Source of the DNA: Saprospiraceae bacterium
GTDB taxonomy: Bacteria > Bacteroidota > Bacteroidia > Chitinophagales > Saprospiraceae
Assembly (NCBI GenBank): GCA_041392805.1
Contig: JAWKLJ010000001.1
Span: 4,843,101-4,907,100 of the forward strand
DNA length: 64,000 nucleotides
Reading direction: 5' to 3'
The notes under the pieces: model-generated
The model's input: only the letters and a program-made list of their open reading frames with translations
Databases searched by the model: none
Told to the model about the DNA's origin: nothing
Part shown: positions 1-64,000 of the stretch, one piece after another
Layout: every line of letters starts with the position of its first letter
How positions within the stretch are numbered: position 1 is the first letter of the stretch
Translations under genes and position numbers: made by a program

Positions 1-813
1 CTGGTGATAGATCAATGGGGGTATACTGAGAATGGAAAGGTATTCTAGTTTGTGTTGTGGGGTTTTTCTCGTGCGCAATTGTAGGCGTATATTTTTAGGG
101 TGAGGGAGCATGGCAGCTTTCCCTAATTCTTCCACCCAACTGAGTGTCAATGCAAAGAAGAGAACAATCAGGATCGTTTTAAAGGAACAATTAAGCAAGA
201 TTTTTATAAAATCAGAATTGCCAAGTTTTAGAATTTGGGCAGCCAGCGTAAAGGCTATGCTAATAATGGCTAAATAGGCTAGTACTTTCAACCCACGCCT
301 GGCAAAGGAGGCCCAAAGCACAAGCCCTAAAAAGAATAGGGTGAAAATGGCGTAAATAAGATCAACGGACGAAATCAAGGTGATTCTTTTAGGGATCAAA
401 ACGCCCAAAAGCATCAGCAAGGTCAGCACCGTAGAAAAGCCAAAGGTGGAAAAGACCAGCCATCGCCAGGATTCCGACTTGACCACAGGACGGATCATCG
501 CGGGGATATGCCTGAAGCGTGGCAAGGCAAGCAATATAAAAGCACTATTGAAAATAGAGAGTATGCTCTTTAATCCTTCGTAGCTCGTTGATTCAAAATG
601 ATCCTGCGTAAATCCGGGCGCATAATAAATCTCAAGTAACCCAGATAAGGCCCACACCAGAATGGCAATAGACAGCCATAATAAACCAAAATCTCGTTCT
701 TTTACAGCCATCCTTTTAGTGATATGCTGCCAGATGGAGAATAAGGCCAAAAAAGCAAAAGAGCAGACGACTATCTGCCAATAACCAAAAAAAACGTGGA
801 GTTCTGAACTCAC
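1..813 (-). CDS. Hypothetical polytopic membrane protein, partial; the C-terminal part runs past the window start
   Basis: I translated the reverse complement of 1-840 by hand. It is open in one frame with no stops, with ATG at 711 or GTG at 813 as possible starts. The product is strongly hydrophobic, with several predicted transmembrane segments. The ORF track omits it because it runs off the window edge. Confidence 0.5.
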   Translation of the reverse strand, partial: MSSELHVFFGYWQIVVCSFAFLALFSIWQHITKRMAVKERDFGLLWLSIAILVWALSGLLEIYYAPGFTQDHFESTSYEGLKSILSIFNSAFILLALPRFRHIPAMIRPVVKSESWRWLVFSTFGFSTVLTLLMLLGVLIPKRITLISSVDLIYAIFTLFFLGLVLWASFARRGLKVLAYLAIISIAFTLAAQILKLGNSDFIKILLNCSFKTILIVLFFALTLSWVEELGKAAMLPHPKNIRLQLRTRKTPQHKLEYLSILSIPPLIYHQ

Positions 814-814
814 C

Positions 815-1750
815 TTAAAACTTCTTGTTCGGAATCTTTAAAACATAAGTTTTATGCGCAGCATTGGTTAGGCTGGTACTACGCAACCAAGGATTATAGA
901 CCTTTAGCGCACGGTAGCTAATACCGTTTTTACGGGCAAAATCACCCAGATTGGGGATGGGGCCATCTACCTCTACCGTACTAAAGTCTGTCATTGGTTC
1001 GTATCCTTCGTCATTATCGAGATAGAACCCAAAGCGCTCTGGGTTGCCAATGACTTCTTTGATCGCAATGACGCGAAAGACATAACGATCGGTTTCGTCA
1101 TTGAGGTTAAGGTCATAATAACGCTCTCCTCGCTGCACATCCATTTCTTTTTTCAGTCTGGGGCCTCCCATATTATAAGCTGCCGCAGAAAGGGTCCAAC
1201 TACCAAATTGTTTGTAATAATTTTTAATATATTTCGCAGCAGCATGGGTAGACTTTTCGAGGTGATAACGTTCATCAACTTCGCTATTGACTTCCAGACC
1301 ATAATAAACGGCTGTTTCTTTCATGAACTGCCAAAGGCCTTTGGCGCCAGCGGAGGAAGTCGCATTGCGCAGGTTACTCTCTGCTATGGCCAGGTATTTG
1401 AAGTCGTCGGGTACACCTTCCTCTGCCAAGATTTTCTCAATAATAGGGAAGTATTTATAGGTATTCTTAATGTTGAGTAAAGTGGTAGAATGCCAATAAG
1501 TATTGACGGATAATTCCCTGTCCATTCGTTCGTAAACATCAGGGTTTTCCATTGGGACTTGTTCGCCTGCCAATGAAAACTTTTTATCTAAATCCATTGC
1601 CCTGATCACCTGAGGAATTTTTGCACTTTCGGTGGTAGCAGCAATGGCAGTAGTTGACTGGTCTTCTTTTTTGTTGCCATAGGAAGCAAAGACTACAATG
1701 GTCAGAAAAGAGGCGAGTAGGAGGGTGTAATTTTGCAAAGCCTTTTGCAT
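815..1750 (-). CDS. Membrane-bound lytic murein transglycosylase (SLT domain) with a C-terminal LysM-like module
   Basis: N-terminal signal/transmembrane segment. SLT-domain motifs GLWQFM...AYNMGG. The C-terminal segment GDFARKNGISYRALKVYNPWL...YVLKIP resembles LysM. Confidence 0.85.
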   Translation of the reverse strand: MQKALQNYTLLLASFLTIVVFASYGNKKEDQSTTAIAATTESAKIPQVIRAMDLDKKFSLAGEQVPMENPDVYERMDRELSVNTYWHSTTLLNIKNTYKYFPIIEKILAEEGVPDDFKYLAIAESNLRNATSSAGAKGLWQFMKETAVYYGLEVNSEVDERYHLEKSTHAAAKYIKNYYKQFGSWTLSAAAYNMGGPRLKKEMDVQRGERYYDLNLNDETDRYVFRVIAIKEVIGNPERFGFYLDNDEGYEPMTDFSTVEVDGPIPNLGDFARKNGISYRALKVYNPWLRSTSLTNAAHKTYVLKIPNKKF

Positions 1751-1988
1751 GGTTTACTATGTTTACAGGATTATTAAACGAAATCTAGTGTTGTTATATG
1801 GACAACAAGATACGCATATCCGCTTAATTTTTCAATCCTGTTTAATTCTCTGGCAATTTTGTGGGTAAGCAATGAATAGAAGCTACTGTATCTTTAAGGG
1901 ATTCTGCTTCTGCTTTAACCAGTAAAAATTGCCAAAGAAGAAAATCATCAGAGAACTTCCTCTTTAAGGTGCACGTTTTTTGTCTTTG

Positions 1989-2396
1989 CTAGACTGACTC
2001 TCCAATAGCCCTCGCTTCTACATGGGTGACGTTTTTCTCATTCAAGTACATGAAAACGCGAAAAGCATTATTATCTGTCACTAGTAAACCAATTAAATAG
2101 CTGTCGCCAGCCTTAATTGCGTCCCCAATGTGCAATAACTTGAACCCTTGGACGGGATTGTTTTCAAAGAAAGCGGCAAGTTTGGCTTCTGCTTGTGTAG
2201 TAGTGAATACGCCATCTACATTTGGCAAAAATAACCTCACCTCTTTTGTCGGCGTGAAATGTTCAGCTATTGAGACGGCCTCTCCTTTATCCCAGCCTTT
2301 GACAACAGCTTCTAAATCATTAGGTTTGGGCCAAAACAAGATGGCTAAACCTGCAAATAACAAACCGATAATACCGGTTGTGATAACCTGTCTCAT
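1989..2396 (-). CDS. Hypothetical secreted/membrane-anchored protein (DUF4783-like)
   Basis: 135-aa ORF with an N-terminal transmembrane segment or signal peptide. Resembles small conserved Bacteroidota proteins of unknown function. Confidence 0.55.
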   Translation of the reverse strand: MRQVITTGIIGLLFAGLAILFWPKPNDLEAVVKGWDKGEAVSIAEHFTPTKEVRLFLPNVDGVFTTTQAEAKLAAFFENNPVQGFKLLHIGDAIKAGDSYLIGLLVTDNNAFRVFMYLNEKNVTHVEARAIGESV

Positions 2397-2528
2397 TTCA
2401 TAAATATTTGGTGAATAATTAGATAAGCTTTCTTACCCATCGTATCCCAAGTTATTCCCAAATAAGTAGGTTTGAAATGAATTTGGTCAATTCCTTGAAT
2501 GATAATCGTCACTCTTCCTTGCAAAAGA

Positions 2529-3116
2529 TTAAGTTTGCAAGCTTAGAATATTTCCCATGTGATAGCAAGTGCGACAGCGAGCCTCGTATCGATCTTTTTC
2601 GCCCAGCACAACCGTATTTTCATCGGCAGTTAAACGATAAGAATGCGTAGCCAGGTTACCGCAATGTTGGCAAATAGCATGTACCTTGGTAATGTATTCA
2701 GCCACGGCAAGCAAGTTTGGGATGGGGCCAAATGGCCGCCCTTTAAAATCCATGTCCAATCCTGCAATGATGATCCTAATTCCTCGCAAAGCTAGTTTTT
2801 GGCAATTTTCAGTTAGGTCTAAATCAAAAAACTGCGCTTCGTCTATGCCCACCACATTGACACCATCTGTCAATTCCAATAATTTAGATGAATGAGAAAT
2901 TGGTGTCGATAAAATAAAATTGGCATCATGAGATACAACTTTAGCATCATCATAACGTTTATCTACCGCGGGTTTGAATATTTCGACCTTTTGATTGGCA
3001 ATTTTGGCTCGTTTCAAACGTCGAATTAATTCCTCTGTTTTTCCGGAAAACATGGATCCACAGACCACTTCGATCCATCCACTTCGTTGGCCTTTAAAAT
3101 GAGGTTCTAAAAACAT
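2529..3116 (-). CDS. tdk: Thymidine kinase
   Basis: P-loop [14 protein letters not shown] and a C-terminal zinc-ribbon (CQHCG...CRTCYH). The length (195 aa) is typical of tdk. Confidence 0.92.
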
Positions 3117-3127
3117 ACCTAATATAT

Positions 3128-3997
3128 TTGTATTTGCAGTTTGAAAAGATAAACAAGAAGTCTAACTTTGGAAGCTTTAAAATTAAATTATTTCAAATTT
3201 TTCCCCGGCATTGTCCGAAAACAATTAATATGAACTTGCAACAAGCTAAAATCCTGCTCGAAAAGATAAACTCTTTGTACAAAAGTATCAGCATGGACGA
3301 AGGAGAAATGGCCTCTATCGAAAGAGACCTCATGCTAAGCTATATTCGCCAATTGTATGAAACCTTTCGGCAATTGAACCCCGAAGAGGGCTTGAATAGA
3401 GATAACAACCAAGCTGCAAAGGTAAAGCAAAATCCGAATTTGGAAATTACAAATGAAGCTGCCATTATACCTCCTGTTCGCAAGTACACGCCACCAAAGA
3501 TTATAGAAATCCCTGATACTCCGAAAGAGTCACCCGCACCACTAAGGAAGGAGACACCTCTCCCACCGGTAGCAGCAGCCCCCACACCTGTTCCAGCCCC
3601 TGCGGTACAAATGCCTCCACCTCCACCAATTGATACCCCAGCCCCCAGTCCCAAACCTGCTCCTGCAAGCAAGTCAACCCGTTCCATTAATCCAAAGGTT
3701 AAAGCGCTTTTCGTCTATAAAGAGGCCAAAGAATTATCGGAAAAGCTCAGCTCACAGCCGATCAAAGATCTCACTCGCTCCATGGCCATTAATGACCGCT
3801 TGCTTTACGAAAATGATTTGTTTAACAAAAGTAAAGATGCGCTAAATGAGGCCCTCAAACAATTGAATAGTCTATCGAGTATGGATGAAGCACAGCCATT
3901 GTTAGAGGATTTTGCCTTAGAAAACGATTGGGTAAATGAAGAAAAAGCGGATACCGCTATTGCATTTATTAAATTGGTTCGAAGGCGCTATTTGTAA
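3128..3997 (+). CDS. Hypothetical protein with a proline-rich linker
   Basis: 289-aa ORF. Central region is low-complexity Pro/Ala ([35 protein letters not shown]). The true start may be the internal Met at about 3232 ([10 protein letters not shown]). Confidence 0.5.
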
Positions 3998-4098
3998 AGT
4001 GGAACCTTGACCTTTGTCGATAAATTTGTGTTCCACTAAACCAGTCACTTGCATAAATGGTTGAATAAACATAACTTATTTTTTCATTACAGTGGCTT

Positions 4099-4806
4099 AT
4101 GGGTACCAATAAGATTTCAGATAGATTAATTGACAGTTTGAGTCTACCTTTTAAAATGGTGGCTACCTTATGGGGTATCCAGGTTTTTCAGTGGCTTTTA
4201 GGACTGAAATTGGGCTTTTTAGGGGTATTCCCGCAGAAAATATTCGGCCTCAAAGGCATTCTTTTTTCTCCGCTAATTCATGGTGATTTCGGGCATTTAC
4301 TGTCCAATACTCCTCCCTTATTTGTACTCAGTGCCCTCATTTTGTTTTTTTATAAGAAAGTAGCGATTCGTTCTTTTGCAATGATCTATTTCCTGACAGG
4401 CCTGGCGGTATGGTTATTTGGACGCCCTGTTTTCCATATCGGGGCAAGTGGAGTGATCTATGGACTAGTTGCCTTCGTTTTTTGGAGTGGCATTTTTCGC
4501 CGTAATTTCAAGTCTATTGCACTGGCCTTGCTTGTTGTATTTTACTATGGATCTATGGTCCTCGGTGTGCTCCCCGGACAAGAAGGCATCAGCTGGGAAA
4601 GTCATTTGTTGGGTGGCCTAGTTGGTATTTTTGTCGCCTGGTGGTATAAAGAAACAATCGAAAAAGACGAAGAACGAGAAACCTATTCCTGGGAGGCAGA
4701 ACCTGAACTTCCACCACGCCCCTTCTTTGAGCATGATTTGTTTGAAAAGACCAAAGCTGAGCGCGAGAAAGAACAACAAGCGCAAAACAGGACCGACTGG
4801 TTTTAA
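4099..4806 (+). CDS. Rhomboid-family intramembrane serine protease
   Basis: Multiple transmembrane helices. GASGVIYGLVAF contains the GxSG catalytic-serine motif, and the conserved His sits in a later helix (SHLLGGLVG). Acidic C-terminal tail. Confidence 0.8.
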   Translation: MGTNKISDRLIDSLSLPFKMVATLWGIQVFQWLLGLKLGFLGVFPQKIFGLKGILFSPLIHGDFGHLLSNTPPLFVLSALILFFYKKVAIRSFAMIYFLTGLAVWLFGRPVFHIGASGVIYGLVAFVFWSGIFRRNFKSIALALLVVFYYGSMVLGVLPGQEGISWESHLLGGLVGIFVAWWYKETIEKDEERETYSWEAEPELPPRPFFEHDLFEKTKAEREKEQQAQNRTDWF

Positions 4807-5102
4807 ACAGTAATTTATTTATAAAATTATAAGACTTGTGTATACATTGAATAGCGGATTTAACTATTTTTGCTTTGAGATTTCTACCCTCACTCTCTGA
4901 ATTGCCATGTGCGGCAGTCATCCCCCTTTTTACAACGGAAAAGTATTTAGACTGAAATGATGCAGATCAATTCATCTGTTGCAACTAGTTGGCTTTCAAA
5001 GTAACTAATTGCTTGGTTTTGAGTATACCATTTCAGTATTATTTCACAGGACACTTGTGTAAAGGTGGTTGCAGTAGCTGTGAAGACACTAAGAAAAATC
5101 CC

Positions 5103-8000
5103 ATGACTTTAAAAAATAGAAGTATGTACAACAGACTTTTACTTAGCTTTATCCTGGTTGGCCTTTCCTTTTTTGCAAATGCTCAAATATTAGATACGGA
5201 CAACTATAGGACCTACGATGGGTCCTTTAATAATTTAAACCAAACCGATTGGGGAGCCGCAGGTAGCAATCTTTTGCGCCTGGTACCTGCCACTTTTGCT
5301 GATGGCATTAGTACGCCCACAGGCGAAAATAGGCCCAATCCGAGAACGATAAGCAATACCTTGTTTTCTCAAGAGAATCCCATAAATGATCCACTCAATT
5401 TGAGCGATTTTTGTTGGGTATTCGGCCAATTTATTGACCACGATTTGAGCATCACACCTGATGGGGCAGAACCTGCCTTCATTAAAGTCCCAACGGGTGA
5501 TCCCCATTTTGATCCGCTCTTTCAAGGCACAGCAGTGATCCCTATGCACCGTAGTGCATACGATCATCTGAGTGGTATAGGACCTGATAATCCGCGACAG
5601 CATCCCAATCTCATTACTGCCTTTATTGATGGGTCTGGTGTATATGGCTCTGATGAGCAACGTGCCAATTGGCTTCGAACTTTTACGGGAGGTAAGTTAA
5701 AAGTATCAACGGGTAATTTACTGCCTTTTAATACGGTGGATGGAGAATTCACGAGTGAGTTGGACGTTAATGCACCAGTCATGGATAATCCCACCCATAT
5801 TAGTGAAAAAATGTATGTTGCTGGTGATGTCAGGGCAAATGAAAACCCTTTACTGTTATCTTTCCACACCTTATTTGTTCGGGAACATAATCGTCTTTGT
5901 GATCAATTGATCGTAAAGCATCCCAATTGGACAGATGAGGAATTATATCAATATGCCAGAAAATTGGTAGGAGGTCTAATTCAATCTATTGTATTTGACG
6001 AATGGTTGCCAGCAATGGGCGTTGACCTGCCTGCCTACCAAGGCTATAATGAAACGGTGAATCCTCAACTTTCGAATGTGTTTACTGCTGCTGCTTTTCG
6101 CTTGGGGCATACCCTTTTGAATAGCACCCTCCGAAGAATTGGCAACGATGGAGAAGTCATTCCACAAGGAAATCTAGCACTTCAGGACGCTTTTTTCAAC
6201 ATATATGTTTTTTTAGAAACAGGAGACATTGATCCATTTTTTAAGGGGATGGCCACTCAAATCCAACAAAATATGGATCCGAAGTTGATCAATGATGTGC
6301 GCAATTTTCTATTTGGCCCTCCAGGAGCGGGAGGATTGGATTTGGCAGCGATCAATATCAATAGAGGCCGCGAGCGGGGATTGCCTGATTTTAATGGCGT
6401 TAGAGCAGCTTTAGGCCTTACACCATACGCTTTTTTCCAACAGATTAATTCGGATGCAGGTGTCTTTACCAGGCTGCTTTCTATGTATGCCGATATCCAT
6501 AATATAGATCCTTGGGTTGGGATGTTGGCAGAAAAGCCGATGCCTGGTGCATTGTTTGGCCAAACGATTATGACCATCATGAAACATCACTTTACAAACC
6601 TGAGAGATGGGGATCGGTTTTATTATTGGGTAGATCCTTTACTGTCTGATGCGGATAGAAATTGGATTAAAACGACGACCCTCCATGATGTTATCATGAA
6701 TAATACTGGTATTATTTTGATGCAGAACAATGTCTTTTCTGCTATGCCACATAGTGAAATTTGTGCAAGTATGACCGCAGATGTAGAAGGGATCGTTAGA
6801 ACAGAGTCGGGAGCACCTATTGCTAATGTTGCGCTTCAGCTTGGTTTATCAGAGCAGGAAGGCCTGAATTTTACAACTTCAGAAGAAGGTGATTTTTATT
6901 TCACGGATTTGTTTTCTTGTCAGGTAGAACAACTTTCTATCCATAAAGAAGATGGATTAACCAATGGCGTGTCTACCATAGACCTCATTCTTATCCAAAA
7001 ACATATTCTTGGATTAGGTGCCTTGCCAACAGCCTATAAGATGATTGCAGCGGATATCGATAGAAATGGAACGATTTCTACTATTGATCTTATCTTTTTA
7101 CGGCGTGCTATATTAGGAATCGATCATACATTCCCTAATAATACATCTTGGCGTTTTATAGCGGCTGATTACAATTTCCAAAACCCATCAAATCCATTGA
7201 TGGAAGCTATTCCAGAAATATATGATTTTGCTAGTGTTCCATCAGGGGTGTTAGCCTTGGATTTCATTGGTGTTAAAGTAGGAGATGTGAATGAAAGTGC
7301 CAAGACTACCTTCCAATCAACAGGAGAAGAGGCTCCTATCGCTTTAATGATAAATACAAATGACCAAACGCTTGAATTGGGGGAAGTCGTCCGCGTTCCC
7401 TTCCGATTAGGTAGTACCCAATCAGCTATCATTGGGTACCAGTTTAGTGTTGGGTTTGACGTTTCTAGCCTGGATTTATTAGCTGTTGATCTAGGCGATG
7501 TAGATCTTGATTTGGAAGGAAATTTTGGGACATTCAAAGAAAAAGGATTGCTGACCACTAGCTGGAATGATGAAACAGGGATAAAAGAGGGGATGGATTT
7601 ATTTTATTTGACCTTCAGCGTTAAAAAAGCGGGCCAATTAAGGGATTTGGTTGCCATCAATAGTGCGCTGACCCCTGCTTTGGCCTATGATAATCAAATG
7701 GAGGGAATGCAAGTGGCTTTGCAATTTAGTGAACAAGAAAAAGCCAACCAACTTTTTCAAAACAGGCCAAACCCCTTTAAAGAAACGACTGACATACCAT
7801 TTTATATAGCTAATAGTGGCGAAGTGCATTTGCGCGTATTTGATGTGGCGGGTCGTATGTTGTACCAGCAATCTGCATTTATGGATGCAGGTGAGCACCA
7901 ATGGAGCCTTAGTCGAACAGATTTACCTGCAGAAGGTATATTAGTGTATCAATTAGAGGTGGAAGATGATATTCTTACACGCCGGATGGTACTTGATTAG
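5103..8000 (+). CDS. Secreted animal-type haem peroxidase fused to an Ig-like / dockerin-like / cohesin-like cassette and a T9SS C-terminal sorting domain
   Basis: Signal peptide (MYNRLLLSFILVGLSFFANAQ). Distal-His motif FGQFIDHDL and proximal motif HTLFVREHNRL of the peroxidase-cyclooxygenase superfamily. Dockerin-like Ca-binding pair (...ADIDRNGTISTIDLIFLRRAILGI). Cohesin-like domain (GYQFSVGFDVSSLDLL). T9SS sorting domain (QNRPNPFKETTDIPFYIANSGEVHLRVFDVAGRMLYQQ). The ORF track starts at 4989; I placed the start at the Met at 5103 that precedes the signal peptide. Confidence 0.85.
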   Translation: MTLKNRSMYNRLLLSFILVGLSFFANAQILDTDNYRTYDGSFNNLNQTDWGAAGSNLLRLVPATFADGISTPTGENRPNPRTISNTLFSQENPINDPLNLSDFCWVFGQFIDHDLSITPDGAEPAFIKVPTGDPHFDPLFQGTAVIPMHRSAYDHLSGIGPDNPRQHPNLITAFIDGSGVYGSDEQRANWLRTFTGGKLKVSTGNLLPFNTVDGEFTSELDVNAPVMDNPTHISEKMYVAGDVRANENPLLLSFHTLFVREHNRLCDQLIVKHPNWTDEELYQYARKLVGGLIQSIVFDEWLPAMGVDLPAYQGYNETVNPQLSNVFTAAAFRLGHTLLNSTLRRIGNDGEVIPQGNLALQDAFFNIYVFLETGDIDPFFKGMATQIQQNMDPKLINDVRNFLFGPPGAGGLDLAAININRGRERGLPDFNGVRAALGLTPYAFFQQINSDAGVFTRLLSMYADIHNIDPWVGMLAEKPMPGALFGQTIMTIMKHHFTNLRDGDRFYYWVDPLLSDADRNWIKTTTLHDVIMNNTGIILMQNNVFSAMPHSEICASMTADVEGIVRTESGAPIANVALQLGLSEQEGLNFTTSEEGDFYFTDLFSCQVEQLSIHKEDGLTNGVSTIDLILIQKHILGLGALPTAYKMIAADIDRNGTISTIDLIFLRRAILGIDHTFPNNTSWRFIAADYNFQNPSNPLMEAIPEIYDFASVPSGVLALDFIGVKVGDVNESAKTTFQSTGEEAPIALMINTNDQTLELGEVVRVPFRLGSTQSAIIGYQFSVGFDVSSLDLLAVDLGDVDLDLEGNFGTFKEKGLLTTSWNDETGIKEGMDLFYLTFSVKKAGQLRDLVAINSALTPALAYDNQMEGMQVALQFSEQEKANQLFQNRPNPFKETTDIPFYIANSGEVHLRVFDVAGRMLYQQSAFMDAGEHQWSLSRTDLPAEGILVYQLEVEDDILTRRMVLD

Positions 8001-8397
8001 TTTTTTTTCTTCTCTGACAATTTTTGTCTGGTCTAAATGCGGAAATTGTCAGAGAACCCTCGTTTTATGCGTTGGCAGATAACTGAAAAATGCTCATATC
8101 TATAATAAATTTTTATATTTGCCTGAAAACGCTTAAATTTCCATGTATTTTGATCGCTTTTGTTTTCAAATATGGAAGTGAAGTTAGTCTTCTTGAAAAA
8201 AGTAAGCACTAAATCTACCAGTTTCATTTAAACATAAATATTCCATTGTCTATCGCTTTTTTTTGAGATAGACAAGGTTATTGTATAAAAGCAGAATGTC
8301 TACGTTATGTATTTTTTAACGTAGCATTCAGGCGGGTTTAAGTAGTAATACTTTGTACCTGGCGAGAATCCCATAACATATACAAATCATTGTTGTC

Positions 8398-9075
8398 ATG
8401 CAAATAATCAAAACCTTACTTGCGGACGACCACTACATTTTTATTGAAGGGCTGAAAACCGTATTAAATGAGGCCTTACAATATCAGATCAAAGTTATAG
8501 ATGTTGCTCGTAGTGGAGAAGAACTTATCCAAAAAGTAAAATCGGCAAGAGCTGACTTGGTCATCACAGGCCTAAATTTATCTGGTAAAGATGGCCTGGA
8601 TGTCATTGAGGTGGTGCGTCAAAGTAAGAATCCCATTAAGGTATTAGTACTCAGTGCCTATGATGATCCGAAGATCGTCAAAACCGCTTTTAAATTAGGT
8701 GCTGATGGATATATACTGAAATGCCAGCCTTTGGTCGAGTTGTACCAAGCAATACACGAAATTTTAATGGGGAATACCTACGTCGGAAAAGGAATCCATT
8801 TAAATGGCACGAATGGTAGCGGCCATGGTAGCCATGGAATTCACCAAGCTGTTTTTGATTTTGAAGATCGTTTTATCAAGAAATACAACCTGACTAAACG
8901 GGAGTTGGAGATTCTGGGCTTGATTAGCCAGGCACTAAACAATAAGGAGATAGCAAAAGAGCTATACATTAGTGACCAAACGGTGGGTGTTCATCGCAAA
9001 AATATTATGCGGAAGCTTGGGGTGAGCAATACGGCAGGTTTGATTAAGTTGGCCTATGACTATAGTTTGGTGTGA
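8398..9075 (+). CDS. LuxR/NarL-family response regulator (receiver plus LuxR helix-turn-helix); receiver appears to lack the phospho-acceptor Asp
   Basis: N-terminal receiver domain (LLADDH acidic pocket, GADGYILK lysine). C-terminal LuxR-type helix-turn-helix (LTKRELEILGLISQALNNKEIAKELYISDQTVGVHRKNIMRKLGV). The position aligned to the NarL phospho-Asp reads LVITG instead of LILLD. Confidence 0.85.
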   Translation: MQIIKTLLADDHYIFIEGLKTVLNEALQYQIKVIDVARSGEELIQKVKSARADLVITGLNLSGKDGLDVIEVVRQSKNPIKVLVLSAYDDPKIVKTAFKLGADGYILKCQPLVELYQAIHEILMGNTYVGKGIHLNGTNGSGHGSHGIHQAVFDFEDRFIKKYNLTKRELEILGLISQALNNKEIAKELYISDQTVGVHRKNIMRKLGVSNTAGLIKLAYDYSLV

Positions 9076-9756
9076 GGCCATAGCCTGCCTATAGAGGAAG
9101 GGTTGGAAAGTATTTTTGGCTAGTTTAATATGTTTTTCTTTAAGATACATCCAGATGCAAGTATTTTTTTTTGCTTTATATCATGCTGGTAATCAGACTT
9201 TTTAGCACACGGCGTAAAATAAATCTCAAAAATACCCCTTTTAGGGTATGAAGTAACCAGTTTTAAGTTTTATATTTGTATCGTCTTAGAAAGGACACGC
9301 TTCTTGTAAGTTTGACGACAATATACTTGAGAGATAGATTAAAACACATACCGAAAGTTTCGTTTGAAATGACTTATTCACATAGTAATGAGGAAGAGTT
9401 TTAAAAACTTATGATTAAAATTTTGGTATTTATATTTTTTATGTGTTACATTTGTGCTAGTAATTTTGACAAAATCAATCCCATGACTAAAAATTTACAC
9501 TCCTCAAATTACCCTTCATTTTCTATTTTTCCAGTTAGCATATCATTGTTCATCCCTATATCACATTAAGGAGTTTTCGCTATGATTTTATTCAAACACT
9601 AAGGTTTTGGATGAATCATTTTTGTCATGTGGACTAATCCCAATACCAAAGCTATCCTCCCTGCAAAACGATGTAGGGGTTTATTTGACAATTTTATTTT
9701 TAAGATTCGTTTCTAGTATAATTCGACCTAATTCTTGGATGTATCGGTTTTGATTT

Positions 9757-9930
9757 ACGACGACGACACAAACTTTTATCCGATCTCCAAATGAATATAT
9801 ATTAAGAAAAGACATTAAAAAATGTGCACTTTTCAGACGACGACAAACAGTATTTAGCACATTTTTTTAAAGATATAGTCTTAAATTATTGTGAATCTGC
9901 TTTACTTTTCAGCGCGTAGACGACGACACT
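9757..9930. repeat. Three direct copies of ACGACGACA(C/A) with conserved flanks, about 81 bp apart, in the gene-free region upstream of the giant adhesin gene
   Basis: Copies at about 9757-9770, 9836-9849 and 9918-9929. Flanks are related (aaaaaatgtgcacttttcagacgacgacaaac and gtatttagcacatttttttaaag). They lie in a 945-bp AT-rich, ORF-free interval (9076-10020). Confidence 0.5.
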
Positions 9931-10020
9931 TTTGCTGTCAAGGTAAAGTTCACAATGATTTGGACTGGTGTATCATAATCTTATTTCTTAACCTAATTCG
10001 TTTACGCAAATTGTAATCTT

Positions 10021-13000
10021 ATGGAAAAAACGAATTTTACATTTGTTCATCCTACACAATGGATGAAACTAGCCTTTTTGCTAGTTGCTACTTTGTGTTT
10101 TGGATTGACTCCAATTACTGGACAAGGGCAAGACGATGCCGATCCAGTTCCTGGCGAAGACATTTGTCTTCCTCCCGCTCTTACAATCACTGGCTGTGAT
10201 GAAGACGGTGCAACCCTAACTTGGTACTCCGTAAATGGAGATCACCATGAAGGTATCAATGACCACTGCTGGTTAATCAAAGTAACTGGTGCAGGACCTG
10301 TACATTTCGCCGGTGGTGGGATCATAGGTGTTGTTGTTGATTACTTAGGCGCTCAATTGCACAATGCTATCGTAGAAGTTGAAATCTGCGAAGGCGATGA
10401 TGCACTTACCATTGCTCCTGTTCCTGGCCATCCTGGCATTTATTCTGTTACTTACGATTTGAGCAGCAACCTCATTCAGCCTGGTACGGCTTATTGGGCT
10501 GCTGTTGCTGAAGTTTGTAACCGTATGCCTGTTTTAGGTAACAATTCTTCTTGGAACTTCCAAAGGGATCTTTTAGTGAACTACCACATCGGTGGACCTT
10601 TCGACACGGATGAAATTTTCGACGAATACCCTTGGGATGGTTACGAAGGTTACTTCAAAACTAAAGACTCTCAATTCACTGCTTCTAGTGATTACGAAAA
10701 AACCTCTTGTCCTGAAGAAACTAATGGATATGTAGAAGATGGTTGTATCGTAGTGACTATCGGCGATGGCGAATCTTGCTGGGGTTTGTACAACATCACT
10801 ATTGATGGTGATTTGATGCTTGTTGGTGGCGAAGAAGCTGTAGGTGCAGGAGAGTATACTTTCTGCGGTTACGGTGTAGGCCCACACGATGTAGACGTTG
10901 AACTCGTAAACGGTTGCAACCCTCCTACCAGAAGATTGGAAGCAGATGTAGTTATTCCTAATGGAATGGACATGGTTTCTCCTATTATTACAGTAGCTGA
11001 CTTCTTTGCTGGTACTTTGCTAGCTAACGAAGGTGGTGATGTAATTGCACTTGGTGACATGTTGATTCCTGAAGGTTCTTGCTCTATGAAGAGCTACTTC
11101 ATCGTTACTGGTGTTGACAACTGTGATGGCGAAATCTGTGATGGTGATGCAGTTACTGCTGAAGCTACAGACGGACCTGCTAACGTTGATCCAGGTACCC
11201 AAGTACAAGTTTATAACCAAGACCAGTATGTTGATACAGGTGAAGGTATTGTTCATTTGCAAGGTTGCGAATGGGTAGTTGAAATCAACTGGTCAGTTGG
11301 CGCATCTGAAGTAACTGTTTGTTTGGATGATGCAGAAGAAGCTGGTTTGTCAGCTCCTACTTGTGTAACAATTACTGCTAATGTGATTGATGCACAGGAT
11401 GCTCTTATTGATGCTCCTGCTGTAAATTATACAATTCCTGAATGCCAGGATCAAGTAACTGTTTTTTACAGCTTCCAAATCGATGATGGTTGTGATAACG
11501 ACATCGATTTTGATCAAGTATTTTTTGATGCATTTGCTTTTGGCGGTATCTCTTTAGATGCAATAACTGAGCTTAGCATTGAAAATGGTTACGCAGAAGT
11601 TATTTTAACTTTCGGAACAGATGGATTCCAAAATGATTTTATTGATGATGGTTTACTTCTTATTACCTATATTGATGATTTTGGTAATGTATATACTGCC
11701 CAACCATTCTTCAATTTATACAACTCCACTATTAACGCTGATCCAGTAATCACAACAACTGGTAACGCTTTCACAGCTTTAGCTTGTGAAGACGGTGGTG
11801 AAGTAGTACTAGGTGTTACTGTTACAGATGATTGCGAAGATGTATTGGACGACGTTAAAATCTCTGGTGATGGTTCTGGTGACCTTACAGCTGCTCCAGC
11901 AGTAAGAAACGGAACATCTGCATACTTCGAATTTTCTGGTACTTTGGCAGCTGACGAATATAGCTTTACATTCAAGTACCCAGGTGCTGGTGATGTAACA
12001 GTAGCCGTTGTAGTTTCTCAGGAAGATAACCACGCTCCTGGTGTGGATATGCCTGGTAACACAACTTTCACTATTCCATCTTGCCAAGATGATGTAACAG
12101 CAGTATGGTCTGTTCAAATTACCGATGATTGTGACGAAGCAATTGATCTTAGCGAAGTATGTATCACTGTAGGTGGTGGTGCTTGTATCGCTATTCCAAG
12201 TGCTAATGCTACTGTTGTTTCTACAGGAGAAGGCATGGCATTGATCGAATTGAACTACGATCTTACGCTTGCAGCTAATGGTGCAGCGTTTGCCGTTTCT
12301 TATACAGATGGTAGCGGTGCTACTACATCTAAAAGTTCTACTGTAAGTGTAAATGGTACGCCTGATGTTATCAAGCCAGTTATCGTTTACCCAACAGAAG
12401 CTATTACAAAAGTATTGGATCCATGTGGACCAAATACAACTGATATCAAATTCTCTGTATCTGCGATTGACAACTGTGCTGGTAATGTAGCTGTTTCTGT
12501 ATCAGCTCCTGGCCGTATAGCTATGTCTTCTGTACCTGAAGGTGATGCTGACAAGTGGACAATTACTTATGCTGCTAGCGCAACACCATACCAGATTACA
12601 TTGTCCGCTAATGATGGACACGGCAACACGACTACACAAACCATGTGGGTAAGTGTAACGCAAGCTCCTGCTCCTCCAGTGAACTTGGCTTGCCACACAG
12701 GCTTGCAAGCTCCTGTTGGTTACCAATGTGAAGTAGAACTAACTCCTGCTATGGTATTGGAAGGTTCTATGGGCTGTTTGACTCCTGCTGACATCGAAAT
12801 CGTTGTTAAAGGAAAACAAAGAGGCGCTGTATGGGCTAACTATACAGAAGGTACTGGTTTGCACCAATTTGATGTTTACATCAATGGCAATTACTTCTGT
12901 ACTGGTAATATTACTACTTATGACAACATTCCTCCATCTATCGAGTGCCCAGCTGATGATCCAGCTGATTACGTTTGCACTGATATTGATGAGTTGTTGG

Positions 13001-16000
13001 GTACATTAGAGTACACAGGTGCACCAAGTATTGGTGATAACTGTTCTGGTGCTACTTACGACTGGTACGAGGAAGTATTATATGGTGAAGACGAAGCTTG
13101 TGATGATTTACGAATTCGTCGTGTATTCACTGTAACTGACGGTGCTGGATTGAAAGCATCTTGCACACAGTATATCACTGTTCGCAAACCTACCTTGGCT
13201 GATGTTACTGGACCAGATGAATTGATTGAATTGAGCTGTGATGATGAATTCGAATATGATGCAAATGGCCACCCATCTCCACCAGAGACAGGCGGATACC
13301 CATATGTTACTACTATTTTCGATGATCACAACTTGGCACAAACATACTGCAACCTTGCAGCTACTTACTCAGATTCTGACTTGATCGAAATTTGCGAAGA
13401 TAGCTACAAATTTATCCGTACTTGGACAGTACTTGACTGGTGTCACCCAGGTCAGTATACAACCTATACTCAGTTGATCAAAGTAGGAGACTTTGACGAT
13501 CCAATCGTTACTGCTCCAACTGCTGACTACGACTGGGATGGTCACTTAGACATCTTGTCTTACTCTACAGGTCCATTCGATTGCTCTGGTGCATTCGAAG
13601 TACCAATGCCTGGTGTTACCGACAACTGCTCTGGCTGGACAGTAACCACTGAAATTCTGAAAGACGGAACAACTCCTGTATTGACTATCGCTCCAGGTGC
13701 CAACCGTTTCGTAAGTGGTATTCCAATGGGTTGCCATGCTTTCCGTTACTGGGTAACTGATGGTTGTGGAAACCAAACTGACATCACTGTACCTTTCATG
13801 GTAGAAGACAAAGTAGCTCCTGTAGCTGTTTGTGATGATGACTTAAACATCTCTATCGGTGGCCAAGGCTACGCTAGAGTATACGCTACTGATATCGACG
13901 AAGGATCTTGGGATAACTGTGGACCAATCCGCGTTGAAGTACGTCGTTTGTACAACGAAGATGCTGATTGTAACCCAATTACTTCTTACTTCAGCGAATG
14001 GGGTGAGTATGTAGACTTCAGCTGCTGCGATATCGGAGATGCTGTAAGAATCGAATTGCAAGTATGGGATGACCGCAACGGTGACGGTATTCCAGGTAAC
14101 ACAATTACTATCGTTAACTGTGATGGTCAGGAAGTTGTTGTAAAAGACAACAGCAACACTTGCTGGTTAGACGTAACAGTAGAGGATAAATTGAATCCAT
14201 ACTGTGTACCTCCTCACAACAAGACCATCACTTGTGATGCATTACCATACGACTTCGATCCTAGTGACATCGAATTGTTAGAGGACCTATTCGGTCAGGC
14301 TGACTACGCAGACAACTGCCCAGGTGCTTCTGTTGAAGAAAATGCACCAGTTATTACAATTGACGATTGTGGAACAGGAACGATCCTACGTTCTTTCACT
14401 GCTACAGATGCAGTAGGATTAACTTCTACTAACAGCTGCCAGCAGTTGATTACCATTACAGAAGTACACAACTACGAAATCCGCTTCCCAGCTGATGATT
14501 CAGCTGATTGTGGTGTAGCTGATCCTGATACGATTACTTTCAACGAGATTGGTTGTGACCTATTGGCCGTAAGTGTAGAAGATGAATTCTTCTCTGCTTC
14601 TGGCGATGAGTGCTACAAAATCTTCCGTACTTACCGAGTGATTAACTGGTGTGAGTATGATGGTGAAGCACCTCCAGTAGTTGTAAGCCGTGACGAAGAT
14701 TGTGATGGCAAACCTGGTGATGAAGCAGTTTGGGTACTACGTAGACCAAACGGTGCTGTTTACTTCGACCGTGATAACGTTGAGACTAACAACAACCCAC
14801 TTGCAGGTACTAAAGGCACATCTTGCGATGGCTTGACGAACCCTAAAGGTTACTGGATTGACAGCTACATTGATGCTAACGCAACACGTGATCCTATCAC
14901 TGGTCAGTTGGATAACAACTACACCAACGATAACATCCGTAACATTGATACAAGAGGATACTGGCAGTATACACAGGTCATCAAAGTTTACGACAGTGTT
15001 GACCCAGTTATTACTGTTGAGGCATACGATGCATTCCCATCTTTGGATAATGTAAACTGTGACGGATTAGTAACTATCAACTTCAAAGTTGAAGATGAGT
15101 GTACAAGAGAAGAAGGCTTGAAATTTGTTTGGTTGGATGCATTTATCAATGATGCTGACGGTGACGGAAACTTCACTCAAGCAGAATTTGTAAAAGATCA
15201 TGATGTAACAGCTCAAATCACTGGCGATGCTTCTGGTTACACTTACTCTGCAGAATTGCCACAAGGTACACACGCCTTATTGATCAAAGGATCAGATGGT
15301 TGTGGAAATGAGACAGTTGACCTGATTATCTTCGAAGTAGTAGATACTAAAGCACCAGCACCAGTTTGTATCAATGGTTTGGCAGTAGAATTAATGCCAA
15401 CTGAGCCAGGTACTGACGCTGATGGCGATGGTGACGAAGACAGAGCTGCAATGGCTATTTGGGCAAATGACTTTATCGCTAGCCCAATCTATGACTGTAA
15501 CGGTCAAGGCCCAGCAGTAGATGCAAACGGTAACGAATTGGTTACTGCTTACTCTATCAACTTGGTAGGCGCAGAACCTAACCGTGACTCTACAGGTATC
15601 GTATTAACTTGTGATAACGACGAAACAACTATCGTGGAAATCCACGCTTGGGATGAAGTTGGAAATCATGACTACTGCGAAACTTACGTTTTAGTACAAG
15701 ATTTGATGAACAGATGTGAAGGTGGTGAAGATGGTGCCATTGCTGGTAACATCAAAACTGAAGGTGGAGAAGGTGTTGCTGACGTTGAAGTTTCTTTAAG
15801 TGGCTTCATGAATTCAATTTACACTACTCAAAACGACGGTTACTACGTATTCCATAACCTTCCAGTGAACGACTACTCTGTAGCTCCTCAATTGGATGTG
15901 AACTACTTGAACGGTGTATCTACTTTTGACCTTGTATTGGTAAGCAAACACATCTTGGGCATCCAATTATTGGATTCTCCATACAAAATGATTGCTGCTG

Positions 16001-16941
16001 ACGCAAACAACAGTAAGAGTATCACTACACTTGATATGATCGAAACTCGTCGTAACATCTTGGGTATTACGAATGGCTTTACTAACAATACAAGCTGGCG
16101 CTTTATTGATGCTAACTATGTATTCCCATTCCCTAACAACCCATGGTATGAGCAAGTTCCTGAAATTAAATCTGTTAATGACCTTGTAGGTGAAATAGAG
16201 CTTAATTTCGTAGCTGTCAAAATATCTGATGTTAACGCAAGTGCACGACCAAACGGTTTAGTGAGCATCGACGATCGTAGCAATGGTTCTTTCGCATTCA
16301 ATGTTGAAGATATCGCTATGGTTGCTGGTAACACTTACAATGTTGACTTCACTGCTAAAGATATCGCTGCTATCGCAGGTTACCAAGGTACTTTCACTTT
16401 CGGTGAAGCTATCGAAATGGTAGATATCGTATACGGTGTCGCTAAAGAAGGAAACTTCGGTACTAACTTTGTTAACGAAGGAATGTTAACTACATCTTTC
16501 AACGACGAAGCATCTGCTGATGACGTTCTGTTTACTTTAGTAGTTCGCGCTAACCAAGACGCTTCATTGAGCGAACACCTTGGCTTGAGCTCTAGAGTTA
16601 CACCTTCTGAAGCTTACAACAACGACGGTGACAAACTTGATCTAGCGATCAACTTTAGCACAGGAAAAGTACAGTCTGTTGCTTTCGAATTGTACCAAAA
16701 CCAGCCAAACCCATTCCAGGGTGAAACTGTTATCGGTTACAACTTGCCAGAAGCAGCTCAAGTTACTTTCACTGTAAGTGATGTAGCTGGTAGAACACTC
16801 AGAACGATCCGCACTGAAGGTGCTAAAGGATATAACAATATCCTCATCAACAGCAAAGATCTTCCTGCAGCTGGTGTATTGTATTACACTGTTTCTACTG
16901 ACAATTACACTGCAACTAAGAAGATGATTATTGCTCAATAA
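10021..16941 (+). CDS. Giant (2306 aa) secreted HYR/Ig-repeat adhesin-like protein ending in an Ig-like / dockerin-like / cohesin-like cassette and a T9SS sorting domain
   Basis: Signal peptide (MKLAFLLVATLCFGLTPITGQG; alternative start at 10063). Many roughly 80-100-aa repeats ending in ...TVTD..G....C.Q.ITV / W.V.DWC-type HYR/Ig motifs. Strongly acidic, rich in Asp/Thr/Val. C-terminal dockerin-like pair (GVSTFDLVLVSKHILGI...ADANNSKSITTLDMIETRRNILGI), a cohesin-like domain, and a T9SS sorting domain (YQNQPNPFQGETVIGYNL...). Confidence 0.85.
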   Translation: MEKTNFTFVHPTQWMKLAFLLVATLCFGLTPITGQGQDDADPVPGEDICLPPALTITGCDEDGATLTWYSVNGDHHEGINDHCWLIKVTGAGPVHFAGGGIIGVVVDYLGAQLHNAIVEVEICEGDDALTIAPVPGHPGIYSVTYDLSSNLIQPGTAYWAAVAEVCNRMPVLGNNSSWNFQRDLLVNYHIGGPFDTDEIFDEYPWDGYEGYFKTKDSQFTASSDYEKTSCPEETNGYVEDGCIVVTIGDGESCWGLYNITIDGDLMLVGGEEAVGAGEYTFCGYGVGPHDVDVELVNGCNPPTRRLEADVVIPNGMDMVSPIITVADFFAGTLLANEGGDVIALGDMLIPEGSCSMKSYFIVTGVDNCDGEICDGDAVTAEATDGPANVDPGTQVQVYNQDQYVDTGEGIVHLQGCEWVVEINWSVGASEVTVCLDDAEEAGLSAPTCVTITANVIDAQDALIDAPAVNYTIPECQDQVTVFYSFQIDDGCDNDIDFDQVFFDAFAFGGISLDAITELSIENGYAEVILTFGTDGFQNDFIDDGLLLITYIDDFGNVYTAQPFFNLYNSTINADPVITTTGNAFTALACEDGGEVVLGVTVTDDCEDVLDDVKISGDGSGDLTAAPAVRNGTSAYFEFSGTLAADEYSFTFKYPGAGDVTVAVVVSQEDNHAPGVDMPGNTTFTIPSCQDDVTAVWSVQITDDCDEAIDLSEVCITVGGGACIAIPSANATVVSTGEGMALIELNYDLTLAANGAAFAVSYTDGSGATTSKSSTVSVNGTPDVIKPVIVYPTEAITKVLDPCGPNTTDIKFSVSAIDNCAGNVAVSVSAPGRIAMSSVPEGDADKWTITYAASATPYQITLSANDGHGNTTTQTMWVSVTQAPAPPVNLACHTGLQAPVGYQCEVELTPAMVLEGSMGCLTPADIEIVVKGKQRGAVWANYTEGTGLHQFDVYINGNYFCTGNITTYDNIPPSIECPADDPADYVCTDIDELLGTLEYTGAPSIGDNCSGATYDWYEEVLYGEDEACDDLRIRRVFTVTDGAGLKASCTQYITVRKPTLADVTGPDELIELSCDDEFEYDANGHPSPPETGGYPYVTTIFDDHNLAQTYCNLAATYSDSDLIEICEDSYKFIRTWTVLDWCHPGQYTTYTQLIKVGDFDDPIVTAPTADYDWDGHLDILSYSTGPFDCSGAFEVPMPGVTDNCSGWTVTTEILKDGTTPVLTIAPGANRFVSGIPMGCHAFRYWVTDGCGNQTDITVPFMVEDKVAPVAVCDDDLNISIGGQGYARVYATDIDEGSWDNCGPIRVEVRRLYNEDADCNPITSYFSEWGEYVDFSCCDIGDAVRIELQVWDDRNGDGIPGNTITIVNCDGQEVVVKDNSNTCWLDVTVEDKLNPYCVPPHNKTITCDALPYDFDPSDIELLEDLFGQADYADNCPGASVEENAPVITIDDCGTGTILRSFTATDAVGLTSTNSCQQLITITEVHNYEIRFPADDSADCGVADPDTITFNEIGCDLLAVSVEDEFFSASGDECYKIFRTYRVINWCEYDGEAPPVVVSRDEDCDGKPGDEAVWVLRRPNGAVYFDRDNVETNNNPLAGTKGTSCDGLTNPKGYWIDSYIDANATRDPITGQLDNNYTNDNIRNIDTRGYWQYTQVIKVYDSVDPVITVEAYDAFPSLDNVNCDGLVTINFKVEDECTREEGLKFVWLDAFINDADGDGNFTQAEFVKDHDVTAQITGDASGYTYSAELPQGTHALLIKGSDGCGNETVDLIIFEVVDTKAPAPVCINGLAVELMPTEPGTDADGDGDEDRAAMAIWANDFIASPIYDCNGQGPAVDANGNELVTAYSINLVGAEPNRDSTGIVLTCDNDETTIVEIHAWDEVGNHDYCETYVLVQDLMNRCEGGEDGAIAGNIKTEGGEGVADVEVSLSGFMNSIYTTQNDGYYVFHNLPVNDYSVAPQLDVNYLNGVSTFDLVLVSKHILGIQLLDSPYKMIAADANNSKSITTLDMIETRRNILGITNGFTNNTSWRFIDANYVFPFPNNPWYEQVPEIKSVNDLVGEIELNFVAVKISDVNASARPNGLVSIDDRSNGSFAFNVEDIAMVAGNTYNVDFTAKDIAAIAGYQGTFTFGEAIEMVDIVYGVAKEGNFGTNFVNEGMLTTSFNDEASADDVLFTLVVRANQDASLSEHLGLSSRVTPSEAYNNDGDKLDLAINFSTGKVQSVAFELYQNQPNPFQGETVIGYNLPEAAQVTFTVSDVAGRTLRTIRTEGAKGYNNILINSKDLPAAGVLYYTVSTDNYTATKKMIIAQ

Positions 16942-16964
16942 TCGTCCTTCGATGAAATACATTT

Positions 16965-16996
16965 GGAGTGGCCCTTTGGGTCACTCCATTTTTTTT
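16965..16996 (+). terminator. Rho-independent terminator (first of a tandem pair) after the giant adhesin gene
   Basis: ggagtggccctttgggtcactcc hairpin followed by atttttttt. Confidence 0.6.
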
Positions 16997-17000
16997 GTAA

Positions 17001-17038
17001 AATCACCAACTGTTCGCGGTGATTTTTATTTTTTTTTG
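17001..17038 (+). terminator. Rho-independent terminator (second of the tandem pair)
   Basis: atcaccaactgttcgcggtgat hairpin followed by a T-run (ttttatttttttttt). Confidence 0.6.
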
Positions 17039-17090
17039 TACCTTCGTTCTGAAAAAGAACAACATAAACCCTTGAGCATAATCCCATGAT

Positions 17091-17897
17091 ATGAAACATG
17101 CAACTGGAATACTTTTCCTGCTGTGCCTCCTTTCTCTATTTTGTATTGTTCCTGTCTCAGGTCAGGTCTCTATTTTTCTCACTGACGCTACGGTTCAACC
17201 TGGAGAAACCTTTACCGTTCCGGTAAAAGCGGCCAATTACCAATCTATTCTTAGTACCCAGTTTTTTATACGCTGGGACCCTACAGTACTTTCTTTTAAG
17301 AATGTGGTTGATCTACATCCACCATTTGACTTTGTAGATCACTTCGGAGCATTGTCGGCCCAAACACAAGGTACCTTAGCCTTCGCATGGTTTGACACTG
17401 GCTCTCTAAGTGGCATTAATATTGAAAATGATTCTTCTTTGTTTTCCATTGAATTCACCGCCGTAGGAAGTTATGGCGAATATTCAAAAATTGAATTTTA
17501 TGAAGATCCTTCAGATGCATCCACTATTACAGAAATAGTCGATACTTCCTATAAAGCTATTCCTTATGAAGTAACTGATGCTACGATCTCTTTGGGCGAG
17601 ACAGTAAACACTCTCTTTAATTCTGCGCCTGATAAAATATTGATAAAACCGTGTTACCCCAATCCTTTCACCCATCATACAACTTTAAATTTCAAACTTA
17701 CACAAGCAACAACCATTCATCTAAACATCTTAGATTTACAAGGAAAAACAGTTTTTGAGGAACAAAGGTATTTTGGTAGTGGCCAACATCAGCTGACATT
17801 AGAAAAGGACGTCTTTAGTCAGCCAGGTATTTATTTCTACCATCTTACCTCACCTTCTTTCAAGGTGACTCAAAGACTTGTGTTTTTAGAGCAATAA
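17091..17897 (+). CDS. Small secreted protein with a single cohesin-like domain and a T9SS sorting domain
   Basis: Signal peptide. Cohesin-like beta-sandwich signature (QFFIRWDPTVLSF...GTLAFAWFDTG...FSIEFTAVG). C-terminal sorting domain (KPCYPNPFTHHTTLNFKLTQATTIHLNILDLQGKTVFEE). Confidence 0.75.
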   Translation: MKHATGILFLLCLLSLFCIVPVSGQVSIFLTDATVQPGETFTVPVKAANYQSILSTQFFIRWDPTVLSFKNVVDLHPPFDFVDHFGALSAQTQGTLAFAWFDTGSLSGINIENDSSLFSIEFTAVGSYGEYSKIEFYEDPSDASTITEIVDTSYKAIPYEVTDATISLGETVNTLFNSAPDKILIKPCYPNPFTHHTTLNFKLTQATTIHLNILDLQGKTVFEEQRYFGSGQHQLTLEKDVFSQPGIYFYHLTSPSFKVTQRLVFLEQ

Positions 17898-17928
17898 ATT
17901 ATATTCCCTAACATCCCAAATTCCGAAC

Positions 17929-20900
17929 ATGATGGATAGGATTTTTACACGCCTATTTGCCGGGCTCCTTTTGCTTATTCCAATAAGCATTTCGGCAAAC
18001 CCTACCATTGGTAGGACTAATGATCTTGAAGGATTTACGATAACTTTAGAGGATTTTGATGCAAATCAAGGCGATCAAATCTGCTTAGACGCTAGCGTCA
18101 GCGGATTTATGAATATCCTTGGTATGCAATTCTCTATTAATTATGACCCTGCAATTCTTCAATTTAACAACATTTCCAATACGAACCTTACGGGCCTAAG
18201 CCCTAACTCCTTTGGAAACCCCTCTGCGGGCAACATTACCATGTCATGGTCTGATCCTAATGCAGTGGGCCTTACGCTCGCTGATGGCACGGTAGTTTTT
18301 GAAGTTTGCTTCACCGTAGTGGGCACTGCCGGTACTACGGTCACTTTTTCCGACACGCCTACGCCAACTGAAATTGTTGACGGTACCTTAACTGTTATTG
18401 GTTTCACTGGCCAAGAATCAGCGGTAACGGTTAATGGCAATTCACCAGGTGGTGGTGGCGGCGGCGGCGGTGGTAACACCGGAATTACCCTGACAATCGA
18501 AGACATAGCAGCCAATCAGGGCGACCAGGTCTGTCTTGATGTGACGGCTTCTAATTTTACGAATATTCTGAGCTTACAAAATTCCATTAGCTATGACCCC
18601 GCAGTTTTACAGTTTAGCTCCATTTCAAACACTAACCTTGCAGGCTTAAGTGCTAACTCGTTTGGAAACCCTTCGGCAGGCAAAATTACGATGTCCTGGG
18701 CTGATCCGAATAACACTGGGCTGTCAGTGGCAGATGGGACCGTCCTTTTTGAAATCTGTTTTAATGTTATTGGAACAACATCTACAACTGTTGTCGATTT
18801 TTCTAATACACCAACACCTATAAAGGTAGTAAACGGCGCTCAGACGGAAATAGGGCTTACCAGCAATTCTGGAACAGTTACGGTTACTGGAAATAATGGT
18901 GGCGGCGGTGGCGGTGGCGGAAATGAAAATCCGAATTTTACAGGATTTGGATTGGCGATTGAAGATGTCAGTGCTAACCAAGGGGATCAGATTTGCTTAG
19001 ATGTGGTTGCCTACAATTTTAATAGTATCCTTGGTATGCAATATACCATTAGTTATGACCAGTCCAAATTGCAGTTCAGCTCTATTGCAAATACAAATCT
19101 TGCCGGTTTAAGTGCCAATTCTTTTGGCAATCCCACACCGGGTAAAATCACCTTGTCTTGGTCTGATCCGAATGCTGTAGGGGTTTCTGTAGCAGATGGG
19201 ACGGTTATTTATGAGGTGTGTTTTAATGTCTTGGGAACCACTTCTACAACGGTAACTTTTACAAGTTCTCCAACGATCATCGAAATTATTGACTCGGGCT
19301 TAAATGAAATTAGCTTTGAGAAAAATGATGGTGTTGTCACGCTGAATGGCGGTGGCGGCGGTGGTGGCGGTGGTGGTAACACTGGACCCTCTTTCACAGG
19401 ATTCGGTGTTGTCATAGAAGATACTGCTGCAAATCAAGGCGACAAAGTTTGCCTGGATGTAACGGCGTATGATTTTGTAAATATATTGGGAACACAGTTT
19501 ACCATTAATTATGATCCCGGTCGATTACAATTTGTAGAAATTGCAAATCCCAATTTGGTAGGGCTTTCTTCCGGCGCCTTTGGCAACCCTTCTCCAGGAA
19601 ATCTAACTTTTTCTTGGTCTGATCCCAATGCTGTAGGTGTTACAGTACCTGATGAAACGGTTATTTTCCAAATCTGTTTTAATGTTTTGGGTAATAATAC
19701 GAGCACAACGGTCAGTATTTCTGGTACACCTACAGGTATTGAAATCATTGATAGTGGATTAAATGAAGTTCCGTTCAACTATGATAGTGGTACGGTTACC
19801 ATTAGCGACAATGGTTCGGGACCGGGTTTTGAGGGGTTTGGAATTATTGTAGGGGATAAAAGCTTACAAGAAGGAGATTCTTTTTGTGTGCCAGTTAGTG
19901 TACAAGAATTTGTAGGAATACTTGGTATGCAGTTTACCATTTCCTATAATGCCACAGAATTGCAACTAGACCAAATAACGGGATTTAACCTTAATGGTTT
20001 GGCCGCAGCCTCTTTTAATTCTAGTACGCCTGGTACTATCCGATTTACATGGGATGATCCTAACGCAACTGGAGTGACTTTAAATCCTGCCGACGATCCG
20101 AATACGATATTCGAATTGTGCTTCACCGTTATTGGAACCAATAGTTCTCAGATTTGTATTGTAGATACACCTGTGGCAGTTGAAATCACAGCTTCCGATC
20201 TAACGGTTATTACGCCAACCCTCATCTGCGGTAATATTCTGGTAGGAGAAGATCCTCCACCAACCGTTACCGCTACCATTACAGGCGTTAGTTGCCCGGG
20301 AGAAAATAATGGATCTATTGCATTACAAGTGAGTGGTGTAGGACCTAACTACAGCTACCAATGGAGTATTCCTGGCCTAGGAAATGCCAATACAGCAAGT
20401 GGACTTTCTGCAGGAAATGTAACCGTTACGGTCACCGATAATGGGACCAACCTGCAAACCATAGAAACATTTACGGTGCCCAGTCCTGCTGCTATGAACA
20501 TTACCCCTACGATAAAGCATGCAAGTTGCTCAGATGCTACAGATGGTAGTATCAGCCTTGCGGTTACTGGGGGAACTGGGCCATTTACCTACAATTGGTC
20601 TCCTACAGGGACGAATACAAGTCAAAATACGGGGCTTGCATCTGGTGTTTATAATGTAACGGTTACAGATAGGAATTCCTGTGTTACAACTGCTGGGCCT
20701 TTTATCGTTGAAAGCCCTTCTGCGATTAACATTAGCGTTATTTCTGTACAAAATGTGCAATGTGCGAGCGACCAAACGGGCGCCATTGCTATTGCAGTAA
20801 ATGGAGGTACACCACCATACAGTATTAATTGGAATGGCAACCTTCCTGATAATACAACAACGCAAAGTGGATTATCTGCCGGCAGCTATTCCGTCGTGGT

Positions 20901-23400
20901 TTCGGATGCAAACAACTGTTCTAAAAGCTTGAATAATATCAATATCTTAAGTGCATTCGATCCTATTGTGATCAGCTTGAGTCTTACCCCTATTCCAAAT
21001 ACGGCTGGGGGAACTGGTTCTATAAATGCTTCTATTTCGGGCGGTACCGGCCCTGGAACCTATGGATTTTCTTGGACAGGACCGGGAGGGTTTACCTCAG
21101 CTTCTGAAGACCTTAACAACCTCACCGGCAAAGGGGAATATTGCCTTCAAGTGACAGATAACAATAACTGTGTAGAGACGATTTGTGTAAATCTTGGTAA
21201 TTTATTGGAAATCACTTCCTTTAATATTGTAAAAGCTTGTGAAAATACCTGTAATGGTGCTGTAAATATATCAACAGTGGGTGGCCTTACCGGTGGGAGT
21301 GCTACCTTTGCATGGCAACGGGTCGGCGAAAACCCTGTAATCAGCTCTGTTGAAGATTTGACCAATGTATGTGCCGGTACCTATCGGGTAACCATTGTGA
21401 AAGATGGCCAAGAAGTAACGGGTACATTTGAGGTAACTAATTTCGAATTGGATATTCAAGCGACTACAACTCCTTCTACCAACAATACGAATGGAACCAT
21501 TTCTATCAATATATCAGGTGGAAATTCAGGTTATAGTATTGTATGGGATAATGGAGATACAGGTCCAAATGCCAATGAACTTCCTGCGGGAGAAATATGT
21601 GCTACGATCACGAGTAATGCAAATGGTTGTGCTACGCAGGAATGCTTTATTATCCCTTCCCTCCCATTTACCTTGTCAGGAATGAATGTAACTGAAACAA
21701 CCTGTAGCGGAAGAGCGGATGGTCTAATTGCCATCGTTGTAGTAGGCGGTATTCAGCCTTATTCGCTTTCGGTTGCCGGGCGGCCAGCACTTAGCCAAAC
21801 GAATGCTGCTGGCACCTTCAATTTGGTCGGTTTAGCATCGGGCTCTTATAATATTACAGTTAAAGATGCCCTTGGTTCCGAATTGACGCCCGTAGCCGTT
21901 GTTCCAGATGTAGCGCCTATTGCCGTAGACTGGGAAGTTGTAAATGATACAGAGGACCCCGGAGGATCAGGTTCAATTACATTGGATATTGCCGGCGGTC
22001 GGGCACCCTATTCAATAGGTTGGAATATTCCGGTGAATGGCCCCCAACCTATTCAGTTGGCTTGTGGAACTTACACGCCTATTATTGAAGATGCCAATGG
22101 TTGTGTTAAAGACGGTATCGAAATAGAGGTGTTGTGTTTTACTGAAGAGGCTACAACTGCAAATGTATCTTGTCCAGGTGATACAGATGGATCACTAAGT
22201 ATCGCATTGACCGGAGCTGCACCTTACCAATTCAAATGGAAAAACCTAAGTACAAACGAAAATTTTGAGGCAGGTGAAAACCTGACAGATTTGGCCGCAG
22301 GAAACTATTCCGCTACCATAACGGATAATTCAGGTGCCGTATTGATTAGAACCTATGTGATAGGAACGCAATCTGGACTAAGATTTAATACCTTAGAAAC
22401 CGTATCTTCTTTTAACGGATTTGCCGTTAGTTGTAATTATGCCAGTGATGGTGTTTTGCGTGCAGTAGGTGGCGGCAACCAAGGACCACTTAGCTATGAA
22501 TGGTTGAACGAAGATGGCGCCGTTGTCAGCTCAGCTTCTACTTTTAATTCAGCATCTCCGGGCGTTTATACGATTAGGGTTTTTGATGATGTTTGTGTGC
22601 TTGAAGAGACGATCGAGGCAAATGCCCCAGCGCCACTCGCTGTAGAAGCGATTAACCTAAAAGGAATTAGCTGTGCTGATGAATTTGATGGCCAAATCAA
22701 CGTATTGGCAAGTGGCGGAATTAGTCCTTATATCTACCGATGGAGTAGCAACGACTTTGGTGATGAGGCCCGTTTCCTCGGTGCAGGTGATTATACTGTT
22801 ACCGTTACAGACAAAAACAATTGTGTAGATGCATCTACTTTCACCATTGCGGAACCGGCACCATTAGAGGTAGTAGTCGAGACAGAGCCTGAAACAGAAA
22901 ACTGTAATGGGGCCGCAAGGGCCATCGTTACAGGAGGTACAGAACCTTATTCCTACAACTGGATAAAACCGGCAGGCTTGAATACGGCACAGATTGCGGG
23001 CCTTTGTAATGGTACCTACTTTGTGGAAGTAACAGATGCCAATGGTTGTACCTCTGCACAAGGGGAGGTTGCCGGAGTGGTTAAAGATAAACGCTTCCCA
23101 TGTTTTGAAGATAGGGTAGTATTGACACCCGATGGAGATGGACTCAATGACGCTTTAATTATTTTCTGCTCGGATGAATATCCTCAAAATCATATTGAGA
23201 TTTATAATCGCTGGGGACAATTAGTCTATGAGGAAGATAATTATGATTGTACGGAACTTGGTGGAATGAATTGTTTCGCTGGTGAGACCATTCGAGGAGA
23301 AGCCTTACCGGAAGGGGCCTATTATTGGGTACTCCAGTATGTAGATACGAATGGAGATAATATCCAAATGAAAGGTTCATTGACGATCTTGAGAGAGTAA
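17929..23400 (+). CDS. SprB-repeat cell-surface protein (1823 aa) with five N-terminal tandem cohesin-like modules and a gliding-motility-associated C-terminal domain (type-B T9SS sorting domain)
   Basis: Signal peptide. Five roughly 125-aa repeats (ANQGDQICLD...LGMQFSINYDP..LQF...G.ITMSWSDPN..G...ADGTV.FE.CF.V.G) separated by Gly8-10 linkers. At least 10 SprB-type repeats (C.G..NGSI...V.GGT.PY.Y.W). C-terminal VVLTPDGDGLNDALIIF...YNRWGQLVYEE matches the gliding-motility C-terminal domain. Confidence 0.85.
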   Translation: MMDRIFTRLFAGLLLLIPISISANPTIGRTNDLEGFTITLEDFDANQGDQICLDASVSGFMNILGMQFSINYDPAILQFNNISNTNLTGLSPNSFGNPSAGNITMSWSDPNAVGLTLADGTVVFEVCFTVVGTAGTTVTFSDTPTPTEIVDGTLTVIGFTGQESAVTVNGNSPGGGGGGGGGNTGITLTIEDIAANQGDQVCLDVTASNFTNILSLQNSISYDPAVLQFSSISNTNLAGLSANSFGNPSAGKITMSWADPNNTGLSVADGTVLFEICFNVIGTTSTTVVDFSNTPTPIKVVNGAQTEIGLTSNSGTVTVTGNNGGGGGGGGNENPNFTGFGLAIEDVSANQGDQICLDVVAYNFNSILGMQYTISYDQSKLQFSSIANTNLAGLSANSFGNPTPGKITLSWSDPNAVGVSVADGTVIYEVCFNVLGTTSTTVTFTSSPTIIEIIDSGLNEISFEKNDGVVTLNGGGGGGGGGGNTGPSFTGFGVVIEDTAANQGDKVCLDVTAYDFVNILGTQFTINYDPGRLQFVEIANPNLVGLSSGAFGNPSPGNLTFSWSDPNAVGVTVPDETVIFQICFNVLGNNTSTTVSISGTPTGIEIIDSGLNEVPFNYDSGTVTISDNGSGPGFEGFGIIVGDKSLQEGDSFCVPVSVQEFVGILGMQFTISYNATELQLDQITGFNLNGLAAASFNSSTPGTIRFTWDDPNATGVTLNPADDPNTIFELCFTVIGTNSSQICIVDTPVAVEITASDLTVITPTLICGNILVGEDPPPTVTATITGVSCPGENNGSIALQVSGVGPNYSYQWSIPGLGNANTASGLSAGNVTVTVTDNGTNLQTIETFTVPSPAAMNITPTIKHASCSDATDGSISLAVTGGTGPFTYNWSPTGTNTSQNTGLASGVYNVTVTDRNSCVTTAGPFIVESPSAINISVISVQNVQCASDQTGAIAIAVNGGTPPYSINWNGNLPDNTTTQSGLSAGSYSVVVSDANNCSKSLNNINILSAFDPIVISLSLTPIPNTAGGTGSINASISGGTGPGTYGFSWTGPGGFTSASEDLNNLTGKGEYCLQVTDNNNCVETICVNLGNLLEITSFNIVKACENTCNGAVNISTVGGLTGGSATFAWQRVGENPVISSVEDLTNVCAGTYRVTIVKDGQEVTGTFEVTNFELDIQATTTPSTNNTNGTISINISGGNSGYSIVWDNGDTGPNANELPAGEICATITSNANGCATQECFIIPSLPFTLSGMNVTETTCSGRADGLIAIVVVGGIQPYSLSVAGRPALSQTNAAGTFNLVGLASGSYNITVKDALGSELTPVAVVPDVAPIAVDWEVVNDTEDPGGSGSITLDIAGGRAPYSIGWNIPVNGPQPIQLACGTYTPIIEDANGCVKDGIEIEVLCFTEEATTANVSCPGDTDGSLSIALTGAAPYQFKWKNLSTNENFEAGENLTDLAAGNYSATITDNSGAVLIRTYVIGTQSGLRFNTLETVSSFNGFAVSCNYASDGVLRAVGGGNQGPLSYEWLNEDGAVVSSASTFNSASPGVYTIRVFDDVCVLEETIEANAPAPLAVEAINLKGISCADEFDGQINVLASGGISPYIYRWSSNDFGDEARFLGAGDYTVTVTDKNNCVDASTFTIAEPAPLEVVVETEPETENCNGAARAIVTGGTEPYSYNWIKPAGLNTAQIAGLCNGTYFVEVTDANGCTSAQGEVAGVVKDKRFPCFEDRVVLTPDGDGLNDALIIFCSDEYPQNHIEIYNRWGQLVYEEDNYDCTELGGMNCFAGETIRGEALPEGAYYWVLQYVDTNGDNIQMKGSLTILRE
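18031..20220 (+). repeat. Five tandem cohesin-like coding repeats of about 450 nt, separated by in-frame GGC/GGT (poly-Gly) simple-sequence tracts
   Basis: Protein-level periodicity of about 150 aa. Glycine-codon runs at about 18451-18480, 18898-18925 and 19348-19380. Confidence 0.75.
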
Positions 23401-23495
23401 AGGTTTTATTGCCAGGTGGGTGGTTCTATTCACCTGGCAATACTTAAACCTCCGTTGCTTATAATATTATTTTCCCATGACTTCAACCGATTAAC

Positions 23496-24422
23496 ATGAA
23501 AAAAATAACTTTACTCCTATCATTTTTAGTTTTTACGACAGCACTTGTCGCTCAATATGAAGCCATTTTCAACCATTATAACCTTAGCAATGGTAGCCGT
23601 AACCTCATTAACCCAGCTGCTGCGGGGTTCGATGCAGTTTCTCAGCTCCAATTTAATCTGAGAGCTCAATGGACCGGCTTTGAAGATGCACCTAAAACTT
23701 ATGGTGCACTTTTTAATGCTCCTATTGGAAAGGCCTTTGGCTTGGGCCTAGGTATTTACTCAGAACAAGCGGCCCAATTGGCTAATTTGCGAATTTTTCT
23801 TAACTACGCTTTTCGCTTTCAGCTTAGCGAAGACTTTAAGGTCTCCGCTGGTTTTTCAACTGAATTTCAGCAAATGACCTTGAATAGCGATGTGCTGAAC
23901 AAACCGCTATTACAATTGGGCGATGACTTGGTTGATGAATTCCTCAGTGGTAAAGGTATTTTTGATGCTGCAATAGGGTTTTATGGTACTTTTCGTGAAA
24001 ATACCTTTGGTGGCTTGAGTCTAAATAACCTCGTCCGAAACAAATTGGATGAAATGGTTGCTTCTCCACAACAATCTACCTCCATCTTTCAATATTATAC
24101 CTTTATTCTAGGGCATAAATTTGACTTGTACGACCTCAATTTTAGCTTGGAGCCATCACTGGCAATTCGTCAGATCTTTAGCACCCCAGCATCAATGGTT
24201 GACATCAATTTGAAAGCGGGTTTCTTAGAAGATCAACTCATTGCAGGACTCTCTTATCGAACAGGGACATCTATTGCAGCGCTTGGTATTCTGCTCGGAA
24301 CCAAGTTGTCTGGCTTTAACCTATATTATTCTTATGATGTCTCTTTCGCACGTTTCCAGGACTATAGCGTAGGTTCTCATGAAGTGACAGTGGCTTTTAT
24401 CTTTGAGGGTAAGGATCAATAA
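23496..24422 (+). CDS. PorP/SprF-family T9SS outer-membrane protein
   Basis: 308 aa with a signal peptide and beta-barrel-like alternating hydrophobic pattern. It sits immediately downstream of a protein with a type-B sorting domain, which is the usual arrangement for SprB/SprF-like pairs. Confidence 0.75.
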   Translation: MKKITLLLSFLVFTTALVAQYEAIFNHYNLSNGSRNLINPAAAGFDAVSQLQFNLRAQWTGFEDAPKTYGALFNAPIGKAFGLGLGIYSEQAAQLANLRIFLNYAFRFQLSEDFKVSAGFSTEFQQMTLNSDVLNKPLLQLGDDLVDEFLSGKGIFDAAIGFYGTFRENTFGGLSLNNLVRNKLDEMVASPQQSTSIFQYYTFILGHKFDLYDLNFSLEPSLAIRQIFSTPASMVDINLKAGFLEDQLIAGLSYRTGTSIAALGILLGTKLSGFNLYYSYDVSFARFQDYSVGSHEVTVAFIFEGKDQ

Positions 24423-24460
24423 ACTACTAAGATGTCCTTTTAACAATTGGTTTTTGGGAT

Positions 24461-24496
24461 GACCTCTCTCCTGTTCGGGGAGGGGTCGCTTGTTTT
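24461..24496 (+). terminator. Rho-independent terminator after the PorP/SprF gene (copy 1 of a duplicated terminator module)
   Basis: gacctctctcctgttcggggaggggtc hairpin (with U-G wobble pairs) followed by gcttgtttt. Preceded by the conserved lead-in ggtttttgggatg. Confidence 0.55.
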
Positions 24497-25148
24497 ATAA
24501 TTTCTTTGCCTTTTCAAAATACCTTTTTTAGGGTATTTTTAGCATTGAAATAAACCGTATATTTGTTAGGTATATAAGAAACAAATTATAATCCTTGGTC
24601 TTAAATAGCTTTATGCTATCTTTCATCTCTTAGCTTCAGCTTGCCTCCTACGTGCTTGCCTTCCCTAAGAATCGAAGCGATCCTGGATTTCCTTCTAAAG
24701 AGCTTTGAGCGTCTTCCCAAAAAAAACAGTAATATTTTAGAGAATGAGTGTGTAAAGCTTTTTTCACATTATCATCTCTAATGGCACACCCTAGCATTGT
24801 TGTCTTTTGATGCCAATGTCTTTTATGTGGTGTGATGCTTACCTTTTGTATGATCATAGACCCTTGAGGTAAGGAGGTGAAGCTCCAAATAGCGTCCAAT
24901 CAATGGTAGGCAGCGTTTGGCGTTTCGGTTAGTTACTCAAGGTTTTTGATCTGATTTTCTAGGGAATACATATTTTAAAAAAATCCTTAGATTTTATTTT
25001 ATACGAATGAAACCTTAAAGAAGATAGTCCGTAATACTCTATATAACTTTTATGAAACCTCAAAGAAAATTATAATTAAGGCGATTGGATTGTATGTGAT
25101 TCACACAAGAACCGTTTTCAAGTGTATACTTAAATCGGTTTTTGGGAT

Positions 25149-25191
25149 GGCCTCTCTTCTATGCAGACAGAAGGGGGGCTTTTTTTATTTT
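25149..25191 (+). terminator. Rho-independent terminator (copy 2 of the duplicated module) inside a gene-free 1.3-kb interval
   Basis: ggcctctcttctatgcagacagaaggggggc hairpin followed by tttttttatttt. Same ggtttttgggatg lead-in as copy 1. Confidence 0.55.
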
Positions 25192-25715
25192 CCTAAGGTT
25201 TTAATTCTCCCATACTTGCTCTTAGACAGCAGACCCTGTGCTGAAAATCTTTAAAAAATTATACTCCTATTTTAACTCAATGCTTCTTCACATAAAGCTA
25301 TAAGCCTAGATATAATAGATTTAATTCAAGTGTTTTGTGGTTTAAGTAATTGATATATAGTGTTTTGTGGTTTTGTGTAATTATTTTTCAGGAAAGGCAT
25401 AAAAAATTGGCACGGTATTTTCAATACCTCAGTAGACCGATAAAGGTGCTAATAGAAATTAGCCTAGGAGAAGGCCAGTTGTCTGGGCAACTTTAACACC
25501 TGGTCAAAAGCTTACCTAACAGTATCAGACCCACCTCAATAATGGATGGATCAAGCAGTGCTTTGTAGTGCAAAGCCTACAATAGCCAGTGGTATGCTCA
25601 TTTTTAAACACAAACATTAACGCAACACTTTACCTCGCTTTGGCAGCTAACATGCATCGCCAAGGCCTGCTAAAACTATGCCCTTAAACTTCTTAATCAT
25701 TTAAACTACATCAAC

Positions 25716-28700
25716 ATGAAACACTTTAATCGCAATTTAGCACAGGGGAGGAGCAGTCTAGTAACTGCGTTTTTCCGCTGGGGTGCAGGGAAAAAAGCGG
25801 GGGTGCTACTCCTTACCTTTTTTGCTATGATCCCTTTGTTTAGCCAGGATTGTGACCTCGCTTGCAATGGATCAATTGAAGCTCCCATCCAATTATCAAT
25901 CGGAACAGATTGTATGGCTAATTTTGATTTTGATGCCATACTCGAAGCGCCACAGGTATGCCCAGGTACCAAATCACTGGTGGTTAGAAATGAGATGAAT
26001 ATACTGGTGAGCGATGGCATGAATGAAGTCGCTTTTGATGCATCCCCCTACCTTGATAAAATATTGAGTGTCACCGTTACAGATGTAGCAACGGGTGTTT
26101 TTTGTGTTGGATTTATCCATATTATTGACAAATTAGACCCCGTCATAAGTAATTGCGAAGATGTAACGGTAAATTGTATTGATAATACGACACCAGAAGG
26201 AACGGGCTTTCCTCAAGGGAAAGACAACTGTAGCAGTGACCTGCAGATGACCTTTACAGATGAAGTGTTGGATGGAAACTGCACCTCCGGATTGATGAAA
26301 ATGATCCAAAGAACCTGGACGGTTAAGGATGATTTCGAAAATACGGCTACTTGTGTACAAACCATCACGGTTGAACGTCCTAATGTACAGGATGTCGCCT
26401 TTCCACCCAATATTAACCTTAGTTGCGATAACCCTAATGCAGATGGAGAAATAACCGGCGTACCTACTTATGGTGGCCAACCCATCAGTACCAGTAATGA
26501 ATGTGGGTTAGTTGTAAAAATGACAGCTGACACAGCCTATATCTGCGGGGAGTTTGAATACCAAATTCACCGGTCCTGGTTGGTAACCGATGTATGTTCA
26601 GGCTTTGAAAGTACCGATTTGCAGATCATTCATGTTAAAGATACTACTCCGCCCGAAATTACCTGTCCGGCAGATTTTACGGTAACGACGGAAGGCGGTG
26701 ATTGTATTGCCACCCTTAGCTTACCCGAACCTACCATGGTAGATAATTGCGATCCTGGGGTGACTTTTGAAGTGAGCACTTCCTTTGGCGCAGTAGGCCT
26801 TGGACCCCACCCATTTGTCCCTGCTGGGATGCATACAATACAGTATATCGCCACAGATGCTTGCGACAATTCCTCTAAATGCACGATGACCGTCAATGTA
26901 TTAGACAGTGATGAGCCCTTTGCGGTGTGCGAAAATTTCACCATCATATCAATCCCTTCCGGAGGAGTGGCGATGGTATTGGCTAACACCTTTGACGATG
27001 GCAGTTTTGATAATTGTCAAGATGAAATCTTTTTCAAAGCCAGAAGAATGAACCTGGGCGGATGTGATGCCATCAACGGCGATGACTCCAGTGTAATTGA
27101 AGGCTACCAGGAGTGGTTTGATGACCGGGTATTCTTCTGTTGTAATGAGGCAGAAGGAGGGGACATCCAAGTGATTATGCGCGTCTATGAAATAGATCCG
27201 GGGCCAGGACCTGTCGACCCTCAAAGAGAAATAACGGGAGGAGACCTACATCGCCACTACTCAGAATGCATGGTAATGGTGCAAATACAGGACAAAATTC
27301 CGCCTCGGTTTTTAACTTGTCCCGAAACGGTGACCATAGAATGTAAGGATGACTATTCGGACCTCAGCATATTTGGTACGCCACATGTAGAAGACAATTG
27401 TGGCTATACGCTAGATTCTACAGCTATTGTAGCGATCAATGATTGTGGAATAGGGAGTATTATCAGAACATGGGAGGCTTCGGATGCCGTAGGGAATACA
27501 GCGAATTGCCGACAGGAGATCTTGGTGATCAATTCCAATCCATTAACGGAGGAGGAGATCGTTTGGCCAGACGATTTTACAACAGATATTTGTGGTTCAA
27601 GTATTGACCCAGAGGACCTCCCCGATGGCCATAACGAACCTCAAATAATAGGCGATCACTGTGGGATTATTAGTTTTAATTACCACGATCAGGTATTTGA
27701 TGTAGCCCAACCGGCTTGTTATAAAGTACTGCGAACCTGGACGGTGCTAGATTGGTGTCGGTATGATCCCGATAACCCCAATAGCGAAGGTAAATTCCAG
27801 AGTATTCAAATTGTAAAAGTGGTAGATAAAGTAGCCCCGGTTATTACCTGCCCACCTGCTGTAACTGTTAGTGTATCAGATGATTGTGCTACAGGGGAAG
27901 CTGAACTTGGGTTGGCCAGCGCAGCTGATTGCAGTACAGGCATTTTGATAACCAATAATTCGCCATATGCCAATAACAATGGCCCCAATGCTAGCGGAAA
28001 TTATCCCCTGGGCATCACTACCGTAACCTACACGGCAGCTGACCGTTGCGGGAACACGGCCTCCTGCCAGGTGAATATTACTGTGGCAGATAATGAACCG
28101 CCGCAACCGCTCTGCATTGTAGGTTTGTCTTCTTCCATTTATGAAGAAGAAGGTGAATTAATGACCCGTCTGAATGCCAAATCTTTTGATGCTGGCGCCA
28201 AGGATAATTGCACGCCTTCTGCGCAATTGAAATTCACTATACGTCGCAATGGTTCGGGTGATATGACAACACCACAGACCCCAGAAATCATTTTTACTTG
28301 TGAGGACCTCGGTACCCAACTCGTCGAACTTTGGGTGACGGATGCACTTGGCAATAGCAACTATTGCCTTACCTATGTGGATATCCAAGACAACAATAGG
28401 CTTTGCCCACAAAGTAACACGAGTTCCGGCGCTATTCTGGCAGGAGGAATAACGACGGAAGATGGAGAATACGTAGAAAATGTCAATATCAATGTTTCAG
28501 GTGGTGGCCATTTCCAAATGTTGACGGAAGACAATGGGCACTATTTATTCCCTGATATTCCTTTTGGCGAGGATTATACCGTCGTGCCCGTCCGGAATGA
28601 CGATTTATTAAATGGGGTAACCACCATTGATCTGGTCCTGATCTCCAAGCATATTCTCAATAGCCAGAAACTGGATTCTCCCTATAAACTCATAGCGGCG

Positions 28701-29675
28701 GATGTTGATCGCTCAGGGCATATCTCAACTTTGGATTTAATCCGGCTACGACGTTTGATTTTGCACATAGACGAGGAATTTCCTAATGGCAATAAGTCCT
28801 GGCGATTTGTTGATGCGGATTATCGGTTCCCTGATCCAAAGAATCCATTTATTGCCTATTTTCCTGAGATTTTTAATATCAATGATTTGGATTATGATGA
28901 AATGCATGCCGATTTTATTGGTGTCAAAGTGGGAGATGTGAATCAATCAACACGGCCCAATAACCTGGTAGGCATTGAAGATCGAAGTACCCTGGGAGAA
29001 ATGTTGTTGCAGACGATTAGCCAAACCGTTCGTGAGGGCGAAACCTTTAGTGTTCATTTTACGGCCAAAGATATGCGCGACATGTTGGGCTTTCAATTTA
29101 CCCTGCAATTCAATACCGATTTTCTCGAATTTGTTCATTTAAAAGAAGGAAGCATTCCCGACATGGGAGAAGATAACTTTGGTATGAAATACCTGGAACA
29201 AGGTTTTATCACCAGTAGTTGGAATGAACTTGAGCCAGTAAAGATCAGTGACAAAGAGACTTTATTCACCCTGGAATTCAGGGCTAAAGCCGCCGGAAAA
29301 ATAGACGATTGGTTGGCTATGAGTTCCCGTTTGACCATACCCGAAGCCTATACCAAGGATGGCGACCAACGCAACCTCCGCCTGGAATTTATAAGCTCAG
29401 ATCTAGGAAAAGAACAATTTGAGTTGCATCAAAATAAGCCTAATCCGTTTGATAACCAAACGACTATATCCTTTAATATGCCGCAATATGATATAGCAAG
29501 GTTGAGTATCTATGATATGGCGGGGAAAGTCATATTTGAACAGGAGGAACTTTTCCAACAGGGTTATAACGAGATTGTCGTTCGAAGAGATCAATTGCCT
29601 TCCACTGGTATTTTTTATTACAGTGTAGAAACGGCAAATAAAAAGGAAACAAAGAAAATGATTCTTTTAGATTAA
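25716..29675 (+). CDS. Large (1319 aa) secreted HYR/Ig-repeat protein ending in the same Ig-like / dockerin-like / cohesin-like cassette and a T9SS sorting domain
   Basis: HYR-like repeats (QRTWTVKDDFENTATCVQTITVERP; TDACDNSSKCTMTVNV). Dockerin-like pair (GVTTIDLVLISKHIL...ADVDRSGHISTLDLIRLRRLILHI). Cohesin-like domain (FIGVKVGDVNQSTRPNNLVGIEDRS...). Sorting domain (LHQNKPNPFDNQTTISFNMPQYDIARLSIYDMAGKVIFEQ). Confidence 0.8.
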   Translation: MKHFNRNLAQGRSSLVTAFFRWGAGKKAGVLLLTFFAMIPLFSQDCDLACNGSIEAPIQLSIGTDCMANFDFDAILEAPQVCPGTKSLVVRNEMNILVSDGMNEVAFDASPYLDKILSVTVTDVATGVFCVGFIHIIDKLDPVISNCEDVTVNCIDNTTPEGTGFPQGKDNCSSDLQMTFTDEVLDGNCTSGLMKMIQRTWTVKDDFENTATCVQTITVERPNVQDVAFPPNINLSCDNPNADGEITGVPTYGGQPISTSNECGLVVKMTADTAYICGEFEYQIHRSWLVTDVCSGFESTDLQIIHVKDTTPPEITCPADFTVTTEGGDCIATLSLPEPTMVDNCDPGVTFEVSTSFGAVGLGPHPFVPAGMHTIQYIATDACDNSSKCTMTVNVLDSDEPFAVCENFTIISIPSGGVAMVLANTFDDGSFDNCQDEIFFKARRMNLGGCDAINGDDSSVIEGYQEWFDDRVFFCCNEAEGGDIQVIMRVYEIDPGPGPVDPQREITGGDLHRHYSECMVMVQIQDKIPPRFLTCPETVTIECKDDYSDLSIFGTPHVEDNCGYTLDSTAIVAINDCGIGSIIRTWEASDAVGNTANCRQEILVINSNPLTEEEIVWPDDFTTDICGSSIDPEDLPDGHNEPQIIGDHCGIISFNYHDQVFDVAQPACYKVLRTWTVLDWCRYDPDNPNSEGKFQSIQIVKVVDKVAPVITCPPAVTVSVSDDCATGEAELGLASAADCSTGILITNNSPYANNNGPNASGNYPLGITTVTYTAADRCGNTASCQVNITVADNEPPQPLCIVGLSSSIYEEEGELMTRLNAKSFDAGAKDNCTPSAQLKFTIRRNGSGDMTTPQTPEIIFTCEDLGTQLVELWVTDALGNSNYCLTYVDIQDNNRLCPQSNTSSGAILAGGITTEDGEYVENVNINVSGGGHFQMLTEDNGHYLFPDIPFGEDYTVVPVRNDDLLNGVTTIDLVLISKHILNSQKLDSPYKLIAADVDRSGHISTLDLIRLRRLILHIDEEFPNGNKSWRFVDADYRFPDPKNPFIAYFPEIFNINDLDYDEMHADFIGVKVGDVNQSTRPNNLVGIEDRSTLGEMLLQTISQTVREGETFSVHFTAKDMRDMLGFQFTLQFNTDFLEFVHLKEGSIPDMGEDNFGMKYLEQGFITSSWNELEPVKISDKETLFTLEFRAKAAGKIDDWLAMSSRLTIPEAYTKDGDQRNLRLEFISSDLGKEQFELHQNKPNPFDNQTTISFNMPQYDIARLSIYDMAGKVIFEQEELFQQGYNEIVVRRDQLPSTGIFYYSVETANKKETKKMILLD

Positions 29676-29710
29676 AATATAATTGGTGTAGAATGTATTG
29701 ATGTATTCGC

Positions 29711-29744
29711 GCCTCTGCCTGGTTTGGTAGAGGCTTTTTTTATT
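29711..29744 (+). terminator. Rho-independent terminator
   Basis: gcctctgcctggtttggtagaggc hairpin followed by ttttttt. Confidence 0.55.
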
Positions 29745-29913
29745 TTCTTACGATTTCTTTAACATTTGTCGAGTTTTAGATGATTTTAGCCGAGGAAACT
29801 GGCGCTTCGTCGGTAAAAACAGCATCATTGTAAGACATTTAGATGATTACTTCCCGACTGTAAAGAAAACAACGCGCTGAAGATCTAAGTGATAAACGAA
29901 CAAATAACAGCCT

Positions 29914-30537
29914 ATGCAAGAATTACTTCAAGCTGCTTTTAGCTTAAATAACATTGTGTTTACAGTGCTACTAGGCATGGTGTTGCTCTATTGGCTTAGT
30001 GTGTTTTTAGGCTTGTTGGACATGGGGTCATTTGATGTAGACCTTGAGGTGGATGCGGACCTCGATGTAGATGCCGATATCGCAGGGGGGAATTTAGCAG
30101 GAGTATTACACTTTTTTAATTTTGGCAAGCTCCCTTTTATGATCGTCATGTCTTTTTTAATACTGAGTATGTGGGTGATCTCTATTTTACTCAATCATTA
30201 TTTCGGATATGGATCCTTGGGATTTGCTTTACTGATGTTCTTCCCCAACCTGGCGGCCAGTTTGCTCATTACAAAGGTAGTGACCAGCCCCTTTGTACCT
30301 GTATTTGAAAGCCTGGATGGTACAGAAGACCCCATTGATTATATTGGACAGGTTTGTACTTTGACTTTATCTGCGGCACCAAATGACCTCGGCCAGGCCG
30401 AGTTACTCGTGAATGGTAGTAACTTGCTGGTGAATGTCATGGCAGATAATCAATTGATTAACAAGGGCGAAAAAGCCCTGATTATACAAGAGAATAAAGA
30501 GAAATCGTATTTCATTATTCAAAAAATAGATGATTAA
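29914..30537 (+). CDS. YqiJ/NfeD-like membrane protein (DUF1449-like), first gene of a flotillin operon
   Basis: Two transmembrane regions, an acidic DVDLEVDADLDVDAD stretch, and a C-terminal OB-fold-like soluble part. Located immediately upstream of a flotillin gene, as in yqiJ-yqiK operons. Confidence 0.55.
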   Translation: MQELLQAAFSLNNIVFTVLLGMVLLYWLSVFLGLLDMGSFDVDLEVDADLDVDADIAGGNLAGVLHFFNFGKLPFMIVMSFLILSMWVISILLNHYFGYGSLGFALLMFFPNLAASLLITKVVTSPFVPVFESLDGTEDPIDYIGQVCTLTLSAAPNDLGQAELLVNGSNLLVNVMADNQLINKGEKALIIQENKEKSYFIIQKIDD

Positions 30538-30540
30538 ATT

Positions 30541-30756
30541 ATGGGACCTATGTTTGGTATGTTGATGTTCTCCTTTGTACTTGGCTGTTTGGCCTTATGG
30601 GTCTATGCAATCATTGATATCGTAAAAGGAGGTTTTAAATCGGAAAGTGATAAAATCGTTTGGTTGATATTGGTTTTAATGATTCCATTTTTGGGAACGG
30701 TTTTATACTTCCTCATTGGCCAAAAACAAAAAACAGATCCCAGCGATTTGGTTTAA
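30541..30756 (+). CDS. Small two-transmembrane protein (PLD-nuclease N-terminal-domain-like)
   Basis: 71 aa with two hydrophobic helices and a conserved-looking WLILVLMIPFLGTVLYFLIG segment. It starts 3 nt after the upstream gene, which suggests co-transcription. Confidence 0.5.
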   Translation: MGPMFGMLMFSFVLGCLALWVYAIIDIVKGGFKSESDKIVWLILVLMIPFLGTVLYFLIGQKQKTDPSDLV

Positions 30757-30934
30757 GCCATAACCCCACTGAACCAAGAAAAAATGGCGCTCCTCTATAT
30801 CACACTCGAGCAGCAGGCTGGTCTTATGGCCAGTCCCTGCCGAGAATAACATGCGCTCAGCCATCTATCTTGCACAGTGTCTTTTGGATGTAACTAATCC
30901 TCATTTTACACAAAACACATAAAATCCCAACAAA

Positions 30935-33067
30935 ATGCTAACAACAACCTTTTTCGTTGTCCTGGGACTACTCATCTTCATCCTCTTTGGTATCCTCGTC
31001 ATGGTTGCCAAGTGGTATAAAAAGGTACCGCAGGGACAGGCGCTCGTCAGAACTGGGGGCAAAGAACCCAAAGTAGCTTTCAAGAATGGTATGTTCGTCA
31101 TTCCCATTATCCATATGGTAGAACGAATGGACCTTTCGGTAAAGACCGTTGAAATTGCCCGTTTAAAAGAAGACGGCCTCATTTGTAAAGACAATATGAG
31201 AGCAGATATCAAAGTGGTCTTCTTCGTTCGGGTAAATTCTGATCCCGAGGCTATCCTCAAGGTCGCACAAACCATAGGCTGTTCCAGGGCCTCTGACCTG
31301 GCGACGCTAAAGCAGCTCTTTGAAGCCAAATTCTCAGAAGCTTTAAAAACAGTGGGCAAACGCTTTGAGTTTGTCGAACTGTATGATAACCGCGAAAAAT
31401 TCAAGAAAGAAATTATCAATATTATTGGTTCAGACCTCAACGGGTATGTACTTGATGACTGTGCCATTGACTACCTCGAACAAACGCCTATCGACTTTCT
31501 AAAGGCGGATAATATCCTCGACTCAGAGGGTATTAAAAAGATCACGGAATTGACGGCTGTTCAAAAAATGAAAGCCAACTTTATCCGCCGGGAAGAAGAA
31601 AAAACCATCAAAGAGCAGGATGTGGAAGCACGCGAAGCCATCCTGGAATTCGAACGCCAATTGGCAGAAAAAGAAGAACGCCAAAAGCGGGAAATAGCCA
31701 ATATCAAATCGCGAGAAAATGCTGAAATAGCGAAAATAGGTGAAGAAGAGCGCCTGCGCTCCGAAATGGTTCGCATCAAGACCGAAGAAGAACTGGCCAT
31801 TGCCGAAGAAAACAAACAACGCCAGGTCGTGATTGCGGCTAAAAATAAAGAACGCGCAGAAGCAGTCGAAACGGAAAGGGTCGAAAAAGATCGCTTACTA
31901 GAACAAACTGAAAAAGAGCGCATCGTTACCCTGGCTGAAATTGAAAAAGAAAAGGCCATCGAAGAAGAACGACGCAATATCCAGGACGTCATCCGCGAGC
32001 GCGTGATGGTAGAGCGGAAAACGGTCGAGGAAGAAGAAAAGATCAAAGATACCCAGGAAGTTGCGACCGCCAATCGTTCCAAGCAGGTGGCATTGATCAG
32101 GGCGGAGGAAGCAGGAGAATCATCGATCATCGAACTCTCCAAAACGGCAGAAGCAGAAAAACTGGCTGCGGAAATCCAGGCACAGAAGCTCTTAATCGAT
32201 GCCGAAGCAGAGAAAAATGCGGCCGTAAAAGACGCGGAAGCGCGCAAGATCAGGGCCGAAGCCAAAGCAGCGGAGGAGGCAACCATTGGCCTCTCAGAAG
32301 CCAAGGTGATCGAAGCCAAAGCCAAGGCCAGAGAATACGAAGGCAGCCTGGAGGCAGTTGTCATCGAGAAAAAAGCGGTAGCAGAAGCCAAATCGATTGC
32401 TGCCAAAGCCGAGGCCAATCACAAGCAAGGCATGCTAGAGGCCGAAGTCATGGCAGAGAAAGGCGGCTCCGAAGCCAAAGTCACCTCTGAGAAAGGAATG
32501 GCCGAAGCCAAAGTGATGGAAGAAAAACTGGTAGCCGAAGCCAAAGGTGTAGAGCAAAAAGCCATGGCAATGAAGAAATTGGATGGCGTTGGTAAGGAGC
32601 ATGAAGAATTCAAGCTGCGACTCCAAAAGGACAAGGAGGTACAATTGGCAGAAATTGAGATTCAGCGATACATTGCTGAAGCACAGGCCATGGCCTTGTC
32701 AGAAGCCTTCAAACAAGCTAAAATTGACATCGTTGGCGGCGAAGCCACCTTCATCAATAACGTGATGAATGCGATCAATCGCGGCAAAACCGTCGACCGA
32801 ATGATCGATAGCAGCCACCATCTTGGCGACCTTAAAACCGCGCTCTTAGGCAATGGCAATGGCACAACGGGCCTGTTAACGCAAATCAAAGAAGTGATAC
32901 AATCGGCAGGATTGAAAACCGAAGACATCAAAAACCTAACGCTGGCTGCCCTGCTCTTTAAGGTGCAGAAAAAAGTTGGCGATAGTGAAAAAAGTCAAAT
33001 CGGCCAAATCATCGAAACCGTTCAGCAATTTGGTTTGAATGATCAATTAGTTGGTAGTTTACTGTAA
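30935..33067 (+). CDS. Flotillin-like SPFH/band-7 protein (YqiK-like) with a long Ala/Glu/Lys-rich coiled-coil
   Basis: N-terminal transmembrane segment and an SPFH core (QALVRTGGKEPKVAFKNGMFVIPIIHMVERMDLSVKTVEI). Extended (E/A)-(A)-K-rich coiled-coil repeats, typical of flotillins. Confidence 0.85.
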   Translation: MLTTTFFVVLGLLIFILFGILVMVAKWYKKVPQGQALVRTGGKEPKVAFKNGMFVIPIIHMVERMDLSVKTVEIARLKEDGLICKDNMRADIKVVFFVRVNSDPEAILKVAQTIGCSRASDLATLKQLFEAKFSEALKTVGKRFEFVELYDNREKFKKEIINIIGSDLNGYVLDDCAIDYLEQTPIDFLKADNILDSEGIKKITELTAVQKMKANFIRREEEKTIKEQDVEAREAILEFERQLAEKEERQKREIANIKSRENAEIAKIGEEERLRSEMVRIKTEEELAIAEENKQRQVVIAAKNKERAEAVETERVEKDRLLEQTEKERIVTLAEIEKEKAIEEERRNIQDVIRERVMVERKTVEEEEKIKDTQEVATANRSKQVALIRAEEAGESSIIELSKTAEAEKLAAEIQAQKLLIDAEAEKNAAVKDAEARKIRAEAKAAEEATIGLSEAKVIEAKAKAREYEGSLEAVVIEKKAVAEAKSIAAKAEANHKQGMLEAEVMAEKGGSEAKVTSEKGMAEAKVMEEKLVAEAKGVEQKAMAMKKLDGVGKEHEEFKLRLQKDKEVQLAEIEIQRYIAEAQAMALSEAFKQAKIDIVGGEATFINNVMNAINRGKTVDRMIDSSHHLGDLKTALLGNGNGTTGLLTQIKEVIQSAGLKTEDIKNLTLAALLFKVQKKVGDSEKSQIGQIIETVQQFGLNDQLVGSLL

Positions 33068-33076
33068 TTTATATGA

Positions 33077-33108
33077 CTTGGGCCGCTGCGGTGGCCCAAG
33101 TTTCTTTG
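33077..33108 (+). terminator. Rho-independent terminator after the flotillin operon
   Basis: cttgggccgctgcggtggcccaag hairpin followed by tttctttg. Confidence 0.5.
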
Positions 33109-33117
33109 TCTTAAGTA

Positions 33118-34161
33118 ATGATCAAAGAGCACCTAAATAACAAATGGACGAGAGGTCTGGGGGTAGTAATCATAGTCCTATTTGTGGCTGTTTATTTTTA
33201 CCGAACCAATCAATGCGATTGTGTGGCTCGTATAAGTTATAAAGATATCAACTTAAATCAAGGGATGAATATAGATAGTCTTCTGCGTCCGATAGATAAT
33301 GCAGAAGTGGCCAAGACCATGAAGGATTGGTCGCAGTTTAATTTAGAAAGTGATAGTTTTAAAGTGATTAAGTCTTTTGCCTACAACAAGCAACGCAAAC
33401 TGGTATTGGTTCAACATTTTTTTGCAGGCGATGGTCATTATGGTGCCATTATCTTACCTGAAGATTATGACAAATCTAAAAAATACCCTTTACTAATTTG
33501 GGCAAACGGACTTAACCAATCGAATCCAAGTGTGGATTTGTTTAAACGCAGTGAAATCCAAGCACTAGTTGGAGGATTACAACAATACTTCATCGTGGTT
33601 CCTTCCTTTCGGGGACAAGCTTTGGTCATCAACCAGCATCGCTATTGTTCTGATGGCTTTTTTGGTGATGCTTTTGATGGTGCTACGGATGATGCTCTTC
33701 GTTTGATGCATTTGACAAAGATTAACTATCCGGCGGTGGATTCGAATCGATTGGCTGTATATGGGGTGAGTAGGGGAGGTACGGTCGCAATGTTAGCGGG
33801 TATTCGGTATCCGAGCCTTCATTGTGTAGCTGCTCAAACCGGGCCATCAGATTTTTTGTTGAAATCCGTTTACCGGAAATTCGGCATGCAGTATAAATAC
33901 CAATTTTTAAGCCAAGCCCTGCCCCTGAGTTCGCTGCGTACTAAAATTATTAAAAGTTCACCCGCCCATTTTATCTCCTATTATCCGAATAACTTACTAC
34001 TTGTGTATGGCGAGCAGGATGGGACGGTCGGACTGGAAAATGCAACGTTTCTGTTAAACCAATTGCAAGAGAAGAAGAATATAGAACATGTCTTTTTAAA
34101 AGCAGGACATAATTTTGATTATGTTCAGCCGGTGATGGAATGGCTAAAAAAGTACAATTGA
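33118..34161 (+). CDS. Alpha/beta-hydrolase (S9 peptidase/esterase-like)
   Basis: N-terminal transmembrane anchor. GVSRGG nucleophile elbow (GxSxG), and downstream GEQDG...AGHNF consistent with the catalytic Asp and His. Confidence 0.7.
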   Translation: MIKEHLNNKWTRGLGVVIIVLFVAVYFYRTNQCDCVARISYKDINLNQGMNIDSLLRPIDNAEVAKTMKDWSQFNLESDSFKVIKSFAYNKQRKLVLVQHFFAGDGHYGAIILPEDYDKSKKYPLLIWANGLNQSNPSVDLFKRSEIQALVGGLQQYFIVVPSFRGQALVINQHRYCSDGFFGDAFDGATDDALRLMHLTKINYPAVDSNRLAVYGVSRGGTVAMLAGIRYPSLHCVAAQTGPSDFLLKSVYRKFGMQYKYQFLSQALPLSSLRTKIIKSSPAHFISYYPNNLLLVYGEQDGTVGLENATFLLNQLQEKKNIEHVFLKAGHNFDYVQPVMEWLKKYN

Positions 34162-34204
34162 TTTATAATGCACAACCCTTAAGATAACCCCAAATCTATT
34201 AATC

Positions 34205-34912
34205 ATGATAGACCCTCAAAACATCGATGAACAAGCACTAATCGAACAAGGCCTTAGAATGAAAGCAAATGGACTTGGCTCGACCTTTGTCTACAAGTTT
34301 ATAAGAGATAAGATAGAAGACCCGGAAATCCGGGGCCGTATTTTGGAAGCCATAAATCGACCTGCCGGTTTGGAAAAAGGAAGAACCAATCCCAAAGCGC
34401 TTAGTGAAGATGGAAAGAAAGAAGCTAGAGAATTAAGAATAGGTAAATACAAATATGAAGATTACCTGGAAGCGGTTCAGAAGTTAAGGCTGATAGGTTT
34501 TGGCTTTTTATTTTTGGGGACGATTTTCTTACTATCCTCTTATTCGTTTAGAGCGGCGAGTTTACCACATGCTGTTACAAGCCTATTTGGTGGGGCGTTT
34601 GTGCTACTAGTATACAAAAGCGTTTCATGGGATCGATTACAGAATATTTATGTAGGGATTGGCGTCTTTTTGCTGGCTATTTTGCTTGAATACCTGGCAT
34701 TTGGCTTGCCAGATCCTGTGATTCCTAGATTGGGAGAAATCGGAAATAGGGTGTATGTTAACTTTATTACGATAACCAATTCCGTTTCGCCTCTTATTTA
34801 TTTTGGGGCTAAAGTGGCCTTTAGTTATTTATTTTTTATGGTTTGGTATACGCGATCGCAAGTAGAAAAAATGCCATTACAAATACGCAGAAGACTTGGT
34901 GAAAAAGTCTAA
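34205..34912 (+). CDS. Hypothetical membrane protein
   Basis: 235-aa ORF with a soluble N-terminal part followed by several hydrophobic helices. No family recognised. Confidence 0.45.
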   Translation: MIDPQNIDEQALIEQGLRMKANGLGSTFVYKFIRDKIEDPEIRGRILEAINRPAGLEKGRTNPKALSEDGKKEARELRIGKYKYEDYLEAVQKLRLIGFGFLFLGTIFLLSSYSFRAASLPHAVTSLFGGAFVLLVYKSVSWDRLQNIYVGIGVFLLAILLEYLAFGLPDPVIPRLGEIGNRVYVNFITITNSVSPLIYFGAKVAFSYLFFMVWYTRSQVEKMPLQIRRRLGEKV

Positions 34913-35060
34913 TGGGGAAGGAGCGCAAACCGATTTGGCCCCTGGGAGCCAAACATGGAAGGGCTAGGGGAAATATCGGTGATATATAAATCTCATTTCT
35001 TATTTGCGATGTTTAGAAAAATCATCTACATTTGTTAGACAAAAGCTAATCTAATAAAGA

Positions 35061-35384
35061 ATGATGCCTAGTTTAGGAAGTTTAGAGGAAATAATACTGT
35101 TGCTTGTTTTGAGTATGAAGGAGGAAGCTTATGGGGTTTCAGTGGCTGAAAAGTACCAAGAGATTATGAATAAAAGCATTTCTATTCCATCCATCCATAC
35201 GGTGCTAAAACGATTGGAAGAAAAAGGCTTTCTTGTTTCTTCTATGGGGGGCGCTACCCAGGAAAGAGGCGGGCGAAAAAAGCGGCTTTATGAAATAACC
35301 CGATACGGCTATCAAAGCTTGGTGGAGCTACAAAAAACGCGCAACCAACTCTGGGGGGGCATTCCTAATCTAAGTTTTAATTAA
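35061..35384 (+). CDS. PadR-family transcriptional regulator
   Basis: Winged-helix PadR signature (ILLLVLSMKEEAYGVSVAEKYQE...SIHTVLKRLEEKGFLVSS...RKKRLYEIT). Confidence 0.8.
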   Translation: MMPSLGSLEEIILLLVLSMKEEAYGVSVAEKYQEIMNKSISIPSIHTVLKRLEEKGFLVSSMGGATQERGGRKKRLYEITRYGYQSLVELQKTRNQLWGGIPNLSFN

Positions 35385-35389
35385 ACAGC

Positions 35390-38074
35390 ATGCCACTATC
35401 CAACCATCATGAAATGCCGGACCCGCCAAAATGGGCAAATAGATTCCTGGAATGGTATTGCTCTCCTGACCAGATTGATGAGATACAAGGTGACCTTTAT
35501 GAAGTATTTCAGTCCGATGTAAAAAATAGGGGCATTCGGTATGCCAGACTCAAGTTTATACGTGATGTATTGTTGTTTTTTCGACCTTCCTCTTTTAAAA
35601 AAGAGCAGCCTGTTTATCCTAACAAAACAATTATGTTTAATTACTATCTTAAGACCACTTTTCGAAATCTATTCAAAAATAGCGCCTATTCCGCTATCAA
35701 TATCTTTGGTTTGGCCCTGGGGCTTGCGGCTTGTCTGCTGGTCTTTTCCTATACCCAGCGAGAAAGTAATTATGACACCATGCATGCAGACCTGGACCAA
35801 CTCTACCGGGTGAATCAAACGGCTATTTGGGACCCAGAAGGAGGCGTGATGAGTTCGACAGCCCCCCCGCTTGCAGCCCTGCTCAAAGCGAAATATCCAG
35901 AAATTGAAGCATCAACCAGGATCAACACGCCTGGCGGTCGCATTGTAAGGTATAAGCCCTCAAACCAACAGGTTTTGGCCTTCAATGAGGAGGATATCTT
36001 GGCAGCAGACTCTAATTTTTTTGATTTTTTTGCTTTTACGCTCAAAGAAGGAGATGCCCGGACCGCCTTGCAAGGTGTCGGGAAGGTGATATTATCCGCT
36101 GAAGCGGCAGAAAAATATTTTGGAGAGGAACAAGCTATTGGGAAAACCTTGGAATTTGGCGATGAAAGGATGGCTGTAGAAGTAACAGGCGTGACGAATC
36201 CACAACCTGAAAACCTGCATTTCCACTTTGATTTTCTATTGTCGATGCCAACCAATCCTAATGTGGAAAAATTTGACTGGAGTTATATTTGGACACAAAT
36301 GGTTACCTATGTTAAATTGAGGCCTGGCGTCGACGTGGATGCCTTTGAGACGAAATTAGAAGCTATTGCTGATACCTATGTGCAGCCAAGCTTTTCCAGG
36401 TTGGGGATGGATTATAAAGATTTTGTAGGTAACAAAGGTGGCTGGAATTTTTACTTGCAACCCGTCAGAGATATCCATTTGAAATCAGTAGATATTGGCA
36501 ACCGGATAGGGCCGATAGGCGATATGGCCATCATTAATTTATTGCGATTTGTGGCCCTTCTCATTTTATTGATCGCTATGCTCAATTTCATTAACCTCTC
36601 CACGGCGCGGGCAAGCACCAGAGCTAAGGAAATTGGCGTTAAAAAAACGATGGGCGCTTTTCGCTATACTTTGGTTGGTCAATTTCTGATGGAATCCATT
36701 ATCATTACAGCCCTTGCTACTTTGTTAGCGCTAGGTATGGTGACCATCCTACAAACAATCATCCAGTATTTTTCTGGCATCTTTATTTCCACTGCCTTTA
36801 TATTCAATAAAGCATTCCTACTGATTCTTTTGTTGATACCCATCGGAATTGGCGTATTGGCAGGGTTGTATCCGGCTTTTTATCTTTCTGCTTATAAACC
36901 CTTACAGGTGTTGAAAGGCAACCTTTCGGGAGGTATAAAAAGTGGTGCATTACGAAATGTACTGGTGACTGCCCAGTTTACCATTTCTATCGCCTTGATG
37001 GCGGGCACCTTGCTGATTCACCAGCAGCTCCAGTTTTTAAATAAAAAAGACCTTGGATTTAACGAAGAAAACATCATCGTTATCAATCATGCAGAAAAAC
37101 TAGGCAACAAATTGCCATCATTCCGCAATGAAATCAAAGACATACCCGGTGTAGTCAATGCCTCCCTGGCCATGGATATGCCGGGAAGAGGAACCTTTGA
37201 AGATATTTTCAGCAGAGAAGGTTCTGATCTGAAATTGCCGATCAGCCAGAATAAGATAGACGAATATTACTTTGAAACCATGGGATTATCTTTGTCGGCT
37301 GGGCGGGCCTTTGAAAAAAACCGGCCTTCTGACAAAAATGGACTTATCATTAACGAAACCACCGCAAAACTATTCGCCTGGGAAGACGGAGAAGCCATCG
37401 GAAAATCCATTCTCTATCCTGATTATCCTGGTGAATTGACGGTAATTGGAGTCGTAAAAGATTTTCATTTCCAATCCCTCCGGGAAAATATTACCCCCAT
37501 GATGTTTTTTAATATCGAGTCAGACATGTGGGGCGACCAGCGGGTCCTTACCCTTAAATATGCCCAAAAAGACGAACAGCAGCTGCTCTCCCAGCTAGAG
37601 ACCACCTGGAAGGAAATGGCCTTGGATGTTCCTTTTGAATATTCCTATTTTGACCAGGAACTGGCTCAATTGTATGAGCAGGAACGTAGCTTGTCGGGCC
37701 TCATTTCGGTATTCACAAGCTTTTCCCTGTTCATCGCCATCATCGGCTTAGTCGGCCTATTGGCTTTTTCGGCCGAACAAAAACGGAAGGAAATTGGCAT
37801 TCGAAAGGTGCTGGGCGCCTCCATTTTACAAGTCTTTTTAATGCTCAACCAACAATACTTAAAGCTATTTTTATTGGCCTTGGTTTTAGCCGTGCCACTC
37901 TCTTGGCAAAGCATGCAGCAATGGCTAAACTCCTTCGCTTATAGTATCAATATAAATGTATTCGTGTATGTCATTGCTGGTTTGTTGGTCGTCATTTTGT
38001 CTTTCATCAGCGTGAGTTATCTTTCCCTAAAGGCTGCCTCGACCAACCCTGCTACGGTGTTGAAGGATGAATAA
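35390..38074 (+). CDS. FtsX/MacB-type ABC transporter permease (about 890 aa, duplicated FtsX domains) with an N-terminal PadR-associated prefix domain
   Basis: Two FtsX-like four-transmembrane bundles with large periplasmic domains. This is the conserved PadR-plus-permease pairing common in Bacteroidota. Confidence 0.85.
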   Translation: MPLSNHHEMPDPPKWANRFLEWYCSPDQIDEIQGDLYEVFQSDVKNRGIRYARLKFIRDVLLFFRPSSFKKEQPVYPNKTIMFNYYLKTTFRNLFKNSAYSAINIFGLALGLAACLLVFSYTQRESNYDTMHADLDQLYRVNQTAIWDPEGGVMSSTAPPLAALLKAKYPEIEASTRINTPGGRIVRYKPSNQQVLAFNEEDILAADSNFFDFFAFTLKEGDARTALQGVGKVILSAEAAEKYFGEEQAIGKTLEFGDERMAVEVTGVTNPQPENLHFHFDFLLSMPTNPNVEKFDWSYIWTQMVTYVKLRPGVDVDAFETKLEAIADTYVQPSFSRLGMDYKDFVGNKGGWNFYLQPVRDIHLKSVDIGNRIGPIGDMAIINLLRFVALLILLIAMLNFINLSTARASTRAKEIGVKKTMGAFRYTLVGQFLMESIIITALATLLALGMVTILQTIIQYFSGIFISTAFIFNKAFLLILLLIPIGIGVLAGLYPAFYLSAYKPLQVLKGNLSGGIKSGALRNVLVTAQFTISIALMAGTLLIHQQLQFLNKKDLGFNEENIIVINHAEKLGNKLPSFRNEIKDIPGVVNASLAMDMPGRGTFEDIFSREGSDLKLPISQNKIDEYYFETMGLSLSAGRAFEKNRPSDKNGLIINETTAKLFAWEDGEAIGKSILYPDYPGELTVIGVVKDFHFQSLRENITPMMFFNIESDMWGDQRVLTLKYAQKDEQQLLSQLETTWKEMALDVPFEYSYFDQELAQLYEQERSLSGLISVFTSFSLFIAIIGLVGLLAFSAEQKRKEIGIRKVLGASILQVFLMLNQQYLKLFLLALVLAVPLSWQSMQQWLNSFAYSININVFVYVIAGLLVVILSFISVSYLSLKAASTNPATVLKDE

Positions 38075-38554
38075 GGGGGAATCAAAATCCCTGCCTGCCG
38101 GAATACAATGGCGGCAGGAAAATGTCAATTAAAATCGAAATATCAATGATGTCGCTGTTTGCCGTCCTACCTTGCTCCGCTCGAGAACCCGCCACACTCT
38201 AGTCGCCGGTTCTCGAGCTCCAGCTCGTGAACCTGTCAGTTCTTTGACAGCCTGTAGCTCCAGCTACATCACCTTGTTTTCAATGGCAATTTCAATCCCT
38301 GTCTGCCGGAGACAGGAAAATCAAAATCAAAATTTCAATGGCAATTTCAATGCCTCCTGTGTCGCTGGGGCTTGCCCCCAACCTCTACTACCCTCACATC
38401 CCACAAAAAAAACCTCAAGCCAAACCTCCAATACCTCTTTCCCTCCAATACCTCCCCGTCCAAAAAAAGCTAAGCCAAACTACCTCCCCGTCCCAAAAAA
38501 CTTACAACTTTCCCCGCCACACCTCAGTAACATTTCCCTGTGTCCCTGAGTCCA

Positions 38555-38850
38555 CCCCCGCCAACTGACCCCTCACCCAAGCCATTGCCCCGACTCCTTC
38601 TTCATCCCTCAGCAACTGACCCCTCACCCAAGCCATTGCCCCGACTCCTTCGTCATTCCCTCAGCAACTGACCCCTCACCCCAAGACACACACACACGCC
38701 AACTCTCCCCTCACCCAAGTCCCCCTCCGCCAACTCTCCCCTCACCCCAAGACACACACACGCCAACTCTCCCCTCACCCCAAAACACACCCCCGCCAAC
38801 TGACCCCTCACCCAAGTCCCCCCCCGCCAACCTACTCCTCCCCCGCAAAA
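38555..38850. repeat. Degenerate C/A-rich tandem repeats (30-52-bp units); the minus strand carries GGGG runs
   Basis: ccaactgacccctcacccaagccattgccccgactccttc (2 copies), ccaactctcccctcacccc(aag)acacacacacg (3 copies), and (ac)n tracts. Almost no G on the plus strand across about 38385-38850. Confidence 0.7.
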
Positions 38851-39647
38851 AAATCATCAAAAAACAACAACTGGTACTTCACAGCATTTTCCCAATAGTC
38901 CCAATTGTGTTTTCCGGGTCGTTCGATATAATCATGGGGGATATTGCGCTCTACCATTTTGTCATGGAGCTTCGCATTCACCTGGTAAAAGAAATCATCT
39001 ACCCCGCAGTCAATGATCAAGGACAAGGATTTGCCATTGAGCAGGTATAGCAGATTGGTCACAGAATGGGTTTCCCAGCGTTCCGGGTGGGCAGCGTAGG
39101 TGCCTAGGCGCGCTTTGATGTCCCAGTTATTGGGGAATGGCCGGATATCTACGCCTCCGCTCATGCTTCCTGCTGCCAGCCAAATATCCTGGTTCCGAAA
39201 ACACAAAAACAAAGCGCCGTGTCCGCCCATGCTCAGTCCGGTGATGGCTCTTTTTTCGGGCGTGGCCAGGGTAGGGTATTGGCTATCCACCTTACTCACC
39301 AGCTCTTTTGAAATATAGGTTTCGTACTGCATGGAAGGATCAATAGGGCTGTCAAAATACCAGCTAGTATTGCCGCCATCAGGACAAACAATGATGAATT
39401 GGTGTTCGTCAGCATAGTCCACAATGGCAGGTACTTTTTTTATCCAATCCGTATAATCACCAGTTGCCCCATGCAAGAGATAAACAACGGGGTAGCGTTT
39501 ATTGGCATCACCATCATTGTCAGGTAGAATAACAATATTCTGGATGGATTTATTCATACTCACAGAAAAAACGACCATCGTGTCAACGGTGGCGCTGAAG
39601 GCTTGGAAGCCTAGAAAAAGGAAAAGACAAAGTGTATGTAGTTTCAT
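38832..39647 (-). CDS. Putative esterase (PF00756 / S-formylglutathione-hydrolase-like alpha/beta hydrolase)
   Basis: Signal peptide. LHGATGDYTDW and GLSMGGHGAL (GxSxG) motifs. Confidence 0.8.
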   Translation of the reverse strand: MKLHTLCLFLFLGFQAFSATVDTMVVFSVSMNKSIQNIVILPDNDGDANKRYPVVYLLHGATGDYTDWIKKVPAIVDYADEHQFIIVCPDGGNTSWYFDSPIDPSMQYETYISKELVSKVDSQYPTLATPEKRAITGLSMGGHGALFLCFRNQDIWLAAGSMSGGVDIRPFPNNWDIKARLGTYAAHPERWETHSVTNLLYLLNGKSLSLIIDCGVDDFFYQVNAKLHDKMVERNIPHDYIERPGKHNWDYWENAVKYQLLFFDDFFAGEE

Positions 39648-39661
39648 AATAGTGGTATTTT

Positions 39662-40414
39662 TTAAGCGCTAAACCATTCAAATACTTCCTTTAAGGCAAG
39701 GCTATCCTTAGCTGTGGCATCCAAATCGCGGGCAACTTGTCCATTTTTCATCTGAATAAGCCGATTGCCATATCGCAGTGCATCCTCCAAATCATGTGTG
39801 ATGAGGACAGTGGTAAGGTTATACTCCTTGATGATCCGTTCCGCCGTTTGCATCACAACTTCGGCAGAGTGGGGATCGAGGGCTGCCGTTGGTTCATCCA
39901 GCAACAGGATATCGGTATGATCCATCGTACTCATAAGCAAGGTGAGCGCCTGTCGCTGTCCGCCAGATAGCGTGCCCATGGGCTGCTGTAGTTTATTTTC
40001 CAAACCCAAACCCAAGATGGCTATTTTTTCCCGAACACTGGCCTTAAAAGCTTCAGTAATACCGATGCGAAGCCGCTTTTTGGAGGTGCGCAAGGCTGCC
40101 AACCTGAAATTGTCGAGGATGCTCAAATCTGGTGCCGTGCCTCCCAGTGGGTTCTGAAATACACGCGCAATCCATTGGCTACGCTTGTGTTCCGGTAAGT
40201 CAGTGACCTCCTCATTATGAAGAAGCACCTTGCCCTGGCTTGGTAAAATGGATCCTGAGATGATATTTAAGAGCGTCGTTTTACCCGAACCATTGGCTCC
40301 AATCAGGCAGACAAATTCTCCCTGCTTGATGTGCAAATCCACCTCCTTTAAAGCCACGACCTCGTTGACTTGGTCCCGGTTGAAAACCTTGGTGATATGT
40401 TGTAATCGAATCAT
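39662..40414 (-). CDS. ABC transporter ATP-binding protein
   Basis: Walker A GANGSGKTT, signature LSGGQRQAL, Walker B LLLDEPTAALD. I chose the start at MIRLQHITKVF, which overlaps the upstream permease stop by ATGA. The longer ORF-track start would overlap the permease gene. Confidence 0.85.
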   Translation of the reverse strand: MIRLQHITKVFNRDQVNEVVALKEVDLHIKQGEFVCLIGANGSGKTTLLNIISGSILPSQGKVLLHNEEVTDLPEHKRSQWIARVFQNPLGGTAPDLSILDNFRLAALRTSKKRLRIGITEAFKASVREKIAILGLGLENKLQQPMGTLSGGQRQALTLLMSTMDHTDILLLDEPTAALDPHSAEVVMQTAERIIKEYNLTTVLITHDLEDALRYGNRLIQMKNGQVARDLDATAKDSLALKEVFEWFSA

Positions 40415-41280
40415 GATGTTTCTTTTCGGATCAACCGTGGGATACCTACAATGGCCAGCACAAATAAAGCGGTAATAAGTTTTAACATATTCGGATTGAC
40501 ACCCAATGACAAGGCTACGGCCAGGACCATTTGAAATAAAATACAGCCTAACATTACAAATAACAGCTGCTGCCATATTCGCTGAACACCCAGCCAATTG
40601 ATCAGCGCATCGCCAATCAGGACAGAACCCAAACCGACCAATACTATTCCAATCCCCATATTAATATCCGTGAAACTTTGGTATTGGGCAACCAAAAATC
40701 CACTTAGTGCCGTTAAAGCATTGGCAATAGCCAACCCGATGATCTTCATCCGATCATTGTTAATACCCATGGCACGGGTCATCGATTCACTGTTCCCCGT
40801 GGCGCGCATAGCGATACCAAAGTCGGTCCGCAATAAATAAGCCAGGAACAGGCTCAGCACCACCAGAAATAGCAAACCCACCCAGACTTCATTGTAAATG
40901 GCCTTGTCAAAAATAGAAAGGGCCGTGAAGATCGTCTCCAGGTTGATCAATGGAATATTTGAGCGCCCCAGGATACTGAGGTTAATGGAGTACAAGCCCG
41001 TCATGACCAAAATGCCAGACAATAGCGCATCAATTTTAAAGCGGGTATGGACAAGCCCAGTCAGGGTGCCTGCCACTGCTCCGGCGAGAATGGTCAGGGG
41101 AATGACAGCAAGGATAGGCCATCCCTTGGTCAATAGCACCGCCGTAACGGCAGCTCCCAGGGTGTAACTCCCGTCTGTGGTGATATCGGGTATCCGAAAG
41201 ATTTTCATGGTAATGAATATCCCTAGGCCCATAGCAGAAAGACAAAGCCCTAATAAAAAGGCAGAAAGGTAAAAAACCAT
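40411..41280 (-). CDS. ABC transporter permease (COG4120-type)
   Basis: 289 aa with about 8 transmembrane helices. Operonic with the ATPase and the binding-protein genes (1-nt and 4-nt overlaps). Confidence 0.8.
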   Translation of the reverse strand: MVFYLSAFLLGLCLSAMGLGIFITMKIFRIPDITTDGSYTLGAAVTAVLLTKGWPILAVIPLTILAGAVAGTLTGLVHTRFKIDALLSGILVMTGLYSINLSILGRSNIPLINLETIFTALSIFDKAIYNEVWVGLLFLVVLSLFLAYLLRTDFGIAMRATGNSESMTRAMGINNDRMKIIGLAIANALTALSGFLVAQYQSFTDINMGIGIVLVGLGSVLIGDALINWLGVQRIWQQLLFVMLGCILFQMVLAVALSLGVNPNMLKLITALFVLAIVGIPRLIRKETS

Positions 41281-42266
41281 TAGTTTATCGGCTCATAGTC
41301 GGCAGGCACTTCAATACCAAAGCGCGCTGCGGAACTGGGGTTATAAACTTTTTTTCTCAACTTAACCATTTCCCATTTCAAGTTTGCAGTTGACCCGGCT
41401 TTGAGAAACTGAGCTGCTTGTTGGCCAGCTTGGTAGCCCCATTGGTAAATGTCAGCTCCGTAGGCGGCCACGGCGCCGCGATCGACCAGGCCTGCCTCAC
41501 TGGTGAAAACAGGTACATTAGCTTCGTTGCAAGCCTTGATAATTGTTTCAAAGGAGCCAAAGATGGTGTTGTCAGGATTGGCGAAAAAGGCATCAATATC
41601 CGCATTTAGTAAGGCCCCCGTGACCAAAGATACGTCAGCCGTTGTATTGACAGGTTTGGCGACCAACTCAATGCCGAGGTTCGTAGCCAAACCTTGCAGT
41701 TTTTCGAAGGCATCAACCGACTGCGGTTCAGATTGGTTATACAACAGGCCTATTCTCAATTGGTCAGCTTTAGGCTTTATCAGCTTGGGAATAATCGAAA
41801 AAGAGGTATCGATATAAGCCAGGTTATCTGCAACCCCAAATAGATTAGGAGGGGCATTACCCGCGGCGTCTTGTACATTCATCAAGGCCGGTGTAGGTGC
41901 GACCATCATAAAGATCGGAATGTCCTTGGTATTTTGGACGGCAGCAATTGTCGAAAGTGAAGGATTGGAAGCAATTAAGTCAACTTCCTGGGCAATGAAA
42001 TACTTGATGATTTGGGTAAGGGTGGGAATGTCACCTTGTGCATTGCGATAGATCAAGTGTAGCGTTTTGTCTTCTTCTGCATATCCGGCAGCCTTTAAGG
42101 CATCCAAAAAACCAATTTTAGCCTTTTCGATTGTACTATCCTCAAACGCATCCACAAAGCCAAGGTTTGGAATACCATCCTGCTTTTGATTACAGGCGGT
42201 GATTACGGTCAATATAGACAAAACCAATAATTTGGGAATCGTTCTCCAATTTTGCATGTTTCTCAA
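41280..42266 (-). CDS. ABC transporter substrate-binding lipoprotein (COG2984-type)
   Basis: Lipoprotein signal (LSILTVITAC). Periplasmic binding-protein fold. First gene of a three-gene minus-strand operon. Confidence 0.7.
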   Translation of the reverse strand: MRNMQNWRTIPKLLVLSILTVITACNQKQDGIPNLGFVDAFEDSTIEKAKIGFLDALKAAGYAEEDKTLHLIYRNAQGDIPTLTQIIKYFIAQEVDLIASNPSLSTIAAVQNTKDIPIFMMVAPTPALMNVQDAAGNAPPNLFGVADNLAYIDTSFSIIPKLIKPKADQLRIGLLYNQSEPQSVDAFEKLQGLATNLGIELVAKPVNTTADVSLVTGALLNADIDAFFANPDNTIFGSFETIIKACNEANVPVFTSEAGLVDRGAVAAYGADIYQWGYQAGQQAAQFLKAGSTANLKWEMVKLRKKVYNPSSAARFGIEVPADYEPIN

Positions 42267-42826
42267 TGGTTTAATTTATGATCGCAAGTAACGGTATATG
42301 TATGAAATGCCTTCCACCCAAAAAGGTTTATCAAAATTAATTTTTAAAGGTAATAATAAACCTGTTATCCAAAAAAGTGCTTTTGCAACAATAATCCACT
42401 CTTCTGCAACAATAAGGGAAACAGGGCATTAAAAAACCTTGCAACTTTGTATGGCAATGAAAACATCACATGAACAAACAATCCCAATTGCTATAAGAAT
42501 AATGGTAACACCTATTCGGTTTTTTTTCAGAAGAGGAATAATTGAAGCTTTAGGTCGTTGTTGGTAGACTGTCAAAAACGGCAGCTCTACCAATAACAAC
42601 TTTGGAAGACTTTCTATTCCAACAAAATAATTTCCCTCTTACTTTTTTATCCAACATGTTTGTAATCCCTTGAACTAATTCTTTTTTCAGTACCCAAACA
42701 AAGTTTAAAGAAAGAGCCTTCTAGTTGGAGGCTTTTTTTATGTATTCCCTGCTGGTATGTTTGTCTTTTCTAAGTCCCTTTTCATCTATTAGACTTGATT
42801 GTTTAGAAAATTAGCAACAACTTACA

Positions 42827-43873
42827 ATGGACAAGCGACTTTATGGAGTCGCCATGTCGCTTAAAACCCTGACTATTGTAATGCAAATTTTCGTCCGATA
42901 TCACCGCCATTTGGCTTGGTTTATTTGCTTTTTTTCTTTATCCGTTCCGCCTGCGCTTGGAAATAACGATGCATTAGATGAAATTTTTATTGCACCGGAA
43001 TTGCAATTTCCCCAAGCGGTTATTACCAATCCGAATACCATTTATATTCCTTTCAATTTAGTCGGCCGTCTGATCGCAGTGGAAGCTAAAGTAGACACGT
43101 TTTTAGGGACTTTTATCCTGGATACGGGAGCGGAGCGACTATTGCTAAATGAGAATTATTTCGGGAAAAATAATAACACTTCATCCGGACTGGCAGCGGT
43201 GGGGAATACCGGGCAGGTAGCAAATGTGGAGAATCGTTGGGTAGATACATTGCATTGGGATAATCTCTTTTTCAAAAATATACAAGCCAATATCGTTGAC
43301 TTGTCTCATATTGAAGCCAAGAAAAAAATTCGATTAATTGGCATTCTTGGATACAATGTGTTTAAAGATTTTGAGCTATTCCTCGATTTTCAATTGATGC
43401 AAATTACTCTTACGCGCTTGGATAAAAATGGGTTTCGGCTTGATTCTACTGCTATTTGGGAACAACCTTACGACAGCATAGACTTTAAATTAGCCAAACA
43501 TTTTATCGTCCTACAAGCGGAAGTAGGGGAGATTTCCTTGAGGTTTGGCTTGGACACTGGGGCCGAACTTAACCTGATAGATAGGAGGGTAAAGCGAAAA
43601 ATATTAGATCAATTTGAAATTGTGAAGCGGGTAAAAATGCTCGGCGCTGGCCAGCATACCATAGAAGTATTGGCGGGGGAATTAAAATCGGTGAAGGTGG
43701 GGAACCAATACATAGAAAGCATGCGTACCCTTTTGACCAGCCTTTCTGACATGAATGTTAACTTTGGCATGAGAATAGATGGTGTAATGGGGTATGAGTT
43801 CCTGGTCGACAGGCGTACCTTGATCAACTACACGCGGAAAAAGTTGTTTTTCTTTGAAAACCAAAGGCCTTAA
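42827..43873 (+). CDS. Protein with two retropepsin-like aspartic protease domains
   Basis: Two DTGA active-site motifs (FILDTGAERLLL and FGLDTGAELNLI) in one chain after an N-terminal transmembrane segment or signal peptide. Confidence 0.6.
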   Translation: MDKRLYGVAMSLKTLTIVMQIFVRYHRHLAWFICFFSLSVPPALGNNDALDEIFIAPELQFPQAVITNPNTIYIPFNLVGRLIAVEAKVDTFLGTFILDTGAERLLLNENYFGKNNNTSSGLAAVGNTGQVANVENRWVDTLHWDNLFFKNIQANIVDLSHIEAKKKIRLIGILGYNVFKDFELFLDFQLMQITLTRLDKNGFRLDSTAIWEQPYDSIDFKLAKHFIVLQAEVGEISLRFGLDTGAELNLIDRRVKRKILDQFEIVKRVKMLGAGQHTIEVLAGELKSVKVGNQYIESMRTLLTSLSDMNVNFGMRIDGVMGYEFLVDRRTLINYTRKKLFFFENQRP

Positions 43874-43876
43874 TGT

Positions 43877-44848
43877 ATGAGCCTAAAGGCGAAAATAAAT
43901 CGAAAAAGACTACTGAGTATTTTTTTATTATTCCTGGTAAATTGGCTGGCTGCCCAGCAAATATCCAAAGCTTATTTCTTTGAAGGAGATGAAGTGGTGT
44001 TTGAGTTTGATAGCCGTGATTATGCCAAGGCATATAAAGCAGGAACGGAAGAGCAATTGGATTTTGCGGATTTAAAAATTCATGAAGTCATTGTTTCTGG
44101 CAAGTTTAATGGCTGGGCGAGTGACAATTGGACAATGAAAAAAATCAGTCGCTACAAATACCAGTTGCGCAAAAAAATATGGGAATTCAATGACCCTTTT
44201 AAATGGGAATTCAAATTTCTGGTCAATGGCCAATACGAAGCAAGGCCGCTCAATGCTGAGCCCAATGCTAAAATTCATTCTAATGATTTTTTAGAGGATA
44301 CCTATAACCTGAAACTAGATAATATAAAACCCGCTATTAATGGAAATACCCTGTTTTCGCTCAAAGGGTTCTTACAGGCTGGAAAAGTGATTCTAGCAGG
44401 TTCTTTTAATGGTTGGAATGAAGATTACCTCAGAATGAGCCGGACGGATGAAGGCTGGGAGCTTCGTATCAACCTTCCGCCGGGCAACTACGAGTACAAG
44501 TTTATCGCAGACGGCAATTGGTTGCATGACCCCGCTAATCCCAGAAAAATAAGGAATGAACATGGTACGTTCAATTCCATTTTAACAATACAGCAGTTGG
44601 TCACCTTTCGCCTCAAAGGATTTCCTAACGCCAAGCAAGTCATCCTCGCAGGCTCTTTCAATGATTGGAATGAGAAAAAAACGCAACTTTCCCAGCAGGA
44701 TGGCCAATGGGCTATCACCTTGGAACTACCAGTAGGTAAGCACCTCTATAAATTTATCGTTGATGGCAATTGGATGGTGGACCCTGCTAATCCATTGCAC
44801 GAACAGGACCGAAAAGGCTATGTCAATTCGGTGCTACTGGTCAGGTAA
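43877..44848 (+). CDS. Protein with three tandem CBM48 / AMPK-beta glycogen-binding-like domains
   Basis: Signal peptide. Three repeats of ...V.L.GSFN.WN.......Q.G.W...L.LP.G...YKFIVDGNW..DP.NP.... Confidence 0.6.
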   Translation: MSLKAKINRKRLLSIFLLFLVNWLAAQQISKAYFFEGDEVVFEFDSRDYAKAYKAGTEEQLDFADLKIHEVIVSGKFNGWASDNWTMKKISRYKYQLRKKIWEFNDPFKWEFKFLVNGQYEARPLNAEPNAKIHSNDFLEDTYNLKLDNIKPAINGNTLFSLKGFLQAGKVILAGSFNGWNEDYLRMSRTDEGWELRINLPPGNYEYKFIADGNWLHDPANPRKIRNEHGTFNSILTIQQLVTFRLKGFPNAKQVILAGSFNDWNEKKTQLSQQDGQWAITLELPVGKHLYKFIVDGNWMVDPANPLHEQDRKGYVNSVLLVR

Positions 44849-46276
44849 TCATTGGCTTCCTCCCAACACTTTTCTAATGGCCTCCATCAATACTTCTTCT
44901 ATATCTGGAGCCACCCTGGAAGCCCGTTCACTGGTTTCGTAGCCGCCTTGGCTATAGGCTATTCGGGTGCCTATATATCCAGGCCCATATTCTTCATAGG
45001 CTGCAGTACAAACATGTGCTGTTGTCAGCATTTTTTGCGCCGCCAATTGGTATTCAACAAATAGTTCGCCCGGCAAATTCAATAAGCACACCTGATTCAG
45101 GTGCAAAGCCGATACGCTTACCGATTTTCCGGCCTTGGTTCGCCTTAGCCAGGCGAGGTCCTTGGCTGCATACATTTTCTTGTCGGGGTCAACAGCAGGA
45201 TCAGCCAGTTGGGCGATTAAGGCTGGTTCGGACAAGTGTTTTCCCAGCGGGAGCTTTACGGCAACACTATTCCAGGAAAGGTCCGCTGAAGTTATAGGTG
45301 TTTTGGTGGTTTGCTCCCAGGCTTCGCGCATCGCAGCCTCCATTCGTTGCGCGAGAACGGGCCGCATCTCCACGGAGCCATCATTGTATTTCCCTGCAGC
45401 AATGTTGCCACCAGCCCCATTGAAGTGGATATGTGGTAAATCGCCAAGTGCTTGTTCCCTTGCACTTCTTGCTATGCCAACAAATTCTGACGTTACCTCG
45501 CCTTTCCCATAATAACTTTGAGGATGAGTGGCATAATAAGTCAATACGACAATAGCCTGGTTTCCATTCCAAAAACTAACGGATTTTAGCCAAGGATCAA
45601 TTAAACCCTCTGGCGCAGCAATAGCCACTGGATCTGTCGATTTACTCCAACGAATAATACTCACCTTTCCATCTGCTCCCAGAATCCGCCGGTTCGAAGC
45701 CACTTTTTCGACTTTTGCCTGGCCAAACCCCATATGCGTGACTGGCTGGGCATTTTTTTTCGCTTCTCGAACAGCCTTAGCCGCGGCTAGAATGGTCTTT
45801 TGTAGAAAAGGCTTATCATAACGCGTGCCGCCCAGGCCATATTTTTTCATGATCTTTTCACTACTGAAGTCACAACGAGCGCCATCGTGTTGGTGTAAAG
45901 TATGTACCGAAACCCGGTCGACAGTGGTGTTGGCCGCTTTTGCCAATTGTTTTTTCCAAGCCTCCAGGCCACCATTGGCAATCCCTAACCAATCGACAGT
46001 ACAGAGTACAATGGGCTTTTCCTTGGATAATATAATGATTCCCCTCGCACTGAGGGGGTCCGTAATTTCCTTTACCGGGGCATAGGCAACCGGACTGCCA
46101 ATAGGGGGCGTAGCATCTATCCTAAAGACCCCAATGCTTATTGCTTGCGGATTTCCAGTAGTAGAAAAAAGCAGCATGAAGATCAGCACATTGATCTTTA
46201 ACGATGGAAGCAGTAATTTTTTTCTGCTGCTTAAAAGAAATTGTAATATCTTTTGGACGGAGAAGAAGTCGTTCAT
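44849..46276 (-). CDS. Hypothetical secreted protein, possibly neutral-ceramidase-like
   Basis: Signal peptide. Weak resemblance to the neutral/alkaline ceramidase N-terminal region (RIDATPPIGSPVAY; LSARGIIIL...VDWLGIAN). I chose the start at MNDFF to avoid overlapping the HiPIP gene. Confidence 0.4.
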   Translation of the reverse strand: MNDFFSVQKILQFLLSSRKKLLLPSLKINVLIFMLLFSTTGNPQAISIGVFRIDATPPIGSPVAYAPVKEITDPLSARGIIILSKEKPIVLCTVDWLGIANGGLEAWKKQLAKAANTTVDRVSVHTLHQHDGARCDFSSEKIMKKYGLGGTRYDKPFLQKTILAAAKAVREAKKNAQPVTHMGFGQAKVEKVASNRRILGADGKVSIIRWSKSTDPVAIAAPEGLIDPWLKSVSFWNGNQAIVVLTYYATHPQSYYGKGEVTSEFVGIARSAREQALGDLPHIHFNGAGGNIAAGKYNDGSVEMRPVLAQRMEAAMREAWEQTTKTPITSADLSWNSVAVKLPLGKHLSEPALIAQLADPAVDPDKKMYAAKDLAWLRRTKAGKSVSVSALHLNQVCLLNLPGELFVEYQLAAQKMLTTAHVCTAAYEEYGPGYIGTRIAYSQGGYETSERASRVAPDIEEVLMEAIRKVLGGSQ

Positions 46277-46312
46277 TTTTCTTTTTTTTACCTTTTGAAA
46301 TTCTAAGCCACC

Positions 46313-46660
46313 ATGTTTCAACGTTTCTCTCGTCGACAATTTTTAAAAAAACACTTCCACATGACGGTGTTTTTTGGCTTTATACTTGCCGCTTGTCGAC
46401 CCAAATCGCCATCCGCTGAAGCAGAATCAAAGGCCATTCAGTCGAATGCCTGTGACGATTTATCGAGCCTGAACGAAGCGGAAAAGACGCTTCGGCAAAC
46501 TTTTGGTTATGTACGGGAATCACCAGTTGCTGATAATCACTGTAATAACTGCAACCTTTGGATCCCAAATGAATCGGATAAAGCTTGTGGCAAATGCCTA
46601 TTATTTAAAGGGCCGGTTTATGCCACTGGTTATTGCACGTATTGGGCACCTCAATTATAA
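46313..46660 (+). CDS. High-potential iron-sulfur protein (HiPIP) with a Tat / lipoprotein signal
   Basis: Twin-arginine motif SRRQFLK, a lipobox (ILAAC), and four Cys in HiPIP spacing (CNNC...CGKC...GYCTYW). Confidence 0.6.
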   Translation: MFQRFSRRQFLKKHFHMTVFFGFILAACRPKSPSAEAESKAIQSNACDDLSSLNEAEKTLRQTFGYVRESPVADNHCNNCNLWIPNESDKACGKCLLFKGPVYATGYCTYWAPQL

Positions 46661-48772
46661 GTTTAAAATGCCTTGGATGATGCCTTTTGTCACTTCATCA
46701 GCATTCGCTTCGATTTCTTTGAGTTGTGTTATTAAAGCCATATCTGTCTTGGGTTTTACTGCTGATTTTTCCAGGCCCTCTGCCAAACCTTTCAAGCCCA
46801 TCAGTTGCCATTTTTTTTCTTTTGCCAAGTCAGGAAGAGAAAGCAGGGTTAAAAAATGGGTTAACTCCTTGGGTTTATTACGTGCGCCAAGCACCTGGGA
46901 AAACGCCGCTACAAAATCCAATTTAAGCGCTAGGGTGTCTTGAAAAAAAACTTTTTGCTGGATCAATGACTCAAACAAATCAAGAGAAGAACCCGGTTCA
47001 CTACTTAGTACGGCTGTCCTAATCCAGGGATCCGCGCTATAGTTGGTCATCACTTTGGCTAAGGCGGCAACCACCTCTCCCCCTGAAAATTGTCCAAGGC
47101 TCAGACTCGCTTGTAAAACGACCCGTGGCGAAGAATCTTCTACACTTTCTATCAATAGGGGGAGACATTCCGGGAATTTTTCAGAAAAAACAATCCCATT
47201 TTCGCGAATACCAGGATGGGGGTCCTCCATTGCCAACTTGACTAATTCTGCATCCAGTAAATTTAACCCTTCTAGTACAAAAAAAGCATGAAGACGGGTA
47301 CGGGGGTCTTCGTGGGTTCTAAACAAGGTCCTTAATTGGGGTTCGACGGAATGGTCCTGGCGTTTTAAGAGTAGCCTTTGTGCCTGCATTCGTTGCCACC
47401 TATTGGGGTGGGTCAGTAGATCGACATATTCAGCACTGGTTTTATGGCTAAGGTTAGGAAATCCCTTTGCCTGTGCTGAACTACCTTCGGGCATAATACG
47501 ATAGATCCGCCCATGCTGGCTGCCATTGAGGAAGTCCATCTCCGCTTTTAGGTCTTCTGGAATGGAAAGAGGCGTTTCAATATGTTGGCGGTACATATCT
47601 ATTACGTAAAGAAAACCATCTGGCCCTACCGTAAAATTAACAGGACGAAACCAAGGATCTGTAGAAGCCAGAAATTCTTTATTTTGCTCAGCCTCATGCC
47701 GTTTGGCAATAAAAGTAGGGCTATTATCGAGTGGGCTAAGCACATCCCTATGGATCAGGTTACCTGCCACGTCTCCTATAAAAATATTGCCATAGGAATC
47801 TGGTGGAAAAGCGTCTCCTGCATAAAAAGTACTACCTGAAGCACCCGTGAAATGATCTTCGGCATACTCTACTCTGTCCAGGTTTTGTTCTTCATAACTT
47901 TTTTGCCTGCGTTGGGTACGTTCGGCTCGCCAATAAGGTGGAGGGGTTTGTTGATACATCAGCAAGTCGTGATCAGAAATATTATATACCGCCGTGGTCG
48001 CAGGCAGGTATGGATGACGGTGTAAATATCGATATGGGATCACCGCATGCCTGATATGAAGGGTGTTTTGAGCCATAAAACGATGCCCCCAGTCGTCGAT
48101 GGCCTGGCCAAATTGTGTTGGACCGGTGGCTAGTTCAAACGATCCCCGATCCAGCCGAAAACGGAAATCTCCTCCTCGCATAGAAAGGGCTGGAAGGTCG
48201 GGCCTTCGGTTAAAACTGACTTCTCCAGCTTGGCCAAAGTTGGCTGCATAAATCCAATTATCGATACTGAATCGAAGATTCGTAATTTGTGCTTCGGAAT
48301 TGTTTTCAAAAAAACCAGTGAAGAGCACTTCTTTCTGGTCAGCTTTTCCATCATTATCAGTGTCTTTTATCAGTAATATATTGGGGGCGGCCGTTACTAT
48401 CAGACCTTCGTCCCAAGCTAAGACACTAGTTGCTTCTGAGAGCTGATCCGCAAATAGAGTGGATTGGTCAATCTGCCCGTCACCATCTGTATCCACCAAC
48501 CTGCGAATTCGACTTTTGCCTTGACCCGGCTCAGGCTTATAAGGGTAATCGGGCATTTCCACCACATAAATATCACCATTTTCATCAAAAATCATTTCTA
48601 CCGGATCGAGGACAAAGGGCTCGGCAGCAAATAATTCAATTTTATATCCTTCTAATAACTGAAAACTTTTCAGTGCTTCCTGCGGAGAAAGGGATGCACT
48701 ATAGTGTTGCTCAGAACAGGATAGCCCAAAGCAGGTAATCAGCCACACAAAAGGAAGATAATAAAGCTTCAT
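46655..48772 (-). CDS. Membrane-bound dehydrogenase-like beta-propeller protein with C-terminal HEAT repeats
   Basis: Lipoprotein signal. Glucose/sorbosone-dehydrogenase-like propeller motifs (DGDGQID, DTDNDGKAD). C-terminal HEAT/armadillo-like helical repeats. This architecture is typical of the TIGR02604 family. Confidence 0.65.
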   Translation of the reverse strand: MKLYYLPFVWLITCFGLSCSEQHYSASLSPQEALKSFQLLEGYKIELFAAEPFVLDPVEMIFDENGDIYVVEMPDYPYKPEPGQGKSRIRRLVDTDGDGQIDQSTLFADQLSEATSVLAWDEGLIVTAAPNILLIKDTDNDGKADQKEVLFTGFFENNSEAQITNLRFSIDNWIYAANFGQAGEVSFNRRPDLPALSMRGGDFRFRLDRGSFELATGPTQFGQAIDDWGHRFMAQNTLHIRHAVIPYRYLHRHPYLPATTAVYNISDHDLLMYQQTPPPYWRAERTQRRQKSYEEQNLDRVEYAEDHFTGASGSTFYAGDAFPPDSYGNIFIGDVAGNLIHRDVLSPLDNSPTFIAKRHEAEQNKEFLASTDPWFRPVNFTVGPDGFLYVIDMYRQHIETPLSIPEDLKAEMDFLNGSQHGRIYRIMPEGSSAQAKGFPNLSHKTSAEYVDLLTHPNRWQRMQAQRLLLKRQDHSVEPQLRTLFRTHEDPRTRLHAFFVLEGLNLLDAELVKLAMEDPHPGIRENGIVFSEKFPECLPLLIESVEDSSPRVVLQASLSLGQFSGGEVVAALAKVMTNYSADPWIRTAVLSSEPGSSLDLFESLIQQKVFFQDTLALKLDFVAAFSQVLGARNKPKELTHFLTLLSLPDLAKEKKWQLMGLKGLAEGLEKSAVKPKTDMALITQLKEIEANADEVTKGIIQGILNL

Positions 48773-49037
48773 AATGGAATAATTTTATGCCCTTGAAGAA
48801 ACGCCTATTCGTTGTACCTTAGATTAGTAAAGGACCTTACTGAAAAATACATAGTTCTATGCTTTATCCAATCGTTTTCGAGTTTTTTCTTTTTGTATGG
48901 TAAAAAGTAAAGGAACCATATAAGGCATATAAGGCGCATATAAGATAAGGAGCCATGAGCACTTATATGGCCTTAAATTTCTTATATGGCAAAAAAAGAT
49001 ATTATCTTGAAACCAAAACGATTTAGAAAAAAATCAA

Positions 49038-49160
49038 ATGAGTATAACAAAGCTATATCTAAAAGATTTGGTTTATCAGGTAAACGGAGCTGCTATTGAG
49101 GTTCATAAAGCACTCGGGCCAATCTATGCATTCTGCGATAAATTTTCATGGTTTAAATGA
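49038..49160 (+). pseudogene. Truncated remnant (40 codons) of a GxxExxY-family protein gene
   Basis: MSITKLYLKDLVYQVNGAAIEVHKALGPIYAF... matches the N-terminus of GxxExxY proteins (GAAIEVH..LGPG), but a stop follows after 40 aa, whereas full-length members are about 120 aa. Confidence 0.4.
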
Positions 49161-49166
49161 TGCCTT

Positions 49167-51977
49167 ATGAGGACTAATTCCATTCGCATCTGTTTTCTTT
49201 TTTATTGTAGCACCATGGGCCTATTGGAATGGGGGTGTCAATCAGGTACTACGCTGAGCAAAGACATTGATGCAGAGGCACTCTTTGTCTATGAAGTATT
49301 GCCCTTGATAGAAAGCAAATGTCAAAGTTGTCATGGAGAAAAGCCAGCTGCTATGGAAGGCGCTTTTGATATGCGAACGCGGGAAGGACTACTAAAGGGT
49401 GGAGAATCTGGCCAAGCTGCCTTGATACCAGGCCGACCAAAGGAAAGCCCGCTTTACCTCGCCGCTAGCCGCATCGATCCCGATTTTGCCATGCCACCCA
49501 AGGAAGGCGACGCCCTTTCGGCAGCAGACCTTCAAATCCTCCACGATTGGATTGCTGGTGGAGCGCCTTGGCCCGATGAACAGCGACAAGCTGCTTTATT
49601 GGCGGAAGCCGACCCGTCTAAGTTGAGCCGGATTCGGGTGCCGACCGTTGGCGGACTTTCGGAGCGCTGGACCAATCGACGCTATAAAATGGATGACCTT
49701 TGGGCCTTTTTACCGCTCCAGCCACAGGAAATTCCCGTTGAATTTGCTGGCCAGACCAACAATCCTGTTGATGCCTTTATCAACAAAAAACTGGCAGAAA
49801 AAGACCTTAAAGCAGCTGCACCTGCTGACAAGCGAACCCTCCTTCGCCGAGCCACTTTTGACCTGACCGGATTGCCACCTACGGAAGCGGAAATTCAAGC
49901 CTTTCTAACAGATGATTCGCCAGACGCCTTTGACCAAGTCATTGAGCGACTGCTTGCTAGTCCGCACTATGGAGAACAATGGGGCCGCCACTGGCTCGAT
50001 ATCGTTCGTTATGCTGATAGTGGAGGCTTTTCAAACGATTATATCCGCCCCAATGCCTGGCGTTACCGCGATTATGTGATTCGCGCCTTTAATGAAGATA
50101 AACCTTATAACCAATTTGTACTTGAACAATTGGCCGGGGACGAAATCGACCCTGACAACCCGGAAATGCTCATTGCCACCGGTTTTCTTCGCATGGGGCC
50201 GTGGGAGCACACCGGTATGAGTGTGGCAGCCGAAACCCGGCAGTTCTACTTGGACGATGTCACCAATATCGTAGGAGAAACCTTTCTATCCTTACCACTC
50301 AATTGCGCCAAATGCCACGATCATAAATACGACCCCATCGCCACCAAAGATTACTACCAAATACAGGCTGTTTTTGCGACGACTCAATTTGCGGATCGAC
50401 CCGCCCCCTTTCTGGCCGAGGAAAAGGTGAAACTTTCAGATCCTGAAAAACAGCGCATCGCAGATTGGATTGACAGAACCAAGGCGGAGCAAGAACAGAT
50501 GAAAGAGAAGGAAGAAAATGCCGCCAAAGACTGGTATCGGGCGCACAAAAGGCCCTATTTGCCCAAAAATATTCGACGGAAGCTCCCTGAAGACCAGCAT
50601 CCTCCCCGATATTACGGACTCAGCTACCAAGACCTGGGCTACCAAAAAGTGCTGAATAAACGCCTGCAGACCCTGGGAAGGACCAAAGATCGTTTTGATA
50701 CCTTGGCTTATGCCGTCTACAACGGCCCCAATCGGATCGTCGGCGGACAGGGTGGAGCGAAAATGCCAAAAGAGGTGGGGGAGGAGGCTGCCCCAACGTA
50801 TATCTTGGGGGGTGGATCAGTCTACGCCCCTTTGGAAAGGGTGGAGCCTGGTGTGCTAAGTGCCCTGGGCAAATTACGCACAGCCTTGGATGGCAATGGA
50901 AAAGCAACAATGGATTCGACCCTACCCAATACCATGAATGGCAGGCGCCTGGCTTTCGCCCGCTGGCTGACCCAGGAAGATCATCCGATGACTACCCGCT
51001 CCTTGGTCAACCGCATTTGGCAATATCATTTTGGGGCTGGATTAGCTGGAAACCCGAATAATTTTGGCGCAACAGGTAAAAAACCGACTCATCCGGAATT
51101 ATTAGACTGGTTGGCCATACATTTTGTTGAAAAGGGCTGGTCGATAAAGGATTTGCACCGCCTCATAATGCGATCGGAGGCTTATCAACGGGCTAGCGAC
51201 CATCCACAGCTAGATAGACTTCAACGCCTCGATCCAGCTAACCAGTGTTTGGCAGTATTCAACCCACGGCGGCTGGAAGCGGAGGAGCTTCGAGATGCCA
51301 TGCTCTTTGCTTCAGGGGAATTGAATCTGGAAGTGGGTGGTTTTCCTATCCGGCCGGAAATTAATCAGGAGGTAGCCTTGCAGCCCCGCCAAATCATGGG
51401 GTCAGTGGCCCAGGCGTATCAGCCTTCCCGCACGCCTGCTGAGCGCAATCGCAGGACCATCTATGCTGAGCGCTATCGTACCCTGGCAGATCCCATCCTC
51501 GAAGTATTTAACCAACCCGGTACGGATTTTTCTTGCGAAGAGCGAACGCAATCTACGGTTGCTACCCAGGCTTTTGCCCAATTTAACAGTCGGCAAACCA
51601 GGGCTCGGGCCCTGGCGATGGCCCAGCGATTAGCCGCCTTGCATAAGACACAGGAAGAACAAATTCACCAGGCCATTTTGCAGGTTTGGAATAGAAAAGC
51701 GCGACCCGGGGAAATCCGTGAAGCCCAGGCGTACCTGACTAAAATGACCGAATACCATCAGAAGAATGCACCTGTCACGATTGAATATCCAACGGAGGTC
51801 ACCCGTCAAATGATGGAAGAAATGACCGGCGAACCTTTTGAATACATAGAAGAACTGGATATTTACAAAGACTATATCCCTGATCTAATGGATAAGGATG
51901 TGGTTCCAGGGGTTAGGGCAATGGCTGATCTTGCTGTTGTATTGTTTAACGCCAATGAATTTCTTTATGTCTATTAA
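49167..51977 (+). CDS. Planctomycete-type cytochrome-c (PSCyt1) / DUF1549 (PSCyt2) / DUF1553 (PSD1) multidomain protein
   Basis: CxxCH haem motif (CQSCHG). DUF1549 signature (GRHWLDIVRYADSGG). DUF1553 signature (NCAKCHDHKYDPI). Confidence 0.85.
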   Translation: MRTNSIRICFLFYCSTMGLLEWGCQSGTTLSKDIDAEALFVYEVLPLIESKCQSCHGEKPAAMEGAFDMRTREGLLKGGESGQAALIPGRPKESPLYLAASRIDPDFAMPPKEGDALSAADLQILHDWIAGGAPWPDEQRQAALLAEADPSKLSRIRVPTVGGLSERWTNRRYKMDDLWAFLPLQPQEIPVEFAGQTNNPVDAFINKKLAEKDLKAAAPADKRTLLRRATFDLTGLPPTEAEIQAFLTDDSPDAFDQVIERLLASPHYGEQWGRHWLDIVRYADSGGFSNDYIRPNAWRYRDYVIRAFNEDKPYNQFVLEQLAGDEIDPDNPEMLIATGFLRMGPWEHTGMSVAAETRQFYLDDVTNIVGETFLSLPLNCAKCHDHKYDPIATKDYYQIQAVFATTQFADRPAPFLAEEKVKLSDPEKQRIADWIDRTKAEQEQMKEKEENAAKDWYRAHKRPYLPKNIRRKLPEDQHPPRYYGLSYQDLGYQKVLNKRLQTLGRTKDRFDTLAYAVYNGPNRIVGGQGGAKMPKEVGEEAAPTYILGGGSVYAPLERVEPGVLSALGKLRTALDGNGKATMDSTLPNTMNGRRLAFARWLTQEDHPMTTRSLVNRIWQYHFGAGLAGNPNNFGATGKKPTHPELLDWLAIHFVEKGWSIKDLHRLIMRSEAYQRASDHPQLDRLQRLDPANQCLAVFNPRRLEAEELRDAMLFASGELNLEVGGFPIRPEINQEVALQPRQIMGSVAQAYQPSRTPAERNRRTIYAERYRTLADPILEVFNQPGTDFSCEERTQSTVATQAFAQFNSRQTRARALAMAQRLAALHKTQEEQIHQAILQVWNRKARPGEIREAQAYLTKMTEYHQKNAPVTIEYPTEVTRQMMEEMTGEPFEYIEELDIYKDYIPDLMDKDVVPGVRAMADLAVVLFNANEFLYVY

Positions 51978-53397
51978 TCAAAATGACCCAGCCTGGAACC
52001 GCCGCGATTTTCTATATGGTCTTGGTGCCAGTCTTGGTGCTGTTGCACTTACCAGTTTGTTAGGATGTGATGCTCGAAAAGGTCGCTCCCTGCTGAGTGA
52101 TTCGCCGCTGAGCCCCAAGCCACCTATGTTTTTGCCGAAGGCCAAATCCTGCATCTTTCTGATGATGGAAGGTGGCCCGAGCCATATCGACACCTTTGAC
52201 CCCAAGCCTGCCTTGGAAAAATACCATCTAAGCGAATTTGTACGGCAAGGCAAGCAGTTTTCCGCCATGTCGTCGGGCAATCGCTATATCGTACAAAGCC
52301 CTTTTTCTAGCCGGAAAGTCGGGCAATCCGGGGCCGACCTGTGCGAACATTTTGTGCACTTGGCCGATGTGGCGGATGACATCTGCTTTTATCGTGGCTG
52401 CCAGGCCGAATCAGTCAACCATCCTACGGCCATGTATCACCTCAATACGGGTAATCGCTTCGGTGGAGAGCCAGCGATGGGTGCCTGGCTTAGTTATGGC
52501 CTGGGCACCCTGAATGAAAACCTGCCTGCCTTTGTGGTATTGCCGGAGATTTCCTTTCCGCAAGGCGGCGCAGCCAATTGGTCGAATGGTTTCCTCCCCG
52601 CCCATTTTCAAGGTACCCCGCTGCGCCCAACGGGCAGCCCGATCCTGAACATTGAACCGCCACCGGGATTGAGCCGCTATCACCAAAGAGAAAGCCTGGA
52701 TTTGCTCCAGCAATTCAATAAGAACCATCAAGCTTTACATCCGGAAGAAGATGAACTTAGTGCCAGAATGGCCAGCTACGAATTGGCTTATCGCATGCAG
52801 ATGGAAGTGCCAGGATTGATCGATATTGATGCTGAAACGGAAGAAAACAAGGCCCTTTATGGCATCGGAGAAAAAGCCACAGATGCTTTTGGACGTAAGT
52901 GCCTGCTCGCACGCCGCCTCATTGAACAAGGCGTCCGGTTTGTTCAACTGTATTCGGCGGGATGGGATTCGCACGATTTTCTGGCGCGGGCGCATGGCTC
53001 CCTGATTCGGAGCACGGATAAACCCATTGCTGGATTGCTCAAAGACCTCAAGCGCAGAGGGATGTTGGATGACACCTTGGTGGTCTGGTGTGGGGAGTTT
53101 GGCCGTACTGCCGATAACGGCATTAGGGAAGGCGGTATTGCCTATGGCCGCGACCACAATCCTAACGCCATGGCCATGTGGTTTGCTGGTGGAGGGGTCA
53201 AGGCTGGACATACCATCGGTGCGACCGATGAACTGGGACAAACGGCGGTAGACGTGGTGCATCCAATTCGAGACTTACATGTTACCCTACTCCACCTTTT
53301 TGGATTAGATGATACCCAATTGACCTATTTTCACGGGGGACGTCACAAGCAGTTGTCGCAATTTGGTGGGGAGCTTATCAAGGAATTGTTGGCTTAG
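51968..53397 (+). CDS. DUF1501 (sulfatase-fold) protein with a Tat signal
   Basis: Twin-arginine motif NRRDFLYGLG. DUF1501 signature MMEGGPSHIDTFDPKP. I placed the start at the ATG at 51968 (MSINQ...), which overlaps the upstream gene's end by 10 nt. Confidence 0.8.
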
Positions 53398-53465
53398 TGC
53401 TTTGCGTATAATTTCCGATTTATGTGTAACTTGAAAGGATTTTTTTCGAAAACATTACAACAATA

Positions 53466-55913
53466 ATGAAAGCTAGTCAGACATACCAACATCATACCTT
53501 GACAAAATTCTTCCTTGCATGGATATTGCTCTCTATGATCGCTGCTTGCAACACGAAAGAAAAGCCCGTCGTAGAGGGGTTTGAATCAGACCCCAGTGTT
53601 CACTGGATCGAAGATGGTCGAGCCCTACCAGTTGCAGATTCCTTATTTTATCTTGACCATCCGGCACCGCTTTTTCGGAAGACCTTCCTAGCAAACCAAG
53701 GTATTGCGCAGGCCAGGTTGTACATTACTGCCGCCGGTTATTACCAAGCCTCGATCAATGGCGAACGCATTGGACAAAATGTGTTGGATCCGGCCTGGAC
53801 CGATTTTAGCAAAAGAATTTACTACACGGAATATGACGTCACTGCCCTGGTCAAGGCTGGCGACAATTGCATGGGTGTTATACTTGGCAATGGTTTTTAT
53901 AATCCCTTACCCTTGAGAAAGTGGGGACAACGAAATTTAAGGAATGATCTTGCCGTTGGAAAGCCCACTTTTTTAGCCAAATTAGTGATCGACTACGAGC
54001 ATGGTGATTCGGAAGCTATCGTTTCGGATACGACCTGGAAATATACGGATGGCCCCATCTTGAGAAACGATGTTTACCTGGGCGTCGACTATGATGCGCG
54101 CCGGGAAATAAAAGGATGGGACGTTCCTGGTGGGGATGATATAAGGTGGCAACCTGTCAAACTGGGGGATGGCCCGGGAGGTGAATTGCAAAAAGCCTTC
54201 TTCCCACCCGTTCAAATCACCCGGGAAATAACGCCTGTAGGTATCGCTTCTCCCCAGCCGGGCATCTACATCGTCGATATGGGCGAAAATTTTACGGGTA
54301 CCTATAAAATCAAGTTGTCAGGAAACACCGGAGACACCATTTCTTTCCGCTTTGGCGAGCGGATTTATGAGGACGGAACACTGAATCCCATGACAGCGGT
54401 GATAGGACAGATTAAACGAAAAGGGGTGGGTGGCCCCGGCGCGCCTGACATTGCCTGGCAAGGCGGCCGTTACATCATCGGCGAAGCTAGCAACGCCTGG
54501 TACCAACCGGATTTCACCTACCATACCTACCGATATATGGAAATCGCGGGCTTGGATAAAAAGCCACAAATATCGGATGTGAAAGGCTTATCCATACATT
54601 CCAACGTTACCCACCAAAATAGCTTTTCCTGTTCTTCGGAATTACTGAATTCGATCCAGGAAGCGACGGAAAGAACTTTTCTGGCCAACCTCGTCAGTGT
54701 CCAGTCGGATTGCGCCGCCCGCGAGAAATTTGGTTATGGCGGAGACTTAATTGCCACCATGGAATCGTTCATGTACAACTTTGATATGCAGGCTTTTTAT
54801 CACAAGACCCTTTACGATTGGGTAGACGCCATGAACGATTCGGTCTTTGTGGATACGGCGCCTTTCGTTGGCATTAAATACTGCGGCATCAGCTGGGAGT
54901 CTGCCTTTCTGATCACTCAATATTACCTGTACCTTTACTACAACGATACGGCGATCATCGAGGAACTATACGCGCTGGATAAGCAATGGATGGATAAAGT
55001 CGCCCGCATCCATCCGGACGGGATCGTTGACGACGGCCTGAGTGACCATGAATCGCTGGAGCCCGTTCCGGTTCGTTTAACGGGTACAAGCCATTACTTG
55101 CAATGTGCCCGCATCATGAAGACCTTTGCCCGGTTGATGGGTGACCAGGCTAATGAAGCGAAATATGAAAAACTGGCTGAAAAACTACAGCAACTGGTGA
55201 AAGCGGAATTCTGGGATCAACCCGTAGCCGGAAAAATTAACCGGCAAACGCTGTTTTCTACCTTGCTGTACCACGGCATTGTACCCCCCGATGAAATCGA
55301 CGCCGCCAAAGACTCCTTGTTAAACGCCGTGCGAAACGGCCCCTCCGGGCATTTCAATACCGGTATCTTTGGGACCAAATATGTCCTGGAGGCGCTATCG
55401 GAACAGCACTCTCCAGACGAGGTTTTTAGTATCGTCAATAGTACGGCCTATCCCGGTTGGGGCCATATGATCGATAGGGGCGCTACCACCATTTGGGAAA
55501 CCTGGAAAGAGAGCGACAATACCTTTTCCAATTGCCATCCCATGTTCGGAACGGTAACAGAGTGGTACTACCGTTGGTTGGCTGGCATTCGGCCTGATGC
55601 GGAGCATCCTGGTTTTCAGACCTTTATTTTGGCACCCGCCACCCCGGAAGGACTTGAATATGTGAATGGGACCTATTATTCGCCTTTCGGAAAAATTGTC
55701 TCCAATTGGAAAAAGGAACCTTTGGGAGGATACCTTTATGAAATGACCATTCCAGAGGGTAGTGTAGCCGCTGTTAGCTTACCCATGAAACCAACCCAAA
55801 GTATAACAATAGAAAGGAAGTCGGATCATAAGGAACTAAAAAACATCGAAGGGCTGCAAACGGGGCAGTTTAAGTTGAGTGCTGGGGATTACGTCATTAG
55901 GGTTAAATCTTAG
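53466..55913 (+). CDS. Alpha-L-rhamnosidase (glycoside hydrolase family 78)
   Basis: Lipoprotein signal. GH78 N-terminal-domain signature (LFRKTFLAN...ARLYITAAGYYQASINGERIGQNVLDPAWTDFSKRIYYTEYDVT). Length and domain order match GH78 rhamnosidases. Confidence 0.85.
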   Translation: MKASQTYQHHTLTKFFLAWILLSMIAACNTKEKPVVEGFESDPSVHWIEDGRALPVADSLFYLDHPAPLFRKTFLANQGIAQARLYITAAGYYQASINGERIGQNVLDPAWTDFSKRIYYTEYDVTALVKAGDNCMGVILGNGFYNPLPLRKWGQRNLRNDLAVGKPTFLAKLVIDYEHGDSEAIVSDTTWKYTDGPILRNDVYLGVDYDARREIKGWDVPGGDDIRWQPVKLGDGPGGELQKAFFPPVQITREITPVGIASPQPGIYIVDMGENFTGTYKIKLSGNTGDTISFRFGERIYEDGTLNPMTAVIGQIKRKGVGGPGAPDIAWQGGRYIIGEASNAWYQPDFTYHTYRYMEIAGLDKKPQISDVKGLSIHSNVTHQNSFSCSSELLNSIQEATERTFLANLVSVQSDCAAREKFGYGGDLIATMESFMYNFDMQAFYHKTLYDWVDAMNDSVFVDTAPFVGIKYCGISWESAFLITQYYLYLYYNDTAIIEELYALDKQWMDKVARIHPDGIVDDGLSDHESLEPVPVRLTGTSHYLQCARIMKTFARLMGDQANEAKYEKLAEKLQQLVKAEFWDQPVAGKINRQTLFSTLLYHGIVPPDEIDAAKDSLLNAVRNGPSGHFNTGIFGTKYVLEALSEQHSPDEVFSIVNSTAYPGWGHMIDRGATTIWETWKESDNTFSNCHPMFGTVTEWYYRWLAGIRPDAEHPGFQTFILAPATPEGLEYVNGTYYSPFGKIVSNWKKEPLGGYLYEMTIPEGSVAAVSLPMKPTQSITIERKSDHKELKNIEGLQTGQFKLSAGDYVIRVKS

Positions 55914-56055
55914 ACAAGCTATTAGAAGATTCGTAGGATACTTCCTTGACAAGCTTCTGGGGTTATTGTCTTGAAAGATTATAAAATAAAACGGAATTTT
56001 GTTATTTTTAGGAACCAGGCTTGTGCCGAAATCCATCTAATCAAAAATTGCCATC

Positions 56056-58251
56056 ATGACACTTATCAAAACAACTTACAATAGACGATCTTTTTTACAA
56101 GTTTCCAGTGCTGCCGGTGGCGGAATGTTATTGGGATTTAGTTGGCTGGCAGGGTGTACACCAGCGGAGATCGAGGAAGAAATAATGGCTATGCCCGAAT
56201 CCTGGTTCGATATCAATGCATTCATCCGGATCGGCGATAACGGATGGGTTACTATCCAATCGCCAAATCCAGAGATCGGGCAGAATGTCAAAACTTCGAT
56301 GCCGATGATCGTGGCCGAGGAATTGGATGTAGACTGGAAAAATGTAATAGTGGAACAAGCTGGATTGAATACGGCCAACTTTACACGCCAGGTGGCCGGA
56401 GGAAGCAACTCCATCCGAAGTGCATGGAAAAGCCTCCGGATGGCAGGGGCAACGGCGCGTCGGATGTTGCTGGAAGCGGCGGCTAAACAATGGGAAGTGC
56501 CCGTTGGCGAACTAAGGACGGATGGAGGGGTGATTTACCACACGGCTTCCGATCTGTCGATTGGGTATGGTGAAGTGGCCTCGGCTGCATCGGGGCTGGA
56601 GGTGCCGGAAGAGGTTGAACTGAAAGATCCGAAAGCTTTCAAAATCATCGGAACATCCACCAAGAATGTCGACGGAAAAAAGATAGTTACCGGCGTACCG
56701 CTTTACGGATTAGACTACAGGGAGGAGGGTATGCTGATAGCCATGATCGAACATGCGCCAGCATTCGGAATGAAATTAAAATCCATCGATGATAGTACGG
56801 TTAAATCCATGCCCGGAATTGTAGATGTCGTAACGATTGATACAAGCCTTCTTCGGGAGACGGGGCCTAATACTTTTGCTTTTACCAGCCTGGTAGCCAT
56901 TGTCGGCAAAAGCACCTGGGAAGTAATGAATGCCAAAAAGGCTTTAAAAGTGACCTGGGAATGGGATACTGCTGCAGAAAATTCAGAAGACCAGGAGCGT
57001 CAAATGACAGCCATGCTAGAAGCGGGTGCGAAAGAAGCCCAACGTCTGGACGGAAACCCGGAAAGCGCTTTCAAAAATGCGGCTAAGGTGATCGAAAGGA
57101 CCTATTCGGCTCCCTTCCTGCCACACAACACCATGGAACCCATGAATTTCTTTGCCAGCGTGACGGCAGACAAGGCCCACCTTGTAGGGCCCATCCAGAC
57201 GCCGGAGCGATTGGCAGCGTCTGTGTCAGAAGCTTTAAACCTGCCCGCTGAAAAGGTTTCCATTATGATGACCAGAATGGGGGGAGGTTTCGGCCGCCGC
57301 CTCTATGGCAATTTTGGCTTGGAAGCGGCTTTGATTTCCAAACAGCTTCAGGCCCCCATCAAGCTGGTATACACTCGCGAAGACGATATGAGCAATGGTA
57401 CTTACCGGCCCGCCTATAAAGTGAAATACCGGGCGGCATTGAATGAAGCGAACGAGCTCACGGCTTTTCATGTGCACGGCGTAGGCATACACGGTGGCCC
57501 TGTATTTGCCAACCGTTTTCCAGCCGGAACGGTAGACAATTACCGAGCCGAAAACGAAGCGGTCGCCTCTAATGTCTCCACAGGGGCCTGGCGGGCACCA
57601 AGGTCCAACTTTATTGCCGGCGCGGAGCAATCTTTCCTGGACGAAGTGGCAGAGGCAGCAGGAAAAGACCCGATCGATTTTCGCCTGGCACTATTCGATC
57701 GCGCCATTAGCAACCCCGTGGGCGAAAAGAATGATTATGATCCGGAACGCTATGCCGGTGTGCTCAAGTTGGTTAAGGAAAAATCGGGTTGGGGTAATGA
57801 AATGCCAGGTATTTACCGCGGTGTAGCCGCCTATTTTTGCCACAATTCCTACGTGGCTCAGGTAATCGATGTGGTGATACAGGAAGGCAAACCCAAACTC
57901 AAAAAAGTCTGGTGTGCCGTTGACTGCGGTATTGTTGTCAATCCGGACGCTGCCCGAAACATTATCGAAGGCGGCGTAGTAGATGGTATTGGCCACGGTA
58001 TGTTTGGCAAATTGACCATTAAAGAAGGTGTACCGCAACAAAATAATTTCGATTCCTATAACCTGATTCGGCATTCGGATGTACCGGCTGAAATCGAAAC
58101 CTTTTTCGTCGATAATGGTATCGATCCAACAGGATTGGGCGAACCCGGTCTGCCACCGGCCATCGCGGCCCTGGCCAATGCGTTGTATCAGGCGAAAGGT
58201 AAGCGTTTATATCACCAGCCGTTTGCGCAGGAAGAATCGATCCTTGGATAA
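56056..58251 (+). CDS. Molybdenum-hydroxylase large (molybdopterin-binding) subunit, IorB/CoxL family, with a Tat signal
   Basis: Twin-arginine motif NRRSFLQVSSAAGG. Aldehyde-oxidase/xanthine-dehydrogenase molybdopterin-binding domain motifs (GGGFGRR, AQVIDV). Confidence 0.85.
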   Translation: MTLIKTTYNRRSFLQVSSAAGGGMLLGFSWLAGCTPAEIEEEIMAMPESWFDINAFIRIGDNGWVTIQSPNPEIGQNVKTSMPMIVAEELDVDWKNVIVEQAGLNTANFTRQVAGGSNSIRSAWKSLRMAGATARRMLLEAAAKQWEVPVGELRTDGGVIYHTASDLSIGYGEVASAASGLEVPEEVELKDPKAFKIIGTSTKNVDGKKIVTGVPLYGLDYREEGMLIAMIEHAPAFGMKLKSIDDSTVKSMPGIVDVVTIDTSLLRETGPNTFAFTSLVAIVGKSTWEVMNAKKALKVTWEWDTAAENSEDQERQMTAMLEAGAKEAQRLDGNPESAFKNAAKVIERTYSAPFLPHNTMEPMNFFASVTADKAHLVGPIQTPERLAASVSEALNLPAEKVSIMMTRMGGGFGRRLYGNFGLEAALISKQLQAPIKLVYTREDDMSNGTYRPAYKVKYRAALNEANELTAFHVHGVGIHGGPVFANRFPAGTVDNYRAENEAVASNVSTGAWRAPRSNFIAGAEQSFLDEVAEAAGKDPIDFRLALFDRAISNPVGEKNDYDPERYAGVLKLVKEKSGWGNEMPGIYRGVAAYFCHNSYVAQVIDVVIQEGKPKLKKVWCAVDCGIVVNPDAARNIIEGGVVDGIGHGMFGKLTIKEGVPQQNNFDSYNLIRHSDVPAEIETFFVDNGIDPTGLGEPGLPPAIAALANALYQAKGKRLYHQPFAQEESILG

Positions 58252-58305
58252 GGCGTTATAAGAAAATCTGGAACTTGGGTAGTCATCCTTTAATTAAGGA
58301 AAAAT

Positions 58306-60171
58306 TCAAAAAGGATATTTCCCTTTCTTCAAGGCATAATCCGCCACCGCCCGCCTTAAATCCTTTGGGTTTTGAGGGTAGGATTTCAACAACTTCCCAA
58401 GCAAAAATAGCAACAGCTTTTTTTCAAAACCTGTTGCGAAACTAGCAATGGCCTCCTTGGCAGCTTTTTGTACCTGGTCCAACGCTTCGTACAAATAAAG
58501 CTGCATCATTTTTTCCTGGATAGCAAAATGCCGGACATCCTTGCCAGGAGCTTGCTCCAGTTTCTGTATTTTTAAGAGGACACTTTCCGTTAGATATGCT
58601 TCTGATAAAATTGCGGCAAGATTCAAGGTAATCTCTTGCTCTTCCAGCATTTTTTTGCCTAATTTTTTTCCTACCGTACCAGAAATCAATAGAAATGTAT
58701 TTTTAATGCCTTGAACCAATTGCTGTTCTTTTCCCCATTTTCCGCCAGGGTTAAATGGCAAGAGTTGACGAAAAATGAAAAAAGGCACTTTTTTGCCAGC
58801 GCTCAGCAAGTCGATTTCTTTGGCAAGCAAACCCCGTTTGGTTAATTCGGCCACAGATAACATACTATTCACATCGTTCGTGCCTTCATATATTTTGGTG
58901 ATTCGGGCATCTCGATAGGCCATTTCCAAGCCGATCTCAACCGCATAGCCCATTCCTCCGTAGATCTGCATGACCTCATCTGTTGCATAACAAGCCAATT
59001 CAGCGCCTTTTACCTTTAAAATGGCACATTCTATCGCAAATTCCCGGATCGCATTTAGTTTTGATTCACTATCTTTTTGGCCTTGTTGTAAAAAGGCTTC
59101 ACTTTTTAAGTCGATATTCCGGCCCGTTCGATAAACGGCGGCGTCTAAAGCAAAAGTTTGAGTGGTGATCTTTCCAATTCTATATTTAATGGCCCCAAAA
59201 TTGGAAATAGCTTGTCCAAATTGTTTTCGTTCCAAGGCATATTCAATTCCTTTACTCACCGAAAACTTTGCACCGCCGAGGCCTCCTGCACTTAGTTTTA
59301 TCCGCCCTGTGTTCAAAATATTAAGGGCCATTTTAAAACCTGCACCGCGTTCCCCCAATAGGTTCTCAATGGGAACTTTACAATTATCAAAAAAAAGTTG
59401 AACGGTAGAAGAAGCCTTGATACCCATTTTTTTCTCCTCTTGCCCCACGCTAAATCCCTCGAAATTTCTTTCGACAATAAAGGCAGACAGGTCTTTATCG
59501 GCTTCTATTTTGGCAAAAACCACATAAACCTGCGCGATGCCGCCATTCGTAATCCATATTTTTTGTCCATTGAGGAGATAATGTTGGCCATCATTGCTGA
59601 GGGTTGCTGTGGTTTTACCCGCATTGGCATCCGAGCCAGCGCTAGGCTCAGTCAAGGCATAGGAGGCAATCAGCTCGCCACTTGCTATACCCGGTAAATA
59701 TTGTTGCTTTTGTTGTTCATTACCATAAAAGTAAATGGGCAAGGACCCAATGGAAGTTTGTGCACCAATGGTCGTCGCAAAGGAAAATCCCGCCGCGATG
59801 GCTTCCGAAAAGAGAACCCCTGTATTAAAGTCCAATTCCATTCCACCATAAATTTCTGGAATACTAACTCCGCAAAGCCCCAATTCCCCTGCTTTCTTCA
59901 ATACTTCGACAATCTCTGAAAGGTCTGTTGCTTGGGTTGCTTCGAGTTCTCGGCCCCTTTTAAAAAAGGGTTCCTGGACATTTTTGACACAAAAATCAAT
60001 GACCATTTCTTTGATCATCAATTGTTCTGCTGTGAATTCCTCGGAGATAAAGAGGCTATCGGCTGGTGTATCGCCGACTAGGAAATGCCCGCCCTTGAGG
60101 TAGGGGTGATCGGCACTCGTCGTGGAAGAATAGCTGGGGTCGGTCTTTAATTGTACAGTCGTTAAATTCAT
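58306..60171 (-). CDS. Acyl-CoA dehydrogenase (long form with C-terminal extension)
   Basis: Acyl-CoA dehydrogenase signatures (YALTEPSAGSDA; QIYGGMGYAVE). Confidence 0.85.
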   Translation of the reverse strand: MNLTTVQLKTDPSYSSTTSADHPYLKGGHFLVGDTPADSLFISEEFTAEQLMIKEMVIDFCVKNVQEPFFKRGRELEATQATDLSEIVEVLKKAGELGLCGVSIPEIYGGMELDFNTGVLFSEAIAAGFSFATTIGAQTSIGSLPIYFYGNEQQKQQYLPGIASGELIASYALTEPSAGSDANAGKTTATLSNDGQHYLLNGQKIWITNGGIAQVYVVFAKIEADKDLSAFIVERNFEGFSVGQEEKKMGIKASSTVQLFFDNCKVPIENLLGERGAGFKMALNILNTGRIKLSAGGLGGAKFSVSKGIEYALERKQFGQAISNFGAIKYRIGKITTQTFALDAAVYRTGRNIDLKSEAFLQQGQKDSESKLNAIREFAIECAILKVKGAELACYATDEVMQIYGGMGYAVEIGLEMAYRDARITKIYEGTNDVNSMLSVAELTKRGLLAKEIDLLSAGKKVPFFIFRQLLPFNPGGKWGKEQQLVQGIKNTFLLISGTVGKKLGKKMLEEQEITLNLAAILSEAYLTESVLLKIQKLEQAPGKDVRHFAIQEKMMQLYLYEALDQVQKAAKEAIASFATGFEKKLLLFLLGKLLKSYPQNPKDLRRAVADYALKKGKYPF

Positions 60172-60197
60172 TAATACTTGGATTATTTTAAGCTTGT

Positions 60198-61751
60198 TTA
60201 TCCAGCCCAGCCTTCTCTATCCAGACTCCTGAAATGGATAGCCTCAGCCAGGTGTTCGTGTTTGATCTTATCGCTGTTGGCCAGGTCGGCGGCTGTGCGC
60301 GCCACCTTGAGAATGCGGTCATAGGCACGGGCAGAAAGCTGTAGCCGTTCCATGGCTTTTTTGACCAGCAGGAGCCCCGCTTTGTCGACCTCGCAGACTT
60401 CGAGGACCATCCGGCTAGGCATCTGCGCATTGGCGAAGAGGTCTTTGTGGTCTTTGAAGCGTTCGGCCTGGCGCTCACGGGCCAAGATGACGCGCTGGGC
60501 GATATCCTGGCTCGTCTCGCTAGGGCGATCGAAGGAAGCGAGTTCGTCATAAGAGACAGGGGTGACTTCGACATGGAGATCGATGCGGTCGAGTAGGGGC
60601 CCTGAGATTTTATTGAGGTAGCGCTTGACGACACCAGGGCCGCAGACGCAATCTTTTTCGGGATGGTTATAATAGCCGCAGGGGCAAGGGTTCATCGAAG
60701 AGATCAGCATAAAACTGGCGGGATAATCCACGCTTATTTTGGCACGCGAGATGGTGATCCGTCGTTCTTCCATGGGTTGCCGAAGGACTTCCAGGACGGC
60801 CCGTTTGAACTCTGGTAGCTCGTCCAGAAAGAGGACACCATGATGGGCCAGGGAGATTTCACCAGGCATGGGATTGCTCCCCCCACCCACTAAAGCCACA
60901 TCACTGATCGTATGATGGGGCGATCGAAAGGGACGGATGGAGACCAGCGATGCATCAGGTGGCAATATTCCCGCCACCGAATGAATTTTGGTCGTTTCCA
61001 GGGCTTCGTAGAGATTGAGCGGCGGGAGGATGGTCGGGAGTCGACGCGCCAGCATGGTCTTACCCGCGCCGGGTGGGCCGATGAGGATAACATTATGTCC
61101 CCCAGCTGCAGCGATCTCCAAGGCGCGTTTGATATTCTCCTGGCCTTTTACATCCGAAAAATCAACACTATGTTGGCTTTGGTTGTAGGCAAATTCTTCC
61201 CGGGTATCCACCACGGTTGGCTTGATATCTAGAGTGCCATTAAAAAAGTCGATAGCTTCTCGCAGGTTTTCTATGCCATAGACATTTAAATCGTTGACAA
61301 TGGCTGCCTCTTTGGCATTCTGCTTGGGGAGGATCAGCCCCTTGAATTTTTCTTTACGGGCTTGAATGGCAATAGGGAGGGCTCCTTTGATGGGGCGTAG
61401 GCTGCCATCCAATGACAATTCGCCCATGAGCAGGTACTGATCGATGTTTTCAAGCGCCATTTGATTGGTGGCAGCAAGGCAGGCAATGGCAATGGGTAAG
61501 TCGTAGGCGGAACCTTCTTTGCGGATGTCTGCTGGCGCCAAATTGACGACGGTGCGGACGCGTTTCATTTTATAGCCGACATTGCTGATGGCTGCTTCAA
61601 TGCGTCGGAAGCCTTCTTTTACGGCATTGTCTGGCAAGCCTACTAGGTGATAAAATTGGTGGCCAGAGGCCGCTGCTCCTGTATCTACTTCTACGGTGAT
61701 GGTGAGCGCATCGACGCCTTGCAGGGCGCTAGCATAGGTTTTGACTAACAT
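60198..61751 (-). CDS. YifB/ComM-family magnesium-chelatase-like AAA+ ATPase
   Basis: N-terminal Lon-like domain (MLVKTYASALQGVDALTITVEVD). Walker A (GPPGAGKT). C-terminal magnesium-chelatase ChlI-like domain. Confidence 0.9.
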   Translation of the reverse strand: MLVKTYASALQGVDALTITVEVDTGAAASGHQFYHLVGLPDNAVKEGFRRIEAAISNVGYKMKRVRTVVNLAPADIRKEGSAYDLPIAIACLAATNQMALENIDQYLLMGELSLDGSLRPIKGALPIAIQARKEKFKGLILPKQNAKEAAIVNDLNVYGIENLREAIDFFNGTLDIKPTVVDTREEFAYNQSQHSVDFSDVKGQENIKRALEIAAAGGHNVILIGPPGAGKTMLARRLPTILPPLNLYEALETTKIHSVAGILPPDASLVSIRPFRSPHHTISDVALVGGGSNPMPGEISLAHHGVLFLDELPEFKRAVLEVLRQPMEERRITISRAKISVDYPASFMLISSMNPCPCGYYNHPEKDCVCGPGVVKRYLNKISGPLLDRIDLHVEVTPVSYDELASFDRPSETSQDIAQRVILARERQAERFKDHKDLFANAQMPSRMVLEVCEVDKAGLLLVKKAMERLQLSARAYDRILKVARTAADLANSDKIKHEHLAEAIHFRSLDREGWAG

Positions 61752-62150
61752 TTTTGGTATTAATGAAATGATGGCGCGGCTGGAAAAATAGGAAAAAGGG
61801 ATGGGATTTGGAAGGTTTTTGGGAAAAGATTGTTTTAGGTGTGGTGAAATAATTTACGGCGAGCTGGAGCTCGCAGCCAATGCCTGCATACAAGCACAGC
61901 TTGTGTGAGCGATGGTGGGTGAAATAATAGCTCTATGTATGCTTTGGTTCGTTATTTTGTCATTATGCGTGGGCGGGGTGGTTTAATATGGCATACCTAA
62001 CGGCATGCGATGGGCTTTTATATGTAACCCCTAACGGGGTTTTGAGCTTGTTACGAGCAGAGAAATGGCGACAGCACACGTGCCGCCGCCATTCCCCATG
62101 CCGTTCGTTAAGAGCTCCAGCTCGTCGTGACTTAGCGGTCTTCGAAGTAC

Positions 62151-63368
62151 TTATTTATTCAGGATCACCTTGTGTGACTGTTTGCCACTTTGGTCGATAA
62201 CGGTATAATAATAAACGCCATTTTGCAATTTACTCAGGTCGACATTCAATTGGTATTCGCCGATTTCTTTGTTGCCATCAAAGAGGGTCTGTATGGTTCT
62301 GCCGCTTTCATTGTGCAATTCGATACGCAGGTGGCCCGCTTGTTTTACGGTATAGCTAAGGGTATTTTGGCTGACAGCAGGATTTGGGAAAACCTTTATC
62401 TCGGTCAATGCCTCCTGCGTGGTAGGGGGAGTAGCTGGCGCGTTGGGGTCTAGCAGCAGGAAGCCTGCTTTGTGCATGAGGGGACGTTCGTGTTGTCCTT
62501 CCTCTCCACCGCTCTCTCTTTTGCCATGCATTCCTCGGCCATCTTTAGCTTCTCTTTTGGCTCCCTCCTGCATATTGGCAGGATGTTTTCTTTTCATCAT
62601 TCCTTCTGGGTGATTTTTGGCAGCGATTTTTTGCATGTCTGTTTTCCATTGTTCAGCCTGTGGTTTAATTTCTGCAAACAGTGCATCTATATCCGATTCA
62701 TATTTTTGGACGAGCGCCTGCACTTGCTCTCTGTGGGCTTTCATCGCTTCTTTTTTGGCTGCAAACTGTTCTTTGGCTGCTTTTTGTTGCTCGATGGTGG
62801 GGTTTTCCAAACGCTGAGGGCGTTCTCCCCTTGGTGGAAGTTGAGTGCGTAATTCAGCGATTTTTGCCTTGTCTTGGGCACTGATTTTCGCTTCGAGTTT
62901 TGTTCTTTGCGTTTTCAGCACCGGGAGTATATTTTCTTCGCGGTAGGTTTCCATCTCATCGCGCATGGCTTTTCGCTCTTTGCCAAAATCTGCGGCTTTT
63001 TCCTGTCGCATTTCCCTGTGTTCTTCCCGGAGGGCCTTCATTTTGGCTGCTTGTTCTTCCGTTAGCACCTCTTTAATACCCGACTGGTATTCTTCCATGA
63101 TGGTTTTCATGGCTTCACGGCGATCTTCGGGGCTTTCGAAATCCGCGTTTTTGAGGGCTTCCATCTTATTGCGATGCTCGGCGGTCAATTCCTCGATTTG
63201 TTTGCTTTGCTCGGTACTCAAGTTTAACTCCGTTTTGAGTTTTTCGGCATCAAGCATTTGTCCTCGGGGGCCACGTGGGCCTCTTGGGCCAGGTTGGGCA
63301 GTGGCGAAGGTAAAGCTACCTACGGCCAAAACGATAAGGGTCAGTCTAATCAATTTTGAAAACTGCAT
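62151..63368 (-). CDS. Spy/CpxP-like LTXXQ-motif periplasmic protein fused to a T9SS sorting domain
   Basis: Signal peptide. Collagen-like GPRGPRGPRG. Repeated LTXXQ-type motifs (LSTEQSKQIEELTAEHR; LTEEQAAKMKALREEHR). His-rich segment. C-terminal sorting domain (IKVFPNPAVSQNTLSYTVKQAGHLRIELHNESGRTIQTLF). Confidence 0.7.
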   Translation of the reverse strand: MQFSKLIRLTLIVLAVGSFTFATAQPGPRGPRGPRGQMLDAEKLKTELNLSTEQSKQIEELTAEHRNKMEALKNADFESPEDRREAMKTIMEEYQSGIKEVLTEEQAAKMKALREEHREMRQEKAADFGKERKAMRDEMETYREENILPVLKTQRTKLEAKISAQDKAKIAELRTQLPPRGERPQRLENPTIEQQKAAKEQFAAKKEAMKAHREQVQALVQKYESDIDALFAEIKPQAEQWKTDMQKIAAKNHPEGMMKRKHPANMQEGAKREAKDGRGMHGKRESGGEEGQHERPLMHKAGFLLLDPNAPATPPTTQEALTEIKVFPNPAVSQNTLSYTVKQAGHLRIELHNESGRTIQTLFDGNKEIGEYQLNVDLSKLQNGVYYYTVIDQSGKQSHKVILNK

Positions 63369-63521
63369 GTTGTATTAGATTTTGTGCTTGTTTATACAAG
63401 CTGGATGAATGAAAAGGGGTTATAAAATATTGGACCCAATTTTTCCTTTTTACAGGCCTTAGACACTTAGGATTTGTTCTTTTTTCCGCGATTTAGGATT
63501 TTTTTTCTTAAGGAAAAGTTA

Positions 63522-64000
63522 AAGGTGGCGTGAGCGCTGTGGAAGGGTGGTGCGGGTATAATGCGTATTTGAGGGTAAGGCTCCATTGCCTTCGGCGACC
63601 TACTTTTTGGCATTGCCCCAAAAAGTAGGCAAACGTGTCCCTGTATTGACAGGTCGGGAAAACGCTTTTGGCTGGCACTCTTTGAGCCACTGGCTCAAGC
63701 CAACCCAGAAAAAAAACTCGATCCCTCAAACAGTTTTTTGGTGGGTCACCGGCGCTTAGTAGGGTTCGGGTGAGTTGGAATCCAATACTTGTGTGTGCTT
63801 CGAGGATATTTGGATTTGCCTTCGGCGACCTACTTTTTGGCATTGCCCCAAAAAGTAGGCAAAAAACGCTAGGCAAAAAAAACTCGATCCCTCAAACAGT
63901 TTTTTGCCAGGCCACCCTCATATGGCGTAGCCTAAAGGCTACATTAATAGTGTTTTGGCTATCGCCAAGGGAAGGTGGCGTGAGCGCTGTGGAAGGGTGG
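63522..64000. repeat. Mosaic of direct and palindromic non-coding repeats at the window's 3' end
   Basis: ggtggcgtgagcgctgtggaagggtgg at 63522-63550 and 63972-64000. gccttcggcgacctactttttggcattgccccaaaaagtaggcaaa at 63588-63633 and 63818-63863, containing a perfect 12-bp inverted repeat. aaaaaaactcgatccctcaaacagttttttg at about 63709-63740 and about 63874-63906. Confidence 0.75.

Follow-up and report, generated by a model that had tools for sequence, protein, structure and literature searches.

The locus described here, from a Saprospiraceae bacterium (GCA_041392805.1, contig JAWKLJ010000001.1), plausibly encodes a non-cellulosomal docking system. Since two adhesin-like proteins and a peroxidase end in a common cassette containing a dockerin-like module and a cohesin, and a stalk protein bearing five cohesins is encoded nearby, modules of the cellulosome type seem to have been reused for surface organisation. 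We analysed a 64,000-nt stretch of the contig, referred to as the window, and all positions are window positions. The genes of the locus are as follows.

4989..8000, plus strand: P1, secreted peroxidase of the animal haem type with cassette, 1003 aa (An_peroxidase, Cohesin, Dockerin_1, TIGR04183)
8398..9075, plus strand: cytoplasmic response regulator of the NarL/LuxR type (Response_reg and GerE)
10021..16941, plus strand: P3, Cys-rich adhesin-like protein with cassette, 2306 aa (type A CTD, cassette alignment)
17091..17897, plus strand: P4, signal peptide, single cohesin (nt 17169-17600) and type A CTD, 268 aa (PF00963, TIGR04183)
17929..23400, plus strand: P5, stalk with five N-terminal cohesins, SprB repeats and type B CTD, 1823 aa (Cohesin, SprB, CHU_C)
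18031..20253, plus strand: cohesins 1-5 of P5, at 18031-18441, 18481-18894, 18943-19350, 19399-19812 and 19834-20253 (HMM 206-234 bits)
23496..24422, plus strand: P6, outer-membrane carrier of the PorP/SprF family for the type B CTD protein (TIGR03519)
25716..29675, plus strand: P7, Cys-rich HYR/HYR_4C adhesin-like protein with cassette, 1319 aa (Pfam HYR, HYR_4C, Dockerin_1, Cohesin, CTD)

An earlier note on this DNA had described five consecutive plus-strand genes. The genes do lie at the positions stated, all on the plus strand, but the five are not consecutive, the regulator lying between P1 and P3 and the PorP gene between P5 and P7. The N-termini of all six secreted proteins, as read from their translations, are signal-peptide-like, and translation of P1 probably begins at ATG 5103 or ATG 5124 rather than at the TTG at 4989.

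Matches were judged against Pfam gathering scores (GA; 24.1 bits for Cohesin PF00963, 22.9 bits for Dockerin_1 PF00404 and 27 for CHU_C PF13585) and against NCBIfam cut-offs (23 for TIGR04183, the type A CTD; 35 for TIGR04131, type B; 90.55 for TIGR03519, PorP/SprF). HMM searches placed Cohesin above GA in P1, P4, P5 and P7, with P3 recognised by a family HMM only. P4 proved to be the small protein with one cohesin and a sorting domain that had been proposed (45.7 bits for PF00963, 41.3 bits for TIGR04183). The description of P5 as an SprB protein that has five cohesins and a type B CTD and is followed by a PorP/SprF gene was likewise borne out, with five Pfam Cohesin matches totalling 190.1 bits, eight SprB repeats at nt 20296-23088 (148 bits) and a CTD at nt 23119-23391 that reaches 76.2 bits on CHU_C and 30.5 on the TIGR04131 model, below its cut-off; P6, which starts 95 nt downstream of P5, scores 169.5 bits on TIGR03519. 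Cohesins 1-4 of P5 are mutually 55-65% identical, and cohesin 5 is 35-42% identical to them; the linkers between modules 1-4 contain poly-Gly, with no such run between modules 4 and 5.

These modules are true cohesins, as had been supposed, rather than generic Ig/FN3 folds. A profile of nine cohesins gave 35 matches among PDB chains (best E 2e-9), all of them cohesins except three designed Ig-like proteins, and the modules fold as a nine-stranded beta jelly-roll whose fit to solved cohesins is closer than that to generic Ig/FN3 domains. In known cohesins, strands 8-3-6-5 make up the dockerin-binding sheet. Of the 38 positions on these strands 17 are conserved at 85% or above, as against 4 of the 41 positions on the other sheet; the motifs Q (strand 3), T-x-S-W (strand 6) and E (strand 8) are also present in the P4 and P5 cohesins, and the putative binding-face residues are common to all three cohesin subfamilies.

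P1, P3 and P7 all end in the same cassette of about 410 aa, consisting of a beta-sandwich, a dockerin-like module, a conserved 58-aa linker, a cohesin and a CTD. Its modules, including those recognised with family HMMs for the cassette dockerin and cohesin that were built within this analysis, are located as follows.

6939..7142, plus strand: P1 dockerin-like module (family HMM 94 bits; Dockerin_1 20.9 bits)
7335..7730, plus strand: P1 cassette cohesin (PF00963 28 bits, above GA; family HMM 110 bits)
15880..16089, plus strand: P3 dockerin-like module (family HMM 113 bits; Pfam Dockerin_1 18.6 bits, below GA)
16270..16659, plus strand: P3 cassette cohesin (family HMM 142 bits; no Pfam match)
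28419..29672, plus strand: P7 cassette as modelled, with beta-sandwich, dockerin 28581-28787, linker 28794-28967, cohesin 28974-29390 and type A CTD 29409-29669

The earlier note had assigned a dockerin and a cohesin to each of the three large proteins, and for P1 and P7 this holds. P1 has an An_peroxidase domain at aa 73-583 (Pfam, E 1e-148) and a Cohesin match of 28.0 bits, and P7 has HYR and HYR_4C domains and a Cohesin match of 33.9 bits. For P3 the modules are recognised only by family HMM and alignment: its type A CTD is the sole module to pass threshold in the Pfam/NCBIfam search, a Pfam cohesin search of P3 gave no match, and the assignment comes from homology, as the last 404 aa can be aligned over their full length with the tails of P1 and P7 (36-37% identity). 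The body of P3 gave no direct HYR match; its residues 888-1551 align with the HYR region of P7 at 30% identity (E 9e-53). Dockerin_1 reaches its threshold in P7 (24.4 bits), just misses it in P1 and falls below it in P3, and the P7 cassette matches PDB dockerins by phmmer at E 4e-5 to 0.3.

The dockerin-like module combines the dockerin helix pattern (model helices 69-79, 88-94 and 104-114) with one canonical Ca loop. Type I dockerins are defined by two 12-residue Ca loops with ligands at positions 1, 3, 5, 9 and 12, each followed by a helix. Across 123 cassettes the second loop is canonical (D95 100%, N/D97 100%, S99 90%, I/V102 99%, D106 100%), whereas the first is degenerate, keeping positions 1, 3, 9 and 12 but carrying Leu at ligand position 5, so that of the Ca-binding pair originally proposed one loop is canonical. 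A Ser/Thr-Thr pair is kept in the same 123 cassettes at the two positions directly after the Ile/Val of each loop, followed by an Arg-Lys pair on the last dockerin helix. The degenerate loop would suit a reading in which the cohesin and dockerin folds are inherited fillers with no specific partner and the genes cluster only because adhesins are co-regulated, and many non-cellulosomal cohesin and dockerin modules do have no known partner, according to PMC6487960, which cites Peer et al. 2009. We consider such generic spacers improbable, given that the dockerin residues are very strongly conserved across thousands of paralogs, that cohesin conservation is concentrated on one face and that species differ in having 4 to 8 near-identical cohesin copies, much as scaffoldins do.

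The cassette belongs to a very large family. When its N-terminal part, the sandwich-dockerin-linker unit, was searched with a limit of E <= 1e-30, 5,651 representative clusters matched, and nearly all of the matches listed have the cassette in full. In a further listing, all 120 matches cover 83-100% of the query. The standard cassette occurs in 104 of 145 representatives, where the dockerin always lies beside its own cohesin, at a fixed distance from it and about 225-240 aa from the C-terminus; the other arrangements include two or three dockerin units without a cohesin, tandem cassettes and mixtures with stalk-type cohesins. AlphaFold2 modelled the cassette as a single compact unit (pLDDT 95, pTM 0.80) with a structured linker, a cohesin whose closest structural matches are the type I cohesins of the clostridial cellulosome, and a CTD resembling the mirolase and NucA CTD structures.

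The fixed distance between dockerin and cohesin within a compact model leaves room for a purely internal (cis) role, in which the two modules would bind or pack within the same chain, giving a rigid stalk, stabilised by Ca, that separates the passenger domain from the CTD or its lipid anchor. Proteins would then not dock with one another, and P5 would be an independent adhesin with a cohesin-fold tip for another ligand. The co-inheritance of dockerin, linker and cohesin at fixed spacing (104/145, and all 120 among the matches listed) and the structured linker speak for this reading, and since every cargo protein has its own CTD, docking is not obviously needed for surface retention. It is harder to reconcile with dockerin units that occur in two or three copies without any cohesin, with stalk-type cohesins that occur without dockerins, with binding-face residues common to the three cohesin subfamilies and with the consistent linkage of a cassette protein to cohesin-only genes, and we regard a self-contained pedestal of this kind as rather unlikely, although it deserves to be weighed seriously.

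The reading that we put forward, tentatively and with our judgement almost evenly divided, is docking in trans. The dockerin units would, with Ca2+, bind the conserved 8-3-6-5 face of partner cohesins, which may belong to the cohesin-only anchors P5 and P4, to the cassettes of neighbouring cargo proteins, or to both. This would attach the adhesins and the peroxidase to a multivalent layer on the surface and tie them into it. The shuffling of modules in relatives, into dockerin-only, cohesin-only and mixed proteins, fits what would be expected of a docking network. When cohesin 3 of P5 was fused through its native Gly linker to the P7 dockerin unit and modelled as one chain with AlphaFold2, no confident docking resulted (pTM 0.51), which could be taken in favour of partnerless spacers, but the result is confounded because the alignment contained only 16 homologous dockerin rows. 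The dockerin, from which its own cohesin and CTD had been removed, had a pLDDT of only 43-59 in this model, a fall in confidence that would suit the pedestal. No dockerin signature peculiar to locus-linked cassette proteins was seen, the dockerins being nearly alike.

All five proteins proposed to carry T9SS sorting signals do so, with type A CTDs on P1, P3, P4 and P7 (TIGR04183 scores of 24.3, 33.8, 41.3 and 38.1 bits, respectively, all above the cut-off) and the type B CTD on P5. Type A cargo is passed to PorV and then released or attached at the cell surface, while type B cargo remains bound to its own PorP/SprF carrier in the outer membrane. The P5/P6 pair resembles SprB/SprF of Flavobacterium johnsoniae in its SprB repeats, type B (CHU_C) CTD and PorP/SprF gene directly downstream. 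In F. johnsoniae, SprF depends on a C-terminal Cys-X-Cys to form its disulfide bond with GldK of the moving track (PMC12635249). Unlike that system, P5 bears cohesins at its tip, and the C-terminal Cys-X-Cys is absent from P6 and from nine orthologs; P6 has no cysteine, and the nine orthologs, in their ORFs as called, have none beyond residue 44. Judging from this lack of the Cys-X-Cys tail, the P5 stalk on P6 is probably a static anchor rather than a track-driven gliding adhesin, and helical propulsion would not be expected. Of the T9SS/gliding-type machinery first suggested, the type B CTD and PorP/SprF carrier are therefore retained and the gliding part is weakened.

The synteny comparison recovered a multi-cohesin stalk with a PorP gene in 11 loci (L001-L009, L019 and L021), with stalk cohesin regions 27-70% identical to that of P5 and 4-8 near-identical cohesins, the number varying by species; a cassette protein is visible upstream in 7 of the 11. 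In L001-L006, L008 and L019 the stalk gene is directly preceded by a P4 counterpart. Gene order is kept across the 11 loci, running from the cassette protein to the multi-cohesin SprB stalk and PorP, with the regulator ahead of the cassette protein and the P4 counterpart ahead of the stalk in some of them; the full series, from regulator through cassette adhesin, small cohesin protein and stalk to PorP, persists where stalk cohesin identity is only 27-36%. Cassette proteins are also scattered in genomes among unrelated neighbours, and the neighbourhoods L017, L018, L022 and L023, which hold cassette, dockerin-only and mixed proteins, contain no nearby pair of cohesin-SprB stalk and PorP of the kind found in this locus. 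Two large SprB-repeat genes lie upstream in L023.

The likeness to the clostridial cellulosome (C. thermocellum CipA, type I dockerin enzymes, Olp/SdbA anchors) extends to a non-catalytic scaffold with near-identical cohesins in tandem, to the duplicated F-hand segments of the dockerins, to a surface anchor with one cohesin (P4 resembles OlpA/OlpC) and to the scattering of cassette-type proteins in the genome, as with the dockerin-bearing proteins of cellulosome producers. To this extent the cellulosome-type architecture seen in the earlier note, a multi-cohesin stalk with dockerin-bearing cargo, stands, and P5, with five cohesins, and its orthologs, with 4-8, would count as scaffoldins. Moreover, an earlier metagenome study (PMC8547425) interpreted cohesin and SLH genes from two Bacteroidetes MAGs, MAG096 among them, as suggestive of a cellulose-degrading ability, and the isolate behind L001 bears the name MAG.096. 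That the locus encodes a genuine cellulosome-like complex of polysaccharide-degrading enzymes is nonetheless highly improbable, and we rejected this reading because the locus lacks both the enzymes and the carbohydrate-binding modules: its cargo is a peroxidase and HYR adhesin-like proteins, without a single carbohydrate-active enzyme, and Pfam found no carbohydrate-binding module on P5. Anchoring, too, is by T9SS type A and type B CTDs at a Gram-negative outer membrane instead of SLH domains or sortase; the dockerin is fused to its own cohesin in the standard cassette (104/145); and the docking is putative.

Non-cellulosomal uses of these modules have other precedents. In Clostridium perfringens, cohesin and dockerin modules link secreted non-cellulolytic proteins such as GH84C NagJ and GH33 NanJ (PDB 2w1n, 2vo8) into complexes, and in Archaeoglobus fulgidus (PDB 2xdh) a cohesin and a dockerin share one polypeptide with no known cellular role. 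The toxin and glycosidase complexes differ from the present system in their Gram-positive host and in having no common C-terminal cassette, multi-cohesin stalk or T9SS, and the archaeal proteins are single genes that have no sorting domain and do not form a large family. We found no experimental study of cohesins or dockerins in connection with T9SS, SprB or Saprospiraceae, in keeping with the view that a T9SS-anchored assembly is uncharacterised; there is, however, a precedent deduced from sequence in another phylum, Candidatus Stygibacter (Cloacimonadota), for which the available part of PMC8542988 describes a CTD-anchored tandem-cohesin scaffoldin recruiting dockerin-bearing secreted proteins. 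That scaffold differs in its CBM2/CBM3 modules and in its cargo of hydrolases with plain C-terminal dockerins, and the same part of the paper mentions no dockerin-cohesin-CTD cassette and no anchor of the type B CTD/PorP kind.

Outside Porphyromonas and Flavobacterium, little is understood of how T9SS cargo is organised and kept at the cell surface. If the dockerins bind cohesins in trans, a modular docking layer would sit atop T9SS, with a cassette family of 5,651 clusters to draw on; this would explain the joint display of giant adhesins and enzymes in abundant marine and wastewater bacteria, extend cohesin-dockerin biology to Gram-negative outer membranes and offer new orthogonal cohesin-dockerin pairs for surface display. 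A bolder extension, which we think unlikely, is that the cassette serves throughout the Saprospiria as a universal tail by which thousands of secreted T9SS cargo proteins plug head to tail, and onto P4 and P5 anchors, to form a self-assembling, programmable coat on the Gram-negative outer membrane. P4 would carry a lipid anchor, provided that its type A CTD undergoes the processing seen in other T9SS cargo, and P5 would be held on its PorP carrier. Such a coat would make a second, independent case of cohesin-dockerin modules being used on a large scale, unrelated to biomass degradation.

As to regulation, an Rfam scan of the window gave zero matches at gathering thresholds, and a sigma-70 promoter scan, ill-suited as it is to Bacteroidota promoters, returned 43 sites against 44 expected, showing no enrichment. 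No kinase gene is adjacent to the response regulator. A regulator gene also lies upstream in L002, L008, L019, L020 and L021 and is part of the conserved cluster, which may be under the control of this adjacent regulator; in the alignment, the protein encoded at 8398..9075 has Gly in place of the phospho-acceptor Asp.

Seven plus-strand genes, flanked by housekeeping genes, make up the locus, and five of their products are T9SS substrates that carry cohesin modules, dockerin modules or both:

4989-8000, plus strand: P1, an animal-haem-type peroxidase, then a weak CarboxypepD_reg-like beta-sandwich, Dockerin_1, Cohesin and a type A C-terminal sorting domain (CTD)
8398-9075, plus strand: NarL/LuxR-type response regulator
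10021-16941, plus strand: P3, where Pfam yields no more than a CTD and a dockerin below threshold
17091-17897, plus strand: P4, signal peptide, one cohesin (45.7 bits), type A CTD
17929-23400, plus strand: P5, five cohesins (190 bits), at least eight SprB repeats, CHU_C type B CTD
23496-24422, plus strand: P6, PorP/SprF protein
25716-29675, plus strand: P7, HYR, HYR_4C, Dockerin_1 (24.4 bits), Cohesin (33.9 bits), type A CTD

The earlier note had the five substrates almost exactly right; the genes are not consecutive, as it had them, since the regulator and PorP genes break the series. P1 scores 20.9 bits for Dockerin_1 (gathering score 22.9) and 28.0 bits for Cohesin (gathering score 24.1). 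Its listed ORF opens at a TTG lying 38-45 codons 5' of the signal peptide (4989-5124), and an ATG at 5103 or 5124 is more likely the true start. Terminator-like hairpins 3' of P3 (16964-16988) and of P6 (24460-24488), together with gaps of 31 nt between P4 and P5 and 95 nt between P5 and P6, suggest P3, P4-P5-P6 and P7 as transcription units. Elsewhere in the window, a 405-aa minus-strand protein (62151-63368) scores 39.6 bits for a type A T9SS sorting domain and has neither a cassette of the kind described below nor any further recognisable domain.

The tails of P1, P3 and P7 proved to be one unit of about 410 aa, here called the cassette, which comprises a beta-sandwich, a dockerin-like module, a conserved 58-aa linker (SWRF...NP...PE...KxGDVN), a cohesin and a type A CTD that matches solved T9SS CTDs in structure searches. 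The C-terminal 404 residues of P3 can be aligned with both other tails at 36-37% identity, and its central part shares 30% identity with the P7 HYR region. In a dockerin residue profile drawn from 123 cassettes, loop 2 of the proposed calcium-binding pair is canonical and nearly invariant (D-x-N/D-x-S-G-x-I/V-T/S-T-x-D), and loop 1 keeps ligand positions 1, 3, 9 and 12 and has Leu at position 5. The same profile retains a Ser/Thr-Thr pair immediately ahead of the loop-closing Asp in both repeats and an Arg-Lys pair on the last helix; these correspond to the cohesin-contacting positions in the type I complex from C. thermocellum. An AlphaFold2 model of the P7 cassette (mean pLDDT 95.3, pTM 0.80) contains three dockerin helices (69-79, 88-94, 104-114) and a linker built of strands, and loses confidence solely at residues 181-190 and 321-340; such a pTM for a four-module chain would imply a confidently fixed, compact predicted arrangement.

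A profile of the nine cohesin modules matched almost exclusively cohesins in the PDB, and the cassette modules were recognised in structure searches, so the cohesins are genuine and cannot be read as generic Ig/FN3 folds; that the cohesin and dockerin modules act as generic spacers we judge unlikely. Within P5, cohesins 1-4 share 55-65% identity with one another and 35-42% with module 5. The P4 cohesin shares about 25% with the P5 modules, and the cassette cohesins 30-35% among themselves and 16-25% with P4 and P5. By sequence, the cohesins fall into three subfamilies with a putative common face. In the cassette cohesins, 17 of 38 positions on strands 8-3-6-5, assigned by strand order and homology, are at least 85% conserved, whereas the opposite sheet has 4 such positions among 41; 8-3-6-5 is the dockerin-binding sheet of known cohesins. 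Key motifs (Q on strand 3, aligning with Asp/Asn of type I cohesins in the PDB profile match, T-x-S-W on strand 6 and E on strand 8) recur in P4, P5 and 220 stalk-type modules of relatives, "stalk" denoting P5-type multi-cohesin SprB proteins. Comparison among cassettes showed the dockerins to be nearly uniform, and this uniformity, combined with a common cohesin face, would suit promiscuous pairing. The linkers between P5 cohesins 1-4 (18442-19398) hold runs of 7-10 glycines, and cohesins 4 and 5 are separated without one; spurious PDB matches to scFv, which map onto the first linker region, are probably due to these Gly-rich linkers.

The cassette belongs to a large family, with at least 1,220 protein clusters covering it whole and 5,651 representative clusters matching a sandwich-dockerin-linker profile at E <= 1e-30; the longest of the proteins so matched reach about 5,900 aa. 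Those that bear a name are called "hypothetical" or "T9SS type A sorting domain-containing" and come from Saprospiraceae, Lewinella, Phaeodactylibacter or unclassified Bacteroidota. The standard cassette occurs in 104 of 145 representatives; others have 2-3 dockerin units without cohesin, tandem cassettes, or dockerin units with stalk-type cohesins. Dockerin-only, cohesin-only and mixed proteins are what a true network of cohesins and dockerins would contain. Shuffled arrangements were found among library proteins P0187-P0219, and in P0201 stalk-type cohesins and dockerin units alternate. Cassette proteins are also dispersed through genomes among unrelated genes.

Synteny, for which the earlier note had called, is conserved even among distant stalk homologues. 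Proteins of the closest genome loci share about 70% identity with those here. L002 preserves the entire locus (P1-like tail, regulator, P3, P4, P5, PorP, P7), L001 and L003 have P4, P5, PorP and P7, L004 and L005 a giant cassette protein, P4, P5 and PorP, L008 a regulator, cassette protein, P4, P5 and PorP, and L006 P4, P5 and PorP. Among loci reached through more distant stalk homologues, L019 encodes a regulator, a 1715-aa cassette protein, a 268-aa cohesin-CTD protein, stalk and PorP, L021 a regulator, a HYR/Laminin_G cassette protein, a six-cohesin stalk and PorP, and L020 a regulator, stalk and PorP. Stalks carry 4 to 8 cohesins across loci, and cohesin number is variable in scaffoldins too. 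L010-L016, from other Saprospiraceae genomes, represent a separate protein family. Its members, mostly 1350-1580 aa long, carry one stalk-type cohesin at roughly residues 300-440 and then SprB-like repeats, and a look at their surroundings revealed no ORF resembling P4, PorP or a cassette protein.

Our leading interpretation, held at slightly less than even confidence, is a T9SS-coupled, non-cellulosomal cohesin-dockerin assembly that would retain adhesins and the peroxidase on the cell surface, cross-linked through the cohesin-only anchors P4 and P5/P6 and possibly through other cassettes as further partners. Cohesins and dockerins outside cellulosomes have reportedly been described (Peer et al. 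2009, cited in PMC6487960 and PMC8542988). A polysaccharide cellulosome appears very improbable here. The main rival, possible if rather doubtful, is that the cassette is a self-contained pedestal with dockerin and cohesin packed in cis, P5 being an unrelated adhesin. In one fused chain (P5 cohesin 3, native Gly linker and P7 dockerin unit, block-diagonal alignment), docking was not confidently predicted: pTM was 0.51, with pLDDT of about 95 for the cohesin and 43-59 for the dockerin. This is a weak negative, because the dockerin part had just 16 homologous rows, versus 123 in the cassette prediction; it is equally consistent with a dockerin that needs its own cohesin and CTD to fold confidently, and that would count in favour of the cis pedestal.

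As for anchoring of the favoured surface assembly, type B substrates remain attached to their own PorP/SprF carrier, and F. johnsoniae SprF requires a C-terminal Cys-X-Cys for its disulfide to GldK on the moving track (PMC12635249). P6, in contrast, has no cysteine in the whole protein, and in its nine orthologues (L001-L009) any cysteine lies within residues 1-44 of the called ORFs, which leads us to expect a static stalk rather than a gliding adhesin and weakens the case for the gliding-type machinery proposed earlier. One paper on Cloacimonadota describes a CTD-anchored cohesin scaffoldin inferred from sequence (PMC8542988), and a Posidonia banquette study noted cohesin-related genes in MAG096, described as Maribacter-related (PMC8547425); the source of L001 is an isolate named MAG.096. 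In the literature searched, we found neither experiments on cohesin-dockerin systems linked to T9SS nor any account of the cassette or gene cluster.

The response regulator has Gly at the position aligning with the NarL phospho-acceptor, D59; the orthologues have Ala (L002), Glu (L021) or Asp (L008, L019, L020). No kinase gene adjoins it within the window, and it may act without phosphorylation in this clade. Between PorP and P7 lies a nearly invariant block of about 213 nt (24978-25190), of which about 118 nt are unchanged (100% identity) across three related genomes where protein identity is just 65-75%. It has no Rfam match and an RNA fold z-score of -2.35, and closes with a strong terminator hairpin (25149-25180) and a T-rich tail (TTTTTTTATTT). 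A further copy of the motif GGTTTTTGGGATGRCC, again with a hairpin, stands directly 3' of the PorP stop codon (24449-24488), giving two copies against 0.07 expected, and the block may be a small RNA or regulatory element.

Follow-up and report, generated by a model that had tools for sequence, protein, structure and literature searches.

Three open reading frames in a Saprospiraceae window of 64 kb (the whole stretch of DNA analysed here) end in collinear tails of about 410 residues, which raises the question of whether these tails are a single unit, how each protein came by its copy and what the unit does. The genes, called A, B and C here, are the following.

5103-8000, + strand: gene A, signal peptide, animal-type haem peroxidase (about 5205-6737) and cassette A; MEZ5041742.1, 'peroxidase family protein'
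10021-16941, + strand: gene B, 2306-aa surface protein with cassette B at its C-terminus; MEZ5041744.1
25716-29675, + strand: gene C, HYR-domain surface protein of 1319 aa, ending in cassette C; HYR 74 bits, HYR_4C 36 bits

Architecture of the shared cassette

Family HMMs placed the cassettes at 6774-7994 (A), 15730-16935 (B) and 28428-29669 (C), all on the + strand. tblastn within the window aligned A with C at E 1e-72, A with B at 3e-64 and B with C at 1e-100, over spans of 413-438 aa, and in a MAFFT alignment all three could be matched end to end at 36-43% identity; the cassettes lie where the initial annotation put them. E values of about 1e-64 to 1e-100 exclude chance or low complexity as the origin of this likeness. 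At the nucleotide level the only match between cassettes in an in-window BLAST comparison was a single 36-nt stretch at 89%, inside the region coding for VKVGDVN, which excludes recent duplication or gene conversion among them. The cassettes are, as had been claimed, kin at the protein level and diverged at the DNA level. Identity between A, B and C is 53-63% in the dockerin, 50-52% after the dockerin, 32-34% in the cohesin and 31-35% in the C-terminal sorting domain (CTD). With the dockerin and post-dockerin parts the most alike and the CTD the least, the likeness reaches beyond the sorting domain; the pairwise alignment that the initial annotation proposed as a check finds it running through the dockerin/cohesin region (32-63%). 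Both motifs quoted there recur in the translations of all three cassettes, the first as NTSWRFIAADYNF / NTSWRFIDANYVF / NKSWRFVDADYRF and the second as FIGVKVGDVNES / FVAVKISDVNAS / FIGVKVGDVNQS. Pfam matches (a CarboxypepD_reg-like half-match, Dockerin_1, Cohesin and Por_Secre_tail) together with TIGR04183 bear out the order Ig/CarbopepD-like, dockerin-like, cohesin-like, type IX secretion system (T9SS) sorting domain. The cassette is an old unit, conserved at the protein level, with dockerin-like, cohesin-like and T9SS sorting parts, which are divided as follows.

6774-7301, + strand: cassette A, beta-sandwich with nested dockerin (IgDoc); igdoc HMM 202.5 bits
6960-7133, + strand: cassette A, dockerin; doc HMM 88.9 bits, Dockerin_1 25.9 bits on the fragment
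7134-7301, + strand: cassette A, post-dockerin strands and GDVNES motif; postdoc HMM 80.1 bits
7341-7736, + strand: cassette A, cohesin; Pfam Cohesin 28.1 bits (cut-off 24.1), family HMM 115.8 bits
7758-7994, + strand: cassette A, type A T9SS C-terminal sorting domain; TIGR04183 25.0 bits, cassette-CTD HMM 90.9-92 bits
15733-16245, + strand: cassette B, IgDoc (dockerin 15901-16080); igdoc HMM 237.3 bits
16282-16665, + strand: cassette B, cohesin; family HMM 144.2 bits
16696-16935, + strand: cassette B, type A T9SS sorting domain; TIGR04183 35.1 bits
28434-28949, + strand: cassette C, IgDoc (dockerin 28605-28781)
28995-29396, + strand: cassette C, cohesin; Pfam Cohesin 33.9 bits, Foldseek matches to type I cohesins at TM 0.6-0.68
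29430-29669, + strand: cassette C, type A T9SS sorting domain; TIGR04183 40.2 bits

The dockerin is not a free-standing terminal module. It is nested in one loop of a transthyretin-like sandwich of seven-strand, prealbumin-like fold, the last strands of which come after it, and this nesting was determined from structure and covariation. The GDVNxS motif that follows the dockerin is invariant. CarboxypepD_reg (PF13620) matched the sandwich at 18-27 bits, below its gathering score of 32.3, and covered profile positions 2-53 of 82; removing the dockerin in silico made the match no longer (still 2-53 of 82). Against a gathering score of 22.9, Dockerin_1 (PF00404) scored 26.2 bits (C), 25.9 (A) and 21.4 (B) on fragments, and 21.0 (A) and 24.4 (C) on whole proteins. 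The dockerin has a three-helix, duplicated F-hand fold. Compared with the canonical 12-residue calcium-binding loop (D1, N/D3, D/N/S5, D12), its second loop fits (D102-x-N/D104-x-S106-G-x-I-x-x-x-D113, D102 and D113 being invariant). The first loop has D/N67, N/D69 and an invariant D78, but carries Leu at position 5 and is one residue short in its G-to-D12 spacing. Such a type-I-like dockerin would be expected to bind calcium. Near-invariant residues occupy dockerin positions 10 (T76 and T111) and 17 (R118), which we take to be the classical recognition positions, numbered after the dockerins of C. thermocellum.

Pfam Cohesin (PF00963) gave no match on cassette B at E<0.01, and the cohesin there was assigned by homology, from its family HMM score and its alignment throughout with A and C. 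AF2 predicted a nine-stranded jelly-roll cohesin fold for residues 201-333 (pLDDT ~95), and Foldseek matched it to 2vn5_C (TM 0.64), 5nrm_A (0.68) and 3ul4_A (0.66). A Foldseek search of the PDB with the whole cassette model returned matches domain by domain only and nothing on the arrangement of the domains. TIGR04183 exceeded its curated cut-off of 23 bits at the extreme C-terminus of all three proteins. The cassette CTD is a distinct subtype, starting with QNxPNPF, and travels with the IgDoc-cohesin unit, for which NCBIfam has no model. Within the cassette, 17-18 residues link IgDoc to cohesin and about 14 link cohesin to CTD.

Gene cluster and distribution of the cassette

Four further genes belong to the neighbourhood of the cassettes.

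8398-9075, + strand: LuxR-type response regulator (Response_reg and GerE), upstream neighbour of the cluster
17091-17897, + strand: stand-alone cohesin and type A CTD protein, 268 aa; Cohesin 45.7 bits, Por_Secre_tail 36.1 bits
17929-23400, + strand: scaffoldin-like protein, 1823 aa; five cohesins, poly-Gly linkers, eight SprB repeats, type B CTD (CHU_C)
23496-24422, + strand: PorP/SprF-family outer-membrane protein, directly downstream of the scaffoldin-like gene; PorP_SprF 153 bits

Across Saprospiraceae the order is kept: LuxR regulator, cassette protein, cohesin-CTD protein, five-cohesin SprB-like protein, PorP/SprF, cassette protein. The regulator is syntenic at six loci (L045, discussed below, and L011, L015, L021, L026 and L036) and the cohesin-CTD protein at at least ten. 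The window contains nine cohesins, three in the cassettes, one in the cohesin-CTD protein and five in the scaffoldin-like protein. Those of the scaffoldin-like protein lie at 18034-20127; its profile scores were 190 bits for Cohesin in five stretches, 148 for SprB and 76 for CHU_C, with TIGR04131 at 30.5 bits falling under the cut-off of 35. Type B CTD proteins bind PorP-like proteins, and SprB binds SprF in Flavobacterium johnsoniae, according to PMC9143113; by this analogy the PorP/SprF protein presumably anchors the type B CTD protein encoded upstream. The pair resembles SprB/SprF in its SprB repeats, type B CTD and adjacent PorP/SprF gene, but unlike SprB the five-cohesin protein has N-terminal cohesins and is, at 1823 aa, much shorter. 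The PorP/SprF gene is the only T9SS context in the 64-kb window, which contains no T9SS core genes. Pfam and NCBIfam profiles found no CBM or GH domain in any protein of the cluster, and no Rfam family was found in the window, its two long intergenic gaps included.

Beyond this locus the cassette family comprises 10,414 sequence clusters at E<=1e-30. The search for other cargo suggested in the initial annotation yielded at least two unrelated classes, HYR-like bodies and peroxidase; the cargo of nearly all cassette proteins is adhesin-like and non-enzymatic, and 89 of 91 N-terminal bodies (91 proteins from 80 loci) belong to one HYR-like family. The earlier description of a portable 'delivery and docking' module therefore holds for delivery, in view of the type A T9SS CTD, and overstates portability. 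Cohesin directly follows IgDoc in 345 of 376 database proteins and in 100 of about 105 ORFs of the compared loci. In 406 of 536 cassettes the linker between them measures 17-18 residues, yet linker sequences are not conserved, that of A being 0-9% identical to that of B or C. Unpaired architectures also exist, namely double IgDoc without cohesin, IgDoc-CTD, and proteins with one to four extra cohesins. PKD and Big_13 cargos are also among the cassette proteins, and cultivable relatives such as Lewinella cohaerens DSM 23179 (loci L060 and L069) and Haliscomenobacter have the cassette too. Most likely, surface proteins of Saprospiraceae carry in the cassette a C-terminal module that is specific to the lineage and very abundant. 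Our search of the literature on this cassette, on dockerins with T9SS and on Saprospiraceae found no description of it or of a dockerin nested within another domain. These results account for the approximately 410 common C-terminal residues of thousands of hypothetical proteins named 'T9SS type A sorting domain-containing' or 'cohesin domain-containing', and supply domain boundaries for a new family model.

A candidate role in surface docking

Most likely, the cassette serves to export proteins through the T9SS, to anchor them at the surface and to let dockerin and cohesin bind in a Ca-dependent way. The CTD would carry the protein through the secretion system and would then be cleaved, the new C-terminus just past the cohesin being joined to the outer-membrane surface if the parallel with P. 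gingivalis applies. The dockerin and cohesin, now close to the membrane, would bind each other as well as cohesin-only or dockerin-only proteins of the system, so that giant HYR-type adhesins and the haem peroxidase would be clipped into one surface assembly. The conserved neighbouring genes would add docking sites, one on the cohesin-CTD protein and others on the SprB-like protein, which has five cohesins and would be anchored by PorP/SprF. The shared tail thus probably lets surface proteins clip together. We infer secretion, anchoring, Ca binding, any dockerin-cohesin binding and its partners, the docking role being read from the folds. As a whole this explanation, an abundant T9SS tail that clips adhesins and peroxidase together, inherited vertically in B and C and acquired by a swap in the peroxidase, is the one we favour with moderate confidence. 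The non-canonical first F-hand, the position of cassette B at or below the Dockerin_1 and Cohesin thresholds, and cargo that is not carbohydrate-active all count against it. Many type A CTD cargos of other Bacteroidota are released rather than anchored. For P. gingivalis, PMC9143113 gives covalent attachment of type A CTD cargo to anionic LPS as established. Like gingipains and other TIGR04183 cargo, all three proteins here end in a TIGR04183 domain after Ig-like domains; unlike in those, the CTD is a distinct subtype coupled to the IgDoc-cohesin unit.

Covariation was analysed by mean-field DCA of 446 cassettes. Strong dockerin-cohesin pairs were no denser than the inter-domain background (0.72 per 1000). 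The top pairs, R118-N276, R118-S274, H123-L312 and T76-S274, fall at classical recognition positions, but they depend on a small Q118 clade and were therefore not counted as evidence.

The nested dockerin may instead bind the cohesin of its own chain, forming a rigid, Ca-stabilized pedestal that holds the cargo at a distance from the outer membrane and supports it mechanically, with no network between molecules. The constant linker length despite unconserved sequence, and the high AF2 pTM of the whole cassette (0.77 for four units on low-confidence linkers, from which confident inter-domain packing is deduced), suit such a complex within one molecule no less well than they suit a network. It also agrees with the placement of IgDoc directly before cohesin in nearly all database proteins and locus ORFs, and with the putative interface residues T76, R118, S274, W275 and E316, which are near-invariant among paralogues and so have not diverged in specificity. 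The single-chain model, however, does not separate cis from swapped or trans contacts, dockerin-cohesin covariation is not enriched, and modules occur unpaired, both in the architectures listed above and in the cohesin-CTD and five-cohesin proteins. We judge this reading rather unlikely.

The two folds might also have no partnership at all, the dockerin-like insert being a Ca-dependent stabilizer of the sandwich, the cohesin-like domain a spacer or a binder of a non-protein ligand (polysaccharide or prey surface), and the cassette a stalk with a secretion signal. The absent covariation signal, the degenerate first F-hand and the adhesin-like, non-enzymatic nature of nearly all cargo would suit this, as would the many non-cellulosomal cohesin- and dockerin-like modules without a known partner (Peer et al. 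2009, as cited in PMC6487960). Against it stand the dockerin and post-dockerin parts as the best conserved of the cassette (50-63%), the near-invariance of T76, T111 and R118 at classical recognition positions, the persistent co-occurrence of both folds and the grouping of extra cohesin-only genes in a conserved locus, and we regard it as improbable.

The preferred docking explanation can be set beside several known systems. To our knowledge, cohesin-dockerin assembly is known almost wholly from Gram-positive cellulosomes; here both folds are fused in one conserved tail with a T9SS signal. In contrast to the clostridial type I pair (C. thermocellum Xyn10B dockerin and CipA cohesin 2, PDB 1OHZ/2CCL; 4FL4), these proteins come from a Gram-negative host with a T9SS, and their dockerin sits inside a beta-sandwich, not at the C-terminus as a separate module. 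It shares a polypeptide with the cohesin, its first Ca loop is atypical, and the cargo consists of HYR adhesins and peroxidase, not CAZymes. The locus has the multi-cohesin scaffoldin of a cellulosome (five cohesins, ORF 17929-23400), but lacks dockerins on carbohydrate-active enzymes and a CBM on the scaffoldin, and no CBM, SLH or sortase anchor was found. In the XDoc units of type II/III systems (CipA XDoc, 3KCP/5G5D) the modules are consecutive, whereas here the dockerin interrupts the sandwich. Amy4 of the Ruminococcus bromii amylosome also combines cargo, cohesin and dockerin in one chain; in experiments its dockerin recognised its own cohesin, which predicts multimers (PMC4611034). Amy4 differs in being a single Firmicute protein, not one of a family of thousands, with GH13 cargo, sortase-type anchoring via Sca2, and a cohesin followed by a C-terminal, non-nested dockerin. 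Both modules also occur away from cellulose degradation, as in Archaeoglobus fulgidus, sometimes in one protein and with unknown physiological role (Bayer 1999; Peer 2009; Voronov-Goldman 2011, as cited in PMC6487960 and PMC4611034); those proteins belong to another lineage and are not known to have a T9SS or a nested architecture. In Candidatus Stygibacter (Cloacimonadota) a cellulosome-like system has been predicted bioinformatically, with a cohesin scaffold bearing a T9SS-type CTD (PMC8542988), but its dockerins are on hydrolases, its cohesins are on a separate CBM-bearing scaffoldin, and no combined cassette is described.

Should the modules bind as their folds suggest, the cassette would be a general means by which Bacteroidota assemble giant adhesins and an extracellular peroxidase on their surface, and would offer T9SS hosts a display tag that is compact and complete in itself. 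Saprospiraceae are abundant in activated sludge and on marine particles. A more far-reaching version, which we consider unlikely, is that the cassette forms a Ca-dependent, self-complementary plug and socket beside the membrane anchor of thousands of Saprospiraceae surface proteins, dockerins joining the cohesins of neighbours on the same or an adjacent cell. On the resulting cross-linked coat of adhesins and enzymes, or on cadherin-like homophilic junctions between cells, would depend how members of the family form filaments, sheaths or flocs and capture prey or particles. The locus, with its five-cohesin SprB-like protein, would then correspond to a cellulosome in a Gram-negative phylum, though one that is built on the T9SS and is not cellulolytic.

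Descent of the cassette in genes A, B and C

The initial annotation had the cassette attached to three unrelated N-terminal regions. BLASTP contradicts this for B and C, the bodies of which are 30% identical across 705 aa (E 2e-52), with more collinear segments besides; the body of B is homologous to gene C from about residue 888 onward, so that C corresponds to the C-terminal ~1400 aa of B. Orthologues of both genes in other Saprospiraceae, at 44-57% identity, already have body and cassette; B has one at L036, and C has them at L001-L006 and L013 with 42-49%. B and C are paralogues over the whole gene, and together with such orthologues this points to an ancient duplication followed by vertical descent, in which each inherited the cassette. 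Independent ancient grafting onto three unrelated regions would suit the lack of DNA similarity between cassettes and the unrelated peroxidase with its cassette-free orthologue, but is refuted for B and C by the homology of their bodies and, with one family holding 89 of 91 bodies and orthologues already bearing their own cassette type, is very improbable overall.

Only the peroxidase is unrelated. Gene A matches An_peroxidase (PF03098) at 496.5 bits over all 530 profile positions (1-530), and its translation contains both GQFIDHD and FRLGH, presumably the distal and proximal His motifs of a haem peroxidase. In its syntenic orthologue at L045 (42% identity) the peroxidase directly precedes a plain CTD, without a cassette, and that CTD scored 13.5 bits with the cassette-CTD HMM, compared with 92 bits for the CTD of gene A. 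The peroxidase is therefore a true graft: it gained the whole cassette, CTD included, in place of a plain CTD. Among the three proteins, gene A alone acquired the cassette by domain swapping, and the earlier proposal of old domain shuffling in place of recent duplication holds for it, whereas B and C go back to an ancient gene duplication. The combination of peroxidase and cassette also occurs in two other genomes (P0089 and P0348).

Relatedness and origin of the three cassettes

The window is part of a 5.76-Mb contig from a Saprospiraceae MAG, in which NCBI annotates the genes concerned as MEZ5041742-748. Three of them carry the cassette at the C-terminus and align end to end over their last ~415 residues:

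5103-8000, + strand: gene A, haem peroxidase, ORF of 965 aa
10021-16941, + strand: gene B, ORF of 2306 aa
25716-29675, + strand: gene C, ORF of 1319 aa

At the start of gene A (4989-5124) the mechanical ORF opens at TTG 4989, and signal-peptide-like sequence follows ATG 5103; the 965-aa protein from this ATG is seen in a Logan assembly, and the NCBI start lies seven codons downstream (958 aa).

Searched with tblastn within the window, the cassettes matched one another at E 1e-64 to 1e-100, and the two motifs quoted in the initial annotation are present in all three. The likeness extends clearly beyond the sorting domain, as had been proposed, with the dockerin far better conserved than the T9SS domain.

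Identity among cassettes A, B and C, by module
Sandwich, first half: 23-36%
Dockerin: 53-63%
Post-dockerin segment: 50-52%
Cohesin: 32-34%
T9SS domain: 31-35%

The divergence in DNA was likewise borne out: the nucleotide match is a single 36-nt stretch, and the cassette copies are therefore old.

The initial annotation had described the three N-terminal regions as unrelated. However, the bodies of B and C are 30% identical over 705 residues (E 2e-52), with more collinear segments reaching to the cassette, and 89 of 91 N-terminal bodies from 80 fetched loci, all from species-representative genomes, fall in one family. Moreover, orthologues of genes B and C are nearest to their own counterpart in body (42-49%) as well as in cassette (44-57%). 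B and C are thus ancient whole-gene paralogues, and the old domain shuffling proposed for all three genes holds for the peroxidase but not for this pair. In locus L045 of another genome, a peroxidase 42% identical to that of gene A occupies the equivalent position, upstream of a regulator and a cassette protein, yet the end of its domain (…PHE) is joined directly to a plain sorting domain, which scores 13.5 bits against the cassette-CTD HMM versus 92 bits for gene A. The cassette, with its own CTD subtype, was therefore swapped as a single unit, and the gene A peroxidase is a genuine graft. Two further metagenomic proteins (P0089, P0348) combine peroxidase and cassette.

A dockerin nested within a beta-sandwich

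Pfam divides the cassette into a half-length CarboxypepD_reg, Dockerin_1, Cohesin and Por_Secre_tail, and TIGR04183 exceeds its curated cut-off in all three. We modelled cassette C with AlphaFold2 using 63 homologues as input, obtaining a very confident model (pLDDT 93.9, pTM 0.77); the first 194 residues modelled alone gave pLDDT 93.4 and pTM 0.88. The modelled order is:

residues 12-65: five strands
residues 76-121: three helices
residues 135-177: three or four more strands
between strands and cohesin: low-confidence linker
residues 201-333: cohesin
between cohesin and CTD: second linker
residues 354-423: CTD

The cohesin is a member of the cohesin fold (TM 0.6-0.68 to type I cohesins) and the CTD of the T9SS type A family. 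The dockerin shares the fold of type I dockerins but differs in not being free-standing and in one atypical Ca loop: its first F-hand is atypical, whereas the second, in which D102 and D113 never vary, is canonical.

Covariation among 446 non-identical cassettes independently supports this nesting. Strong pairs number 3.9 per 1000 between the segments before and after the dockerin and 4.9 per 1000 between the dockerin and the post-dockerin segment, against 0.2-1.2 for every other inter-domain class. The top long-range pairs, I82-V181 (rank 5) and S106-N182 (rank 24), indicate that the invariant VK(V/I)GDVNxS motif packs on dockerin helix 1 and on the second Ca loop. The K-(V/I)-G-D-V-N-x-S part of this motif follows the last sandwich strand (residues 177-184; 7277-7300, 16221-16244 and 28926-28949). 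It resembles the beginning of a third F-hand loop (D-x-N-x-S) and might either complete a Ca site or contribute an additional one.

Distribution and dockerin–cohesin pairing

A scan of species-representative genomes returned at least 581 cassette-encoding stretches, nearly all from Saprospiraceae, Lewinellaceae, Haliscomenobacter or Phaeodactylibacter. Two cassette proteins are binned outside Saprospiraceae, L016 (Cyclobacteriaceae MAG) and P0337 ('Cyanothece sp. SIO1E1'), perhaps through mis-binning or rare lateral transfer. When 1.84 billion representatives were searched with the profile, 10,414 clusters reached E<=1e-30. Of the best 150, 144 (proteins of 545-7182 aa) have their best-matched stretch reaching to ~5 residues or less from the C-terminus, and in the remaining six (P0139, P0145, P0181, P0218, P0223, P0144) it stops ~85-540 residues short of the end. 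Cargo domains comprise HYR, HYR_4C, PKD, Big_13 and peroxidase. The architecture IgDoc (sandwich with nested dockerin), cohesin, CTD accounts for 345 of 376 database proteins; variants include:

one to four additional cohesins
IgDoc-cohesin units in tandem
IgDoc-CTD without cohesin
two IgDoc units without cohesin or CTD

Five Saprospiraceae proteins of 560-715 aa (P0300, P0376, P0298, P0315, P0331), one named by NCBI 'carboxypeptidase regulatory-like domain-containing protein', consist of two units, each an HYR-like end domain plus nested-dockerin sandwich, without cohesin or sorting domain; they are candidate soluble bivalent cross-linkers.

Beyond the directly shown folds, nesting, distribution and peroxidase swap, a mechanism can be proposed. 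The T9SS would export cassette proteins and remove the CTD, leaving them presumably attached to the surface, by analogy with P. gingivalis (PMC9143113). The dockerin would then bind cohesin in a Ca-dependent manner, either between molecules, building a network, or within one polypeptide, closing a clasp. Architectures with unpaired modules and conserved cohesin-only neighbour genes point to binding between molecules, for which R. bromii Amy4, whose dockerin recognises Amy4's own cohesin, offers a precedent (PMC4611034). In favour of intramolecular binding, 406 of 536 cassettes share a linker of 17-18 residues between IgDoc and cohesin, remarkably uniform in length for a stretch of varying sequence, and the whole-cassette pTM of 0.77, judged by the score itself, would imply confident inter-domain packing. 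Dockerin-cohesin covariation favours neither: its density in the 446 cassettes is at background, and the top pairs, which depend on a small clade, fall on positions 10, 17 and 22, the classical ones for recognition.

In contrast to cellulosomes, the Saprospiraceae system has neither CAZyme cargo nor CBM, and for this reason is not a cellulosome. Literature searches found no description of the cassette, the nested dockerin or the Saprospiraceae locus, and NCBIfam holds no model for the cassette; cohesin or dockerin combined with a T9SS CTD is on bioinformatic record in Cloacimonadota (PMC8542988).

Gene neighbourhood

The cluster is kept in at least 10 genomes at 30-50% amino-acid identity, in this order:

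1: LuxR-type response regulator
2: cassette protein
3: cohesin-CTD protein, 268 aa
4: multi-cohesin SprB-repeat protein with type B CTD
5: PorP/SprF
6: more cassette proteins

The window holds three dockerins, every one inside a cassette. Of its nine cohesins, the cassettes account for three, the stand-alone protein for one and the scaffoldin-like protein (17929-23400) for five. In the latter, runs of 7-10 glycines separate the five cohesins, which lie distal to the SprB repeats; locus L036 of another genome has a tandem of three multi-cohesin ORFs (12324-21206).

The 1.3 kb that separate PorP/SprF from gene C (24423-25715) contain ORFs of at most 83 aa, no annotated gene (MEZ5041748 directly follows MEZ5041747) and no Rfam match; the stretch may serve as an extended regulatory or leader region. 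In the ~950 bp from the LuxR-type regulator to gene B (9076-10020), neither an ORF of 150 aa or more nor an Rfam match was found.

G+C is ~0.41 in the first 35 kb, where the surface-protein cluster lies, and climbs to 0.47-0.50 in the last 16 kb, a stretch of ordinary metabolism with genes for a rhamnosidase, a molybdopterin oxidoreductase, an acyl-CoA dehydrogenase and a Mg-chelatase-like ATPase. A further T9SS type A CTD protein of 405 aa, without other recognisable domain, is encoded at 62151-63368 (- strand), and a Planctomycete-type PSCyt1/PSCyt2/PSD1 (DUF1549/DUF1553) cytochrome-domain protein at 49167-51977 in this Bacteroidota genome.

Follow-up and report, generated by a model that had tools for sequence, protein, structure and literature searches.

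Lactoperoxidase-like haem enzymes are already known in bacteria, and they are wanted as robust, easily expressed replacements for their mammalian counterparts (PMC11776367, PMC10204396). The bacterial examples characterised so far are only cyanobacterial and planctomycete: CyanoPOX from Cyanobacterium sp. TDX16, LspPOX from Lyngbya sp. PCC 8106, and RbMPO from Rhodopirellula baltica. CyanoPOX oxidises iodide and aromatic compounds (PMC11776367). Peroxidase A of Dictyostelium discoideum (DdPoxA), which has an antibacterial role, is very efficient on I- and SCN- (PMC5787809). Bromide is oxidised by relatives that form two ester bonds (LspPOX, EPO), and MPO is the only one credited with reasonable oxidation of chloride (PMC5787809). 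In the peroxidase-cyclooxygenase superfamily, family 6 of the Zamocky classification, the “peroxidockerins”, was named for fusions of a peroxidase with a dockerin (PMC4420034). We found no biochemical data in the literature on any Saprospiraceae member of this enzyme group.

Here we describe a peroxidase gene in a 64-kb stretch of DNA from a Saprospiraceae bacterium (hereafter the window). Judging by its sequence, the gene apparently encodes an intact lactoperoxidase-like haem enzyme with a T9SS tail and a cohesin/dockerin cassette. A peroxidase with this cassette and a T9SS C-terminal sorting domain (CTD) is a new architecture for a known kind of enzyme. As a lead, what appears to be new is the recurrent placement of the peroxidase gene beside the gene of a five-cohesin surface scaffold. 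The product is most likely a T9SS-exported, surface-associated (pseudo)halide-oxidising peroxidase with putative docking, substrate and role. Its close homologues number in the hundreds and form with it a large Saprospiraceae clade, whose members are predicted to be built for T9SS export. They would provide a naturally occurring haloperoxidase displayed on the surface of bacteria that are often met on algae and in seawater and activated sludge.

Peroxidase domain, export signals and C-terminal cassette

The reading frame is open without interruption over 4989..8000 on the forward strand. Translation from the ATG at 5103 gives 965 aa; the NCBI model begins seven codons later, at 5124 (958 aa). 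The product is 100% identical to an NCBI protein entry (P0001, “MAG: peroxidase family protein [Saprospiraceae bacterium]”). The features of the gene and of its neighbours are listed in Table 1.

Table 1. Features of the peroxidase gene and neighbouring genes in the window
Feature	Residues	Coordinates	Strand	Basis or remarks
Whole peroxidase gene		5103..8000	+	965-aa pre-protein and stop codon; ORF list
Predicted Sec signal peptide	1-27	5103..5183	+	Basic n-region, LLLSFILVGLSFF core, cleavage site between ANA and Q; inspection
Haem peroxidase domain	35-545	5205..6737	+	PF03098 E=1.2e-148
Beta-sandwich module (CarboxypepD_reg-like)	557-615	6771..6947	+	PF13620 E=1.4e-4, under gathering score
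Dockerin-like module, three helices	616-672	6948..7118	+	PF00404 21.0 bits vs gathering score 22.9
Strand-rich conserved segment behind dockerin	673-737	7119..7313	+	FPNNTSWRF ... FIGVKVGDVN; invariant columns
Cohesin module	747-877	7341..7733	+	
T9SS type-A C-terminal sorting domain	886-965	7758..7997	+	Starts QNRPNPF
LuxR/NarL-type response regulator		8398..9075	+	Response_reg and GerE; most often conserved downstream neighbour
2306-aa acidic Cys-rich surface protein ending in ~410-aa cassette		10021..16941	+	phmmer E=1.2e-64, aa 1907-2304
268-aa protein, one cohesin and type-A T9SS CTD		17091..17897	+	PF00963 E=1e-11, PF18962 E=8e-9
Scaffoldin-like 1823-aa protein		17929..23400	+	Five cohesins, eight SprB repeats, type-B (CHU_C) T9SS CTD
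PorP/SprF-family outer-membrane protein		23496..24422	+	PF11751 E=1.4e-44; expected anchor partner of type-B CTD scaffoldin
1319-aa HYR-domain protein ending in cassette		25716..29675	+	phmmer E=2.4e-74, aa 907-1317

An earlier note on this DNA had proposed an animal-type haem peroxidase, and the continuous reading frame and the full-length match to PF03098 bear this out. The three motifs quoted there are present in the translation: FGQFIDHDL (aa 107-115), RANENPLL (aa 244-251) and HTLFVREHNRL (aa 255-265). In the profile search that the note had suggested (An_peroxidase, PF03098), the domain covers profile positions 1-530 of 530 with 496.5 bits (cut-off 25); a full-length match of this strength excludes chance.

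Comparison with the PDB identified CyanoPOX (8s6c) as the nearest solved structure, with 472 bits and E=2.5e-140 over the whole ~510-aa domain, and DdPoxA (6erc, family 6) as the second-best (287 bits, E=2e-84). DUOX1 was the third-best match (DUOX, family 7, 249 bits). Homology to MPO/LPO (family 1) also spans the whole domain (about 228-230 bits, E about 1e-66), and alpha-dioxygenase/COX chains (family 4) reach just 74-98 bits. This ranking, in a comparison from which LspPOX was absent, agrees with a placement in family 6. The dockerin fusion that gave that family its name is represented here by the dockerin-like module; the original peroxidockerin arrangement is not given in PMC4420034. A rough NJ tree places the Saprospiraceae enzymes in a clade of their own, separate from planctomycete and cyanobacterial sequences.

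Active-site residues were mapped by alignment onto the CyanoPOX numbering taken from PMC11776367, and conservation was assessed in 78 homologues (51-73% identity). The distal triad Gln109, His113 and Arg244 corresponds to CyanoPOX Q77, H81 and R199, is also aligned with the MPO motifs, and is retained in 78 of 78 homologues. The proximal residues His336, Asn418 and Arg421 (CyanoPOX H294, N376 and R379) are invariant, and so are Asp112 and Glu247, which correspond to the residues that link haem and protein by ester bonds in families 1, 2 and 6. Thus the loss of the distal His/Arg or proximal His, which according to the note would have meant a non-catalytic homologue, was not seen. The distal Ca2+ site (Asp114, Thr172, Phe174, Asp176, Ser178) corresponds to CyanoPOX D82, T140, W142, D144 and S146. 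In all, 16 of the 18 checked sites are invariant; the other two are Ca2+ positions, where the changes are merely T172S and F174Y. Further residues listed for the haem domain are Arg333 and Asn248, the latter in the position of the sulfonium-forming Met of MPO. On the basis of the retained residues we predict a catalytically competent lactoperoxidase-like haem b peroxidase.

Both proposed export signals are upheld. The N-terminus (MTLKNRSMYNRLLLSFILVGLSFFANA, followed by Q after the cleavage point) reads by eye as a Sec signal peptide with a 13-residue hydrophobic core behind the basic n-region, and the pattern MxRRxLL...AQ is common to the N-termini of the homologues. At the extreme C-terminus, TIGR04183 (type-A sorting domain) matches aa 889-963 with 24.4 bits against a cut-off of 23; the Pfam counterpart of this model scores below threshold. 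Besides a PorP/SprF protein, the window encodes five other proteins that carry CTDs of type A or type B. The T9SS core genes SprA/Sov, PorKLMN and PorU/V were absent from the 64-kb window, to which the search was confined.

The dockerin/cohesin-like cassette of the earlier note holds for its cohesin part. The Pfam Cohesin model matches aa 750-855 above its gathering score (28.1 vs 24.1 bits), and the module has the beta-sandwich fold of cohesins. The dockerin part is less certain: the Dockerin_1 match (aa 623-671) is slightly below the cut-off, and the first Ca2+ loop is degenerate, without the D-x-D/N-x-D pattern; the Pfam alignment begins at profile position 10. Dockerins are built of two 22-residue repeats, each made up of a 12-residue Ca2+ loop and a helix. 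The second loop is canonical (D651-x-D-x-N-G-x-I-x-x-x-D662, with D651, D653, N655 and D662), and both helices keep the canonical pattern. In the paralogous cassette of ORF 25716..29675 the corresponding module passes the cut-off (24.4 bits), and the cassette profile matches the solved dockerins 4uyq_B (E=1.1e-5) and 4dh2_B (E=1.6e-3). An AF2 model of the four-module segment (pTM 0.79) has beta-sandwich strands at model residues 11-67 (pLDDT above 90), dockerin helices at 78-89, 97-103 and 113-123, and short strands in the segment behind the dockerin, where W683, R684, F692, K725 and D728 are invariant. In the homologue alignment, the invariant Cys554 and Cys606 go with the beta-sandwich module.

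The cassette is a generic Saprospirales surface-protein unit. Its profile matches 7,122 cluster representatives at E<=1e-30. The proteins that bear it range from 397 to 5,918 aa, and it always stands at their extreme C-terminus, directly before the CTD; the carriers checked are mostly adhesin-like, not glycoside hydrolases.

Gene neighbourhood in the window and across Saprospiraceae

Two other proteins of the window, both encoded within 25 kb of the peroxidase, end in the ~410-aa cassette (phmmer search with the peroxidase cassette). One of them (25716..29675) contains HYR, Dockerin_1, Cohesin and Por_Secre_tail domains (Pfam). A multi-cohesin candidate partner is also present, namely the scaffoldin 17929..23400 (PF00963, 190 bits in five stretches; SprB, 148 bits in eight; CHU_C, 76 bits), whose five cohesins are separated by poly-Gly linkers. 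No H2O2-generating oxidase is encoded near the peroxidase gene.

We compared 58 Saprospiraceae peroxidase loci with 390 kb of downstream and 474 kb of upstream flank. The downstream flanks contain 17 response regulators, nine scaffoldins, three PorP genes and six cassette proteins, all on the same strand; the upstream flanks contain none of these. A seventh cassette match, in locus L005, was left out because it is the peroxidase gene's own frameshifted tail. For the response regulator, 17 of 58 loci have a same-strand orthologue downstream and none has one upstream. Of the 41 loci with at least 8 kb of downstream sequence, nine have a scaffoldin homologue no further than 10 kb downstream of the peroxidase. 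Orthologues of the 2306-aa cassette protein are similarly placed in three loci (L001, L002, L005), homologues of the 268-aa cohesin protein immediately precede the scaffoldin in two (L016, L026), and PorP/SprF likewise follows the scaffoldin in three (L030, L031, L041).

The same-strand gene order recurs in other Saprospiraceae, including those where the peroxidase lacks the cassette. Shorter paralogues and orthologues with a CTD and no cassette share the same neighbourhood; therefore the genomic link with the scaffoldin holds whether or not the peroxidase carries a dockerin. In several genomes a FadH-like reductase (Pfam) stands between the peroxidase and the regulator, and other intervening ORFs were judged by eye to be acyltransferase-like or asparaginase-like. 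Since such housekeeping-type genes intervene, the array does not amount to a tight operon, and inheritance instead of selection may account for part of the synteny.

Proposed function and alternative explanations

The explanation that we prefer, and regard as fairly probable as a whole, is a competent peroxidase that travels as T9SS cargo, is held by its cassette in a surface network, and produces reactive halogens. The signal peptide would route the protein via Sec to the periplasm for folding and haem binding. The type-A sorting domain would bring it to the T9SS translocon; the CTD would be cleaved and the enzyme either kept on or released from the surface. On exposure to H2O2, the haem would probably become ester-linked to Asp112 and Glu247. 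Like its characterised bacterial and amoebal relatives, the enzyme could then, through compound I, form hypo(pseudo)halous acids from iodide, thiocyanate and probably bromide, and H2O2 removal would be a by-effect of this reaction. Chloride should not be oxidised efficiently, because the Met that makes the sulfonium link in myeloperoxidase is replaced by Asn248. This prediction is soft, since RbMPO has been reported to accept Cl- (PMC10204396). The cassette would probably hold the enzyme in a Ca2+-dependent network of other cassette proteins and/or the five-cohesin PorP-anchored scaffoldin. In habitats rich in H2O2, the enzyme would probably serve antagonism or antifouling by producing reactive halogen species at contact range.

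It is possible, although we would not expect it, that the cassette does not dock. It could serve as a rigid spacer or stalk, or as a unit for secretion or quality control of a kind common before type-A CTDs in Saprospirales, with the enzyme and its export unchanged and any surface retention solely through CTD-dependent attachment. The CTD pathway by itself can anchor type-A cargo, so docking is dispensable for retention. The invariable position of the cassette just before the CTD and its movement as a single unit fit a structural or secretory role. The pTM of the four-module model would suggest a fairly fixed arrangement, and the degenerate first Ca2+ loop and the cassette-less peroxidases in the same neighbourhood point the same way. 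However, the second loop and both helices are canonical and match solved cohesin-binding dockerins, and the scaffoldin encoded in the region is of the classic type, with multiple cohesins and flexible linkers, and would be expected to have partners that carry dockerins.

If the halogenating enzyme does dock, cohesin-dockerin assembly would extend to T9SS-anchored surfaces in Bacteroidota. This would begin to explain a ~410-aa cassette that is matched by more than 7,000 protein clusters and has no name beyond separate weak domain matches. If it does not, the gene is of ordinary interest, its annotation as a peroxidase family protein being correct. A broader proposal, which we think unlikely, makes the peroxidase a conserved part of an undescribed T9SS-based cohesin-dockerin surface assembly, where the five-cohesin, PorP/SprF-anchored, SprB-like scaffoldin would recruit cassette-bearing giant adhesins and the haloperoxidase under a dedicated LuxR-type response regulator. 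The enzyme would then be an oxidative weapon or matrix cross-linker on a surface filament, possibly a gliding one.

Cross-linking as the main function, with the enzyme not aimed at other organisms, is quite unlikely in our view. H2O2, directly or via HOBr, would link the giant surface proteins encoded alongside and harden a sheath, adhesive layer or filament, in a manner resembling peroxidasin, ovoperoxidase and nematode cuticle peroxidases. The directional linkage to giant surface proteins, scaffoldin and PorP persists without the cassette, which suggests a shared process over simple docking, and both ester-bond residues that accompany bromide oxidation are retained. Such chemistry has a precedent in the superfamily: peroxidasin 1 releases HOBr that forms sulfilimine links in collagen IV (PMC5377774). 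On the other hand, the neighbouring proteins show no Tyr enrichment (2.4-4.2%), the nearest characterised relatives are antimicrobial or general peroxidases, and housekeeping-type genes break up the array in several genomes.

We assign a similarly low probability to a soluble protective enzyme that mainly clears the cell's surroundings of environmental H2O2 (e.g., of algal or photochemical origin) and oxidises halides incidentally. Many T9SS type-A cargos are released. The relative RbMPO has catalase activity too (PMC10204396). However, every homologue retains the complete halogenation-type distal pocket together with the two ester-bond residues, which argues for selection on (pseudo)halide oxidation. 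Moreover, a scavenging reaction that yields hypohalous acids gives no protection in itself, and a freely diffusing enzyme has no need of a 410-aa interaction cassette.

A non-catalytic adhesion or scaffold module, or a fatty-acid dioxygenase of the cyclooxygenase branch, is highly improbable: the superfamily includes inactive members and dioxygenases (the peroxidase domain of DUOX is mutated, its activity lost; PMC4420034) and DUOX1 ranks third among the PDB matches, but DUOX1 differs at the positions of the distal Gln and His and of the proximal His, all invariant in the homologues of this protein, and the low COX/alpha-dioxygenase scores compared with CyanoPOX and MPO/LPO, together with the retained catalytic residues, largely refute both identities.

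Comparison with known systems

LspPOX of family 6 and the related CyanoPOX and RbMPO have the same fold and active site as the enzyme described here. In CyanoPOX the distal and proximal residues and both ester-bond residues are identical, and the Ca2+ site is kept, with Phe174 standing where CyanoPOX has W142. These three cyanobacterial or planctomycete enzymes have been studied as single domains, whereas the present one comes from Bacteroidota. Its additional modules, namely beta-sandwich, dockerin, cohesin and T9SS type-A CTD, lie C-terminally, and it sits in a conserved array with a multi-cohesin scaffoldin.

DdPoxA is likewise a secreted haem peroxidase with the same triads, and its antibacterial role is of the kind that we propose. 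However, it has Ile at the position of the ester-bond Asp, and hence a single ester bond and poor bromide oxidation, whereas Asp112 is kept here. DdPoxA is also eukaryotic, glycosylated, and without cohesin, dockerin or CTD modules. LPO, EPO and MPO have the same catalytic residues, two ester-bond residues and Ca2+ ligands (Asp, Thr, Phe, Asp, Ser), but the similarity is far lower than to CyanoPOX (about 230 vs 472 bits), and our protein has no propeptide and just 0.4% Cys. Because Asn248 stands at the sulfonium-forming Met of MPO, its haem should be LPO/EPO-like and not MPO-like.

The known cohesin-dockerin systems, both cellulosomal and non-cellulosomal (C. thermocellum CipA/OlpC, A. cellulolyticus ScaB/ScaC), occur mainly in Firmicutes and use Sec export with SLH or sortase anchoring. 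In contrast, the putative system described here has type-A and type-B T9SS CTDs with PorP/SprF, and it combines dockerin and cohesin in one cassette. Its cargo is mostly adhesin-like instead of glycoside hydrolases, and its first dockerin loop is degenerate.

SprB-SprF of Flavobacterium johnsoniae and GhpA-GhpB/C of Aureispira (Saprospiraceae) each pair a type-B cargo with a downstream partner of the PorP/SprF family, and the GhpA grappling hooks are arranged with PorP/PorE homologues (bioRxiv 10.1101/2024.01.29.577165). Neither cohesins nor an association with a peroxidase are reported for SprB or GhpA, and neither word occurs in that preprint. The scaffoldin 17929..23400 resembles these proteins in its SprB repeats, in its CHU_C type-B CTD, and in the PorP/SprF gene that directly follows it.

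The haem peroxidase and its active site

The peroxidase gene lies in an open frame that spans 4989..8000 (+), and translation from the ATG at 5103 gives 965 aa; residues are numbered here from that Met. The earlier note regarded the product as an animal-type haem peroxidase, and Pfam confirmed this: the An_peroxidase domain spans aa 35-545 and covers the whole profile (E=1.2e-148). The three hallmark motifs that had been listed occur at aa 107-115, 244-251, and 255-265. An identical NCBI protein from a Saprospiraceae MAG whose contig measures 5.76 Mb (P0001) is named "peroxidase family protein"; the NCBI gene model starts seven codons downstream of 5103 and gives 958 aa. The gene is known as a peroxidase, and its annotation in the databases is already correct in kind. 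Exact look-ups of P0001 and of a second protein, P0047, returned no record.

Among proteins of known structure the best match is CyanoPOX, the "bacterial lactoperoxidase" of Cyanobacterium sp. TDX16 (PDB 8s6c, E=2.5e-140; PMC11776367). It is followed by DdPoxA of Dictyostelium (6erc, E=2e-84), DUOX1 (7d3e, E about 1e-72), myeloperoxidase (MPO) and lactoperoxidase (LPO; several PDB entries, E about 1e-66), and finally by alpha-dioxygenase and cyclooxygenases (several entries, E=1e-27 to 1e-20). We mapped the haem cavity by carrying over the residue roles published for CyanoPOX through alignments. On the distal side, Gln109, His113, and Arg244 form the triad; on the proximal side it is formed by His336, Asn418, and Arg421, and Arg333 lies close by. 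Asp112 and Glu247 correspond to the haem ester-bond residues, and Asp114, Thr172, Phe174, Asp176, and Ser178 to the distal Ca2+ ligands.

Across 78 aligned full-length homologues (51-73% identity) the mapped residues are invariant, apart from the conservative substitutions T172S and F174Y. The position of the sulfonium-forming Met of MPO is occupied by Asn248 in 78/78 homologues. The loss of catalytic residues that the earlier note had considered was not seen, all examined catalytic and metal-binding residues being kept. Since these residues are intact across the alignment, the protein is not a degenerate homologue, and a non-catalytic homologue was rejected. Membership in the cyclooxygenase/dioxygenase branch was rejected on bit scores of 74-98 versus 472 and on the LPO-type distal pocket.

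The two-ester-bond enzymes LspPOX, EPO, and peroxidasin oxidise bromide, and reasonable chloride oxidation is credited to MPO alone (PMC5787809). Chloride is reportedly accepted by RbMPO of Rhodopirellula too (PMC10204396). By analogy with these relatives, the peroxidase is probably an LPO/EPO-like (pseudo)halide peroxidase.

The C-terminal cassette

The remaining C-terminal part of the protein, about 410 aa, is a cassette of four modules, for which Pfam and NCBIfam give weak to moderate support (see the table). For aa 548-965, AlphaFold2 gave a confident model from 80 aligned rows (mean pLDDT 92.8, pTM 0.79). A profile of the three cassettes of the window matches solved dockerins (ScaB of A. 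cellulolyticus, 4uyq_B, E=1.1e-5; 4dh2_B, E=1.6e-3) and, more weakly, solved cohesins. Three helices, as expected, are present in the dockerin, together with a second Ca2+ loop of canonical form (D651-I-D-R-N-G-T-I-S-T-I-D662); the first loop has no D-x-D/N-x-D pattern. Thus the sorting domain claimed previously scores above its cut-off, and the claimed dockerin/cohesin cassette is supported by both Pfam and fold searches, with the qualification that the dockerin is atypical and falls below the Pfam threshold. Judging from these profile and fold matches, we regard the modules as real.

Features of the peroxidase and of its neighbourhood (aa, residues of the peroxidase; other positions refer to the window)
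Feature	Position	Strand	Remarks
Peroxidase	5103..8000	+	965 aa
CarboxypepD_reg-like beta-sandwich	aa 561-604		Pfam
Dockerin_1	aa 623-671		Pfam, 21.0 bits (gathering score 22.9)
Cohesin	aa 750-855		Pfam, 28.1 bits (24.1)
Type-A T9SS sorting domain	aa 889-963		TIGR04183, 24.4 bits (23)
Cassette of the peroxidase	6765..7997	+
LuxR/NarL-type response regulator	8398..9075	+	downstream of the peroxidase
Giant protein	10021..16941	+	2306 aa; cassette E=1e-64
Cassette of the giant protein	15736..16938	+
Cohesin + sorting domain protein	17091..17897	+	268 aa
Scaffoldin	17929..23400	+	1823 aa; five cohesins with poly-Gly linkers between them, eight SprB repeats, type-B (CHU_C) sorting domain
PorP/SprF gene	23496..24422	+	directly after the scaffoldin
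HYR protein	25716..29675	+	1319 aa; cassette E=2e-74
Cassette of the HYR protein	28431..29672	+
DUF7133/HEAT protein	46655..48772		strand opposite to the next pair
PSCyt1/PSCyt2/PSD1 (DUF1549/DUF1553) gene, then DUF1501	49167..53397	+
Protein with type-A sorting domain	62151..63368	-	405 aa

The cassette is not peculiar to the peroxidase. Its three copies in the window (36-37% mutual identity) are carried by otherwise unrelated proteins, and 7,122 proteins among 1.84 billion cluster representatives match the three-cassette profile at E<=1e-30. Each of the best 150 of these 7,122 has the complete cassette at its extreme C-terminus; their lengths range from 397 to 5,918 aa. The named carriers are Phaeodactylibacter, Lewinella, and other Saprospiraceae or Bacteroidota. 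A conserved segment, FPNNTSWRF...VKVGDVN, lies between the dockerin-like module and the cohesin. The cassette as a unit has no family name.

A Pfam scan of the N-terminal parts of 18 cassette proteins gave HYR, Big_13, or no match. A recognisable catalytic domain was found in 0/18, and a cellulosome-style enzyme tag is therefore unsupported. On so small a sample, it seems uncommon for the cassette to carry a recognisable enzyme.

Gene neighbourhood and its conservation

The cohesins of the scaffoldin stand in tandem at aa 38-155, 186-297, 343-463, 494-615, and 639-739, and the protein looks like a cellulosome-style scaffoldin on a gliding-adhesin chassis. The first ~1900 aa of the giant secreted protein have no Pfam match; the protein is very acidic and Cys-rich (15.8% D+E, 4.1% K+R, 3.0% Cys), and its orthologues in three other loci (L001, L002, L005) occupy the same place after the peroxidase and the regulator. 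A 945-bp non-coding gap precedes the giant gene, and a 1.3-kb gap lies beyond PorP. No convincing ORF was found in the gaps 8001..8397, 9076..10020, and 24423..25715. The G+C content is unusually low at 8001..10000 (0.345 vs about 0.42 in adjoining stretches). Rfam and tRNA scans of the whole window gave no match. A promoter and terminator scan of 4700..10100, with a consensus unsuited to Bacteroidota, gave counts not above those of shuffled sequence, i.e., no operon evidence. Elsewhere in the window, the PSCyt1-type gene followed by DUF1501 is a pair typical of Planctomycetes, found here in a Bacteroidota genome; the DUF7133/HEAT protein is encoded upstream of it. The 405-aa protein has a short PGPRGPRGPRG repeat after its signal peptide and is highly charged (15.3% D+E, 16.5% K+R).

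A homologue scan with one genome per species yielded 80 loci. Among them, the full peroxidase and cassette architecture (L005-L028) is restricted to Saprospiraceae, Lewinellaceae, Phaeodactylibacter, and MAGs labelled just Bacteroidota/Bacteroidetes, P. xiamenensis KD52 being a cultured carrier. Other Saprospiraceae have peroxidases of about 630-700 aa with the sorting domain and without the cassette (CTD-only), and Planctomycetes, cyanobacteria, and others have the peroxidase domain at 44-48% identity. Two proteins of about 1460 aa (L021, 9905..14275; P0010, 1473 aa) are roughly 500 aa longer than the peroxidase of the window, and L028 has two tandem peroxidase genes (1138..4056 and 4140..6017).

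The 390 kb downstream of the peroxidase in 58 Saprospiraceae loci contain 17 orthologous response regulators, nine scaffoldin homologues, three PorP genes, and six cassette proteins, every one of them encoded on the strand of the peroxidase; as the loci share ancestry, these counts are not independent events. A seventh cassette match, in L005, was left out of the count because it represents the peroxidase gene's own frameshifted tail. No regulator, scaffoldin, PorP, or cassette protein was found in the 474 kb of upstream flank of the same loci. In a rough NJ tree the linkage is spread over several branches, and it is seen for CTD-only as well as cassette-bearing peroxidases. In seven loci (L030, L031, L041, L042, L050, L058, and L080) a CTD-only peroxidase of about 630-690 aa, mostly at about 10001-11900, lies upstream of a scaffoldin, with the regulator between them except in L080. 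Cassette-bearing and cassette-free forms interleave in the rough tree, which suggests that the cassette may have been gained or lost repeatedly.

In six diverged genomes (L003, 13029..15053; L011, L013, L014, L016, and L025) the peroxidase is directly followed by a gene of a ~675-aa FadH-like reductase, which in L003 has Oxidored_FMN and Pyr_redox_2 domains and is of a housekeeping type. In some of these loci the reductase gene is followed by ORFs that, read by eye, are acyltransferase-like and asparaginase-like. All these genes are missing from the window, where the regulator comes directly after the peroxidase. Because housekeeping-type genes separate the peroxidase from the regulator in several genomes, the array is not a tight operon everywhere. 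The FMN/FAD reductase was rejected as a source of H2O2, being a FadH-like housekeeping-type enzyme that is missing from the window. An H2O2-producing oxidase was sought in the window and not found.

Proposed function and comparison with known systems

Our analysis established the domain identities, the intact residues, the predicted folds, and the gene array. From established knowledge of T9SS and of peroxidases we infer how the protein is secreted, its haem chemistry, its substrates, its docking, and its role in the cell as follows. The peroxidase would be exported by Sec, would fold and load haem in the periplasm, and would then be translocated by the T9SS as directed by its sorting domain, the removal of which would be followed by surface attachment or release. 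With H2O2 it would form compound I and the haem ester bonds, and reactive hypo(pseudo)halous species would arise near the cell surface by its oxidation of I-, SCN-, and probably Br-. Through Ca2+-dependent contacts between cohesins and dockerins, the cassette probably ties it to further cassette proteins and/or the scaffold with five cohesins.

It is possible, though rather unlikely, that the cassette is a mere stalk or spacer, which would be compatible with the enzymatic core. We consider it improbable that the peroxidase cross-links adjoining surface proteins as peroxidasin does: Tyr enrichment, a hint of dityrosine cross-linking, was not found in the proteins adjoining it. A released scavenger of H2O2 seems equally improbable. 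A non-catalytic protein or a dioxygenase is very hard to accept, as bit scores, alignments, and residue conservation contradict it.

Bacterial representatives of the peroxidase-cyclooxygenase superfamily are well established, CyanoPOX even with a crystal structure. In the scheme of Zamocky, family 6 is made up of the "peroxidockerins", of which LspPOX is the one studied (PMC4420034). In our searches of the literature, neither a haem peroxidase from Saprospiraceae nor a cohesin-dockerin system linked to the T9SS turned up as the subject of a paper. Relative to the literature found, the new elements are the Bacteroidota T9SS context of a haem peroxidase, the recurrent C-terminal cassette of beta-sandwich, dockerin, cohesin, and sorting domain, and the directional association that connects the peroxidase to a response regulator and to a PorP-anchored scaffoldin with several cohesins. 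As an enzyme the peroxidase is ordinary; the proposed assembly is attractive though hypothetical. The order of the scaffoldin and PorP/SprF genes is like that proposed for the grappling hook GhpA of Aureispira (Saprospiraceae), in which a type-B cargo is followed by a PorP-family anchor. SprB with SprF in Flavobacterium is a comparable case of such a cargo and anchor.

Follow-up and report, generated by a model that had tools for sequence, protein, structure and literature searches.

Cohesin-dockerin recognition is the textbook mechanism of the Gram-positive cellulosome, and the Bacteroidota are marked by the T9SS, their signature system for secretion and attachment; the locus described here unites the two. 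On the cohesin side, the closest described systems are the Clostridia scaffoldins (CipA, CipC and ScaB, and the anchoring OlpA, OlpC and SdbA), in which cohesins stand in tandem on one polypeptide with Pro/Thr-rich linkers, partner proteins carry a terminal dockerin, and attachment is through SLH domains or sortase. Cohesins and dockerins also occur outside cellulose degradation, as single modules on enzymes, in Archaeoglobus fulgidus (2xdh) and in the GH84/GH33 toxins of Clostridium perfringens, and some of these non-cellulosomal proteins carry both modules. On the secretion side, SprB of Flavobacterium johnsoniae combines SprB repeats and a C-terminal domain (CTD) of type B with an adjoining SprF gene. 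PorP-like proteins carry and anchor adjacent type-B cargo, and in the PG1035-PorP pair of P. gingivalis and the Fjoh_3952-Fjoh_3951 pair of F. johnsoniae the cargo is held on the surface by the barrel (PMC9143113, PMC12618676).

The window, by which we mean the whole stretch of 64,000 nucleotides from a Saprospiraceae bacterium that was analyzed, contains a reading frame, confirmed here as a genuine feature, for a putative T9SS-anchored multi-cohesin scaffold, and a PorP/SprF-family gene, both exactly where the earlier note had placed them. Their parts are as follows.

17929..23400, + strand: scaffold gene, 1823 aa (NCBI MEZ5041746.1, 'cohesin domain-containing protein').
17929..17997, + strand: putative Sec signal peptide of the scaffold, about aa 1-23 (MMDRIFTRLFAGLLLLIPISISA), assigned by reading the sequence.
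18031..20244, + strand: five cohesin modules, from a self-built HMM and Pfam Cohesin.
18031-18435, 18481-18888, 18943-19344, 19399-19803 and 19834-20244, + strand: the cohesin modules singly, from the self-built HMM.
18448-18474, 18898-18921 and 19348-19377, + strand: poly-Gly linkers read within the scaffold ORF (G9, aa 174-182; G8, aa 324-331; G10, aa 474-483).
20257..23082, + strand: stalk (aa 777-1718) in which a self-derived HMM finds 12 SprB-type repeats, each about 77 aa long.
23119..23388, + strand: type-B T9SS C-terminal sorting domain with a Cys-x7-Cys-Phe loop variant (aa 1731-1820, Pfam CHU_C).
23496..24422, + strand: PorP/SprF-family outer-membrane protein, 308 aa, without Cys (PF11751, TIGR03519).

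The scaffold thus runs from a signal peptide through five cohesins and 12 SprB-type repeats to the type-B CTD. Pfam Cohesin (PF00963) matches it in five stretches with 190 bits (cut-off 24.1, E 2.7e-56), and a profile built from 13 cohesin modules matches solved PDB cohesins (E 2.2e-11). The earlier note had described five N-terminal cohesin-like repeats of about 125 aa and had set structure prediction beforehand as the test of their fold; number and fold both stood, while the self-built HMM gives a length of about 135 aa. The AlphaFold2 model of a scaffold cohesin is all-beta (pLDDT 96.4), in line with the nine-stranded beta-sandwich (jelly-roll) of cohesins, its 50 top Foldseek matches in the PDB are all cohesins, and it reaches TM 0.80-0.85 with type I cohesins whose structures were solved together with dockerins, among them CaCohA2, ScaB Coh6, CipC Coh1 and OlpA. 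On this modeling, each scaffold repeat is a cohesin-fold domain of type I-like character. Alignment of the repeats, as had been proposed, gives 55-64% pairwise identity among modules 1-4, with module 5 at 36-43% to the others. The expected Gly8-10 linkers are present at three junctions, encoded by an imperfect (GGY)n repeat, but modules 4 and 5 are joined by DNGSGPGFEG instead. Across 26 complete scaffolds the number of cohesins varies from 3 to 13, and this variation, together with the near identity of the copies, is typical of scaffoldins and speaks for docking.

The likeness to the Clostridia scaffoldins lies in tandem, near-identical, type-I-like cohesins on one polypeptide, in EF-hand-type dockerins on the partner proteins, and in a wider family that holds cohesin-only, dockerin-only and mixed proteins. 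In contrast to those systems the host is a Gram-negative member of the Bacteroidota, the linkers are poly-Gly, a type-B T9SS domain and a PorP/SprF gene stand where SLH domains or sortase would be, and the dockerin sits inside a transthyretin-like domain followed by a cohesin of its own. A Pfam domain search of the 1823-aa protein found no CBM. The cargo also differs: in a sample of 37 members of the dockerin family it comprised adhesin-like (HYR/Ig) regions, peroxidase and an occasional M36 protease, with no glycoside hydrolase domain. A cellulosome proper was rejected on these grounds, namely the absence of a CBM, of glycoside hydrolases among the 37 sampled proteins and of SLH or sortase anchoring.

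The C-terminal part of the protein resembles the T9SS systems. Pfam SprB matches eight stretches of the scaffold (E 5e-44), and the self-derived HMM counts 12 repeats as its passenger, in agreement with an earlier estimate of at least 10. The gliding-motility-type C-terminal domain that had been proposed is recognized by CHU_C (76.2 bits against a cut-off of 27 for aa 1731-1820) but not by TIGR04131, where the score of 30.5 falls short of the cut-off of 35 because the Cys-x7-Cys-Phe loop stands in place of the usual N-x-W-x-G motif. Since this loop is common to the closest homologues and to 18 of 110 relatives, it does not stem from a sequencing error. The downstream gene, which starts 95 nt 3' of the scaffold gene, is indeed a full-length PorP/SprF family member, matching PF11751 with 153 bits over profile positions 4-273 of 273 and TIGR03519 with 169.5 bits (cut-off 90.55) over its full length. 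No PDB sequence match was found for this PorP. The family consists of 14-stranded FadL-type barrels (Gorasia 2022, PMC9143113), and its membership would make the 308-aa protein such a barrel (PMC9143113). A type-B CTD lies directly upstream of PorP in 39 of 40 orthologous loci, and the 308-aa protein is presumed to be the cognate carrier and anchor of the scaffold, a role assigned by homology to SprB-SprF (PMC9143113, PMC12635249). In joining a type-B CTD gene to a PorP-like gene of its own, the arrangement resembles PG1035-PorP and the Fjoh pair, from which it differs in having a putative multivalent protein-docking platform as passenger and in the Cys-loop variant of the CTD motif. Core T9SS genes were not found within the 64-kb window; five type-A CTD proteins encoded there imply a T9SS, and in Lewinella sprA is found 6 kb away from the locus orthologous to this one.

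SprB repeats, a type-B CTD and an adjoining SprF-family gene are also what one would expect of a gliding adhesin, driven along the gliding track as SprB is in F. johnsoniae, with the cohesins merely its substrate-binding tip. Moreover, no porE-like gene was found adjoining PorP, and whereas such a neighbor is associated with non-mobile cargo, its absence is associated with mobile cargo (Gorasia 2022, PMC9143113). We nevertheless regard this explanation as very improbable. The Cys-X-Cys tail of SprF forms a disulfide to GldK and is needed to engage the gliding track (PMC12635249), yet none of the 44 orthologous PorPs whose C-terminus is complete has such a motif in its last 30 aa, and the PorP of the window has no Cys at all. 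The cluster has no sprC- or sprD-like genes, and the scaffold, at 1823 aa, is about one quarter the size of SprB (669 kDa, PMC9143113) and carries a cohesin head that SprB lacks. The missing tail suggests that the scaffold is probably a static PorP-bound anchor rather than a track-driven adhesin, so that the label 'SprB-like' does not imply gliding. This idea is backed from one side, as the Cys-X-Cys tail is absent but the porE-like neighbor is absent too.

The genes around the scaffold and its anchor provide the candidate partners.

4989..8000, + strand: peroxidase-cassette gene, animal-type haem peroxidase (An_peroxidase), cassette at 6762-7994; the true start is probably an ATG at about 5103.
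8398..9075, + strand: LuxR/GerE-type response regulator (Pfam Response_reg and GerE), candidate cluster regulator.
10021..16941, + strand: giant Cys-rich HYR-like adhesin-type protein, 2306 aa, C-terminal cassette at 15715-16938.
17091..17897, + strand: small cohesin protein p268, 268 aa, with signal peptide, one cohesin and type-A CTD.
25716..29675, + strand: HYR-domain protein, 1319 aa, C-terminal cassette at 28407-29672.

Three of these neighbors end in the same cassette: a transthyretin-like domain into which a dockerin is inserted, an X region, a divergent cohesin and a type-A CTD. The peroxidase-cassette protein scores 496 bits with Pfam An_peroxidase and is also matched by Cohesin. The neighbors bear dockerins, as previously suggested. 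Dockerin_1 (PF00404) scores 24.4 in the 1319-aa protein (cut-off 22.9) and 20.9 in the 1003-aa peroxidase protein and gives no Pfam match in the 2306-aa protein; the dockerin and X region shows 54-57% identity over an alignment of all three, and its profile matches solved dockerins (E 2e-5). These are type I profile matches, and the fold is one of three helices with two F-hand loops. The second Ca loop is canonical in all three (D-x-D/N-x-N/S-G...D) and is followed by an R-K/R pair; the first, which counts against docking, is degenerate: its position 1 varies, and its position 5 is occupied by Leu, a hydrophobic residue, or by Thr. The stop codon of p268 lies 31 nt before the scaffold start codon, and its cohesin (Pfam Cohesin 45.7 bits, with Por_Secre_tail) is scaffold-like.

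We consider it moderately probable that the locus encodes a PorP-anchored, probably static and non-cellulolytic scaffold on which T9SS cargo docks. In this model, the scaffold would be exported by Sec and pass through the T9SS by way of its type-B CTD, and the barrel encoded downstream would collect and keep it, by comparison with SprB-SprF and PG1035-PorP. The 12-repeat stalk would then hold five type-I-like cohesins off the outer membrane on flexible poly-Gly linkers. Type-A cargo, once secreted, would dock onto these cohesins through the cassette dockerin, which might also bind the cassette cohesins of other cargo. With the haem peroxidase and two giant HYR-type adhesins as local cargo, adhesins and enzymes would be displayed multivalently, in an assembly unrelated to cellulose. 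The conserved third partner, p268, may perhaps act as a surface-attached single socket or as a cap.

The organization of the cluster is consistent with this model. The order of regulator, giant cassette gene, small cohesin gene, scaffold and PorP is found in about 40 Saprospiraceae and Lewinellaceae loci, with member-by-member counts limited to those with enough flanking sequence. A response regulator holds the equal position upstream of the giant gene in L002, L052, L053, L054 and L055, and a homologous giant gene the matching position in L001, L002 and L052-L054. A p268 orthologue is present in every locus with 1.1 kb or more of upstream sequence (22 of 22), and also in L052-L055. Cassette genes lie upstream in six of nine loci with enough flank and in three more with slightly less, and downstream in 10 of 28; each of the 7 loci with 10 kb in view to either side of the scaffold encodes one or more cassette proteins. 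The fusion of haem peroxidase and cassette also adjoins the cluster in Lewinella sp. LCG006, according to an HMM scan. None of 11 loci of PorP paralogues has cohesins or dockerins. Speaking against the model, no cassette gene was found in the 2.7-4.5 kb upstream of the most divergent scaffold clade (L035-L037). The proposal that this protein serves as a scaffold for its dockerin-bearing neighbors is strengthened, at the level of sequence, by the conserved gene order, the paralogue loci and the dockerin-only proteins considered below.

A different explanation for the cassette is that its dockerin is permanently clasped to its own cohesin or flanking domains at the base of the cargo and never sits on the scaffold. 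The five cohesins would then serve a PorP-anchored adhesin as beta-sandwiches that bind a ligand or act as spacers, its target being prey or host surfaces, polysaccharide or some other partner, and synteny would reflect co-regulation of surface proteins rather than physical assembly. Structure prediction gives the four modules of the cassette (transthyretin-like, dockerin, X and cohesin) as one rigid body (pLDDT 95.6, pTM 0.91), and weak coevolution links the dockerin with X and with the edge of its own cohesin; it follows that the binding face of the dockerin may be hidden or occupied in cis. A single dockerin together with a single cohesin is found in 98 of the 146 top family members, and short proteins consisting of the cassette only (P0144, P0174, P0181 and P0213) lie on long contigs. 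Permanent clasping is nonetheless unlikely in our view. Among the 146 top dockerin-module proteins, at least 18 possess two or three dockerins but no cohesin, as Pfam confirms; such dockerins can act only in trans, which argues that trans binding exists. Furthermore, P0255, P0272 and P0273 combine scaffold-type cohesins and dockerins in one protein, the HMM scan finds in the cluster a single dockerin class as putative partner of three cohesin classes, and the scaffold cohesins are scaffoldin-like in copy number, with dockerin-binding type I cohesins as their best structural matches.

If cargo does dock onto the scaffold, the neighbors would not be its only clients. The dockerin-X family comprises at least 10,541 representative proteins against 339 matches for the scaffold family, so most cassette proteins are not beside a scaffold, which weighs against the docking model. 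The non-cellulosomal pairs share the use of cohesin and dockerin outside cellulose degradation, and 2xdh (TM 0.78), 2jh2 and 2vo8 are fold matches, but there the modules are single, whereas this locus has a dedicated membrane-anchored multi-cohesin scaffold, a conserved gene cluster and thousands of T9SS-tied cassette proteins. With plug and socket both present on each cargo, cassettes might also chain head-to-tail, the dockerin of one protein binding the cassette cohesin of the next, to form a polymeric matrix or sheath in which several chains start from the multi-cohesin stalk of each anchor and p268 caps or seeds them. Multi-dockerin, linker-like proteins such as P0241 (five matched dockerin-X stretches, four after overlap resolution) and P0266 (three) would suit such chains. 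So would the peroxidase-cassette fusion beside the cluster in two genera, as animal haem peroxidases cross-link extracellular matrix and this one could do the same in an HYR-rich matrix. Some Saprospirales form sheaths (Haliscomenobacter, PMC3156403). Against this, the rigid cassette would require domain swapping to open, and we hold the matrix to be improbable; it amounts to a special case of docking on the scaffold in which cargo-to-cargo links dominate.

Binding of cassette dockerins by the scaffold, should it occur, would constitute a third route of T9SS cargo retention besides A-LPS linkage and direct PorP binding, explain how large adhesins and exo-enzymes are retained on the surface, and assign a function to a module of more than 10,000 distinct uncharacterized proteins. 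Synthetic biology would then gain orthogonal cohesin-dockerin pairs that are new, and with them a chassis for display in a Gram-negative host. The Saprospiraceae and Lewinellaceae, across which the cluster is conserved, are abundant on marine particles, algae and in activated sludge, and the multi-cohesin/PorP locus has apparently never been studied.

A broader and more tentative reading, which we think rather doubtful as a whole, is of a previously undescribed T9SS-based cohesin-dockerin 'interactome' of the Saprospirales. Its layers would be PorP-anchored multi-cohesin stalks, thousands of type-A cassette cargo proteins and dockerin-only linkers, yielding a surface layer that is modular and non-cellulolytic and is built from adhesins, proteases and peroxidases. 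Both arms would be coupled post-transcriptionally by an RNA module (a 22-nt seed and a terminator) that sits at the 3' ends of cassette genes as well as downstream of the scaffold-PorP operon. Pairing of the seed with the translation-initiation regions of scaffold and PorP would allow cargo expression to tune scaffold and anchor synthesis. The elements concerned are listed here.

16964..16988, + strand: terminator-like hairpin 3' of the giant gene, bounding the p268-scaffold-PorP transcription unit on its upstream side.
17911..17927, + strand: putative, tentative RNA-core target site ACATCCCAAATTCCGAA, directly upstream of the scaffold ATG.
24460..24488, + strand: terminator-like hairpin 3' of PorP; a partial copy of the RNA core (GTTTTTGGGAT) comes before it.
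25077..25190, + strand: conserved RNA-like element of about 110 nt downstream of PorP, tentatively assigned by conservation.

Bracketed by the two terminator-like hairpins, p268, scaffold and PorP probably form one transcription unit, a point in favor of the docking model too. The RNA-like element has no match in Rfam or among tRNAs. Besides a 5' domain it has an invariant core, CTTAAATCGGTTTTTGGGATGG, at 25129-25150 and a terminator hairpin (25149-25180) with compensatory, covarying changes, followed by a U-run. Few sRNA-target pairs are known in the phylum, and the conserved element offers a concrete, testable case of post-transcriptional control. The invariant 22-nt core recurs 3' of cassette genes, and its predicted pairing with the target site spans 9 bp, a 2-nt interruption and a further 4 bp (-22 kcal/mol), making the two a tentative candidate regulatory pair.

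The two open reading frames that an earlier note had placed within 17929-24422 were found exactly there, at 17929-23400 and 23496-24422 on the forward strand, and its observation of a multi-cohesin protein followed by a PorP/SprF gene is confirmed. The 1823-aa product of the first, the scaffold, has a Sec-type signal peptide, five cohesins (Pfam, five stretches, E 2.7e-56) and SprB repeats (Pfam, E 5e-44); where at least 10 of the latter had been claimed, a self-derived HMM gives 12 SprB-type repeats of ~77 aa. The count of five modules stood but their size did not, being ~135 aa rather than ~125 aa, and the Gly8-10 linkers are present at three of the four junctions (G9, G8, G10) but not at the remaining one. 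On repeat alignment, modules 1-4 share 55-64% identity with one another, and module 5 shares 36-43% with them. Public annotation already names the individual domains, and in GenBank the scaffold stands as a 'cohesin domain-containing protein' (identical sequence, Saprospiraceae MAG). The poly-Gly linkers (G8-G10) at 18448-18474, 18898-18921 and 19348-19377 are encoded by imperfect (GGY)n triplet repeats, and among scaffold homologues linker length runs from G4 to G10; given this coding and this spread, it is possible that slippage drives linker-length variation.

That the repeats are cohesins in fold as well as in sequence is borne out by an AlphaFold2 model of module 3, built from an alignment of 13 modules from three genomes, which is all-beta (pLDDT 96.4, pTM 0.89). 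When this model was compared with the PDB in Foldseek, the best 50 matches were all cohesins (50/50), the closest being type I cohesins from dockerin complexes (CaCohA2, ScaB Coh6, CipC Coh1, OlpA; TM 0.80-0.85), and a sequence profile of the modules matches solved cohesins at E 2.2e-11.

The C-terminal domain, previously described as being of gliding-motility type, is a CHU_C type-B T9SS sorting domain (76 bits). Its TIGR04131 score of 30.5 lies below the cut-off of 35 because a Cys-x7-Cys-Phe loop, probably closed by a disulfide, takes the place of the usual N-x-W-x-G motif:

23119-23388 (+): type-B sorting domain subfamily with D-C-T-x-L-G-G-M-N-C-F-x-G for N-x-W-x-G, aa 1731-1820 of the scaffold

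This Cys-loop variant is common to the closest homologues of the scaffold and to 18 of 110 relatives and is therefore a subfamily trait; its retention in homologues rules out a frameshift or assembly error as the source of the odd domain.

The 308-aa product of the following gene matches the PorP/SprF family over its full length (PF11751, 153 bits; TIGR03519, 169.5 bits against a cut-off of 90.55), as had been proposed. Searches of PDB sequences with the single sequence and with a profile returned no match, and its predicted beta-barrel nature rests on family membership (PMC9143113). By sequence, the scaffold and PorP fall among the pairs of type-B cargo and PorP-like shuttle. In SprB-SprF, PG1035-PorP and Fjoh_3952-Fjoh_3951, the adjacent PorP-like barrel collects the type-B cargo and keeps it on the surface (PMC9143113, PMC12618676), and in SprF a C-terminal Cys-X-Cys is required for coupling to the moving GldK track (PMC12635249). 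Because this motif occurs in none of the PorP orthologues (0/44; the window protein has no cysteine at all), we favor a role for the scaffold as a static anchor rather than a gliding adhesin, a reading made less firm by the lack of a porE-like gene adjoining PorP. The same missing motif rules out the scaffold as an orthologue of SprB, the gliding adhesin of F. johnsoniae.

Three neighboring proteins share a C-terminal cassette of ~410 aa, which comprises, in order, a CarboxypepD_reg/transthyretin-like domain, a dockerin, a ~65-aa X, a divergent cohesin and a type-A T9SS sorting domain. These and the other features of interest around the scaffold are as follows:

4989-8000 (+): animal-type haem peroxidase with cassette (An_peroxidase, 496 bits)
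8398-9075 (+): orphan LuxR/GerE-type response regulator, upstream of the giant cassette gene
10021-16941 (+): 2306-aa Cys-rich HYR-like protein with cassette (the giant cassette gene)
16964 and 24460: terminator-like hairpins flanking the small cohesin gene, scaffold and PorP
17091-17897 (+): 268-aa protein (single scaffold-like cohesin, type-A sorting domain) of the small cohesin gene, which immediately precedes the scaffold
25716-29675 (+): 1319-aa HYR protein with cassette
62151-63368 (-): 404-aa type-A CTD protein with no recognisable passenger domain, by position unrelated to the cluster

The cassette dockerin matches Pfam, and a profile of the region matches solved dockerins at E 2e-5; its second Ca loop is canonical and its first degenerate. 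An HMM scan found no further cohesins or dockerins within the 64-kb window, whose other genes belong to metabolism and transport and are unrelated. The small cohesin gene, scaffold and PorP are predicted to form one transcription unit bracketed by the two hairpins; a sigma-70 promoter scan, with a model unsuited to Bacteroidota promoters, gave nothing above shuffled expectation. The response regulator is a candidate regulator of the cluster. Such a regulator also lies upstream of the giant cassette gene in four homologous loci (L002, L052, L053, L054), and in locus L055, which has no giant gene, it is directly upstream of the small cohesin gene with a HisKA_3 kinase adjoining. The listed TTG start of the peroxidase-cassette gene is probably wrong, as an ATG at ~5103 precedes a signal-peptide-like stretch. 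A peroxidase-cassette fusion also adjoins the cluster in Lewinella sp. LCG006 (L001:1-2841).

We surveyed the locus by a genome scan anchored on PorP, with every locus scanned using the module HMMs. Loci with a PorP at least 35% identical were taken as orthologous and number 40, from Saprospiraceae, Lewinella, Neolewinella and one Chitinophagales MAG. A type-B CTD lies directly upstream of PorP in 39 of the 40, and the 26 complete scaffolds among them carry 3-13 cohesins and 9-20 SprB repeats. Where the flank suffices, the small cohesin gene is always present (22/22) and a cassette protein is found upstream in six of nine orthologous loci, as well as in three with slightly less flank; downstream, a cassette protein occurs at 10 of 28 loci. 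No cohesin or dockerin was found at any of the 11 PorP-paralogue loci (≤28% identity; Flavobacteriales, Cyclobacteriaceae), most of which have SprB repeats and a type-B CTD. Cohesin, SprB and CHU_C occur together in ~114 of the best 120 scaffold homologues, and six further scaffold-anchored loci show the fuller order of LuxR-type response regulator, giant cassette protein, small cohesin protein, scaffold and PorP, often with an HYR cassette protein after PorP. The most divergent scaffold clade (loci L035, L036 and L037) has 3 cohesins and 16-20 SprB repeats, and the 2.7-4.5 kb upstream of it contain no cassette gene. In Lewinella sp. LCG006 the scaffold (L001:10094-14290) has ten cohesins, of which the first is divergent and the other nine fall into two subtypes (HMM scores of ~160 and ~100 bits) in largely alternating order, a pattern that suggests expansion through tandem duplication of a two-module unit. 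In the same genome the T9SS translocon gene sprA lies at L001:24011-27221, ~6 kb downstream of the scaffold's PorP.

With the architecture of the scaffold, the folds of its modules and the conserved linkage of the genes established, the scaffold interpretation of the earlier note is supported, and we propose the following model. Directed by its type-B domain, the scaffold would be exported by the T9SS, then collected and held at the surface by the adjacent PorP-like barrel, both steps being drawn from characterised relatives, while, as we infer here, the cassette dockerins would dock onto the stalk-borne cohesins. On balance we lean slightly towards this mechanism. As predicted from genes and folds, the system would work much like a cellulosome scaffoldin, although it lacks the CBM, glycoside-hydrolase cargo and SLH/sortase anchoring that define cellulosomes. 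No account connecting cohesin/dockerin modules with the T9SS, SprB or Saprospirales came up in full-text literature searches; one paper has taken 'cohesin-related genes' of the MAG with homologous locus L038 as cellulosome parts (PMC8547425).

An exhaustive search with a dockerin+X profile found 10,541 representative proteins at E <1e-3 and 3,858 at E <1e-30, with the module nearly always ~350 aa from the C-terminus of host proteins that reach 5,226 aa. The cargo of 37 sampled proteins comprised HYR, Ig-like and SdrD-like repeats, an M36 metalloprotease and a P-domain (one each), with no glycoside hydrolases. Among the best 146 matches, the canonical architecture, with a single dockerin, a single cohesin and a CTD, accounts for 98, at least 18 carry two or three dockerins but lack a cohesin (Dockerin_1 at up to 74.6 bits and zero Cohesin matches in Pfam), and some combine scaffold-type cohesins, SprB repeats and dockerins. 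Socket-only, plug-only and mixed members within one family have, at the level of sequence, the look of a genuine trans-interaction network. Nine family proteins with 2-5 dockerin-X modules, few or no cohesins and a type-A CTD (P0250, P0254, P0260, P0265, P0266, P0267, P0270, P0275, P0241) could be linkers or adaptors of such a network.

Conversely, the docking step may be complicated by cis interactions inside the cassette. Without its sorting domain, the cassette is predicted to be a single rigid body (pLDDT 95.6, pTM 0.91), a four-module unit located as follows:

28407-29390: four-module cassette unit, predicted to be rigid
6762-7727: the same unit
15715-16656: the same unit

In the model the dockerin appears to be inserted in a loop of the transthyretin/CarboxypepD_reg-like beta-sandwich, which is completed by the X strands; this placement is a feature of the cassette not seen in cellulosomal proteins, and no single PDB chain covers the whole arrangement. 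It is mainly because this rigid cassette may occupy the cohesin-binding face of the dockerin that binding to the scaffold is put forward conditionally. Mean-field DCA on the cassette gave gap/indel artefacts in its first two runs, and an underpowered third run (Meff 206) hints at weak coupling of the dockerin both with X and with the edge of the cohesin in its own cassette.

A further conserved feature lies in the 1.3-kb 'empty' gap after PorP, in the form of an RNA-like element of ~110 nt (25077-25190, +). Its DNA is 89-96% identical across loci whose PorP proteins share just 45-60%. Its 3' end is a terminator hairpin with compensatory changes at five of ten pairs, preceded by an invariant 22-nt core, CTTAAATCGGTTTTTGGGATGG (25129-25150). 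Rfam, in gathering and E-value modes, and ARAGORN returned no family and no tRNA; PyrR and BTnc201 were rejected as Rfam identities (E >0.1, mere hairpin-plus-terminator geometry). Of 55 loci, 35 have a single same-strand copy of the 19-nt core downstream of PorP, and the PorP-paralogue loci have none; the divergent L035-L037 clade also lacks the RNA core.

Of the 31 translation-start regions of the window, that of the scaffold gene gives the best duplex with the core (-22.0 kcal/mol; runner-up, -15.4). The proposed target, ACATCCCAAATTCCGAA (17911-17927), ends 2 nt ahead of the ATG, is the best non-trivial core complement in the window with both strands scanned, and is one of the top two sites when whole Saprospiraceae-type loci are scanned (12/12). 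Within the Neolewinella clade, which has a weak scaffold site, 13 bases of the PorP start region are perfectly complementary to the core, and TCCCA...AACCGATTT is present in almost all PorP start regions. Such start-region motifs are rare elsewhere in the window, which rules them out as a generic feature of this genome's translation starts. A blind metagenome scan by the core alone yielded 111 contigs, and in ~80% of those with determinable context the core stands at the 3' end of the scaffold/cassette system: in 35 contigs downstream of a scaffold-type PorP, and in 26-28 contigs 31-168 nt past the stop codon of a type-A CTD gene, which, given sufficient upstream sequence, was a dockerin-X-cohesin cassette gene in every case (20/20).

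The position of the core at the 3' ends of PorP and cassette genes, together with its complementarity to start regions, suggests a seed-bearing sRNA or 3'UTR module linking expression of cargo, scaffold and anchor. We regard RNA pairing as about evenly balanced against its rivals, namely that the core is the DNA site of a regulator, used in both orientations, or that the element is a conserved terminator module serving another function. A partial second copy of the element is present at ~24448-24488.
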